Positions 1 through 64,000 of a stretch of 64,000 bases of DNA are shown piece after piece. Where the stretch lies: positions 39,485-103,484 of the forward strand of contig JAUCBJ010000276.1 of assembly GCA_032718475.1 (NCBI GenBank). Direction: 5' to 3'. This DNA is from Nemertoderma westbladi (lineage: Eukaryota; Animalia; Xenacoelomorpha). The position numbers and the translations under genes were made by a program. The first letter of the stretch is position 1. Each line of letters opens with the position of its first letter. A model generated the notes under the pieces. It worked only from the letters and a program-made list of their open reading frames with translations, was not told the DNA's origin and did not search any database.

Positions 1-3000
1 TCTAAGAAAACAGAGACAATATTATTGTGGTACCAGAGGTTCTTTGTAAATAATAGCCAGTCTAAGCAAACAGAGACAATATTATTGTGGTACCAGATGT
101 TCTTTGCAGATAATAGACAGTCTAAGAAAACAGAGACAATATTATTGTGGTACCAGAGGTTCTTTGTAGATAATAGCCAGTCTAAGCAAACAGAGACAAT
201 ATTATTGTGGTACCAGATGTTCTTTGTAGATAATAGCCAGTCTAAGCAAACAGAGACAATATTATTGTGGTACCAGGTGTTCTTTGTAGATAATAGCCAG
301 TCTAAGAAAACAGAGACAATATTATTGTGGTACCAGAGGTTCTTTGTAAATAATAGCCAGTCTAAGCAAACAGAGACAATATTATTGTGGTACCAGATGT
401 TCTTTGCAGATAATAGACAGTCTAAGAAAACAGAGACAATATTATTGTGGTACCAGAGGTTCTTTGTAGATAATAGCCAGTCTAAGCAAACAGAGACAAT
501 ATTATTGTGGTACCAGATGTTCTTTGTAGATAATAGCCAGTCTAAGCAAACAGAGACAATATTATTGTGGTACCAGGTGTTCTTTGTAGATAATAGCCAG
601 TCTAAGAAAACAGAGACAATATTATTGTGGTACCAGAGGTTCTTTGTAAATAATAGCCAGTCTAAGCAAACAGAGACAATATTATTGTGGTACCAGATGT
701 TCTTTGCAGATAATAGACAGTCTAAGAAAACAGAGACAATATTATTGTGGTACCAGAGGTTCTTTGTAGATAATAGCCAGTCTAAGCAAACAGAGATATT
801 ATTATTGTGGTACCAGAGGTTCTTTGTAGATAATAGCCAGTCTAAGCAAACAGAGACAATATTATTGTGGTACCAGAGGTTCTTTGTAGATAATAGCTAG
901 TCTAAGCAAACAGAGACAATATTATTGTGGTACAAGAGGTTCTTTGCAGATAATAGACAGTCTAAGAAAACAGAGACAATATTATTGTGGTACCAGAGGT
1001 TCTTTGTAGATAATAGCCAGTCTAAGCAAACAGAGACAATATTATTGTGGTACCAGATGTTCTTTGTAGATAATAGCCAGTCTAAGAAAACAGAGACAAT
1101 ATTATTGTGGTACCAGAGGTTCTTTGTAGATAATAGCCAGTCTAAGCAAACAGAGACAATATTATTGTGGTACCAGAGGTTCTTTGCAGATAATAGACAG
1201 TCTAAGAAAACAGAGACAATATTATTGTGGTACCAGAGGTTCTTTGTAGATAATAGCCAGTCTAAGCAAACAGAGACAATATTATTGTGGTACCAGATGT
1301 TCTTTGTAGATAATAGCCAGTCTAAGAAAACAGAGACAATATTATTGTGGTACCAGAGGTTCTTTGTAGATAATAGCCAGTCTAAGCAAACAGAGACATT
1401 ATTATTGTGGTACCAGAGGTTCTTTGTAGATAATAGCTAGTCTAAGCAAACAGAGACAATATTATTGTGGTACCAGAGGTTCTTTGTAGATAATAGCTAG
1501 TCTAAGCAAACAGAGACAATATTATTGTGGTACCAGAGGTTCTTTAAAGATAATAGCCAGTCTAAGCAAACAGAGACAATATTATTGTGGTACCAGAGGT
1601 TCTTTGCAGATAATAGACAGTCTAAGAAAACAGAGACAATATTATTGTGGTACCAGAGGTTCTTTGTAGATAATAGCCAGTCTAAGCAAACAGAGACAAT
1701 ATTATTGTGGTACCAGATGTTCTTTGCAGATAATAGACAGTCTAAGAAAACAGAGACAATATTATTGTGGTACCAGAGGTTCTTTGTAGATAATAGCCAG
1801 TCTAAGCAAACAGAGATAATATTATTGTGGTACCAGAGGTTCTTTGTAGATAATAGCTAGTCTAAGCAAACAGAGACAATATTATTGTGGTACCAGAGGT
1901 TCTTTGTAGATAATAGCTAGTCTAAGCAAACAGAGACAATATTATTGTGGTACCAGAGGTTCTTTGTAGATAATAGCCAGTCTAAGCAAACAGAGACAAT
2001 ATTATTGTGGTACCAGAGGTTCTTTGTAGATAATAGCCAGTCTAAGCAAACAGAGACAATATTATTGTGGTACTAAAGGTTCTTTGTAGATAATAGCCAG
2101 TCGAAGCAAACAGAGACAATATTATTGTGGTACCAGAGGTTCTTTGTAGATAATAGCTAGTCTAAGCAAACAGAGACAATATTATTGTGGTACCAGAGGT
2201 TCTTTGTAGATAATAGCCAGTCTAAGCAAACAGAGACAATATTATTGTGGTACCAGAGGTTCTTTGTAGATAATAGCCAGTCTAAGCAAACAGAGACAAT
2301 ATTATTGTGGTACTAAAGGTTCTTTGTAGATAATAGCCAGTCTAAGCAAACAGAGACAATATTATTGTGGTACCAGAGGTTCTTTGTAGATAATAGCTAG
2401 TCTAAGCAAACAGAGACAATATTATTGTGGTACCAGAGGTTCTTTGTAGATAATAGCCAGTCTAAGCAAACAGAGACAATATTATTGTGGTACCAGAGGT
2501 TCTTTGTAGATAATAGCCAGTCTAAGCAAACAGAGACAATATTATTGTGGTACCAGAGGTTCTTTGTAGATAATAGCCAGTCTAAGCAAACAGAGACAAT
2601 ATTATTGTGGTACCAGAGGTTCTTTGTAGATAATAGCTAGTCTAAGCAAACAGAGACAATATTATTGTGGTACCAGAGGTTCTTTGTAGATAATAGCTAG
2701 TCTAAGCAAACAGAGACAATATTATTGTGGTACCAGAGGTTCTTTGTAGATAATAGCCAGTCTAAGCAAACAGAGACAATATTATTGTGGTACCAGAGGT
2801 TCTTTGTAGATAATAGCTAGTCTAAGCAAACAGAGACAATATTATTGTGGTACCAGAGGTTCTTTGTAGATAATAGCCAGTCTAAGCAAACAGAGACAAT
2901 ATTATTGTGGTACCAGAGGTTCTTTGTAGATAATAGCCAGTCTAAGCAAACAGAGACAATATTATTGTGGTACCAGAGGTTCTTTGTAGATAATAGCCAG

Positions 3001-6000
3001 TCTAAGCAAACAGAGACAATATTATTGTGGTACCAGAGGTTCTTTGTAGATAATAGCCAGTCTAAGCAAACAGAGACAATATTATTGTGGTACCAGAGGT
3101 TCTTTGTAGATAATAGCCAGTCTAAGCAAACAGAGACAATATTATTGTGGTACCAGAGGTTCTTTGTAGATAATAGCCAGTCTAAGCAAACAGAGACAAT
3201 ATTATTGTGGTACCAGAGGTTCTTTGTAGATAATAGCCAGTCTAAGCAAACAGAGACAATATTATTGTGGTACCAGAGGTTCTTTGTAGATAATAGCCAG
3301 TCTAAGCAAACAGAGACAATATTATTGTGGTACCAGAGGTTCTTTGTAGATAATAGCCAGTCTAAGCAAACAGAGACAATATTATTGTGGTACCAGAGGT
3401 TCTTTGTAGATAATAGCTAGTCTAAGCAAACAGAGACAATATTATTGTGGTACCAGAGGTTCTTTGTAGATAATAGCCAGTCTAAGCAAACAGAGACAAT
3501 ATTATTGTGGTACCAGAGGTTCTTTGTAGATAATAGCCAGTCTAAGCAAACAGAGACAATATTATTGTGGTACCAGAGGTTCTTTGTAGATAATAGCCAG
3601 TCTAAGCAAACAGAGACAATATTATTGTGGTACCAGAGGTTCTTTGTAGATAATAGCCAGTCTAAGCAAACAGAGACAATATTATTGTGGTACCAGAGGT
3701 TCTTTGTAGATAATAGCTAGTCTAAGCAAACAGAGACAATATTATTGTGGTACCAGAGGTTCTTTGTAGATAATAGCCAGTCTAAGCAAACAGAGACAAT
3801 ATTATTGTGGTACCAGAGGTTCTTTGTAGATAATAGCCAGTCTAAGCAAACAGAGACAATATTATTGTGGTACCAGAGGTTCTTTGTAGATAATAGCCAG
3901 TCTAAGCAAACAGAGACAATATTATTGTGGTACCAGAGGTTCTTTGTAGATAATAGCTAGTCTAAGCAAACAGAGACAATATTATTGTGGTACCAGAGGT
4001 TCTTTGTAGATAATAGCCAGTCTAAGCAAACAGAGACAATATTATTGGGGTACCAGAGGTTCTTTGTAGATAATAGCCAGTCTAAGCAAACAGAGACAAT
4101 ATTATTGTGGTACCAGAGGTTCTTTGTAGATAATAGCTAGTCTAAGCAAACAGAGACAATATTATTGGGGTACCAGAGGTTCTTTGTAGATAATAGCCAG
4201 TCTAAGCAAACAGAGACAATATTATTGTGGTACCAGAGGTTCTTTGTAGATAATAGCCAGTCTAAGCAAACAGAGACAATATTATTGTGGTACTAAAGGT
4301 TCTTTGTAGATAATAGCCAGTCGAAGCAAACAGAGATAATATTATTGTGGTACCAGAGGTTCTTTGTAGATAATAGCTAGTCTAAGCAAACAGAGACAAT
4401 ATTATTGTGGTACCAGAGGTTCTTTGTAGATAATAGCCAGTCTAAGCAAACAGAGACAATATTATTGTGGTACCAGAGGTTCTTTGTAGATAATAGCTAG
4501 TCTAAGCAAACAGAGACAATATTATTGTGGTACCAGAGGTTCTTTGTAGATAATAGCCAGTCTAAGCAAACAGAGACAATATTATTGTGGTACCAGAGGT
4601 TCTTTGTAGATAATAGCCAGTCTAAGCAAACAGAGACAATATTATTGTGGTACCAGAGGTTCTTTGTAGATAATAGCTAGTCTAAGCAAACAGAGACAAT
4701 ATTATTGTGGTACCAGAGGTTCTTTGTAGATAATAGCCAGTCTAAGCAAACAGAGACAATATTATTGTGGTACAAGAGGTTCTTTGTAGATAATAGCTAG
4801 TCTAAGCAAACAGAGACAATATTATTGTGGTACTAAAGGTTCTTTGTAGATAATAGCTAGTCTAAGCAAACAGAGACAATATTATTGTGGTACTAAAGGT
4901 TCTTTGTAGATAATAGCCAGTCGAAGCAAACAGAGATAATATTATTGTGGTACCAGAGGTTCTTTGTAGATAATAGCTAGTCTAAGCAAACAGAGACAAT
5001 ATTATTGTGGTACTAAAGGTTCTTTGTAGATAATAGCCAGTCGAAGCAAACAGAGATAATATTATTGTGGTACCAGAGGTTCTTTGTAGATAATAGCCAG
5101 TCTAAGCAAACAGAGACAATATTATTGTGGTACTAAAGGTTCTTTGTAGATAATAGCTAGTCTAAGCAAACAGAGACAATATTATTGTGGTACTAAAGGT
5201 TCTTTGTAGATAATAGCCAGTCGAAGCAAACAGAGATAATATTATTGTGGTACCAGAGGTTCTTTGTAGATAATAGCCAATCTAAGCAAACAGAGACAAT
5301 ATTATTGTGGTACCAGAGGTTCTTTAAAGATAATAGCCAGTCGAAGCAAACAGAGACAATATTATTGTGGTACTAAAGGTTCTTTGTAGATAATAGCCAG
5401 TCGAAGCAAACAGAGATAATATTATTGTGGTACCAGAGGTTCTTTGTAGATAATAGCTAGTCTAAGCAAACAGAGACAATATTATTGTGGTACTAAAGGT
5501 TCTTTGTAGATAATAGCCAGTCTAAGCAAACAGAGACAATATTATTGTGGTACCAGAGGTTCTTTGTAGATAATAGCTAGTCTAAGCAAACAGAGACAAT
5601 ATTATTGTGGTACTAAAGGTTCTTTGTAGATAATAGCCAGTCGAAGCAAACAGAGACAATATTATTTTGGTACCAGAGGTTCTCTGTAGATAATAGCCAG
5701 TCGAAGCAAACAGAGATAATATTATTGTGGTACCAGAGGTTCTTTGTAGATAATAGCTAGTCTAAGCAAACAGAGACAATATTATTTTGGTACCAGATGT
5801 TCTCTGTAGATAATAGCCAGTCGAAGCAAACAGAGATAATATTATTGTGGTACCAGAGGTTCTTTGTAGATAATAGCTAGTCTAAGCAAACAGAGACAAT
5901 ATTATTTTGGTACCAGATGTTCTTTGTAGATAATAGCTAGTCTAAGCAAACAGAGACAATATTATTGTGGCACCAGAGGTTCTCTGTAGATAATAGCCAG

Positions 6001-9000
6001 TCGAAGCAAACAGAGATAATATTATTGTGGTACCAGAGGTTCTTTGTAGATAATAGCTAGTCTAAGCAAACAGAGACAATATTATTGTGGTACTAAAGGT
6101 TCTTTGTAGATAATAGCTAGTCTAAGCAAACAGAGACAATATTATTGTGGTACTAAAGGTTCTTTGTAGATAATAGCCAGTCGAAGCAAACAGAGATAAT
6201 ATTATTGTGGTACCAGAGGTTCTTTGTAGATAATAGCTAGTCTAAGCAAACAGAGACAATATTATTGTGGTACTAAAGGTTCTTTGTAGATAATAGCTAG
6301 TCTAAGCAAACAGAGACAATATTATTGTGGTACTAAAGGTTCTTTGTAGATAATAGCTAGTCTAAGCAAACAGAGACAATATTATTGTGGTACTAAAGGT
6401 TCTTTGTAGATAATAGCCAGTCGAAGCAAACAGAGATAATATTATTGTGGTACCAGAGGTTCTTTGTAGATAATAGCTAGTCTAAGCAAACAGAGACAAT
6501 ATTATTGTGGTACCAGAGGTTCTTTGTAGATAATAGCTAGTCTAAGCAAACAGAGACAATATTTTTGTGGTACTAAAGGTTCTTTGTAGATAATAGCCAG
6601 TCGAAGCAAACAGAGATAATATTATTGTGGTACCAGATGTTCTTTGTAGATAATAGCCAGTCTAAGCAAACAGAGACAATATTATTGTGGTACCAGAGGT
6701 TCTTTGTAGATAATAGCTAGTCTAAGCAAACAGAGACAATATTTTTGTGGTACTAAAGGTTCTTTGTAGATAATAGCCAGTCGAAGCAAACAGAGATAAT
6801 ATTATTGTGGTACCAGATGTTCTTTGTAGATAATAGCCAGTCTAAGCAAACAGAGACAATATTATTGTGGTACCAATGGTTCTTTGTAGATAATAGACAG
6901 TCTAAGCAAACAGAGACAATATTATTGTGGTACTAAAGGTTCTTTGTAGATAATAGCCAGTCGAAGCAAACAGAGATAATATTATTGTGGTACCAGAGGT
7001 TCTTTGTAGATAATAGCCAGTCGAAGCAAACAGAGACAATATTATTGTGGTACTAAAGGTTCTTTGTAGATAATAGCTAGTCTAAGCAAACAGAGACAAT
7101 ATTATTGTGGTACTAAAGGTTCTTTGTAGATAATAGCCAGTCGAAGCAAACAGAGATAATATTATTGTGGTACCAGATGTTCTTTGTAGATAATAGACAG
7201 TCTAAGCAAACAGAGACAATATTATTGTGGTACTAAAGGTTCTTTGTAGATAATAGCCAGTCGAAGCAAACAGAGATAATATTATTGTGGTACCAGAGGT
7301 TCTTTGTAGATAATAGCCAGTCGAAGCAAACAGAGATAATATTATTGTGGTACCAGAGGTTCTTTGTAGATAATAGCTAGTCTAAGCAAACAGAGACAAT
7401 ATTATTGTGGTACTAAAGGTTCTTTGTAGATAATAGCTAGTCTAAGCAAACAGAGACAATATTATTGTGGTACTAAAGGTTCTTTGTAGATAATAGCCAG
7501 TCGAAGCAAACAGAGATAATATTATTGTGGTACCAGATGTTCTTTGTAGATAATAGCTAGTCTAAGCAAACAGAGACAATATTATTGTGGTACTAAAGGT
7601 TCTTTGTAGATAATAGCCAGTCGAAGCAAACAGAGACAATATTATTGTGGTACTAAAGGTTCTTTGTAGATAATAGCTAGTCTAAGCAAACAGAGACAAT
7701 ATTATTGTGGTACTAAAGGTTCTTTGTAGATAATAGCCAGTCTAAGCAAACAGAGACAATATTATTGTGGTACCAGAGGTTCTTTGTAGATAATAGCTAG
7801 TCTAAGCAAACAGAGACAATATTATTGTGGTACTAAAGGTTCTTTGTAGATAATAGCCAGTCTAAGCAAACAGAGACAATATTATTGTGGTACCAGAGGT
7901 TCTTTGTAGATAATAGCTAGTCTAAGCAAACAGAGACAATATTATTGTGGTACTAAAGGTTCTTTGTAGATAATAGCTAGTCTAAGCAAACAGAGACAAT
8001 ATTATTGTGGTACTAAAGGTTCTTTGTAGATAATAGCCAGTCGAAGCAAACAGAGATAATATTATTGTGGTACCAGAGGTTCTTTGTAGATAATAGCAGT
8101 CTAAGCAAACAGAGACAATATTATTGGGGTACCAGAGGTTCTTTGTAGATAATAGCCAGTCTAAGCAAACAGAGACAATATTATTGTGGTACCAGAGGTT
8201 CTTTGTAAATAATAGCCCGTCTAAGAAAACAGAGACAATATTATTGTGGTACCAGAGGTTCTTTGTAGATAATAGCCAGTCTAAGCAAACAGAGACAATA
8301 TTATTGTGGTACCAGAGGTTCTTTGTAGATAATAGACAGTCTAAGCAAACAGAGACAATATTATTGTGTTACCAGAGGTTCTTTATATATAATAGCCAGT
8401 CTAAGCAAACATATACAATATTAACGTGGTACCAGAGGTTCTTTGTAAATAATACCCCGTCTAAGAAAACAGAGACAATATTATTGTGGTACCAGAGGTT
8501 CTTTGTAGATAATAGCCAGTCTAAGCAAACAGAGACAATATTATTGTGGTACCAGAGGTTCTTTGTAAATAATAGCCCGTCTAAGAAAACAGAGACAATA
8601 TTATTGTGGTACCAGAGGTTCTTTGTAGATAATAGCCAGTCTAAGCAAACAGAGACAATATTATTGTGGTACCAGAGGTTCTTTGTAGATAATAGACAGT
8701 CTAAGCAAACAGAGACAATATTATTGTGTTACCAGAGGTTCTTTATATATAATAGCCAGTCTAAGCAAACATATACAATATTATTGGGGTACCAGAGGTT
8801 CTTTGTAAATAATAGCCAGTTTAAGCAAACAGAGACAATATTATTGTGGTACCAGAGGTTCTTTGTAGATAATAGCCAGTCTAAGCAAACAGAGACAATA
8901 TTATTGTGGTACCAGAGGTTCTTTGTGAATAATAGCCAGTCTAAGCAAACAGAGACAATATTATTGTGGTACCAGAGGTTCTTTGTAGATAATAGCCAGT

Positions 9001-11854
9001 CTAAGCCAACAGAGACAATATTATTGTGGTACCAGAGGTTCTTTGTAGATAATAGCCAGTCTAAGCAAACAGAAATAATATCATTGTGGTACCAGAGGTT
9101 CTCTGTAGATAATAGACAGACCAAGCAAACAGAGACAATATTATTGTGGTACCAAAGGTTCTATGTAGATAACAGCCAGTCTAAGCAAACAGAGACAATA
9201 TTATTGGGGTACCAGAGGTTCTTTGTAGATAATAGCCAGTCGAAGCAAACAGAGATAATATTATTGTGGTACCAGAGGTTCTTTGTAGATAATAGCCAGT
9301 CGAAGCAAACAGAGACAATATTATTGTGGTACTAAAGGTTCTTTGTAGATAATAGCTAGTCTAAGCAAACAGAGACAATATTATTGTGGTACTAAAGGTT
9401 CTTTGTAGATAATAGCTAGTCTAAGCAAACAGAGACAATATTATTGTGGTACTAAAGGTTCTTTGTAGATAATAGCCAGTCGAAGCAAACAGAGATAATA
9501 TTATTGTGGTACCAGATGTTCTTTGTAGATAATAGACAGTCTAAGCAAACAGAGACAATATTATTGTGGTACTAAAGGTTCTTTGTAGATAATAGCCAGT
9601 CGAAGCAAACAGAGATAATATTATTGTGGTACCAGAGGTTCTTTGTAGATAATAGCCAGTCGAAGCAAACAGAGACAATATTATTGTGGTACTAAAGGTT
9701 CTTTGTAGATAATAGCCAGTCGAAGCAAACAGAGATAATATTATTGTGGTACCAGAGGTTCTTTGTAGATAATAGCCAGTCGAAGCAAACAGAGACAATA
9801 TTATTGTGGTACTAAAGGTTCTTTGTAGATAATAGCTAGTCTAAGCAAACAGAGACAATATTATTGTGGTACTAAAGGTTCTTTGTAGATAATAGCTAGT
9901 CTAAGCAAACAGAGACAATATTATTGTGGTACTAAAGGTTCTTTGTAGATAATAGCCAGTCTAAGCAAACAGAGACAATATTAACGTGGTACCAGAGGTT
10001 CTTTGTAAATAATACCCCGTCTAAGAAAACAGAGACAATATTATTGTGGTACCAGAGGTTCTTTGTAGATAATAGCCAGTCTAAGCAAACAGAGACAATA
10101 TTATTGTGGTACCAGAGGTTCTTTGTAAATAATAGCCCGTCTAAGAAAACAGAGACAATATTATTGTGGTACCAGAGGTTCTTTGTAGATAATAGCCAGT
10201 CTAAGCAAACAGAGACAATATTATTGTGGTACCAGAGGTTCTTTGTAGATAATAGACAGTCTAAGCAAACAGAGACAATATTATTGTGTTACCAGAGGTT
10301 CTTTATATATAATAGCCAGTCTAAGCAAACATATACAATATTATTGGGGTACCAGAGGTTCTTTGTAAATAATAGCCAGTTTAAGCAAACAGAGACAATA
10401 TTATTGTGGTACCAGAGGTTCTTTGTAGATAATAGCCAGTCTAAGCAAACAGAGACAATATTATTGTGGTACCAGAGGTTCTTTGTGAATAATAGCCAGT
10501 CTAAGCAAACAGAGACAATATTATTGTGGTACCAGAGGTTCTTTGTAGATAATAGCCAGTCTAAGCCAACAGAGACAATATTATTGTGGTACCAGAGGTT
10601 CTTTGTAGATAATAGCCAGTCTAAGCAAACAGAAATAATATCATTGTGGTACCAGAGGTTCTCTGTAGATAATAGACAGACCAAGCAAACAGAGACAATA
10701 TTATTGTGGTACCAAAGGTTCTATGTAGATAACAGCCAGTCTAAGCAAACAGAGACAATATTATTGGGGTACCAGAGGTTCTTTGTAGATAATAGACAGT
10801 CTAAGCAAACAGATACAATATTATTGTGGTACCAGAGGTTCTTTGTAGATAATAGCCAGTCTAAGCAAACAGATACAATATTATTGTGGTACCAGAGGTT
10901 CTTTGTAGATAATAGCAAATCTAAGCAAACAGAGACAATATTATTGTGGTACCAGATGTTCTTTGTAGATAATAATAGCCAATCTAAGCAAACAGATACA
11001 ATATTATTGTGGTACCAGAGGTTCTTTGTAAATAATAGCCAGTCTAAGCAAACAGAGACAATATTATTGTGGTACCAGAGGTTCTTTGTAAATAATAGAC
11101 AGTCTAAGCAAACAGAGACAATATTATTATAGAACCAGAGGTTCTTTGTAGATAATAGCCAGTCTAAGCAAACAGAGATAATATTATTGTGGAACCAGAG
11201 GTTCTTTGTAGATAATAGCCAGTCTAAGCAAACAGAGACAATATTATTGTGGTACAAGAGGTTGTTTGTAGATAATAGCCAGTCTAAGCAAACAGAGATA
11301 ATATTATTGTGGTACCAGATGTTGTTTGTAGATAATAACCAGTCTAAGAAAATAGAGACAATATTATTGTGGTACAAGAGGTTCTTTGTAGATAATAGCC
11401 AGTCTAAGCAAACAGAGATAATATTATTGTGGTAACAGATGTTCTTTGTAGATAATAGCCAGTCTAAGCAAACAGAGACAATATTATTGTGGAACCAGAG
11501 GCTCTTTGTAGATAATAGCCAGTCTAAGCAAACAGAGACAATATTATTGTGGAACCAGAGGCTCTTTGTAGATAATAGCCAGTCTAAGCAAACAGAGACA
11601 ATATTATTGTGGTACCAGAGGTTCTTTAAAGATAATAGACAGTCTAAGAAAACAGAGACAATATTATTGTGATACAAGAGGTTCTTTGTAGATAATAGCC
11701 AATCTAAGCAAACAAAGATAATATTATTGTGGTACCAGATGTTCTTTGTAGATAATAGACAGTCTAAGCAAACAGAGACAATATTATTGTAGTACCAGAG
11801 GTTCTTTAAAGATAATAGCCAGTCTAAGCAAACAGAGACAATATTATTGTGGTA

Positions 11855-12088
11855 GCAAAAGCAAACAGTCGGCCGAAGCCGGAGGCGACCCGAAGGCTCC
11901 TCTTTCGATAGCTGCTACCCGAGGGTAGGGGTGGTCGCTACTCCTATCCCAAGATTTGCTCCCAGTTATTTAACTGGTACTCATTTTATCGACCCCAGTG
12001 GATGAAAGGCTGAGTGGACCCTGGCGGGATGAACCTACAACCAATAGATTGCAGGCCCGGCGCTCAACCAACTGAGCTACCCCGCCGT
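11855..12088 (-). mobile_element. tRNA-derived SINE inserted in the satellite, 14-bp TSD
   Basis: The minus strand starts GGCGGGGTAGCTCAGTTGGTTGAGCG (tRNA-like 5' end and A box), followed by a B-box-like GGTTCATCCC and a central CTCAGCCTTTCATCC...GGGGTCGATAAAATGAGTACCAG block typical of metazoan tRNA-SINEs. It ends in a short TTTGC-type tail. ATATTATTGTGGTA is duplicated at 11841-11854 and 12089-12102. Confidence 0.9.
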
Positions 12089-15000
12089 ATATTATTGTGG
12101 TACCAGAGGTTCTTTAAAGATAATAGCCAGTCTAAGCAAACAGAGACCATATTATTGTGGTACCAGATGTTCTTTGTAGATAATAGCCATTCTAAGCAAA
12201 CACAGACAATATTATTGTGGTAACAGACAATCTTTGTAAATAATAGCCAGTCTAAGCAAACAGAGACAATATTATTGTGGTACCAGAGGTTCTTTGTAGA
12301 TAATAGACAGTCTAAGAAAACAGAGACAATATTATTGTGGTACAAGAGGTTCTTTGTAGATAATAGCCAATCTAAGCAAACAGAGACAATATTATTGTGG
12401 CACCAGAGGTTCTTTGTGGATAATAGCCAGTCTAAGCAAACAGAGACAATATTATTGTGGAACCAGAGGTTCTTTGTAGATAATAGCCATTCTAAGCAAA
12501 CAGAGACAATATTATTGTGGTACCAGAGGTTCTTTAAAGATAATAGCCAGTCTAAGCAAACAGAGACAATATTATTGTGGTACCAGATGTTCTTTGTAGA
12601 TTATAGCCATTCTAAGCAAACACAGACAATATTATTGTGGTAACAGACAATCTTTGTAAATAATAGCCAGTCTAAGCAAACAGAGACAATATTATTGTGG
12701 TACCAGAGGTTCTTTGTAGATAATAGACAGTCTAAGAAAACAGAGACAATATTATTGTGGTACAAGAGGTTCTTTGTAGATAATAGCCAATCTAAGCAAA
12801 CAGAGACAATATTATTGTGGCACCAGAGGTTCTTTGTGGATAATAGCCAGTCTAAGCAAACAGAGACAATATTATTGTGGAACCAGAGGTTCTTTGTAGA
12901 TAATAGCCAGTCTAAGCAAACAGAGACAATATTATTGTGGTACCAGAGGTTCTTTGTAGATAATAGCCAGTCTAAGCAAACAGAGACAATATTATTGTGG
13001 TACTAAAGGTTCTTTGTAGATAATAGACAGTCTAAGCAAACAGAGACAATAATATTGTGGTACCAGAGGTTCTTTAAAGATAATAGCCAATCTAAGCAAA
13101 CAGAGACAATATTATTGTGGTACCAGAGGTTCTTTAAAGATAATAGCCAGTCTAAGCAAACAGAGACATATTATTGTGGTACCAGAGGTTCTTTGTAGAT
13201 AATAGCCAGTCTAAGCAAACAGAGACAATATTATTGTGGTACTAAAGGTTCTTTGTAGATAATAGACAGTCTAAGCAAACAGAGACAATAATATTGTGGT
13301 ACCAGAGGTTCTTTGTAGATAATAGCCAGTCTAAGCAAACAGAGACAATATTATTGTGGTACTAAAGGTTCTTTGTAGATAATAGACAGTCTAAGCAAAC
13401 AGAGACAATAATATTGTGGTACCAGAGGTTCTTTAAAGATAATAGCCAATCTAAGCAAACAGAGACAATATTATTGTGGTACCAGAGGTTCTTTAAAGAT
13501 AATAGCCAGTCTAAGCAAACAGAGACAATATTATTGTGGTACCAGAGGTTCTTTGTAGATAATAGCCAGTCTAAGCAAACAGAGACAATATTATTGTGGT
13601 ACTAAAGGTTCTTTGTAGATAATAGACAGTCTAAGCAAACAGAGACAATAATATTGTGGTACCAGAGGTTCTTTAAAGATAATAGCCAGTCTAAGCAAAC
13701 AGAGACAATATTATTGTGGTACCAGAGGTTCTTTGTAGATAATAGCCAGTCTAAGCAAACAGAGACAATATTATTGTGGTACCAGAGGTTCTTTAAAGAT
13801 AATAGCCAGTCTAAGCAAACAGAGACATATTATTGTGGTACCAGAGGTTCTTTGTAGATAATAGCCAGTCTAAGCAAACAGAGACAATATTATTGTGGTA
13901 CTAAAGGTTCTTTGTAGATAATAGACAGTCTAAGCAAACAGAGACAATAATATTGTGGTACCAGAGGTTCTTTGTAGATAATAGCCAGTCTAAGCAAACA
14001 GAGACAATATTATTGTGGTACTAAAGGTTCTTTGTAGATAATAGACAGTCTAAGCAAACAGAGACAATAATATTGTGGTACCAGAGGTTCTTTAAAGATA
14101 ATAGCCAATCTAAGCAAACAGAGACAATATTATTGTGGTACCAGAGGTTCTTTAAAGATAATAGCCAGTCTAAGCAAACAGAGACAATATTATTGTGGTA
14201 CTAAAGGTTCTTTGTAGATAATAGACAGTCTAAGCAAACAGAGACAATAATATTGTGGTACCAGAGGTTCTTTAAAGATAATAGCCAATCTAAGCAAACA
14301 GAGACAATATTATTGTGGTACCAGAGGTTCTTTGTAGATAATAGCCAGTCTAAGCAAACAGAGACAATATCATTGCGGTACCAGAGGTTCTTTGTAGATA
14401 ATAGCCAGTCTAAGCAAACAGAGACAATATTATTGTGGTACTAAAGGTTCTTTGTAGATAATAGCCAATCTAAGCAAACAGAGACAATATTATTGTGGCA
14501 CCAGAGGTTCTTTGTGGATAATAGCCAGTCTAAGCAAACAGAGACAATATTATTGTGGTACCAGAGGTTCTTTGTAGATAATAGCCAGTCTAAGCAAACA
14601 GAGACAATATTATTGTGGTACCAGAGGTTCTTTGTAGATAATAGCCAGTCTAAGCAAACAGAGACAATATTATTGTGGTACTAAAGGTTCTTTGTAGATA
14701 ATAGCCAGTCTAAGCAAACAGAGACAATAATATTGTGGTACCAGAGGTTCTTTAAAGATAATAGCCAATCTAAGCAAACAGAGACAATATTATTGTGGTA
14801 CCAGAGGTTCTTTAAAGATAATAGCCAGTCTAAGCAAACAGAGACAATATTATTGTGGTACTAAAGTTTCTTTGTAGATAATAGCCAGTCTAAGCAAACA
14901 GAGACAATATTATTGTGGTACCAGAGGTTCTTTGTAGATAATAGCCAATCTAAGCAAACAGAGACAATATTATTGTGGAACCAGAGGTTCTTTGTAGATA

Positions 15001-18000
15001 ATAGCCAGTCTAAGCAAACAGAGACAATATTATTGTGGTACTAGATGTTCTTTGTAGATAATAGCCAGTCTAAGCAAACAGAGACAATATTATTGTGGTA
15101 CCAGAGGTTCTTTAAAGATAATAGCCAGTCTAAGCAAACAGAGACAATATTATTGTGGTACCGGTACCAGATGTTCTTTGTAGAAAATAGCCAGTCTAAG
15201 CAAACAGAGACAATATTATTGTGGTACCAGAGGTTCTTTAAAGATAATAGCCAGTCTAAGCAAACAGAGACAATATTATTGTGGTACCAGATGTTCTTTG
15301 TAGATAATAGCCAATCTAAGCAAACAGAGATCATATTATTGTGGTACCAGATGTTCTTTGTAGATAATAGCCAGTCTAAGCAAACAGAGACAATATTATT
15401 GTGGTACCAGAGGTTCTTTAAAGATAATAGCCAGTCTAAGCAAACAGAGACAATATTATTGTGGTACCAGAGGTTCTTTAAAGATAATAGCCAGTCTAAG
15501 CAAACAGAGACAATTTTATTGTGATACCAGATGTTCTTTGTAGATAATAGCCATTCTAAGCAAACATAGACAATATTATTGTGGTAACAGACGATCTTTG
15601 TAAATAATAGCCAGTCTAAGCAAACAGAGACAATATTATTGTGGTACCAGAGGTTATTTAAAGATAATAGCCAGTCTAAGCAAACAGAGACAATATTATT
15701 GTGGTACCAGAGGTTCTTTAAAGATAATAGCCAGTCTAAGAAAACAGAGACAATATTATTGTGGTACCAGATGTTCTTTGTAGATAATAGCCAATCTAAG
15801 CAAACAAAGACAATATTATTGTGGTACCAGAGGTTCTTTAAAGATAATAGCCAGTCTAAGCAAACAGAGACAATATTATTGTGGTACCAGAGGTTCTTTA
15901 AAGATAATTGCCAGTCTAAGCAAACAGAGACAATATTATTGTGGTACCAGATGTTCTTTGTAGATAATAGCCAATCTAAGCAAACAGAGACAATATTATT
16001 GTGGTACCAGAGGTTCTTTAAAGATAATAGCCAGTCTAAGCAAACAGAGACAATATTATTGTAGTACCAGAGGTTCTTTAAAGATAATAGCCAGTCTAAG
16101 CAAACAGAGACAATATTATTGTGGTACCAGAGGTTCTTTAAAGATAATAGCCAGTCTAAGCAAACAGAGACAATATTATTGTTGTACCAGATGTTCTTTG
16201 TAGATAATAGCCATTCTAAGCAAACACAGACAATATTATTATGGTAACAGACAATCTTTGTAAATAATAGCCAGTCTAAGCAAACAGAGACAATATTATT
16301 GTGGTACCAGAGGTTCTTTGTAGATAATAGACAGTCTAAGAAAACAGAGACAATATTATTGTGGTACAAGAGGTTCTTTGTAGATAATAGCTAATCTAAG
16401 CAAACAGAGACAATATTATTGTGGTACCAGATGTTCTTTGTAGATAATAGCCATTCTAAGCAAACACAGACAATATTATTATGGTAACAGACAATCTTTG
16501 TAAATAATAACCAATCTAAGCAAACAGAGACAATATTATTGTGGTACCAGAGGTTCTTTGTAGATAATAGACAGTCTAAGAAAACAGAGACAATATTATT
16601 GTGGTACAAGAGGTTCTTTGTAGATAATAGCTAATCTAAGCAAACAGAGACAATATTATTGTGGTACCAGAGGTTCTTTGTAGATAATAGCCAGTCTAAG
16701 CAAACAGAGACAATATTATTGTGGTACTAAAGGTTCTTTGTAGATAATAGCCAGTCTAAGCAAACAGAGACAATAATATTGTGGTACCAGAGGTTCTTTA
16801 AAGATAATAGCCAATCTAAGCAAACAGAGACAATATTATTGTGGTACCAGATGTTCTTTGTAGATAATAGCCAGTCTAAGCAATCAGAGACAATATTATT
16901 GTGGTACCAGATGTTCTTTGTAGATAATAGCCAGTCTAAGCAAACAGAGACAATATTATTGTGGTACTAAAGGTTCTTTGTAGATAATAGACAGTCTAAG
17001 CAAACAGAGACAATAATATTGTGGTACCAGAGGTTCTTTGTAGATAATAGCCAGTCTAAGCAAACAGAGACAATATTATTGTGGTACTAAAGGTTCTTTG
17101 TAGATAATAGACAGTCTAAGCAAACAGAGACAATAATATTGTGGTACCAGAGGTTCTTTAAAGATAATAGCCAATCTAAGCAAACAGAGACAATATTATT
17201 GTGGTACCAGAGGTTCTTTAAAGATAATAGCCAGTCTAAGCAAACAGAGACAATATTATTGTGGTACTAAAGGTTCTTTGTAGATAATAGACAGTCTAAG
17301 CAAACAGAGACAATAATATTGTGGTACCAGAGGTTCTTTAAAGATAATAGCCAATCTAAGCAAACAGAGACAATATTATTGTGGTACCAGAGGTTCTTTG
17401 TAGATAATAGCCAGTCTAAGCAAACAGAGACAATATCATTGCGGTACCAGAGGTTCTTTGTAGATAATAGCCAGTCTAAGCAAACAGAGACAATATTATT
17501 GTGGTACTAAAGGTTCTTTGTAGATAATAGCCAATCTAAGCAAACAGAGACAATATTATTGTGGCACCAGAGGTTCTTTGTGGATAATAGCCAGTCTAAG
17601 CAAACAGAGACAATATTATTGTGGTACCAGAGGTTCTTTGTAGATAATAGCCAGTCTAAGCAAACAGAGACAATATTATTGTGGTACCAGAGGTTCTTTG
17701 TAGATAATAGCCAGTCTAAGCAAACAGAGACAATATTATTGTGGTACTAAAGGTTCTTTGTAGATAATAGCCAGTCTAAGCAAACAGAGACAATAATATT
17801 GTGGTACCAGAGGTTCTTTAAAGATAATAGCCAATCTAAGCAAACAGAGACAATATTATTGTGGTACCAGAGGTTCTTTAAAGATAATAGCCAGTCTAAG
17901 CAAACAGAGACAATATTATTGTGGTACTAAAGTTTCTTTGTAGATAATAGCCAGTCTAAGCAAACAGAGACAATATTATTGTGGTACCAGAGGTTCTTTG

Positions 18001-21000
18001 TAGATAATAGCCAATCTAAGCAAACAGAGACAATATTATTGTGGAACCAGAGGTTCTTTGTAGATAATAGCCAGTCTAAGCAAACAGAGACAATATTATT
18101 GTGGTACTAGATGTTCTTTGTAGATAATAGCCAGTCTAAGCAAACAGAGACAATATTATTGTGGTACCAGAGGTTCTTTAAAGATAATAGCCAGTCTAAG
18201 CAAACAGAGACAATATTATTGTGGTACCGGTACCAGATGTTCTTTGTAGAAAATAGCCAGTCTAAGCAAACAGAGACAATATTATTGTGGTACCAGAGGT
18301 TCTTTAAAGATAATAGCCAGTCTAAGCAAACAGAGACAATATTATTGTGGTACCAGATGTTCTTTGTAGATAATAGCCAATCTAAGCAAACAGAGATCAT
18401 ATTATTGTGGTACCAGATGTTCTTTGTAGATAATAGCCAGTCTAAGCAAACAGAGACAATATTATTGTGGTACCAGAGGTTCTTTAAAGATAATAGCCAG
18501 TCTAAGCAAACAGAGACAATATTATTGTGGTACCAGAGGTTCTTTAAAGATAATAGCCAGTCTAAGCAAACAGAGACAATTTTATTGTGATACCAGATGT
18601 TCTTTGTAGATAATAGCCATTCTAAGCAAACATAGACAATATTATTGTGGTAACAGACGATCTTTGTAAATAATAGCCAGTCTAAGCAAACAGAGACAAT
18701 ATTATTGTGGTACCAGAGGTTATTTAAAGATAATAGCCAGTCTAAGCAAACAGAGACAATATTATTGTGGTACCAGAGGTTCTTTAAAGATAATAGCCAG
18801 TCTAAGAAAACAGAGACAATATTATTGTGGTACCAGATGTTCTTTGTAGATAATAGCCAATCTAAGCAAACAAAGACAATATTATTGTGGTACCAGAGGT
18901 TCTTTAAAGATAATAGCCAGTCTAAGCAAACAGAGACAATATTATTGTGGTACCAGAGGTTCTTTAAAGATAATAGCCAGTCTAAGCAAACAGAGACAAT
19001 ATTATTGTGGTACCAGATGTTCTTTGTAGATAATAGCCAATCTAAGCAAACAGAGACAATATTATTGTGGTACCAGAGGTTCTTTAAAGATAATAGCCAG
19101 TCTAAGCAAACAGAGACAATATTATTGTAGTACCAGAGGTTCTTTAAAGATAATAGCCAGTCTAAGCAAACAGAGACAATATTATTGTGGTACCAGAGGT
19201 TCTTTAAAGATAATAGCCAGTCTAAGCAAACAGAGACAATATTATTGTTGTACCAGATGTTCTTTGTAGATAATAGCCATTCTAAGCAAACACAGACAAT
19301 ATTATTATGGTAACAGACAATCTTTGTAAATAATAGCCAGTCTAAGCAAACAGAGACAATATTATTGTGGTACCAGAGGTTCTTTGTAGATAATAGACAG
19401 TCTAAGAAAACAGAGACAATATTATTGTGGTACAAGAGGTTCTTTGTAGATAATAGCTAATCTAAGCAAACAGAGACAATATTATTGTGGTACCAGATGT
19501 TCTTTGTAGATAATAGCCATTCTAAGCAAACACAGACAATATTATTATGGTAACAGACAATCTTTGTAAATAATAACCAATCTAAGCAAACAGAGACAAT
19601 ATTATTGTGGTACCAGAGGTTCTTTGTAGATAATAGACAGTCTAAGAAAACAGAGACAATATTATTGTGGTACAAGAGGTTCTTTGTAGATAATAGCTAA
19701 TCTAAGCAAACAGAGACAATATTATTGTGGTACCAGAGGTTCTTTGTAGATAATAGCCAGTCTAAGCAAACAGAGACAATATTATTGTGGTACTAAAGGT
19801 TCTTTGTAGATAATAGCCAGTCTAAGCAAACAGAGACAATAATATTGTGGTACCAGAGGTTCTTTAAAGATAATAGCCAATCTAAGCAAACAGAGACAAT
19901 ATTATTGTGGTACCAGATGTTCTTTGTAGATAATAGCCAGTCTAAGCAATCAGAGACAATATTATTGTGGTACCAGATGTTCTTTGTAGATAATAGCCAG
20001 TCTAAGCAAACAGAGACAATATTATTGTGGTACCAGAGGTTCTTTAAAGATAACAGCCAATCTAAGCAAACAGAGACAATATTATTGTGGTACTAAAGTT
20101 TCTTTGTAGATAATAGCCAGTCTAAGCAAACAGAGACAATATTATTGTGGTACCAGAGGTTCTTTGTAGATAATAGCCAATCTAAGCAAACAGAGACAAT
20201 ATTATTGTGGAACCAGAGGTTCTTTGTAGATAATAGCCAGTCTAAGCAAACAGAGACAATATTATTGTGGTACCAGATGTTCTTTGTAGATAATAGCCAG
20301 TCTAAGCAAACAGAGACAATATTATTGTGGTACCAGAGGTTCTTTAAAGATAATAGCCAGTCTAAGCAAACAGAGACAATATTATTGTGGTACCAGATGT
20401 TCTTTGTAGATAATAGCCAGTCTAAGCAAACAGAAACAATATTATTGTGGTACCAGAGGTTCTTTAAAGATAATAGCCAGTCTAAGCAAACAGAGACAAT
20501 ATTATTGGGGTACCAGATGTTCTTTGTAGATAATAGCCAATCTAAGCAAACAGAGATCATATTATTGTGGTACCAGATGTTCTTTGTAGATAATAGCCAG
20601 TCTAAGCAAACAGAGACAATATTATTGTGGTACCAGAGGTTCTTTAAAGATAATAGCCAGTCTAAGCAAACAGAGACAATATTATTGTGGTACCAGAGGT
20701 TCTTTAAAAATAATAGCCAGTCTAAGCAAACAGAGACAATTTTATTGTGATACCAGATGTTCTTTGTAGATAATAGCCAATCTAAGCAAATACAGACAAT
20801 ATTATTGTGGTAACAGACGATCTTTGTAAATAATAGCCAGTCTAAGCAAACAGAAACAATATTATTGTGGTACCAGAGGTTCTTTAAAGATAATAGCCAG
20901 TCTAAGCAAACAGAGACAATATTATTGTGGTACCAGAGGTTCTTTAAAGATAATAGCCAGTCTAAGCAAACAGAGACAATATTATTGTGGTACCAGAGGT

Positions 21001-24000
21001 TCTTTAAAGATAATAGCCAGTCTAAGCAAACACAGACAATATTATTGTGGTACCAGACGATCTTTGTAAATAATACCCAGTCTAAGCAAACAGAGACATA
21101 TTATTGTGGTACCAGATGTTCTTTGTAGATAATAGACAGTCTAAGCAAACAGAGACAATATTATTGTGGTACCAGATGTTCTTTGTAGATAATAGCCCGT
21201 CTAAGCAAACAGAGACAATATTATTGTGGTACCAGATGTTCTTTGTAGATAATAGCCAATCTAAGCAAACAGAGATAATATTATTGTGGTACCAGATGTT
21301 CTTTGTAGATAATAGCCAGTCTAAGCAAACAGAGATAATATTATTGTGGTACCAGATGTTCTTTGTAGATAATAGCCAGTGTAAGCAAACAGAGACAATA
21401 TTATTGTGGTACCAGATGTTCTTTGTAGATAATAGACAGTCTAAGAAAGCAGAGACAATATTATTGTGGTACCAGATGTTCTTTGTAGATAATAGCCAGT
21501 CTAAGCAAACAGAGAAAATATTATTGTGGTACCAGATGTTCTTTGTAGATAATAGCCAATCTAAGCAAACAGAGATAATATTATTGTGGTACCAGATGTT
21601 CTTTGTAGATAATAGCCAGTCTAAGCAAACAGAGACAATATTATTGTGGTACCAGATGTTCTTTGTAGATAATAGCCAGTCTAAGCAAACAGAGAAAATA
21701 TTATTGTGGTACCAGATGTTCTTTGTAGATAATAGCCAATCTAAGCAAACAGAGATAATATTATTGTGGTACCAGATGTTCTTTGTAGATAATAGCCAGT
21801 CTAAGCAAACAGAGACAATATTATTGTGGTACCAGATGTTCTTTGTAGATAATAGACAGTCTAAGCAAACAGAGACAATATTATTGTGGAACCAGAGGTT
21901 CTTTGTAGATAATAGCCAATCTAAGCAAACAGAGACAATATTATTGTGGTACCAGAGGTTCTTTAAAGATAATAGCCAGTCTAAGCAAACAGAGACAATA
22001 TTATTGTGGTACTAAAGTTTCTTTGTAGATAATAGCCAGTCTAAGCAAACAGAGACAATATTATTGTGGTACCAGAGGTTCTTTGTAGATAATAGCCAAT
22101 CTAAGCAAACAGAGACAATATTATTGTGGAACCAGAGGTTCTTTGTAGATAATAGCCAGTCTAAGCAAACAGAGACAATATTATTGTGGTACCAGAGGTT
22201 CTTTGTAGATAATAGCCAGTCTAAGCAAACAGAGACAATATTATTGTGGTACTAGATGTTCTTTGTAGATAATAGCCAGTCTAAGCAAACAGAGACAATA
22301 TTATTGTGGTACCAGAGGTTCTTTAAAGATAATAGCCAGTCTAAGCAAACAGAGACAATATTATTGTGGTACCAGATGTTCTTTGTAGATAATAGCCAAT
22401 CTAAGCAAACAGAGATCATATTATTGTGGTACCAGATGTTCTTTGTAGATAATAGCCAGTCTAAGCAAACAGAGACAATATTATTGTGGTACCAGAGGTT
22501 CTTTAAAGATAATAGCCAGTCTAAGCAAACAGAGACAATATTATTGTGGTACCAGAGGTTCTTTAAAGATAATAGCCAGTCTAAGCAAACAGAGACAATT
22601 TTATTGTGATACCAGATGTTCTTTGTAGATAATAGCCATTCTAAGCAAACACAGACAATATTATTGTGGTAACAGACGATCTTTGTAAATAATAGCCAGT
22701 CTAAGCAAACAGAGACAATATTATTGTGGTACCAGAGGTTATTTAAAGATAATAGCCAGTCTAAGCAAACAGAGGCAATATTATTGTGGTACCAGAGGTT
22801 CTTTAAAGATAATAGCCAGTCTAAGAAAACAGAGACAATATTATTGTGGTACCAGATGTTCTTTGTAGATAATAGCCAATCTAAGCAAACAAAGACAATA
22901 TTATTGTGGTACCAGAGGTTCTTTAAAGATAATAGCCAGTCTAAGCAAACAGAGACAATATTATTGTGGTACCAGAGGTTCTTTAAAGATAATAGCCAGT
23001 CTAAGCAAACAGAGACAATATTATTGTGGTACCAGATGTTCTTTGTAGATAATAGCCAATCTAAGCAAACAGAGACAATATTATTGTGGTACCAGAGGTT
23101 CTTTAAAGATAATAGCCAGTCTAAGCAAACAGAGACAATATTATTGTAGTACCAGAGGTTCTTTAAAGATAATAGCCAGTCTAAGCAAACAGAGACAATA
23201 TTATTGTGGTACCAGAGGTTCTTTGTAGATAATAGCCAGTCTAAGCAAACAGAGACAATATTATTGTGGTACCAGAGGTTCTTTGTAGATAATAGCCAGT
23301 CTAAGCAAACAGAGACAATATTATTATGGTAACAGACAATCTTTGTAAATAATAGCCAGTCTAAGCAAACAGAGACAATATTATTGTAGTACCAGAGGTT
23401 CTTTAAAGATAATAGCCAGTCTAAGCAAACAGAGACAATATTATTGTGGTACCAGAGGTTCTTTGTAGATAATAGACAGTCTAAGAAAACAGAGACAATA
23501 TTATTGTGGTACAAGAGGTTCTTTGTAGATAATAACCAATCTAAGCAAACAGAGACAATATTATTGTGGTACCAGAGGTTCTTTGTAGATAATAGACAGT
23601 CTAAGAAAACAGAGACAATATTATTGTGGTACAAGAGGTTCTTTGTAGATAATAGCTAATCTAAGCAAACAGAGACAATATTATTGTGGTACCAGAGGTT
23701 CTTTGTAGATAATAGCCAGTCTAAGCAAACAGAGACAATATTATTGTGGTACTAAAGGTTCTTTGTAGATAATAGCCAGTCTAAGCAAACAGAGACAATA
23801 ATATTGTGGTACCAGAGGTTCTTTAAAGATAATAGCCAATCTAAGCAAACAGAGACAATATTATTGTGGTACCAGATGTTCTTTGTAGATAATAGCCAGT
23901 CTAAGCAATCAGAGACAATATTATTGTGGTACCAGATGTTCTTTATAGATAATAGCCAGTCTAAGCAAACAGAGACAATATTATTGTGGTACCAGAGGTT

Positions 24001-27000
24001 CTTTAAAGATAACAGCCAATCTAAGCAAACAGAGACAATATTATTGTGGTACTAAAGTTTCTTTGTAGATAATAGCCAGTCTAAGCAAACAGAGACAATA
24101 TTATTGTGGTACCAGAGGTTCTTTGTAGATAATAGCCAATCTAAGCAAACAGAGACAATATTATTGTGGAACCAGAGGTTCTTTGTAGATAATAGCCAGT
24201 CTAAGCAAACAGAGACAATATTATTGTGGTACCAGATGTTCTTTGTAGATAATAGCCAGTCTAAGCAAACAGAGACAATATTATTGTGGTACCAGAGGTT
24301 CTTTAAAGATAATAACCAGTCTAAGCAAACAGAGACAATATTATTGTGGTACCAGATGTTCTTTGTAGATAATAGCCAGTCTAAGCAAACAGAAACAATA
24401 TTATTGTGGTACCAGAGGTTCTTTAAAGATAATAGCCAGTCTAAGCAAACAGAGACAATATTATTGGGGTACCAGATGTTCTTTGTAGATAATAGCCAAT
24501 CTAAGCAAACAGAGATCATATTATTGTGGTACCAGATGTTCTTTGTAGATAATAGCCAGTCTAAGCAAACAGAGACAATATTATTGTGGTACCAGAGGTT
24601 CTTTAAAGATAATAGCCAGTCTAAGCAAACAGAGACAATATTATTGTTATACCAGAGGTTCTTTAAAAATAATAGCCAGTCTAAGCAAACAGAGACAATT
24701 TTATTGTGATACCAGATGTTCTTTGTAGATAATAGCCAATCTAAGCAAACACAGACAATATTATTGTGGTAACAGACGATCTTTGTAAATAATAGCCAGT
24801 CTAAGCAAACAGAAACAATATTATTGTGGTACCAGAGGTTCTTTAAAGATAATAGCCAGTCTAAGCAAACAGAGACAATATTATTGTGGTACCAGAGGTT
24901 CTTTAAAGATAATAGCCAGTCTAAGCAAACAGAGACAATATTATTGTGGTACCAGAGGTTCTTTAAAGATAATAGCCAGTCTAAGCAAACACAGACAATA
25001 TTATTGTGGTACCAGACGATCTTTGTAAATAATACCCAGTCTAAGCAAACAGAGACATATTATTGTGGTACCAGATGTTCTTTGTAGATAATAGACAGTC
25101 TAAGCAAACAGAGACAATATTATTGTGGTACCAGATGTTCTTTGTAGATAATAGCCAGTCTAAGCAAACAGAGACAATATTATTGTGGTACCAGAGGTTC
25201 TTTAAAGATAATAGCCAGTCTAAGCAAACAGAGACAATATTATTGTGGTACCAGAGGTTCTTTAAAGATAATAGCCAGTCTAAGCAAACAGAGACAATAT
25301 TATTGTGGTACCAGAGGTTCTTTAAAAATAATAGCCAGTCTAAGCAAACAGAGACAATTTTATTGTGATACCAGATGTTCTTTGTAGATAATAGCCAATC
25401 TAAGCAAATACAGACAATATTATTGTGGTAACAGACGATCTTTGTAAATAATAGCCAGTCTAAGCAAACAGATACAATATTATTGTGGTACCAGAGGTTC
25501 TTTGTAGATAATAGCCAGTCTAAGCAAACAGAAACAATATTATTGTGGTACCAGAGGTTCTTTAAAGATAATAGCCAGTCTAAGCAAACAGAGACAATAT
25601 TATTGTGGTACCAGAGGTTCTTTAAAGATAATAGCCAGTCTAAGCAAACAGAGACAATATTATTGTGGTACCAGGGGTTCTTTAAAGATAATAGCCAGTC
25701 TAAGCAAACACAGACAATATTATTGTGGTACCAGACGATCTTTGTAAATAATACCCAGTCTAAGCAAACAGAGACATATTATTGTGGTACCAGATGTTCT
25801 TTGTAGATAATAGACAGTCTAAGCAAACAGAGACAATATTATTGTGGTACCAGATGTTCTTTGTAGATAATAGCCCGTCTAAGCAAACAGAGACAATATT
25901 ATTGTGGTACCAGATGTTCTTTGTAGATAATAGCCAATCTAAGCAAACAGAGATAATATTATTGTGGTACCAGATGTTCTTTGTAGATAATAGCCAGTCT
26001 AAGCAAACAGAGATAATATTATTGTGGTACCAGATGTTCTTTGTAGATAATAGCCAGTGTAAGCAAACAGAGACAATATTATTGTGGTACCAGATGTTCT
26101 TTGTAGATAATAGACAGTCTAAGAAAGCAGAGACAATATTATTGTGGTACCAGATGTTCTTTGTAGATAATAGCCAGTCTAAGCAAACAGAGAAAATATT
26201 ATTGTGGTACCAGATGTTCTTTGTAGATAATAGCCAATCTAAGCAAACAGAGATAATATTATTGTGGTACCAGAGGTTCTTTGTAGATAATAGCTAGTCT
26301 AAGCAAACAGAGACAATATTATTGTGGTACCAGATGTTCTTTGTAGATAATAGCTAGTCTAAGCAAACAGAGACAATATTATTGTGGTACCAGATGTTCT
26401 TTGTAGATAATAGCCAGTCTAAGCAAACAGAGACAATATTATTGTGGTACCAGATGTTCTTTGTAGATAATAGCCAGTCTAAGCAAACAGAGAAAATATT
26501 ATTGTGGTACCAGAGGTTCTTTGTAGATAATAGCCAGTCTAAGCAAACAGAGACAATATTATTGTGGTACCAGATGTTCTTTGTAGATAATAGCCGGTCT
26601 AAGCAAACAGATACAATATTATTGTGGTACCAGATGTTCTTTGTAGATAATAGCCAATCTAAGCAAACAAAGACAATATTATTGTGGTACCAGATGTTCT
26701 TTGTAGATAATAGCCAGTCTAAGCAAACAGATACAATATTATTGTGGTACCAGATGTTCTTTGTAGATAATAGACAGTCTAAGCAAACAGAGACAATATT
26801 ATTGTGGAACCAGAGGTTCTTTGTAGATAATAGCCAATCTAAGCAAACAGAGACAATATTATTGTGGTACCAGAGGTTCTTTAAAGATAATAGCCAGTCT
26901 AAGCAAACAGAGACAATATTATTGTGGTACTAAAGTTTCTTTGTAGATAATAGCCAGTCTAAGCAAACAGAGACAATATTATTGTGGTACCAGAGGTTCT

Positions 27001-30000
27001 TTGTAGATAATAGCCAATCTAAGCAAACAGAGACAATATTATTGTGGAACCAGAGGTTCTTTGTAGATAATAGCCAGTCTAAGCAAACAGAGACAATATT
27101 ATTGTGGTACCAGAGGTTCTTTGTAGATAATAGCCAGTCTAAGCAAACAGAGACAATATTATTGTGGTACTAGATGTTCTTTGTAGATAATAGCCAGTCT
27201 AAGCAAACAGAGACAATATTATTGTGGTACCAGAGGTTCTTTAAAGATAATAGCCAGTCTAAGCAAACAGAGACAATATTATTGTGGTACCGGTACCAGA
27301 TGTTCTTTGTAGAAAATAGCCAGTCTAAGCAAACAGAGACAATATTATTGTGGTACCAGAGGTTCTTTAAAGATAATAGCCAGTCTAAGCAAACAGAGAC
27401 AATATTATTGTGGTACCAGATGTTCTTTGTAGATAATAGCCAATCTAAGCAAACAGAGATCATATTATTGTGGTACCAGATGTTCTTTGTAGATAATAGC
27501 CAGTCTAAGCAAACAGAGACAATATTATTGTGGTACCAGAGGTTCTTTAAAGATAATAGCCAGTCTAAGCAAACAGAGACAATATTATTGTGGTACCAGA
27601 GGTTCTTTAAAGATAATAGCCAGTCTAAGCAAACAGAGACAATTTTATTGTGATACCAGATGTTCTTTGTAGATAATAGCCATTCTAAGCAAACACAGAC
27701 AATATTATTGTGGTAACAGACGATCTTTGTAAATAATAGCCAGTCTAAGCAAACAGAGACAATATTATTGTGGTACCAGAGGTTATTTAAAGATAATAGC
27801 CAGTCTAAGCAAACAGAGACAATATTATTGTGGTACCAGAGGTTCTTTAAAGATAATAGCCAGTCTAAGAAAACAGAGACAATATTATTGTGGTACCAGA
27901 TGTTCTTTGTAGATAATAGCCAATCTAAGCAAACAAAGACAATATTATTGTGGTACCAGAGGTTCTTTAAAGATAATAGCCAGTCTAAGCAAACAGAGAC
28001 AATATTATTGTGGTACCAGAGGTTCTTTAAAGATAATAGCCAGTCTAAGCAAACAGAGACAATATTATTGTGGTACCAGATGTTCTTTGTAGATAATAGC
28101 CAATCTAAGCAAACAGAGACAATATTATTGTGGTACCAGAGGTTCTTTAAAGATAATAGCCAGTCTAAGCAAACAGAGACAATATTATTGTAGTACCAGA
28201 GGTTCTTTAAAGATAATAGCCAGTCTAAGCAAACAGAGACAATATTATTGTGGTACCAGAGGTTCTTTAAAGATAATAGCCAGTCTAAGCAAACAGAGAC
28301 AATATTATTGTTGTACCAGATGTTCTTTGTAGATAATAGCCATTCTAAGCAAACACAGACAATATTATTATGGTAACAGACAATCTTTGTAAATAATAGC
28401 CAGTCTAAGCAAACAGAGACAATATTATTGTGGTACCAGAGGTTCTTTGTAGATAATAGACAGTCTAAGAAAACAGAGACAATATTATTGTGGTACAAGA
28501 GGTTCTTTGTAGATAATAACCAATCTAAGCAAACAGAGACAATATTATTGTGGTACCAGAGGTTCTTTGTAGATAATAGACAGTCTAAGCAAACAGAGAC
28601 AATATTATTGTGGTACAAGAGGTTCTTTGTAGATAATAGCTAATCTAAGCAAACAGAGACAATATTATTGTGGTACCAGAGGTTCTTTGTAGATAATAGC
28701 CAGTCTAAGCAAACAGAGACAATATTATTGTGGTACCAGATGTTCTTTGTAGATAATAGCCAGTCTAAGCAAACAGAGACAATATTATTGTGGTACTAAA
28801 GGTTCTTTGTAGATAATAGCCAGTCTAAGCAAACAGAGACAATAATATTGTGGTACCAGAGGTTCTTTAAAGATAATAGCTAATCTAAGCAAACAGAGAC
28901 AATATTATTGTGGTACCAGATGTTCTTTGTAGATAATAGCCAGTCTAAGCAATCAGAGACAATATTATTGTGGTACCAGAGTGTTCTTTGTAGATAATAG
29001 CCAGTCTAAGCAAACAGAGACAATATTATTGTGGTACTAAAGGTTCTTTGTAGATAATAGCCAGTCTAAGCAAACAGAGACAATAATATTGTGGTACCAG
29101 AGGTTCTTTAAAGATAATAGCTAATCTAAGCAAACAGAGACAATATTATTGTGGTACCAGATGTTCTTTGTAGATAATAGCCAGTCTAAGCAATCAGAGA
29201 CAATATTATTGTGGTACCAGATGTTCTTTGTAAATAATAGCCAGTCTAAGAAAACAGAGACAATATTATTGTGGTACCAGATGTTCTTTGTAAATAATAG
29301 CCAGTCTAAGAAAACAGAGACAATATTATTGTGGTACCAGATGTTCTTTGTAGATAATAGCCAGTCTAAGCAAACAGAGACAATATTATTGTGGTACCAG
29401 AGGTTCTTTAAAGATAACAGCCAATCTAAGCAAACAGAGACAATATTATTGTGGTACTAAAGTTTCTTTGTAGATAATAGCCAGTCTAAGCAAACAGAGA
29501 CAATATTATTGTGGTACCAGAGGTTCTTTGTAGATAATAGCCAATCTAAGCAAACAGAGACAATATTATTGTGGAACCAGAGGTTCTTTGTAGATAATAG
29601 CCAGTCTAAGCAAACAGAGACAATATTATTGTGGTACCAGATGTTCTTTGTAGATAATAGCCAGTCTAAGCAAACAGAGACAATATTATTGTGGTACCAG
29701 AGGTTCTTTAAAGATAATAACCAGTCTAAGCAAACAGAGACAATATTATTGTGGTACCAGATGTTCTTTGTAGATAATAGCCAGTCTAAGCAAACAGAAA
29801 CAATATTATTGTGGTACCAGAGGTTCTTTAAAGATAATAGCCAGTCTAAGCAAACAGAGACAATATTATTGGGGTACCAGATGTTCTTTGTAGATAATAG
29901 CCAATCTAAGCAAACAGAGATCATATTATTGTGGTACCAGATGTTCTTTGTAGATAATAGCCAGTCTAAGCAAACAGAGACAATATTATTGTGGTACCAG

Positions 30001-32948
30001 AGGTTCTTTAAAGATAATAGCCAGTCTAAGCAAACAGAGACAATATTATTGTGGTACCAGAGGTTCTTTAAAAATAATAGCCAGTCTAAGCAAACAGAGA
30101 CAATTTTATTGTGATACCAGATGTTCTTTGTAGATAATAGCCAATCTAAGCAAACACAGACAATATTATTGTGGTAACAGACGATCTTTGTAAATAATAG
30201 CCAGTCTAAGCAAACAGAAACAATATTATTGTGGTACCAGAGGTTCTTTAAAGATAATAGCCAGTCTAAGCAAACAGAGACAATATTATTGTGGTACCAG
30301 AGGTTCTTTAAAGATAATAGCCAGTCTAAGCAAACAGAGACAATATTATTGTGGTACCAGAGGTTCTTTAAAGATAATAGCCAGTCTAAGCAAACACAGA
30401 CAATATTATTGTGGTACCAGACGATCTTTGTAAATAATACCCAGTCTAAGCAAACAGAGACATATTATTGTGGTACCAGATGTTCTTTGTAGATAATAGA
30501 CAGTCTAAGCAAACAGAGACAATATTATTGTGGTACCAGATGTTGTTTGTAGATAATAGCCCGTCTAAGCAAAGAGAGACAATATTATTGTGGTACCAGA
30601 TGTTCTTTGTAGATAATAGCCAATCTAAGCAAACAGAGATAATATTATTGTGGTACCAGATGTTCTTTGTAGATAATAGCCAGTCTAAGCAAACAGAGAT
30701 AATATTATTGTGGTACCAGATGTTCTTTGTAGATAATAGCCAGTGTAAGCAAACAGAGACAATATTATTGTGGTACCAGATGTTCTTTGTAGATAATAGA
30801 CAGTCTAAGAAAGCAGAGACAATATTATTGTGGTACCAGATGTTCTTTGTAGATAATAGCCAGTCTAAGCAAACAGAGAAAATATTATTGTGGTACCAGA
30901 TGTTCTTTGTAGATAATAGCCAATCTAAGCAAACAGAGATAATATTATTGTGGTACCAGATGTTCTTTGTAGATAATAGCCAGTCTAAGCAAACAGAGAC
31001 AATATTATTGTGGTACCAGATGTTCTTTGTAGATAATAGACAGTCTAAGCAAACAGAGACAATATTATTGTGGAACCAGAGGTTCTTTGTAGATAATAAC
31101 CAGTCTAAGCAATTAGAGACAATATTATTGTGGTACCAGATGTTCTTTGTAGATAATAGCCATTCTAAGCAAACACAGACGATATTATTGTGGTACCAGA
31201 TGTTCTTTGTAGATAATAGCCATTCTAAGCAAACACAGACGATATTATTGTGGTACCAGACGTTCTTTGTAAATAATAGCCAGTCTAAGCAAACAGAGAC
31301 AATATGATTGTGGTACCAGAGGTTCTTTAAAGATAATAGCCAGTCTAAGCAAACAGAGACAATATTATTGTGGTACCAGAGGTTCTTTAAAGATAATAGC
31401 CAGTCTAAGCAAACAGAGACAATATTATTGTGGTACCAGATGTTCTTTGTAGATAATAGCCAATCTAAGCAAACAGAGATAATATTATTGTGGTGCCAGA
31501 TGTTCTTTGTAGATAATAGCCAGTCTAAGCAAACAGAGACAATATTATTGTGGTACCAGAGGTTCTTTAAAGATAATAGCCAGTCTAACCGAACAGAGAC
31601 AATATTATTGTGGTACCAGAGGTTCATTGTAGATACTAGCCAGTCTTAGCAAACAGAGACAATATTATTGTGATACTAAAGGTTCTTTAAAGATAATAGC
31701 CAGTCTAAGCAAACAGAGACATTATTATTGTGGTACCAGAGGTTCTTTAAAGATAATAGCCAGTCTAAGCAAACAGAGACAATATTATTGTTATACCAGA
31801 GGTTCTTTGTAGATAATAGCCAGTCTAAGCAAACAGAGACAATATTATTGTGGTACCAGAGGTTCTTTAAAGATAATAGCCAGTCTAACCAAACAGAGAC
31901 AATATTATTGTGGTACCAGAGGTTCATTGTAGATACTAGCCAGTCTTAGCAAACAGAGACAATATTATTGTGATACTAAAGGTTCTTTAAAGATAATAGC
32001 CAGTCTAAGCAAACAGAGACAATATTATTGTGATACTAAAGGTTCTTTAAAGATAATAGCCAGTCTAAGCAAACAGAGACATTATTATTGTGGTACCAGA
32101 GGTTCTTTAAAGATAATAGCCAGTCTAAGCAAACAGAGACAATATTATTGTGGTACCAGAGGTTCTTTAAAGATAATAGCCAGTCTAACCAAACAGAGAC
32201 AATATTATTGTGGTACCAGAGGTTCATTGTAGATACTAGCCAGTCTTAGCAAACAGAGACAATATTATTGTGATACTAAAGGTTCTTTAAAGATAATAGC
32301 CAGTCTAAGCAAACAGAGACATTATTATTGTTATACCAGAGGTTCTTTGTAGATAATAGCCAGTCTAAGCAAACAGAGACAATATTATTGTGGTACCAGA
32401 GGTTCTTTAAAGATAATAGCCAGTCTAACCAAACAGAGACAATATTATTGTGGTACCAGAGGTTCATTGTAGATACTAGCCAGTCTTAGCAAACAGAGAC
32501 AATATTATTGTGATACTAAAGGTTCTTTAAAGATAATAGCCAGTCTAAGCAAACAGAGACATTATTATTGTGGTACCAGAGGTTCTTTGTAGATACTAGC
32601 CAGTCTTAGCAAACAGAGACAATATTATTGTGATACTAAAGGTTCTTTAAAGATAATAGCCAGTCTAAGCAAACAGAGACATTATTATTGTGGTACCAGA
32701 GGTTCTTTGTAGATAATAGCCAATCTAAGCAAACAGAGACAATATTATTGTGGTACCAGAGTTTCTTTGTAGATAATAGCCAGTCTAAGCAAACAGAGAC
32801 AATATTATTGTGGTACCAAAGGTTCTTTAAAGATAATAGCCAGTCTAAGCAAACAGAGACATTATTATTGTGGTACCAGAGGTTCTTTGTAGATAATAGC
32901 CAATCTAAGCAAACAGAGACAATATTATTGTGGTACCAGATGTTCTTT

Positions 32949-34322
32949 CCTAATTCCCTTAAAATAGCCAAAGTTATTCCCTCATATAAAACCGAAAACC
33001 CTGCAGATCCTAATAATTACCGACCCATTTCTTTACTTCCCATACTCTCAAAATTATATGAACAAATTATTAACTCACAATTATTGTCTTTTTTCTCACA
33101 ATACTGCATTTTATCTGATTCGCAATTTGGTTTCCGGTCAAAAACATCCACTTCACACGCACTCCTAACAGTAACAGAAAAAATTCATCAGGCATTAGAT
33201 ATTAAAAACACTACTTGCACAATATATATTGACCTAAAAAAGGCGTTTGACACCATCAACCATAAAATCTTATTATCGAAGCTTGAGAGCTATGGCGTAC
33301 GCGGAACTCCGCTACAACTAATCTCCAGCTTCCTATCAAATCGATTTCAGTTCGTCTCTGTAGATTCTAATTACTCCTCTCTTCTACCCTTATTATGTGG
33401 TCTACCACAAGGTGGCACTCTGTCACCATTTCTCTTTCTAATCTACATAAACGACTTACCTAACGCTACAACTCTACTAACTACCTTGTTTGCTGATGAC
33501 ACTACTCTCAGCCAATCAGCTCCAGACATAACCAACTTAGCCAACATCACTAACTCAGAATTATCGAAAGTAGCTGATTGGCTGATTGATAATCGTCTAT
33601 CACTAAACCTAAAAAAAACTGAAATGACTATATTCTCTAACACCTTAAACAATCTTTCTGATTTTCCTTCGATACTAATTAGCAACCAAATAATTAAAAT
33701 CACAAATAGTTATAAATTCCTAGGCATATACGTCGATAGTAAGCTCAGCTGGAAACCTCACATTAACTATGTAATAAAGAAAGTCTCTAAATCTGCTGGT
33801 ATTTTCTATAAGCTACGCTATATCTTCCCACTTCATATACTTCGCCAGCTTTACTTCACACTAATTCACCCCTATCTAACCTATGGTAGTATTCTATGGG
33901 GCAGTGCTCAAAGTACCCTCATCAATCCACTCTGCATAAAATTCAATAAAATAGTCCGTTGTATAACCTTTAATCCCTATAGATCCTCTGCTGCTCCAAT
34001 CTACAAATCATTAAATATTCTTCCTCTAGACAGTCTATATAAACTGCAAGTAGGGCGTTTTATGTACGAAGTGAATTCTAATTGATCTCCTGCCCCCATT
34101 CTAGAATTATTCACAAAATCTGCTTCTATTCATAGCTATTCTACCCGATCGGCAGCCCGAGGTGACTACTATATCCAAACTGTAAGGCTCTCTTCATCTC
34201 AACGCTCTTTGAGCTTCCAGGGCCCTCAAATTTGGAATATCATTCCTTCGGACATTAGGTCTTCAAAAACAAAAACAATCGTTTCTAAAAAATTAAAACA
34301 ATATCTGTTAGCCTCTATCTGA
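32949..34322 (+). pseudogene. Truncated LINE reverse-transcriptase ORF with one premature stop
   Basis: The frame continues past TGA at 34083-34085 with the typical C-terminus (HSYSTR...GPQIWNIIPSDIR...KKLKQYL) to TGA at 34320-34322. The endonuclease domain is missing. The N-terminus of track ORF 32688-34085 is satellite read-through. Confidence 0.88.
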
Positions 34323-34795
34323 TTAACTCTATTTTATTTTTATTTGTTTTTTATTGAATTTTTTTTCCCTTATGAAATGCAATTATAATCCACAAAATTT
34401 TAAAATTTATCAATTTTATATGTGTTAGTTTGCCTGCGTTGGTGCATGGACCTGACCCGTCGTGTGTTATCGATTGCTTGTGTGATGAGAATAAAAAATG
34501 TCAGCAAGTTCTAAATTGGTAAAATTCTGAATCTAGTATAAACTGAACCCTCACTCTCCTCTCCCCCCCCCCCCCCCCCCCCCAAGTTACTCTCCCCCAT
34601 GTCCACAACACCCCCACACTCCACTATTTCCAGCATCTGGATACTAGCACTACTAGCTATGCTATTGCTATAGTATCCAGTGCAATGTTTTTTTCAATGT
34701 TAGTATGTTAGTTATATCATTTACTTTATGTATGTGCATTGTACATATTTTATGGAAGTAATGGAAAGGAAATTAAAAATAAATTGAAATTGAAA
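32949..34795 (+). mobile_element. 5'-truncated non-LTR retrotransposon, CR1/L2 group (Crack/Daphne-like)
   Basis: RT motifs KIAKVIP..K, NYRPISLLP, QFGFR, IDLKKAFDTI, GLPQGGTLSPFLF.IYIND, FADDT and YKFLG are present. The 3'UTR has a hairpin CTGGATACTA...TAGTATCCAG (34637-34680) and an AATAAA plus (TTGAAA)2 tail. TCTTT lies on both sides (32944-32948, 34796-34800) as a short TSD or microhomology. Confidence 0.93.
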
Positions 34796-37700
34796 TCTTT
34801 AAAGATAATAGCCAGTCTAAGCAAACAGAGACAATATTATTGTGGTACCAGAGGTTCTCTGTAGATAATAGACAGTCTAAGCAAACAGAGACAATATTAT
34901 TGTGGAACCAGAGGTTCTTTGTAGATAATAGCCGGTCTAAGCAAACAGAGACAATATTATTGTGGTACCAGATGTTCTTTGTAGATAATAGCCAGTCTAA
35001 GCAAACAGAGACAATATTATTGTGGTACCAGAGGTTCTTTGTAGATAATAGCCAGTCTAAGCAAACAGAGACAATATTATTGTGGTACTAGAGGTTCTCT
35101 GTAGATATTAGCCAGTCTAAGCAAACAGAGATAATATTATTGTGGTACCAGAGGTTCTTTGTAGATAATAGCCAGTCTAAGCAAACATAGACAATATTAT
35201 TGTGGTGCCAGATGTTCTTTGTAGATAATAGCCAGTCTAAGCAAACAGAGACAATATTATTGTGGTACCAGATGTTCTTTGTAGATAATAGCCATTCTAA
35301 GCAAACAGAGTCAATATTATTGTGGTACCAGATGTTATTTGTAGATAATAGCCAGTCTAAGCAAACATAGACAATATTATTGTGGTACCAGAGGTTCTTT
35401 GTAGATAATAGCCGGTCTAAGCAAACAGAGACAATATTATTGTGGTACCAGATGTTCTTTGTAGATAATAGCCAGTCTAAGCAAACAGAGACAATATTAT
35501 TGTGGTACCAGAGGTTCTTTGTAGATAATAGCCGGTCTAAGCAAACAGAGACAATATTATTGTGGTACCAGAGGTTCTTTGTAGATAATAGCCGGTCTAA
35601 GCAAACAGAGACAATATTATTGTGGTACCAGATGTTCTTTGTAGATAATAGCCAGTCTAAGCAAACAGAGACAATATTATTGTGGTACCAGATGTTCTTT
35701 GTAGATAATAGCCAGTCTAAGCAAACAGAGACATTATTATTGTGGTACCAAAGGTTCTTTGTAGAAAATAAACAGTCTAAGCAAACAGAGACAATATTAT
35801 TGTGGTACTAAAGGTTCTTTGTAGATAATAGCCAGTCTAAGCAAACAGAGATAATATTATTGTGGTACCAGAGGTTCTTTGTAGATAATAGCCAGTCTAA
35901 GCAAACATAGACAATATTATTGTGGTGCCAGATGTTCTTTGTAGATAATAGCCAGTCTAAGCAAACAGAGACAATATTATTGTGGTACCAGATGTTCTTT
36001 GTAGATAATAGCCATTCTAAGCAAACAGAGTCAATATTATTGTGGTACCAGATGTTATTTGTAGATAATAGCCAGTCTAAGCAAACATAGACAATATTAT
36101 TGTGGTACCAGAGGTTCTTTGTAGATAATAGCCGGTCTAAGCAAACAGAGACAATATTATTGTGGTACCAGATGTTCTTTGTAGATAATAGCCAGTCTAA
36201 GCAAACAGAGACAATATTATTGTGGTACCAGAGGTTCTTTGTAGATAATAGCCGGTCTAAGCAAACAGAGACAATATTATTGTGGTACCAGAGGTTCTTT
36301 GTAGATAATAGCCGGTCTAAGCAAACAGAGACAATATTATTGTGGTACCAGATGTTCTTTGTAGATAATAGCCAGTCTAAGCAAACAGAGACAATATTAT
36401 TGTGGTACCAGATGTTCTTTGTAGATAATAGCCAGTCTAAGCAAACAGAGACAATATTATTGTGGTACTAGAGGTTCTTTGTAGATAATAGCCAGTCTAA
36501 GCAAACAGAGACAATATTATTGTGGTACCAGAGGTTCATTGTAGATACTAGCCAGTCTAAGCAAACAGAGACAATATTATTGTGGTACCAGATGTTCTTT
36601 GTAGATAATAGCCAGTCTAAGCAAACAGAGACAATATTATTGTGGTACCAAAGGTTCTTTAAAGATAATAGCCAGTCTAAGCAAACAGAGACATTATTAT
36701 TGTGGTACCAAAGGTTCTTTGTAGATAATAGCCAGTCTAAGCAAACAGAGACAATATTATTCTTTTACTAAAGGTTCTTTAAAGATAATAGCCAGTTTAA
36801 GCAAACAGAGACATTATTATTGAGTTACCGAAGGTTCTTTGTAGATAATAGCCAGTCTAAGCAAACAGAGGCAATATTATTGTGGTACTAAAGGTTCTTT
36901 GTAGATAATAGCCAGTCTAAGCAAACATAGACAATATTATTGTGGTACCAGATGTTCTTTGTAGATAATAGCCAGTCTAAGCAAACATAGACAATATTAT
37001 TGTTGTATCAGAGGTCCTTTGTAGATAATAGCCGGTCTAAGCAAACAGAGGCAATATTATTGTGGTACCACAGGTTCTTTGTAGATACTAGCCAGTCTAA
37101 GCAAACAGAGACAATATTATTGTGGTACCAGAGGTTCTTTGTAGATAATAGCCAGTCTAAGCAAACAGAGACAATATTATTGTGGTACCAGAGGTTCTCT
37201 GTAGATAATAGCCAGTCTAAGCAAACAGAGACAATATTATTGTGGTACCAGGTGTTCTTTGTAGATAATAGCCAGTCTAAGCAAACAGAGACAATATTAT
37301 TGTGGTACCAGAGGTTCTTTGTAGATAATAGCCAGTCTAAGCAAACAGAGACAATATTATTGTGGTACCAGAGGTTCTTTGTAGATAATAGCCAGTCTAA
37401 GCAAACAGAGACAATATTATTGTGGTACCAGAGGTTCTTTGTAGATAATAGCCAGTCTAAGCAAACAGAGACAATATTATTGTGGTACCAGGTGTTCTTT
37501 GTAGATAATAGCCAGTCTAAGCAAACAGAGACAATATTATTGTGGTACCAGAGGTTCTTTGTAGATAATAGCCAGTCTAAGCAAACAGAGACAATATTAT
37601 TGTGGTACCAGGTGTTCTTTGTAGATAATAGCCAGTCTAAGCAAACAGAGACAATATTATTGTGGTACCAGAGGTTCTTTGTAGATAATAGCCAATCTAA

Positions 37701-40700
37701 GCAAACAGAGACAATATTATTGTGGTACCAGGTGTTCTTTGTAGATAATAGCCAGTCTAAGCAAACAGAGACAATATTATTGTGGTACCAGGTGTTCTTT
37801 GTAGATAATAGCCAGTCTAAGCAAACAGAGACAATGTTATTGTGGTACCAGAGGTTCTTTGTAGATAATAGCCAGTCTAAGCAAACAGAGACAATATTAT
37901 TGTGGTACCAGAGGTTCTTTGTAGATAATAGCCAGTCTAAGCAAACAGAGACAATATTATTGTGGTACCAGAGGTTCTTTGTAGATAATAGCCAATCTAA
38001 GCAAACAGAGACAATATTATTGTGGTACCAGAGGTTCATTGTAGATACTAGCCAGTCTAAGCAAACAGAGACAATATTATTGTGGTACCAGATGTTCTTT
38101 GTAGATAATAGCCAGTCTAAGCAAACAGAGACAATATTATTGTGGTACCAAAGGTTCTTTAAAGATAATAGCCAGTCTAAGCAAACAGAGACATTATTAT
38201 TGTGGTACCAAAGGTTCTTTGTAGATAATAGCCAGTCTAAGCAAACAGAGACAATATTATTCTTTTACTAAAGGTTCTTTAAAGATAATAGCCAGTCTAA
38301 GCAAACAGAGACATTATTATTGAGTTACCGAAGGTTCTTTGTAGATAATAGCCAGTCTAAGCAAACAGAGGCAATATTATTGTGGTACTAAAGGTTCTTT
38401 GTAGATAATAGCCAGTCTAAGCAAACATAGACAATATTATTGTGGTACCAGATGTTCTTTGTAGATAATAGCCAGTCTAAGCAAACATAGACAATATTAT
38501 TGTTGTATCAGAGGTCCTTTGTAGATAATAGCCGGTCTAAGCAAACAGAGACAATATTATTGTGGTACCACAGGTTCTTTGTAGATACTAGCCAGTCTAA
38601 GCAAACAGAGACAATATTATTGTGGTACCAGATGTTCTCTGTAGATAATAGCCAGTCTAAGCAAACAGAGACAATATTATTGTGGTACCAGGTGTTCTTT
38701 GTAGATAATAGCCAGTCTAAGCAAACAGAGACAATATTATTGTGGTACCAGAGGTTCTTTGTAGATAATAGCCAGTCTAAGCAAACAGAGACAATATTAT
38801 TGTGGTACCAGAGGTTCTTTGTAGATAATAGCCAGTCTAAGCAAACAGAGACAATATTATTGTGGTACCAGAGGTTCTTTGTAGATAATAGCCAGTCTAA
38901 GCAAACAGAGACAATATTATTGTGGTACCAGGTGTTCTTTGTAGATAATAGCCAGTCTAAGCAAACAGAGACAATATTATTGTGGTACCAGAGGTTCTTT
39001 GTAGATAATAGCCAGTCTAAGCAAACAGAGACAATATTATTGTGGTACCAGGTGTTCTTTGTAGATAATAGCCAGTCTAAGCAAACAGAGACAATATTAT
39101 TGTGGTACCAGAGGTTCTTTGTAGATAATAGCCAATCTAAGCAAACAGAGACAATATTATTGTGGTACCAGGTGTTCTTTGTAGATAATAGCCAGTCTAA
39201 GCAAACAGAGACAATATTATTGTGGTACCAGGTGTTCTTTGTAGATAATAGCCAGTCTAAGCAAACAGAGACAATGTTATTGTGGTACCAGAGGTTCTTT
39301 GTAGATAATAGCCAGTCTAAGCAAACAGAGACAATATTATTGTGGTACCAGAGGTTCTTTGTAGATAATAGCCAGTCTAAGCAAACAGAGACAATATTAT
39401 TGTGGTACCAGAGGTTCTTTGTAGATAATAGCCAGTCTAAGCAAACAGAGACAATATTATTGTGGTACTAAAGGTTCTTTGTAGATAATAGCCAGTCTAA
39501 GCAAACAGAGACAATATTATTGTGGTACCAGAGGTTCTTTGTAGATAATAGCCAGTCTAAGCAAACAGAGACAATATTATTGTGGTACCAGGTGTTCTTT
39601 GTAGATAATAGCCAGTCTAAGCAAACAGAGACAATATTATTGTGGTACCAGGTGTTCTTTGTAGATAATAGCCAGTCTAAGCAAACAGAGACAATATTAT
39701 TGTGGTACCAGAGGTTCTTTGTAGATAATAGCCAATCTAAGCAAACAGAGACAATATTATTGTGGTACCAGGTGTTCTTTGTAGATAATAGCCAGTCTAA
39801 GCAAACAGAGACAATATTATTGTGGTACCAGGTGTTCTTTGTAGATAATAGCCAGTCTAAGCAAACAGAGACAATGTTATTGTGGTACCAGAGGTTCTTT
39901 GTAGATAATAGCCAGTCTAAGCAAACAGAGACAATATTATTGTGGTACCAGAGGTTCTTTGTAGATAATAGCCAGTCTAAGCAAACAGAGACAATATTAT
40001 TGTGGTACCAGAGGTTCTTTGTAGATAATAGCCAGTCTAAGCAAACAGAGACAATATTATTGTGGTACTAAAGGTTCTTTGTAGATAATAGCCAGTCTAA
40101 GCAAACAGAGACAATATTATTGTGGTACCAGAGGTTCTTTGTAGATAATAGCCAGTCTAAGCAAACAGAGACAATATTATTGTGGTACCAGGTGTTCTTT
40201 GTAGATAATAGCCAGTCTAAGCAAACAGAGACAATATTATTGTGGTACCAGGTGTTCTTTGTAGATAATAGCCAGTCTAAGCAAACAGAGACAATATTAT
40301 TGTGGTACCAGGTGTTCTTTGTAGATAATAGCTAGTCTAAGCAAACAGAGACAATATTATTGTGGTACCAGGTGTTCTTTATAGATAATAGCCAGTCTAA
40401 GCAAACAGAGACAATATTATTGTGGTACCAGAGGTTCTTTGTAGATAATAGCCAGTCTAAGCAAACAGAGACAATATTATTGTGGTACCAGGTGTTCTTT
40501 GTAGATAATAGCCAGTCTAAGCAAACAGAGACAATATTATTGTGGTACCAGGTGTTCTTTGTAGATAATAGCCAGTCTAAGCAAACAGAGACAATATTAT
40601 TGTGGTACCAGGTGTTCTTTGTAGATAATAGCCAGTCTAAGCAAACAGAGACAATATTATTGTGGTACTAAAGGTTCTTTGTAGATAATAGCCAGTCTAA

Positions 40701-43700
40701 GCAAACAGAGACAATATTATTGTGGTACCAGGTGTTCTTTGTAGATAATAGCCAGTCTAAGCAAACAGAGACAATATTATTGTGGTACCAGAGGTTCTTT
40801 GTAGATAATAGCCAATCTAAGCAAACAGAGACAATATTATTGTGGTACCAGGTGTTCTTTATAGATAATAGCCAGTCTAAGCAAACAGAGACAATATTAT
40901 TGTGGTACCCGAGGTTCTTTGTAGATAATAGCCAGTCTAAGCAAACAGAGACAATATTATTGTGGTACCAGAGGTTCTTTGTAGATAATAGCCAGTCTAA
41001 GCAAACAGAGACAATATTATTGAGGTACCAGGTGTTCTTTGTAGATAATAGCCAGTCTAAGCAAACAGAGACAATATTATTGTGGTACCAGAGGTTCTTT
41101 GTAGATAATAGCCAATCTAAGCAAACAGAGACAATATTATTGTGGTACCAGGTGTTCTTTGTAGATAATAGCCAGTCTAAGCAAACAGAGACAATATTAT
41201 TGTGGTACCAGGTGTTCTTTGTAGATAATAGCCAGTCTAAGCAAACAGAGACAATAGTATTGTGGTACAAGAGGTTCTTTGTAGATAATAGCCATTCTAA
41301 GCAAACAGAGACAATATTATTGTGGTACCAGGTGTTCTTTGTAGATAATAGCCAGTCTAAGCAAACAGAGACAATATTATTGTGGTACCAGAGGTTCTTT
41401 GTAGATAATAGCCAGTCTAAGCAAACAGAGACAATATTATTGTGGTACCAAAGGTTCTTTAAAGATAATAGCCAGTCTAAGCAAACAGAGACATTATTAT
41501 TGTGGTACCAAAGGTTCTTTGTAGATAATAGCCAGTCTAAGCAAACAGAGACAATATTATTGTGGTACCAGAGGTTCTTTGTAGATAATAGCCAATCTAA
41601 GCAAACAGAGACAATATTATTGTGGTACCAGGTGTTCTTTGTAGATAATAGCCAGTCTAAGCAAACAATTATTGTGGTACCAAAGGTTCTTTGTAGATAA
41701 TAGCCAGTCTAAGCAAACAGAGACAATATTATTGTGGTACCAGAGGTTCTTTGTAGATAATAGCCAATCTAAGCAAACAGAGACAATATTATTGTGGTAC
41801 CAGGTGTTCTTTGTAGATAATAGCCAGTCTAAGCAAACAGAGACAATATTATTGTGGTACCAGAGGTTCTTTGTAGATAATAGCCAATCTAAGCAAACAG
41901 AGACAATATTATTGTGGTACCAGAGGTTCTTTGTAGATAATAGCCAGTCTAAGCAAACAGAGACAATATTATTGTTATACCAGAGTTTCTTTGTAGATAA
42001 TAGCCAGTCTAAGCAAACAGAGACAATATTATTGTGGTACCAAAGGTTCTTTAAAGATAATAGCCAGTCTAAGCAAACAGAGACATTATTATTGTGGTAC
42101 CAGAGGTTCTTTGTAGATAATAGCCAGTCTAAGCAAACAGAGACAATATTATTGTGGTACCAGATGTTCTTTGTAGATAATAGCCAGTCTAAGCAAACAG
42201 AGACAATATTATTGTGGTACCAGATGTTCTTTGTAGATAATAGCCAGTCTAAGCAAACAGAGACAATATTATTGTGGTACCAGATGTTATTTGTAGATAA
42301 TAGCCAGTCTAAGCAAACAGAGACAATATTATTGTGGTACCAGATGTTCTTTGTAGATAATAGCCAGTCTAAGCAAACAGAGACAATATTATTGTTATAC
42401 CAGAGGTTCTTTGTAGATAATAGCCAGTCTAAGCAAACAGAGACAATATTATTGTGGTACCAGATGTTCTTTGTAGATAATAGCCAGTCTAAGCAAACAG
42501 AGACAATATTATTGTGGTACCAGAGGTTCTTTGTAGATAATAGCCAGTCTAAGCAAACAGAGACAATATTATTGTGGTACCAGAGGTTCATTGTAGATAC
42601 TAGCCAGTCTAAGCAAACAGAGACAATATTATTGTGGTACCAAAGGTTCTTTAAAGATAATAGCCAGTCTAAGCAAACAGAGACATTATTATTGTGGTAC
42701 CAAAGGTTCTTTGTAGATAATAGCCAGTCTAAGCAAACAGAGACAATATTATTGTGGTATTAAAGGTTCTTTAAAGATAATAGCCAGTCTAAGCAAACAG
42801 AGACATTATTATTGTGGTACCAAAGGTTCTTTGTAGATAATAGCCAGTCTAAGCAAACAGAGACAATATTATTGTGGTACTAAAGGTTCTTTGTAGATAA
42901 TAGCCAGTCTAAGCAAACATAGACAATATTATTGTGGTACCAGATGTTCTTTGTAGATAATAGCCAGTCTAAGCAAACATAGACAATATTATTGTTGTAT
43001 CAGAGGTCCTTTGTAGATAATAGCCGGTCTAAGAAAAAGGAGAAATATAATTATTGTGGTACCAGAGGTTCTTTGTAGATAATAGCCAGTCTAAGCAAAC
43101 AGAGACAATATTATTGTGGTACCAGGTGTTCTTTGTAGATAATAGCCAGTCTAAGCAAACAGAGACAATATTATTGTGGTACCAGAGGTTCTTTGTAGAT
43201 AATAGCCAGTCTAAGCAAACATAGACAATATTATTGTGGTACCAGATGTTCTTTGTAGATAATAGCCAGTCTAAGCAAACAGAGACAATATTATTGTGGT
43301 ACCAGAGGTTCTTTGTAGATAATAGCCGGTCTAAGCAAACAGAGAAAATATTATTGTGGTACCAGAGGTTCTTTGTAGATAATAGCAGTCTAAGCAAACA
43401 GAGACAATATTATTGTGGTACCAGAGGTTCTTTGCAAATAATAGCAGTCTAAGCAAACAGAGACAATATTATTGTGGTACCAGAGGTTCTTTGTAGATAA
43501 TAGCCAGTCTAAGCAAACAGAGACAATATTATTGTGGTACCAGAGGTTCTTTGTAGATACTAGCCAGTCTAAGCAAACAGAGACAATATTATTGTGGTAC
43601 CAGAGGTTCTTTGTAGATAATAGCCAGTCTAAGCAAACAGAGACAATATTATTGTGGTACCAGAGGTTCTTTGTAGATAATAGCCAATCTAAGCAAACAG

Positions 43701-46700
43701 AGACAATATTATTGTGGTACCAGAGGTTCTTTGTAGATAATAGCCAGTCTAAGCAAACAGAGACAATATTATTGTTATACCAGAGGTTCTTTGTAGATAA
43801 TAGCCAGTCTAAGCAAACAGAGACAAAATTATTGTGGTACCAGAGGTTCTTTGTAGATAATAGCCAGTCTAAGCAAACAGAGAAAATATTATTGTGGCAC
43901 CAGAGGTTCTTTGTAAATAATAGCCGGTCTAAGCAAACAGAGACAATATTATTGTGGTACCAGAGGTTCTTTGTAAATAATAACCAGTCTAAGCAAACAG
44001 AGACAATATTATTGTGGTACCAGAGGTTCTTTGTAAATAATAACCAGTCTAAGCAAACAGAGACAATATTATTGTGGTACCAGATGTTCTTTGTAGATAA
44101 TAGACAGTCTAAGTAAACAGAGACAATATTATTGTGGTACCAGAGGTTCTTTGTAGATAATAGCCAGTCTAAGCAAACATAGACAATATTATTGTGGTAC
44201 ATGAGGTTCTTTGTAGAAAATAGACAGTCTAAGCAAACAGAGACAATATTATTGTGGTACCAGATGTTCTTTGTAGATAATAGACAGTCTAAGCAAACAG
44301 AGACAATATTATTGTGGTACCAGAGGTTCTTTGTAGATAATAGCCAGTCTAAGCAAACATAGACAATATTATTGTGGTACCAGATGTTCTTTGTAGATAA
44401 TTGCCAGTCTAAGCAAACACAGACAATATTATTGTGGTACCAGAGGTTCTTTGTAGATAATAGCCAGTCTAAGCAAACGGAGACAATATTATTGTGGTAC
44501 TAAAGGTTCTTTGTAGATAATAGCTAGTCTAAGCAAACAGAGACAATATTATTGTGGTACTAAAGGTTCTTTGTAGATAATAGCCAGTCTAAGCAAACAG
44601 AGACAATATTATTGTGGTACCAGAGGTTCTTTGTAGATAATAGCCAGTCTAAGCAAACAGAGACAATATTATTGTGGTACTAAAGGTTCTTTGTAGATAA
44701 TAGACAGTCTAAGCAAACAGAGACAATATTATTGTGGAACCAGATGTTCTTTGTAGATAATAGCCAGTCTAAGCAAACAGAGATAATATTATTGTGGAAC
44801 CAGAGGTTCTTTGCAAATAATAGCCAATCTAAGCAAACATAGACAATATTATTGTGGTACCAGATGTTCTTTGTAGATAATAGCCAGTCTAAGCAAACAG
44901 AGACAATATTATTGTGGTACCAGAGGTTCTTTGTAGATAATAACCGGTCTAAGCAAACAGAGACAATATTATTGTGGTACCAGAGGTTCTTTGTAGATAA
45001 TAACCGGTCTAAGCAAAGAGAGACAATATTATTGTGGTACCAGAGGTTCTTTGTAGATAATAGCCAGTCTAAGCAAACAGAGACAATATTATTGTGGTAC
45101 CAGAGGTTCTTTGTAGATAATAACCGGTCTAAGCAAACAGAGACAATATTATTGTGGTACCAGAGGTTCTTTGTAGATAATAACCGGTCTAAGCAAAGAG
45201 AGACAATATTATTGTGGTACCAGAGGTTCTTTGTAGATAATAGCCAGTCTAAGCAAACAGAGACAATATTATTGTGGTACCAGAGGTTCTTTGTAGATAA
45301 TAGCCAGTCTAAGCAAACAGAGACAATATTATTGTGGTACCAGAGGTTCTTTGTAGATAATAACCGGTCTAAGCAAAGAGAGACAATATTATTGTCGTAC
45401 CAGAGGTTCTTTGTAGATAATAGCCAGTCTAAGCAAACATAGACAATATTATTGTGGAACCAGAGGTTCTTTGCAAATAATAGCCAATCTAAGCAAACAT
45501 AGACAATATTATTGTGGTACCAGATGTTCTTTGTAGATAATAACCGGTCTAAGCAAAGAGAGACAATATTATTGTGGTACCAGAGGTTCTTTGTAGATAA
45601 TAACCGGTCTAAGCAAAGAGAGACAATATTATTGTCGTACCAGAGGTTCTTTGTAGATAATAACCGGTCTAAGCAAACAGAGACAATATTATTGTGGTAC
45701 CAGAGGTTCTTTGTAGATAATAACCGGTCTAAGCAAAGAGAGACAATATTATTGTCGTACCAGAGGTTCTTTGTAGATAATAGCCAGTCTAAGCAAACAT
45801 AGACAATATTATTGTGGAACCAGAGGTTCTTTGCAAATAATAGCCAATCTAAGCAAACATAGACAATATTATTGTGGTACCAGATGTTCTTTGTAGATAA
45901 TAGCCAGTCTAAGCAAACAGAGACAATATTATTGTGGTACCAGAGGTTCTTTGTAGATAATAGCCAGTCTAAGCAAACAGAGACAATATTATTGTCGTAC
46001 CAGAGGTTCTTTGTAGATAATAGCCAGTCTAAGCAAACAGAGACAATATTATTGTGGTACCAGAGGTTCTTTGTAGATAATAACCGGTCTAAGCAAAGAG
46101 AGACAATATTATTGTCGTACCAGAGGTTCTTTGTAGATAATAACCGGTCTAAGCAAAGAGAGACAATATTATTGTCGTACCAGAGGTTCTTTGTAGATAA
46201 TAACCGGTCTAAGCAAACAGAGACAATATTATTGTGGTACCAGAGGTTCTTTGTAGATAATAACCGGTCTAAGCAAACATAGACAATATTATTGTGGTAC
46301 CAGATGTTCTTTGTAGATAATAGCCAGTCTAAGCAAACAGAGACAATATTATTGTGGTACCAGAGGTTCTTTGTAGATAATAGCCAGTCTAAGCAAACAG
46401 AGACAATATTATTGTCGTACCAGAGGTTCTTTGTAGATAATAGCCAGTCTAAGCAAACAGAGACAATATTATTGTGGTACCAGAGGTTCTTTGTAGATAA
46501 TAACCGGTCTAAGCAAAGAGAGACAATATTATTGTGGTACCAGAGGTTCTTTGTAGATAATAACCGGTCTAAGCAAAGAGAGACAATATTATTGTCGTAC
46601 CAGAGGTTCTTTGTAGATAATAACCGGTCTAAGCAAACAGAGACAATATTATTGTGGTACCAGAGGTTCTTTGTAGATAATAACCGGTCTAAGCAAAGAG

Positions 46701-49161
46701 AGACAATATTATTGTCGTACCAGAGGTTCTTTGTAGATAATAGCCAGTCTAAGCAAACATAGACAATATTATTGTGGAACCAGAGGTTCTTTGCAAATAA
46801 TAGCCAATCTAAGCAAACATAGACAATATTATTGTGGTACCAGATGTTCTTTGTAGATAATAGCCAGTCTAAGCAAACAGAGACAATATTATTGTGGTAC
46901 CAGAGGTTCTTTGTAGATAATAGCCAGTCTAAGCAAACAGAGACAATATTATTGTCGTACCAGAGGTTCTTTGTAGATAATAGCCAGTCTAAGCAAACAT
47001 AGACAATATTATTGTGGTACCAGATGTTCTTTGTAGATAATAGCCAGTCTAAGCAAACAGAGACAATATTATTGTGGTACCAGAGGTTCTTTGTAGATAA
47101 TAGCCAGTCTAAGCAAACAGAGACAATATTATTGTCGTACCAGAGGTTCTTTGTAGATAATAGCCAGTCTAAGCAAACATAGACAATATTATTGTGGTAC
47201 CAGATGTTCTTTGTAGATAATAGCCAGTCTAAGCAAACAGAGACAATATTATTGTGGTACCAGAGGTTCTTTGTAGATAATAACCGGTCTAAGCAAAGAG
47301 AGACAATATTATTGTCGTACCAGAGGTTCTTTGTAGATAATAGCCAGTCTAAGCAAACAGAGACAATATTATTGTGGTACCAGAGGTTCTTTGTAGATAA
47401 TAACCGGTCTAAGCAAAGAGAGACAATATTATTGTCGTACCAGAGGTTCTTTGTAGATAATAACCGGTCTAAGCAAAGAGAGACAATATTATTGTCGTAC
47501 CAGAGGTTCTTTGTAGATAATAACCGGTCTAAGCAAACAGAGACAATATTATTGTGGTACCAGAGGTTCTTTGTAGATAATAACCGGTCTAAGCAAACAT
47601 AGACAATATTATTGTGGTACCAGATGTTCTTTGTAGATAATAGCCAGTCTAAGCAAACAGAGACAATATTATTGTGGTACCAGAGGTTCTTTGTAGATAA
47701 TAGCCAGTCTAAGCAAACAGAGACAATATTATTGTCGTACCAGAGGTTCTTTGTAGATAATAGCCAGTCTAAGCAAACAGAGACAATATTATTGTGGTAC
47801 CAGAGGTTCTTTGTAGATAATAACCGGTCTAAGCAAAGAGAGACAATATTATTGTGGTACCAGAGGTTCTTTGTAGATAATAACCGGTCTAAGCAAAGAG
47901 AGACAATATTATTGTCGTACCAGAGGTTCTTTGTAGATAATAACCGGTCTAAGCAAACAGAGACAATATTATTGTGGTACCAGAGGTTCTTTGTAGATAA
48001 TAACCGGTCTAAGCAAAGAGAGACAATATTATTGTCGTACCAGAGGTTCTTTGTAGATAATAGCCAGTCTAAGCAAACATAGACAATATTATTGTGGAAC
48101 CAGAGGTTCTTTGCAAATAATAGCCAATCTAAGCAAACATAGACAATATTATTGTGGTACCAGATGTTCTTTGTAGATAATAGCCAGTCTAAGCAAACAG
48201 AGACAATATTATTGTGGTACCAGAGGTTCTTTGTAGATAATAGCCAGTCTAAGCAAACAGAGACAATATTATTGTCGTACCAGAGGTTCTTTGTAGATAA
48301 TAGCCAGTCTAAGCAAACATAGACAATATTATTGTGGTACCAGATGTTCTTTGTAGATAATAGCCAGTCTAAGCAAACAGAGACAATATTATTGTGGTAC
48401 CAGAGGTTCTTTGTAGATAATAACCGGTCTAAGCAAAGAGAGACAATATTATTGTGGTACCAGATGTTCTTTGTAAATAATAGCCAGTCTAAGCAAACAG
48501 AGACAATATTATTGTGGTGCCAGAGGTTCTTTGTAGATAATAGCCAGTCTAAGCAAACAGAGACAATATTATTGTGGTACCAGAGGTTCTTTGCAAATAA
48601 TAGCAGTCTAAGCAAACAGAGACAATATTATTGTGGTACCAGAGGTTCTTTGTAGATAATAGCCAGTCTAAGCAAACAGAGACAATATTATTGTGGTACC
48701 AGAGGTTCTTTGTAGATAATAGACAGTCTAAGCAAACAGAGACAATATTATTGTGGTACCAGAGGTTCTTTGTAGATAATAGCCAGTCTAAGCAAACAGA
48801 GACAATATTATTGTGGTACCAGAGGTTCTTTGTAGATAATAGACAGTCTAAGCAAACAGAGACAATATTATTGTGGTACCAGATGTTCTTTGTAGATAAT
48901 AGCCAGTCTAAGCAAACAGAGATAATATTATTGTGGAACCAGAGGTTCTTTGCAGATAATAGCCAGTCTAAGCAAACGGAGATAATATTATTGTGGAACC
49001 AGAGGTTCTTTGTAGATAATAGCCAGTCTAAGCAAACAGAGACAATATTATTGTGGTACCAGATGTTCTTTGTAGATAATAGCCAGTCTAAGCAAACAGA
49101 GACAATATTATTGTGGTACCAGAGGTTCTTTGTAGATAATAGCCAGTCTAAGCAAACAGAG

Positions 49162-49221
49162 ACAATATTATTGTGGTACCAGAGGTTCTTTGTAGATAAT
49201 AGCCAGTCTAAGCAAACAGAG
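49162..49221 (+). CDS. Candidate exon A = terminal satellite monomer (60 nt TILLWYQRFFVDNSQSKQTE, or a 26-nt micro-exon 49196-49221)
   Basis: The array ends at GAG|gtaaga, a strong donor, in phase 0 of the only open + frame of the monomer. The last monomer is perfect consensus. An internal acceptor ttctttgtag| at 49194-49195 would give a 26-nt exon in the same frame. The true 5' end cannot be determined from this window. Confidence 0.55.
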
Positions 49222-49363
49222 GTAAGAGAGAAGGCAAACATTATTTCTTATCAACTATATTTCGAATATTACACATCGAATCGTTCGCAACATTTATATT
49301 CAATAACTAGATAAAAATTATATGATGTTAGACAACCACGACTTTAGAGGGATTGTAATATTA

Positions 49364-49687
49364 ATATTAAAACAATAAAATAGGACATATTTTTATAAAA
49401 TTTATTACTTAGACTTACCTTTTCGGCGGACAAAATGTCCTATATTTTTCGTAGTTTATGGGATAGCCTATTTCGTGCAATACTTACCGGAACCTGTAGT
49501 TACTGTATGGTTTGGTGTAATTTTTCTTGTGGTAGTTGGGTTGGGTTATGTAGCACTAAAATCTATTTGGTATTTTGTTTTTTGATGGGCCTTAGTGCCT
49601 GAGTACTAACAGTGGCCCAAGTGGCCCTAAATGCTAGGTAGTATCTGAGGGAATAAGACCCCATGTCCTATTTTATTGTTTTAATAT
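49364..49687. mobile_element. MITE / non-autonomous DNA transposon
   Basis: Perfect 25-bp inverted repeat ATATTAAAACAATAAAATAGGACAT (49364-49388) / ATGTCCTATTTTATTGTTTTAATAT (49663-49687) around about 275 bp of non-coding DNA. The ends are compatible with a TA or TTAA target site; the superfamily is not determined. Confidence 0.75.
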
Positions 49688-49810
49688 AGATAAAAATTTA
49701 TAAATAGTTGCGTTTACAATTTTCCAATACATGCATGTGTGATTCAAGACATTTGGTGGTTATACCTAAATAAATAAATATGTATACTAAATAGCGACGC
49801 TATATTCCAG

Positions 49811-49885
49811 GCAATGTTGTATTTACAAGGATGTAAATATTGGTTTAGCCCTATGCAACTCACAAACTCCACTATCAGCACTAAA
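49811..49885 (+). CDS. Candidate exon B (75 nt, phase 0-0): AMLYLQGCKYWFSPMQLTNSTISTK
   Basis: Acceptor tatattccag|G and donor AAA|gtaatc; open in phase 0 and in frame with exons A and C. Confidence 0.5.
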
Positions 49886-49959
49886 GTAATCAATTAATGT
49901 CGCTACTAATATTTACTAAGCAAATATGTTTTGTAACTCAAATAAACCGAAATGAAATA

Positions 49960-50683
49960 ATTCAGTTTATATGTCACTGCATTCAGTTTATATGTCACTG
50001 CATTCAGTGTATATGTCACTGCATTCAGTTTATATGTCACTGCATTCAGTTTATATGTCACTGCATTCAGTTTATATGTCACTGCATTCAGTTTATATGT
50101 CACTGCATTCAGTTTATATGTCACTGCATTCAGTTTATATGTCACTGCATTCAGTTTATATGTCACTGCATTCAGTTTATATGTCACTGCATTCAGTTTA
50201 TATGTCACTGCATTCAGTTTATATGTCACTGCATTCAGTTTATATGTCACTGCATTCAGTTTATGTCACTGCATTCAGTTTATATGTCACTGCATTCAGT
50301 TTATATGTCACTGCATTCAGTTTATATGTCACTGCATTCAGTTTATATGTCACTGCATTCAGTTTATATGTCACTGCATTCAGTTTATATGTCACTGCAT
50401 TCAGTTTATATGTCACTGCATTCAGTTTATATGTCACTGCATTCAGTTTATATGTCACTGCATTCAGTTTATATGTCACTGCATTCAGTTTATATGTCAC
50501 TGCATTCAGTTTATATGTCACTGCATTCAGTTTATATGTCACTGCATTCAGTTTATATGTCACTGCATTCAGTTTATATGTCACTGCGTTCAGTTTATAT
50601 GTCACTGCATTCAGTTTATATGTCACTGCATTCAGTTTATATGTCACTGCATTCAGTTTATATGTTACTGCGTTCAGTTTATA
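49960..50683. repeat. 21-bp minisatellite (TTCAGTTTATATGTCACTGCA), about 34 copies
   Basis: Near-perfect tandem copies with one 2-bp deletion near 50261. Confidence 0.98.
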
Positions 50684-50721
50684 CAATAATATTTATACCT
50701 TTATTATAATGCAGCAAGTTG

Positions 50722-53310
50722 CCAGCTGTATTTGTTGTCATTATCACCCAGCTGTTATTGTTGTCATTATCACCCAGCTGTATTTGTTGTCATTATCACC
50801 CAGCTGTATTTGTTGTCATTATCACCCAGCTGTATTTGTTGTCATTATCACCCAGCTGTATTTGTTATCATTATCACCCAGCTGTTATTGTTGTCATTAT
50901 CACCCAGCTGTATTTGTTGTCATTATCACCCAGCTGTATTTGTTGTCATTATCACCCAGCTGTATTTGTTGTCATTATCACCCGGCTGTATTTGTTGTCA
51001 TTATCACCCAGCTGTATTTGTTGTCATTATCACCCAGCTGTATTTGTTGTCATTATCACCCAGCTGTATTTGTTGTCATTATCACCCAGCTGTATTTGTT
51101 GTCATTATCACCCAGCTGTATTTGTTGTCATTATCACCCAGCTGTATTTGTTGTCATTATCACCCAGCTGTATTTGTTGTCATTATCACCCAGCTGTATT
51201 TGTTGTCATTATCACCCAGCTGTTATTGTTGTCATTATCACCCAGCTGTATTTGTTGTCATTATCACCCAGCTGTATTTGTTGTCATTATCACCCAGCTG
51301 TATTTGTTGTCATTATCACCCAGCTGTTATTGTTGTCATTATCACCCAGCTGTATTTGTTGTCATTATCACCCAGCTGTTATTGTTGTCATTATCACCCA
51401 GCTGTTATTGTTGTCATTATCACCCAGCTGTATTTGTTGTCATTATCACCCAGCTGTATTTGTTGTCATTATCACCCAGCTGTATTTGTTGTCATTTTCA
51501 CCCGGCTGTATTTGTTGTCATTATCACCCAGCTGTATTTGTTGTCATTATCACCCAGCTGTATTTGTTGTCATTATCACCCAGCTGTATTTGTTGTCATT
51601 ATCACCCAGCTGTATTTGTTGTCATTATCACCCAGCTGTATTTGTTGTCATTATCACCCAGCTGTATTTGTTGTCATTATCACCCAGCTGTATTTGTTGT
51701 CATTATCACCCAGCTGTATTTGTTGTCATTATCACCCAGCTGTATTTGTTGTCATTATCACCCAGCTGTATTTGTTGTCATTATCACCCAGCTGTATTTG
51801 TTGTCATTATCACCCAGCTGTATTTGTTGTCATTATCACCCAGCTGTATTTGTTGTCATTATCACCCAGCTGTATTTGTTGTCATTATCACCCAGCTGTA
51901 TTTGTTGTCATTATCACCCAGCTGTATTTGTTGTCATTATCACCCAGCTGTATTTGTTGTCATTATCACCCAGCTGTATTTGTTGTCATTATCACCCAGC
52001 TGTATTTGTTGTCATTATCACCCAGCTGTATTTGTTGTCATTATCACCCAGCTGTATTTGTTGTCGTTATCACCCAGCTGTATTTGTTGTCATTATCACC
52101 CAGCTGTATTTGTTGTCATTATCACCCAGCTGTATTTGTTGTCATTATCACCCAGCTGTATTTGTTGTCATTATCACCCAGCTGTATTTGTTGTCATTAT
52201 CACCCAGCTGTTATTGTTGTCATTATCACCCAGCTGTATTTGTTGTCATTATCACCCAGCTGTATTTGTTGTCATTATCACCCAGCTGTTATTGTTGTCA
52301 TTATCACCCAGCTGTATTTGTTGTCATTATCACCCAGCTGTTATTGTTGTCATTTTCACCCAGCTGTATTTGTTGTCATTATCACCCAGCTGTTATTGTT
52401 GTCATTATCACCCAGCTGTATTTGTTGTCATTATCACCCAGCTGTTATTGTTGTCATTATCACCCAGCTGTATTTGTTGTCATTATCACCCAGCTGTTAT
52501 TGTTGTCATTTTCACCCAGCTGTATTTGTTGTCATTATCACCCAGCTGTATTTGTTGTCATTATCACCCAGCTGTATTTGTTGTCATTATCACCCAGCTG
52601 TATTTGTTGTCATTATCACCCAGCTGTATTTGTTGTCATTATCACCCAGCTGTATTTGTTGTCATTATCACCCAGCTGTATTTGTTGTCATTATCACCCA
52701 GCTGTATTTGTTGTCATTATCACCCAGCTGTATTTGTTGTCATTATCACCCAGCTGTATTTGTTGTCATTATCACCCAGCTGTAATTGTTTTCATTATCA
52801 CCCAGCTGTATTTGTTGTCATTATCACCCAGCTGTATTTGTTGTCATTATCACCCAGCTGTATTTGTTGTCATTATCACCCAGCTGTTATTGTTGTCATT
52901 ATCACCCGGCTGTATTTGTTGTCATTATCACCCAGCTGTATTTGTTGTCATTATCACCCAGCTGTATTTGTTGTCATTATCACCCAGCTGTATTTGTTGT
53001 CATTATCACCCAGCTGTATTTGTTGTCATTATCACCCAGCTGTATTTGTTGTCATTATCACCCAGCTGTATTTGTTGTCATTATCACCCAGCTGTTATTG
53101 TTGTCATTATCACCCAGCTGTATTTGTTGTCATTATCACCCAGCTGTATTTGTTGTCATTATCACCCAGCTGTATTTGTTGTCATTATCACCCAGCTGTA
53201 TTTGTTGTCATTATCACCCAGTTTTATTTGTTGTCGTAATCACCCAGCTGTATTTGTTGTCATTATCACCCAGCTGTTATTGTTGTCATTATCACCTAGC
53301 TGTATTTGTT
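50722..53310. repeat. 26-bp minisatellite (CCAGCTGTATTTGTTGTCATTATCAC), about 100 copies
   Basis: Direct tandem copies with a recurrent TGTTATTG variant. The 26-aa periodicity of the three + ORFs equals 3 x 26 nt. Confidence 0.98.
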
Positions 53311-53548
53311 ATGTACATAAATATATGTTTACGAAGTTTATTGACTAAAAGATTTACAATTTTGTACATTAGTGGATGTAGACAATAATATACTATCAAT
53401 AAAATGCTTATTGAAGTACTGTTATTTAACTTTATGAAGTTATTGAATGTTATTTAACTTTCTATATTATTCAGTTGTAACCATTTAAATCATAATGATC
53501 TTAAAGTCTGTAAGAGGTTCCACATTCCTGGTCTACTTATATTTACAG

Positions 53549-53743
53549 AGTTCATATTTAGCATACGCCTGTGTAAGCGCCTACGAGTTATGGCTGTTTC
53601 AGAGAGCGATTCTAGTCAGCGAATCCAGCGAAACATTTGTTCCAATAAAGTTCCGCACTGGTTTTATTCTCCTATGTTTACGCGTTCCTTTGACAATGTG
53701 CACTGCCATAGCAACAATCCCTATGTTTATTGGCGTCGTTAAG
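53549..53743 (+). CDS. Exon C (195 nt, phase 0-0) of a multi-pass membrane protein
   Basis: Acceptor cttatatttacag| and perfect donor AAG|gtaagt bound a GC-richer island in AT-rich flanks. Translation SSYLAYACVSAYELWLFQRAILVSESSETFVPIKFRTGFILLCLRVPLTMCTAIATIPMFIGVVK has two hydrophobic stretches. The LA-x7-E spacing resembles class-B/adhesion GPCR TM3. Confidence 0.78.
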
Positions 53744-54083
53744 GTAAGTTGGGGTAGTTGTATATGCTTGGGGCAAGTTATAAACTCATATAATGAAAGT
53801 TTTATCATATGCGGTTAAATATATTGTACATTTTAACGCGAAAACGCCAAAATACTTATTACCGACCAAAATTTTCTGGCAATGAAATTTAGTATTCTTT
53901 TATAAAATCAGCCTCTAACTCTGTCTAATATCCAAATAAAAAACATTATTTAAATACCTTGCATAGGAGCCGAGGGTACTTTTGCAGTTACATTTTTCAA
54001 AATTATATAACATTTTATAACAATCCATTTCATAGATTATTTCATGTGTATATGTTCCCAAATCATCTTCTAAAAGTTTTCCA

Positions 54084-54327
54084 ATTAAAATATTATCAAA
54101 ATCTTATCATTAAAATATTATCAAAATCTTATCATTAAAATATTATCAAAATCTTATCATTAAAATATTATCAAAATCTTATCATTAAAATATTATCAAA
54201 ATCTTATCATTAAAATATTATCAAAATCTTATCATTAAAATATTATCAAAATCTTATCATTAAAATATTATCAAAATCTTATCATTAAAATATTATCAAA
54301 ATCTTATCATTAAAATATTATCAAAAT
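54084..54327. repeat. 25-bp AT-rich minisatellite (TAAAATATTATCAAAATCTTATCAT), about 10 copies
   Basis: Perfect tandem copies; the monomer consists of two 11-bp sub-repeats (AAAATATTATC, AAAATCTTATC) plus 3 nt. Confidence 0.95.
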
Positions 54328-54548
54328 TAGCTATTCAAAAAATTTTTGACTACTAATATTACTAATAATTTTATTTATATATTCATAGATACGTAAACAT
54401 TATTATTGTTAATAATTATTAACTAATTAATTTATTTGTTAATTATTTTGTTGAAATTAGCTATTTATAGCCAATGTTCTAGAACATGTATGAAAAGTCC
54501 AGTAGTATACCGCCTACTGGATCCTAGTAACGATGTATCTTACTGTAG

Positions 54549-54681
54549 AATCCAGCAGTGTATACGGGCTCGTACAGTATCTGCCAAGAAATCTCAGTCC
54601 AGGGTGTCTAAATAAACAGATACTAAGTACACAAACTACTACTGGCGAGGAACGGAGCCTGATGTCTATTCTAATACGTGG
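54549..54681 (+). other. Doubtful exon D (strong donor, frame problem)
   Basis: Donor TGG|gtgagt at 54681/54682; the phase-0 frame at the 3' end reads [19 protein letters not shown]. With acceptor ctgtag| (54548) the exon is 133 nt and the phase-0 frame hits TAA, so it needs a frameshift, a stop, or a weaker acceptor. Confidence 0.35.
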
Positions 54682-54699
54682 GTGAGTCAAATGTCCGGG

Positions 54700-57600
54700 C
54701 GAAAAAAAGCTAAATCTGAATATTTGTACAACAAAATAAGTGAGAATAAAGATAATCCTAAAAGTCTATGGTCTACCCTAAAATCTTTAGGTTATAAAAA
54801 CCTTAAATCTAAATCGAATATTGTTCTGCAAGATAACGGTGAGCTGATTCATGATCATACTCTAGTTAGTAATTTATTTAATAATTATTTTACTAATGTT
54901 GCCTCTAATTTAGTTAAGAAGTTACCGTTACCAAGTAATAAATATAGTATAGGGTCCGAAACTCTAAATAATTTTTATTTAGAAAAGTTACAAAATTCAG
55001 AAAAGTTATTTTTAAAACCCGTTTCTGAGGATTTCGTTTTTAAAAATCTACTTAGCCTATCAGCCTCAAAAAGTACCGGTCTAGACCTAATACCTGCCCG
55101 TTTTCTTAAGGATGGTGCTGAAGTACTTAAAGTGCCTATTACTTTTATTATTAACTACTCTATCGTAGATAATGTAGTACCAGACGAACTGAAATTAGCT
55201 AAGGTTGTTCCTCTGTATAAAAAGAATAGTAAAGTAGAACCCTGTAATTACAGACCTGTTAGTATCTTAAGTATTGTATCTAAAATTCTAGAACGTTCTG
55301 TTTTTCTACAGCTGGAAGCACATCTTAGTAGGCTAAATCTGATCTATGAACTTCAGTCCGGTTTTCGTAAATCATATTCTACAGACACCTGTCTTATTAA
55401 CTTAACTGATACAATTAGATGTAATAACGCAAAGGGTTTATATACTGGTATGGTAATGTTGGACCTACAAAAGGCTTTCGATACTGTAGATCACGAAATT
55501 CTGCTTGGTAAGTTAGGCCTGATGGGTGTAGGTTCTATAGACTGGTTCAAGTCCTACCTGTCAGACAGAGGTCAAACTGTAGTCATTAGCAAATCGCTGT
55601 CTACTGTACAAGAGATTACCTGTGGTGTACCGCAAGGTAGTATATTAGGTCCTCTGCTTTTTGTATGCTATGTAAATGATATGATAAGTAGTATAGATCC
55701 CGATTTTAAACTCATTTTATATGCCGACGACAGTGCTCTTATTTTCTCTCATAAAGATCCTATCCATATTTCCCAAAAGTTAAGTGCAGTTCTAAAATCC
55801 TGTAATGAGTGGTTGGTTGATAATAAGCTATCCATTCACTATGGTAAAACTGAAAGTATTTTGTTTGGTTCCAAAAGAAAGTTAAAGAAGGTAACTAAGT
55901 TTGAAGTCACTAGTAATGGACATAAGATTGAAAATAAAAAGGAAGTTAAATATTTAGGCGCCACATTGGATAACTGCTTATCAGGAGAAAGTACAGTGAA
56001 AAATATTTTCTCGAAAGTTAACAGTAGGCTTAGGTTTCTATACAGAAATAAAAATAGTTTAAACACCGACTCCCGCAAGTTACTTTGCTCTTCTTTAATA
56101 CAGTGTCACATGGACTATGCGTGCTCTTCTTGGTATGAAGGCTTAACCAAACAGCTTAAATGTAAATTACAAGTCGCTCAGAATAAAGTAGTACGATGTA
56201 TTAAAGACTACAAACCTAGGCACCACCTAACTCCAGATGACTTTTCTGAATCTGGACTACTTAACTTAGATAGTAGAGTTAAGCAGCTACGCCTTAACCA
56301 TGTGCATAAAGTGTATAATGGTCCCATTGATCTCGATTGCTGCAAAACTATACAATAGAATTCTATTAAATCGCATCAGGGATCCCATTGAGAGACTGCT
56401 ACGTGGAAATCAGAATGGGTTCCGTAAAGGTCGTGGGACCATGGAGCCCATTTTGGCACTTAGAAGGATAATTGAAGAGTTATCAAAAAAGAAAGACAGG
56501 CATCTGGCTGTTATCTTTGTTGACTTCTTCAAAGCCTTTGATTCAGTCTCTCGCTCACGTATGTTCAGCATACTTTCATTATATGGGATTCCTGATGAAA
56601 TTATTGCAGCAATCAGATCAGTATACGATGGTTCGACAACATTTGTGTCTACTGTTGATGGTGACACAGAACCATTTGAAGTGTTATGGGGCGTCCTCCA
56701 AGGAGACACACTTGCACCATTCTTGTTCATTATTGTGGTTGACTATGTTCTACGCATGTCCTTAGATCATCATAATGATGATGGGGTGATGATAACTCCA
56801 CCTACTGGCTCCAGAAGTCGAGGAAATCCTGCCAAGTACCTAACTGATCTAGACTTTGCTGATGACTTAGGAGTACTCTCAGAATCATTAGAGGGAGCCC
56901 AGCGGCTCCTCAGCTCATTAGAACATGCTGCTTCTAGTGTTGGTCTTTTTATTAACTCCAGAAAGACCAAAATTCTGACAGTTAACTTTGAAAGTCCTCA
57001 GCACGTCTCTGATCGGATGAGCATAAGCTCAAAGGATGGTATGCTTGAGCATGTGGACGACTTCTGTTACCTGGGATCATGGATCCGGAAGTCAGGTGAG
57101 GACCTTCGAATACGTAAGGGAAAGGCATGGGCAGCCTTGAATAGGCTTTCCAGGATTTGGAAGTCACCTAGAATTAATCGGAAACTTAAGGTCCGATTAT
57201 TCAGAGCAGCAGTAGTTCCAGTACTCCTCTACGGGAGTCCATGCTGGGCTCTAACTGCTGAGGACACCAAATCTCTGGATGGCACATTCACAAGAATGCT
57301 ACGCCGGGTACATTGTGTCAAGTACAATGCACACATCTCCAACCAGACACTATATAACATTGGAGGTGTCTCATTGGTTCCCCCAAGCTTGACACTAGAA
57401 CAAAATCGCCTCCGCTTTGCAGGACATTGCTTTCGCCGTGAGGACCAGCCAGTGCATAATCTTGTACTTTGGCAGCCTCATGGAGTGAATAAGCATGGTG
57501 GACAGCCCATGACTTTCTTGAGACGCATCTTAAAGGACACTGGCCTTAAAGATGCGGATGATCTAGCAAATGTCATGGGTGATAGGGAGTTGTGGCGGTG

Positions 57601-58269
57601 CAATTTTGTTGACAAGCCGGCACAGCATTCTTAAAAATGCAGCTGCAATGCAGCATGCCGATCCTAGTATAATGGTAAATGTCCCAATTACCTAAAACAA
57701 AAATTCAACAGAGTACGCGATACACACTCTTACAGTACCAGAGCTAGTGCTTCAAACTTCTACCTTCCGAATTGTAAATCCTTTGAATCTGATACTTTCT
57801 TTTTTAACGGCATTAAAAATTGGAACGCTCTGCCTAATGAAATTAAAAACCTAGATAATCAACATTCTTTTAAATCTGCAGTTAAATCTCACCTCCGTGT
57901 GCAATGTAAAAATAGGTACAATAGTCCTACAGTAAGTTATTAGTTTATTAATTATTTACTATTTATACTGTAATTACGTTTTATAATAAATTGTTCTGTA
58001 CATTACATCTTTATCGTTGAGTCGGGCATTGTCACGCTCTCGGTAAAGTTGTACATGTACATAGTGTAATTACGTTTTATATTGGTTTTAGGTTAGGGTG
58101 GTGTAATATTGTATTTGTAACCAAGTAACATAAAGGACCCCCTTGGAAATAAGCTGCAAAGCTTTAGGGGTAATCCTATATGTTATGTTGGACAATACCT
58201 TTATACCGGTACATTGTTTGGTGTATTTGTTATTGTTTTTTACATAATGTATAAATCTATCTATCTATC
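54700..58269 (+). mobile_element. 5'-truncated L2-group (Crack/Daphne-like) LINE, split by a nested RTE-group element
   Basis: ORF with [51 protein letters not shown] and VKYLG, cut at HKVYNG (56322). It resumes in frame at 57677 (KCPNYL...HSYSTR...WNALP...FKSAVK) to TAG at 57941-57943. The 3'UTR has the GGACCCC...GGAAATAAG...GGGGTAATCC motif and a (CTAT)n tail ending at 58269. Confidence 0.93.
56323..57666 (+). mobile_element. 5'-truncated RTE/RTEX-group LINE nested in the L2-group LINE, 10-bp TSD
   Basis: Uninterrupted RT frame to TAA at 57632-57634 with QNGFR, FVDFFKAFDSV, GVLQGDTLAPFLF, DLDFADDL, FCYLGS, LLYGS..W and RLRFAGHC. Very short 3'UTR with a GCTGCAATGCAGC hairpin. GTATAATGGT is duplicated at 56313-56322 and 57667-57676. 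Confidence 0.93.
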
Positions 58270-58289
58270 ACAATCACCAAACCAAGTTA

Positions 58290-58521
58290 ATAATATATTA
58301 AAGTTAGTAGTGTTCTATTAGGTCAGACCCTCGCAGACCCGCACCATCCCCAAAACCAAGTGCCCTCCACGACCACCGGCCTCCACGTAAGCAGAGGGAA
58401 TTGGAGCGGATGAGCGCGAACTGGAGCCGCCTCCAAACTCCACCGATAACGGATGCTAGGCCTCGTTCGCGCATCCCCTGCCGTCGAGCCACAAGCGTCT
58501 GTGCTAGGTGGCGGATCAGAC
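58290..58521 (-). mobile_element. 3' fragment of a CRE-like (RLE-type) non-LTR retrotransposon
   Basis: Minus translation IRHLAQTL...ASVIGGVWRRLQFALIRSNSLCLRGGRWSWRALGFGDGAGL matches from memory the C-terminal W.R.RL.FAL.R...CLRG.R motif of metazoan CRE elements; stop at 58304-58306. Boundaries are approximate. Confidence 0.65.
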
Positions 58522-58594
58522 AAATATTACAATTAGATATTATTACAATTATTACATTACAATTAGAATTCAATATTACAAATATTTATTTTAG

Positions 58595-58759
58595 AAAAAC
58601 GCATCCCTGGCAATACCTTGGGTGGTAATGGCGATACTACACATTCTGTTTGATCCAACCACAATGATTTATTGCTGGGCGCATTTCTGGGAGATTATGA
58701 GCAACATGCACTGTTCAGAACAATCCGTTTTTGCCACAACAGCTTTATTCAGTAGTAAG
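58595..58759 (+). CDS. Exon E (165 nt, phase 0-0) of the membrane-protein gene
   Basis: Acceptor atttattttag| and donor AAG|gtatat. The frame is fully open: KNASLAIPWVVMAILHILFDPTTMIYCWAHFWEIMSNMHCSEQSVFATTALFSSK. This is a hydrophobic helix followed by a CW motif, as in TM4-ECL2 of class-B GPCRs. Confidence 0.7.
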
Positions 58760-59278
58760 GTATATTAATAAATAAATAAAGAATATTATACATATAATTA
58801 TTTGTTATTGCGGACGCCCTTAGGGTCTATTACAGCCTATCAGTGCGCCAGGTTCCTTTAGGGACTATTACAGCCTATCAGTGCGCCAGGTTCCCTTAGG
58901 GACTATTACAGCCTATCAGTGCGCCAGGTTCCCTTAGGGTCTATTACAGCCTATCAGTGCGCCAGGTTCCTTTAGGGACTATTACAGCCTATCAGTGCGC
59001 CAGGTTCCCTTAGGGACTATTACAGCCTATCAGGGCGCCAGGTTTCCATTATTGCGTGCGCCCTAAGGGACTATTACAGCCTATCAGTGTGCCAGGTTCC
59101 CTTAGGGACTATTACAGCCTATCAGTGCACCAGGTTCCGTTAGGGACTATTACAGCCTATCAGTGCGCCAGGTTCCCTTAGGGTCTATTACAGCCTATCA
59201 GTGCGCCAGGTTCCCATTATTGCGGGCGCCCTTATGGCCTATTACAGCCTATCAGTGCGCCAGGTTCCTTTAGGGACT

Positions 59279-59896
59279 CATTTCATTTCATTGTTTTAAT
59301 CAAATGAAATTGACATAAAATTGCACAAGAACATATAATAAAAGTGCACAAGATTGACACATATTAAAATCGGTATAAGACATTCAGAGATACAAATTAA
59401 AATTTAACAATTACACAGCACAGATTAAAATTTACAATTAGATGTCATAGGCGTATGTATATATATAATAAGTTTGCAAATATAAGTATAACATAATCAG
59501 TAGATTGTGTTTATTATTGGTTTGATATGAGATTTGGACAAAGTTAAATAAGAAACAATAGTTGAAATAACATTAAGATTGACATTAATTATGAAGCAAA
59601 AGGAGACAATATTTATAAATTATACAGTTCAATAGTTAGGTTCACAGACATCAAATGAAGCGATAGTAATGTAATAATGATTTGATTGATACGGAAATTA
59701 ATTACCGATACTGTGAGTAGTAGAGGAAGAGGGTCCCCCTGGTAAGTCCTCCCTATGCTTCTCTATGGGATTTCCGCTCGGAGGGCTATTGAAAATGCGA
59801 AATTTTGATACATTTACGACGACCATCTGCCACCCCCCATTCATTCGCATTGCATCAACCAATGATCGATATTCAACTACGCGTAGCCTAGCCTCA
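59279..59896 (-). mobile_element. About 620-bp insertion, probably the 3'UTR end of a 5'-truncated LINE
   Basis: Non-repeat sequence inside the array. The minus strand ends ATTAAAACAATGAAATGAAATG (polyA-like signal plus microsatellite tail). Imperfect duplication AGGG(A/T)CT lies at the ends. No ORF is available to classify it. Confidence 0.55.
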
Positions 59897-61191
59897 CTAA
59901 GGGTCTATTACAACAGCCTATCAGTGCGCCAGGTTCCCTTAGGGACTATTACAGCCTATCAGTGCGCCAGGTTCCCATTATTGCGTGCGCCCTAAGGGAC
60001 TATTACAGCCTATCAGTGCGCCAGGTTCCCTTAGGGACTATTACAGCCTATCAGTGCGCCAGGTTCCCATTATTGCGTGCGCCCTAAGGGACTATTACAG
60101 CCTATCAGTGCGCCAGGTTCCCTTAGGGACTATTACAGCCTATCAGTGCGCCAGGTTCCCTTAGGGACTATTACAGCCTATCAGTGCACCAGCTCCCTTA
60201 GGGACTATTACAGCCTATCAGTGCGCCAGGTTCCCTTAGGGTTTATTACAGCCTATCAGTGCGCCAGGTTCACTTAGGGACTATTACAGCCTATCAGTGC
60301 GCCAGGTTCCCATTATTGCGTGCGCCCTAAGGGACTATTACAGCCTATCAGTGCGCCAGGTTCCCTTAGGGACTATTACAGCCTATCAGTGTGCCAGGTT
60401 CCCTTAGGGACTATTACAGCCTATCAGTGCGCCAGGTTCCCTTAGGGACTATTACAGCCTATCAGTGCGCCAGGTTCCCTTAGGGACTATTACAGCCTAT
60501 CAGTGCGCCAGGTTCCCATTATTGCGTGCGCCCTAAGGGACTATTACAGCCTATCAGTGCGCCAGGTTCCCATTATTGCGGGCGCCCTTAGGGACTATTA
60601 CAGCCTATCAGTGCGCCAGGTTCCCATTATTGCGTGCGCCCTAAGGGACTATTACAGCCTATCAGTGCGCCAGGTTCCCTTAGGGACTATTACAGCCTAT
60701 CGGTGCACCAGCTCCCTTAGGGACTATTACAGCCTATCAGTGCGCCAGGTTCCCTTAGGGTCTATTACAGCCTATCAGTGCGCCAGGTTCACTTAGGGAC
60801 TATTACAGCCTATCAGTGCGCCAGGTTCCCATTATTGCGGGCGCCCTAAGGGACTATTACAGCCTATCAGTGCGCCAGGTTCCCTTAGGGACTATTACAG
60901 CCTATCAGTGTGCCAGGTTCCCTTAGGGACTATTACAGCCTATCAGTGCGCCAGGTTCCCTTAGGGACTATTACAGCCTATCAGTGCGCCAGGTTCCCTT
61001 AGGGACTATTACAGCCTATCAGTGCGCCAGGTTCCCATTATTGCGTGCGCCCTAAGGGACTATTACAGCCTATCAGTGCGCCAGGTTCCCTTAGGGACTA
61101 TTACAGCCTATCAGTGCGCCAGGTTCCCATTATTGCGGGCGCCCTTAGGGTCTATTACAGCCTATCAGTGCGCCAGGTTCCCTTAGGGACT

Positions 61192-61789
61192 CATTACATA
61201 TCAGTGTTTTAACCAAATAAAATTGACATAAAATTGCACAAGAACATATAATAAAAGTGCACAAGATTGACACATATTAAAATCGGTATAAGACAATCAG
61301 AGAGACAGATTAAAATTTACAATTAGATGTCATAGGCGTATGTATATATATAATAAGTTTGCAAATATAAGTATAACATAATCAGTAGATTATTGTGTTT
61401 ATTATTGGTTTGATATGAGATTTGGGCAAAGTTAAATAAGAAACAATAGTTGAAATAACATTAAGATTGACATTAATTATGAAGCAAAAGGAGACAATAT
61501 TTACAAACTATACAGTGCATTAGCCAGGTTCACAGACATCAAATGAAGCGATAGTAATGTAATAATGATTTGATTGATACGGAAATTAATTACCGATAGG
61601 GTGACTAGTACAGCAAAACAGTCCCCCAGGTAAGTCCTCACTATGCGTCCCTAAGGGATTACAGCTCGGAGGGCTATTGCAGATGCGCCAGGTTGCTACC
61701 TTTACGGCGACCATCTGCCACCCCCATTCAGTGCGCCATTGCATCAACCGATGAGCGACTATTACAGCCTATCGCGTAGCACCAGCCTC
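61192..61789 (-). mobile_element. Second, mosaic copy of the 59279-59896 insertion
   Basis: Same insertion point in the monomer and the same downstream ATTACAACAG marker. The interior is nearly identical, but the ends are intermixed with minisatellite words. Confidence 0.6.
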
Positions 61790-62953
61790 CCTTAGGGACT
61801 ATTACAACAGCCTATCAGTGCGCCAGGTTCCCTTAGGGTCTATTACAGCCTATCAGTGCGCCAGGTTCCCATTATTGCGGGCGCCCTTAGGGTCTATTAC
61901 AGCCTATCAGTGCGCCAGGTTCCCATTATTGCGTGCGCCCTAAGGGACTATTACAGCCTATCAGTGCGCCAGGCTCCCTTAGGGACTATTACAGCCTATC
62001 AGTGCGCCAGGTTCCCTTAGGGTCTATTACAGCCTATCAGTGCGCCAGGTTCACTTAGGGACTATTACAACCTATGCAGTGCGCCAGGTTCCCTTAGGGT
62101 CTATTACAGCCTATCAGGGCGCCAGGTTCCCATTATTGCGGGCGCGCCTTAGGGACTATTACAGCCTATCAGTGCGCCAGGTTCCCTTAGGGACGATTAC
62201 AGCCTATCAGTGCGCCACGTGCACCTTATTGCGGGCGCCCTTAGGGACTATTACAGCCTATCAGTGCGCCAGGTTCCCTTAGGGACTATTACAGCCTATC
62301 AGTGCGCCAGGTTCCCTTAGGGTCTATTACAGCCTATCAGTGCGCCAGGTTCCCATTATTGCGGGTTCCCTCAGGGACTATTACAGCCTATCAGTGCGCC
62401 ACGTTCCCCTTATTGCGGGCGCCCTTAGGGACTATTACAGCCTATCAGTGCGCCAGGTTCCCTTAGGGACTATTACAGCCTATCAGTGCACCAGGTTCCC
62501 ATTATACAGCTGCTGGGTTAGTGTAAGCACCAATGTCTTAATTGTCTTGGCTAGGCGACTGGCGAAATTTCTACAGCCTTTCGACGGATTCGATCCTGCG
62601 CCGCCAAACACTACTGAGACAGCAGTTAAGGCGCTGTATCCACTCGGATACCACGACATTGGGACCGCGTCAATGGCCATATAGTAGCACTTTATAGCGT
62701 TACGGCACAAGTGATTTTAATATAATGAAATTATGTATAATGAAATAATAGAATGTGGGCCATAAAAGCTTTAATGTCAGATTTATGCTTAATGTCACAA
62801 TCAGTGATCAGCTGACAGCAGCCAGCTGACCGGTAGGTTTCGCCCCGCAGCTGAAGGCATTCTCCGGAGGCCAAGCCAGGAAATGGAGATATAGATTCCT
62901 AAAGGGGGACGGAAGGGTATTGAATTGAAGGGAGAGGTCTGTAATGTAGGTAA

Positions 62954-63509
62954 CTAACCACTGGGAAGCAGCACCACAAACTTGCACCAATCACGTTTCT
63001 GCTTGTTGATAGAGGGTGTGCTTGTTTGAATGTAATACATTTCAAGCTTTTGAAATACTGGCCGGAATGGGTATCTAGTAATTACAGTGAAATGTTTAAA
63101 CAATTCACGCCAGGCAGTCAGCCAACGTGTATTGGGCTCGCCGCGGTGCGTCATGATGTGATTGTGCACAGTATTACCCTGTTCGCTCCCATCATTGGCT
63201 GTCCCATCCTGGTGCTGTCTAACGCGTTCAGACAAGTGTTGGAGGATAAGTCCAACATATTCCCCCTTACAAAAGGGACAAGAGAAAGAGTAAATGACAT
63301 TAGACGCAAGCCGGGGCGGGATGTTTTAGAGATGGGAGTGACTGGCGCAGTTTAGTTGTAATGAAAACGAACCGAACTGGCCGTGTGCAAGACCTAGATA
63401 TAAGTCCACGCAACCTTCGAACAAACAGATTGGTTCCCCGACATCGGTGTTCAAACTTACAGAAGCTTTGAATGTTAGGTTCGTTTTTACTACGTCTAAA
63501 CGTCTTCAT
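62954..63509 (-). mobile_element. Penelope-like element fragment (linker plus GIY-YIG endonuclease), frameshifted
   Basis: Minus translation FVRRL...VRFVFITTKLRQSLPSLKHP, then after a frameshift near 63310: LASNVIYSFSCPFCKGEYVGLILQHLSERVRQH...HNHIMTH...LEMYYIQTSTPSINKQ. This is the VIY/YVG, CxxC..H..H and E...P.IN pattern of PLE endonucleases. Confidence 0.85.
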
Positions 63510-63696
63510 TTTTCAGGATGTTCCAATGTAATAATATATAACATAATATATTTGCGTATATAGATTTTTTATATGTACCAGTAATTGCATATCGTATAAT
63601 ATAGTATGTATTTTTGTATTATTAAATATAAATAAAGTTAAATATATATATTAAATATATATATATTATTGAAATATATTTACTTTGTATTTTTAG

Positions 63697-64000
63697 GCCG
63701 ATCGGATGCCATTCCTTGTATGTTTGTATGCAATATTTATGGTGGTCAACATTCTCGCTGCGTCAACAATTATCCATAAAGTCTTCCTGACGACCACACG
63801 AAATACAAACAGAAGGAGGCGCTGTCAACTACATGAGAGTCAGACTTGCAACGACCAGCCTGGGTGCGCCAGTTGCGATTCTTCGAAACCCCCCGGTTAC
63901 AACTCCTACCTATCCTGCTCATTATCACCTTCTGACTCCATGTCCTCACCACCGCCATACTCATACCCACACAGTCTACTGGCACTGACAGACGACACAC
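63697..64000 (+). CDS. Exon F (phase 0, open to the window end) of the membrane-protein gene
   Basis: Strong acceptor tactttgtatttttag|G followed by 101 open codons: ADRMPFLVCLYAIFMVVNILAASTIIHKVFLTTTRNTNRRRRCQLHES...SPSDSMSSPPPYSYPHSLLALTDDT. This is a TM helix with a basic cytoplasmic flank and a Ser/Pro-rich loop. It is absent from the ORF track, probably because no stop lies inside the window. Confidence 0.72.

What the first reader, a model, noticed from the sequence alone, without database searches (positions are those of the whole stretch)
1..49230. A satellite of at least 49 kb whose monomer looks like a coding exon and ends exactly on a splice donor
Seen: about 785 copies of a 60-mer end to the base at GAG|gtaaga. 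Read from that end, the monomer is AG|ACAATA...ACAGAG|gt, 20 stop-free codons in phase 0-0, the same phase as every downstream exon, and it splices in frame into them. Inference: the satellite is a head-to-tail concatemer of one whole 60-nt exon, or of 34 nt of acceptor plus a 26-nt micro-exon, inside a gene whose other exons are mostly intact. A precise exon concatemer could come from slippage on the AG/CAGAG microhomology followed by unequal exchange. More speculatively it could come from rolling-circle copying of a back-spliced circular exon. I do not know whether this has been described.
Basis: partly seen in the sequence, partly recalled or inferred. Interest (0 to 1): 0.85.

Follow-up and report, generated by a model that had tools for sequence, protein, structure and literature searches.

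The report
Giant repeat ending at splice donor
A 60-base unit is repeated about 786 times over at least 49 kb and stops exactly at a splice-donor signal of a predicted membrane-protein gene; it is likely an intron end plus one short exon copied over and over, of which only the last copy would be spliced in, which would make it a huge case of a repeat type known from lancelets rather than a coding exon chain.

Summary
Observation confirmed: 786 monomer starts, 767 units of 60 nt, ending sharply at 49221 before GTAAGA; 0 of 785 inner junctions are followed by GT. The array is not coding: 198 of 767 units carry an in-frame stop, 15 shift the frame, a SINE and a LINE sit inside, and there is no synonymous bias. 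The open frame is weak evidence (18% of shuffles). The downstream exons likely encode a LAPTM4/DUF4728-like four-pass protein that can start at ATG 49814, so the terminal exon may be 5' UTR. Best reading (0.45): a giant acceptor-type 'mirage' whose unit is an intron end plus a whole short exon without its donor. That exon is either 39 nt from an overlooked CAG (phase 0) or 26 nt from TAG; only the last copy would be spliced in. Block duplications point to stepwise unequal exchange. A purely exonic unit (0.22) is not excluded; a circular-RNA origin is unlikely (0.04). The left end, spliced RNA and orthologues were not obtainable. Unchecked earlier notes list 14 other junction arrays in this genome.

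The parts
1..49221 (+). Tandem array of a 60-nt unit, 786 monomer starts, open-ended on the left; non-coding
49162..49221 (+). Last unit, identical to the commonest variant; the only one followed by a donor
49183..49221 (+). Candidate 39-nt exon after the CAG acceptor, phase 0-0 (predicted); 21 nt to previous AG, 5 of 10 pyrimidines
49196..49221 (+). Candidate 26-nt exon after the TAG acceptor (predicted); 11 nt to previous AG, 6 of 10 pyrimidines
49222..49810 (+). Predicted 589-nt GT-AG intron; donor GAG|GTAAGA scores 7 of 9
49811..49885 (+). Predicted exon, 25 codons, with ATG at 49814 (candidate start); donor 6 of 9
53549..53743 (+). Predicted exon, 65 codons, putative TM1 and TM2; donor 9 of 9
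58595..58759 (+). Predicted exon, 55 codons, putative TM3; Atlas lead to DUF4728/DUF7027
63697..64000 (+). Predicted exon, open to the window end, putative TM4 and tail with PPGY and PPPY
11855..12088 (-). SINE-like insert in one monomer, with unit positions 4-17 (14 nt) repeated on both sides
   Evidence: read from the sequence; ARAGORN finds no intact tRNA
32949..34795 (+). 5'-truncated LINE inserted in one monomer, 5-nt duplication, RVT_1 domain
   Evidence: E 1.2e-35

Best explanation
The array is likely a giant splice-acceptor 'mirage': a 60-nt piece made of a predicted intron end plus one whole short exon (39 nt after CAG, or 26 nt after TAG) but not its donor, likely amplified in place by slippage and then unequal exchange, so that about 785 copies would be intronic and only the last copy, the one shown to be followed by GT, would be spliced in. 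Shown: the sharp end at a donor-like site, no GT after any inner copy, decay of the reading frame, block duplications, inserted elements. Inferred: that the gene is expressed, which acceptor is used, that exon definition picks the last copy, and that units reaching past the donor would be purged, which makes 'ends at the donor' the outer limit of tolerated breakpoints. The host is likely a LAPTM4/DUF4728-like four-pass membrane protein; the short exon is either 5' UTR or a short N-terminal extension.
For: Only the last of 786 units is followed by GT, and no consensus-monomer GT scores above 5 of 9. Two in-unit YAG acceptors are intact in 646 and 595 of 767 units; the CAG has 21 nt to the previous AG, inside the 16-59 nt range of the gene's four acceptors, and gives an in-frame exon. 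No coding constraint: distinct changes seen are 15 of 31 possible synonymous, 76 of 137 missense, 9 of 12 nonsense; third codon positions are not more variable. Stepwise growth: 33 consecutive identical unit types repeated 51 units away, against at most 5 in 20 shuffles. 41% of the downstream 14.8 kb is unrelated tandem arrays, so local sequence is amplified readily here. Amphioxus BflGb6 shows the same intron-end plus exon-start unit with normal splicing (PMC3087553).
Against: The left end was not seen, so the unit's origin is not shown. Both in-unit acceptors are mediocre (5 and 6 of 10 pyrimidines against 6-8 for the gene's own; several AGs lie close together). The presumed intronic part is also stop-free in frame, which happens by chance in 56% (39-nt model) or 39% (26-nt model) of shuffles, a mild point for a fully exonic unit. 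An end exactly on the donor needs a roughly 1-in-30-to-40 breakpoint (my estimate). No significant loss of AG sites among copies (permutation p 0.10 by copies, 0.06 by haplotypes). Gene identity is a lead only: no Pfam hit to the family, and the Atlas gave the exon at 53549 unrelated weak hits.
Confidence: 0.45

Rival explanations
1. The unit is purely exonic (one whole 60-nt exon, or the last 60 nt of a longer exon), amplified by DNA slippage and unequal exchange. The gene would then be dead, or rescued by splicing to an in-unit acceptor of the last copy (losing 7 codons in frame), or through the unit's AGGT as an intron gained by tandem duplication.
For: All 20 codons are open in the frame that joins the next exon, about 1.8 to 2.5 times likelier than under the acceptor models. 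The unit holds AGGT at positions 22-25, the proto-splice site of the tandem-duplication model of intron gain (PMC3443670).
Against: The whole-exon form needs both breakpoints exact, with only 2 nt of visible microhomology (inference). The AGGT donor scores 5 of 9, its acceptor is a GAG 2 nt after a CAG, and that G is the most mutated base (211 of 767). The four downstream exons show no stop, so the gene does not look dead. The monomer peptide has no significant similarity to the other exons (2209 of 5000 shuffles score as high).
Confidence: 0.22
2. The unit comes from a non-coding first exon or the transcription-start region; the array lies upstream of the gene, transcription starts in the last copies, and the 589-nt intron is an ordinary 5' UTR intron just before the start codon.
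For: Counting from ATG 49814, hydrophobic peaks at 72-88 and 150-166 and PY motifs at 209 and 229 match the 226-aa LAPTM4B-24 layout (TM2 72-88, TM4 152-168 after subtracting 91 from the positions in PMC5161753), so no upstream coding exon is needed. The consensus unit has no ATG.
Against: The exact end at the donor is still unexplained. TM1 is weak (1.21) and TM3 lies at 92-108 rather than 109-125. The open in-frame monomer would be chance (18%). Promoter function was not tested.
Confidence: 0.17
3. The array is an unrelated satellite that happens to end on a donor-like sequence.
For: Four other tandem arrays with no evident exon link lie in the gene's introns. Many arrays per genome give many chances.
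Against: GTAAG occurs at 0.13% of flank positions. The site is on the gene's strand, is the best donor before the next acceptor, and is in frame. No copy of the monomer longer than 11 nt lies elsewhere in the window.
Confidence: 0.1
4. A back-spliced 60-nt circular exon was reverse-transcribed as a rolling-circle concatemer and recombined into its own locus, seeding the array.
For: It would explain an end exact to the base at the donor and the lack of GT in the unit. LINE reverse transcriptases are present in this genome. Circular RNAs do give retrocopies in mouse and human (PMC4897178).
Against: Those retrocopies are multi-exon pseudogenes inserted into the genome; no in-place concatemer is described in the text read. 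A 60-nt single-exon circle is very small for back-splicing (recalled). The present array was shaped by block duplication. It needs the whole-exon model first, which is unproven.
Confidence: 0.04

Closest known systems
Amphioxus 'mirage' minisatellites (globins BflGb6 and BflGb9, Adh3, troponin C, PGBD5). PMC3087553: abstract and section 16 read; PMC3902484: passages read
   Same: Tandem copies of a gene's own exon-intron border in place; unit of 10-160 bp; the acceptor type (BflGb6) is intron end plus exon start; reported not to disturb splicing. In lancelet PGBD5 a 60-bp repeat abuts a 5' splice site.
   Different: At least 786 copies against 2-7 in the globin and PGBD5 cases read; the unit would hold a complete exon and stop exactly before the donor; splicing not shown here.
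Human junction-spanning VNTRs (F7 intron 7, IFI6/6-16, CBS, LMNB2, PDGF). PMC1557585: abstract and passages read
   Same: Repeated splice-site sequence tolerated because one copy is chosen.
   Different: Those are donor-type with the first copy real and 5-25 copies; here no unit has a donor and the last copy would be real.
Intron gain by tandem genomic duplication of an AGGT-containing exonic segment. PMC3443670: passages read
   Same: The unit contains AGGT; an exonic duplication could become an intron.
   Different: The sites here are weak, the G is the most mutated base, and the scale is hundreds of copies.
circRNA-derived pseudogenes. PMC4897178: part 1 of 2 of the text read (main text)
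   Same: An exon-end to exon-start junction in genomic DNA would be the shared signature.
   Different: Known cases are multi-exon retrocopies, not long in-place arrays; the exon-start side is unproven here.
LAPTM4 / DUF4728 (tetraspanin-pasiflora) proteins, for the host gene. PMC5161753 and bioRxiv 10.1101/2024.04.13.589362: passages read
   Same: Similar spacing of TM2 and TM4, short N-terminal tail from ATG 49814, C-terminal PY motifs; Atlas lead to DUF4728/DUF7027.
   Different: TM1 weak, TM3 offset, no Pfam or sequence hit; membership not established.

Membership tests
Mirage (junction-spanning tandem repeat) | Head-to-tail tandem repeat contiguous with an exon of the host gene | tested here: met
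   Array abuts the donor at 49222 of a predicted gene; the gene itself is a prediction
Mirage (junction-spanning tandem repeat) | Unit spans a real exon-intron boundary | tested here: inconclusive
   Two acceptor candidates of moderate strength inside the unit; use not shown
Mirage (junction-spanning tandem repeat) | mRNA uses the terminal copy and is otherwise normal | tested here: inconclusive
   No contig of 3 runs lay on either stretch tried
Mirage (junction-spanning tandem repeat) | Concerted evolution and unequal exchange within the cluster | tested here: met
   Block duplications and regional variants; mean 1.2-3.2 differences from the last unit per 3-kb bin
Mirage (junction-spanning tandem repeat) | Unit specific to its locus | not testable with these tools
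   No genome held; no second copy in the window
Coding exonic VNTR | Array keeps one open frame under purifying selection | tested here: not met
   198 of 767 units with stops, 15 frame-shifting units, longest open run 21 units, no synonymous bias
Whole-exon concatemer or circRNA-derived copy | Unit position 1 is preceded by a true acceptor at the array's left end | not testable with these tools
   Left end outside the window; no genome
Whole-exon concatemer or circRNA-derived copy | Peptide is single-copy coding sequence in orthologues | tested here: inconclusive
   No orthologue found for two neighbouring exons
LAPTM4 / DUF4728 host protein | Four TM segments with short N-tail and C-terminal PY motifs | tested here: inconclusive
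   Three clear peaks (2.0-2.6), TM1 weak, PPGY and PPPY present
LAPTM4 / DUF4728 host protein | Profile match to Mtp, DUF4728 or DUF7027 | tested here: inconclusive
   Single exons give no Pfam hit; Atlas scores 0.79-0.85 for clusters where 12-16% of members carry the family; the full-length product was not scanned

The most novel reading that the evidence does not exclude
The satellite is a precise concatemer of one whole 60-nt exon, seeded by rolling-circle reverse transcription of a back-spliced circular RNA and written back into its own gene, then enlarged to over 49 kb by unequal exchange: a route from a splicing product to satellite DNA. A DNA-only whole-exon concatemer is likelier (about 0.12) but less striking.
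Probability: 0.04. Interest if true: 0.85.

Novelty: new variant of a known kind. Interest (0 to 1): 0.33.

Why it matters
If the best reading holds, it is the limiting case of a mirage: the whole exon is copied about 786 times and only the donor tells the real copy apart. That makes it a clean natural test of exon definition against 3' splice-site scanning across a 49-kb-plus intron, and of whether selection shapes where such arrays end. By itself it is one more member of a type that seems common in this genome (unchecked notes); the genome-wide pattern matters more than this locus. An RNA-templated origin would be a new way to make satellite DNA, but nothing here favours it.

Tried and rejected
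Whole genome: none held, so no left end and no dispersal test. RNA: no RNA holder listed (3 runs of one study, kind guessed, best share 0.38, not located); 0 contigs from 3 of 3 runs lay on 49132-49955 or 53320-54080; these blanks say nothing about expression. Homologues: exon 53549 gave 0 of 8 candidates and 2 spurious repeat-protein hits among 1.84 billion representatives; exon 58595 gave 0 of 9; PDB none; Pfam no hit above cut-off for 5 pieces or the last exon. The Atlas search of exon 53549 gave scattered 7TM-like leads at or below 0.87, 1 of 10 agreeing, so a GPCR reading was dropped. Monomer peptide as an internal repeat of exon 53549: rejected. Selection against AG sites among copies: not significant, largely G/C-to-A/T mutability. 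Special DNA fold of the dimer: z = -0.33. Monomer motif in metagenomes: 0. No look-alike stretches in earlier notes. Literature searches for an exon-concatemer satellite listed none; the library lacks most subscription papers, so this does not show it is undescribed. No supplements were opened.
Full report
What is there. Bases 1-49221 are one tandem array of a 60-nt unit. It is already running at base 1, so its left end is unseen. A fuzzy parse found 786 monomer starts: 767 units of 60 nt, 17 units of 52-66 nt and two long records holding inserts; 206 distinct sequences. The last unit equals the commonest variant (102 copies) and is followed by GTAAGA. None of the 785 inner junctions is followed by GT. 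Against the recalled donor consensus MAG|GTRAGT the site scores 7 of 9, within the 6-9 of the gene's other three donors; it is the best donor before the acceptor at 49810; consensus-monomer GTs score 3-5; only 2 of 3697 GT sites in the array reach 7, both in the LINE insert. GTAAG occurs at 0.13% of 7464 flank positions.

The array is real-looking, old enough to decay, and not coding. It holds a SINE-like insert with a 14-nt duplication (read) and a truncated LINE with RVT_1. 198 of 767 units have an in-frame stop, 15 records shift the frame, and the longest run of open units is 21; the last run is 10 units. Distinct changes cover 15 of 31 possible synonymous, 76 of 137 missense and 9 of 12 nonsense changes, and third positions are not more variable. 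The open consensus frame is weak evidence of coding ancestry: 18% of shuffles are open in a named frame, 48% in any of three. Runs of up to 33 identical consecutive unit types recur 51 units apart, against at most 5 in 20 shuffles, and variants are regional. So the present array grew by repeated block duplication; this says nothing on the first duplication.

The host gene. Four predicted exons (49811-49885, 53549-53743, 58595-58759, 63697 onward) are stop-free and join in phase 0. From ATG 49814 they give 245 open codons to the window end, with hydrophobic peaks at 72-88, 92-108 and 150-166, weaker ones at 31-47 and 54-70, and PPGY and PPPY at 209 and 229. LAPTM4B-24 has 226 aa, C-terminal PY motifs and, by subtracting 91 from the positions in PMC5161753 (passages), TMs at 26-42, 72-88, 109-125 and 152-168. 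TM2 and TM4 fit, TM1 is weak, TM3 is off. The Atlas gave exon 58595 clusters with DUF4728 (13% of members, score 0.85) and DUF7027 (16%, 0.83), below its 0.9 line; exon 53549 gave scattered leads. DUF4728 proteins are placed with LAPTM4 in a four-pass family (bioRxiv 10.1101/2024.04.13.589362, passages). No Pfam, PDB or sequence hit confirmed this. The lead matters because the protein may need nothing upstream of 49814: the terminal exon could be 5' UTR, and the phase argument then loses its force.

Which part of the unit is exon. The unit has eight AG dinucleotides. The gene's four acceptors have 16-59 nt and 6-8 of 10. The head-to-tail junction itself is a poor acceptor (2 nt, 4 of 10), so a 60-nt exon could only be entered at the unseen left end. 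The two YAGs are intact in 646 and 595 of 767 units. Loss of AG among copies is not significant (p 0.10 and 0.06).

Mechanism. Most likely (0.45) a duplication took an intron end and a whole short exon but stopped before the GT; slippage and unequal exchange then expanded it. Every copy offers an acceptor, only the last offers a donor, so exon definition (described in PMC1557585, passages) would pick the last copy and leave the rest in one giant intron. A unit reaching past the donor would make hundreds of complete cassette exons and would probably be purged, so the donor is the edge of the tolerated range; landing exactly on it is a roughly 1-in-30-to-40 event (inference). That 41% of the downstream 14.8 kb is other tandem arrays shows how readily local sequence is amplified here. 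Rivals: a purely exonic unit with rescue, intron gain at AGGT (PMC3443670, passages) or gene loss (0.22); a first-exon or start-site unit (0.17); chance (0.10); a circular-RNA seed (0.04). The stop-free presumed intron part favours the exonic rival only about twofold (56% and 39% by chance).

What could not be shown. No genome is held, so the left end and dispersal are open. No RNA holder was listed and nothing lay on the two stretches tried. No orthologue was found. All statements on splicing are therefore inferred.

Comparison with the known. Amphioxus mirages are tandem copies of exon-intron borders, 10-160 bp, including an acceptor type, reported not to disturb splicing (PMC3087553 section 16; PMC3902484 passages). 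Human F7 and similar VNTRs are donor types with 5-25 copies. This array works like an acceptor-type mirage; membership is not proven because boundary use was not shown. It differs in size and in carrying the whole exon to the base. Retrocopies of circular RNAs are known (PMC4897178, main text), but no in-place concatemer appears in the text read. Four searches listed no paper on a whole-exon satellite, in a library that lacks most subscription journals. Three look-ups of earlier AI notes (24 rows shown) named 14 distinct giant junction arrays in this genome, 7 donor-type and 7 acceptor-type. They are unchecked and not evidence, but they led me to the mirage papers and raised my prior for the acceptor model. 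One note suggests an acoel host; I did not test that.

Verdict. A real, striking but probably ordinary-for-this-genome array: new variant of a known kind, interest 0.33. The exciting reading (RNA-templated exon concatemer) is not excluded but has about 4% support; the left end of the array and one cDNA would settle it.

Noticed in passing
window 49960-50683, 50722-53310, 54084-54327, 58817-62505: Tandem arrays of 21, 26, 25 and 38 nt in all three downstream introns, 41% of the 14.8 kb after the main array; none evidently exon-derived.
   Followed up: partly
window 54616-57634: Two reverse-transcriptase-like open frames; the one at 56270-57634 appears nested in the LINE that starts near 54616 (RVT_1 shown for 55312-55671, the second not scanned in its own frame).
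   Followed up: partly
window 59271-59910 and 61184-61804: A duplicated block, 87% identical; the end of the second copy looks like a blend with the 38-nt repeat, possibly a consensus-polishing artefact.
   Followed up: partly
window 11855-12088: SINE-like insert on the minus strand with a tRNA-like head (A-box-like motif, recalled) and a 14-nt target duplication; usable as a marker for dating the array.
   Followed up: partly
window 1-49221: Consensus-identical units cluster at both ends of the visible array (39 in the first 5 kb, 39 in the last 15 kb, 0 in 30-35 kb); linked variants such as GT-to-AA at unit positions 31-32 fill the middle.
   Followed up: partly
unit positions 1-13 and 14-19: The unit starts with a 6-bp inverted repeat and holds a GGTACC palindrome that is itself duplicated in three 66-nt units; overall fold is not above chance.
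   Followed up: partly
window about 49365-49390 and 49663-49690: Two arms of an inverted repeat inside the 589-nt intron, seen by eye; possibly a MITE remnant.
   Followed up: no
window about 63519-63529: An AG-GT bounded 11-nt stretch before the last exon; including it would shift the frame, so it was left out of the model.
   Followed up: no
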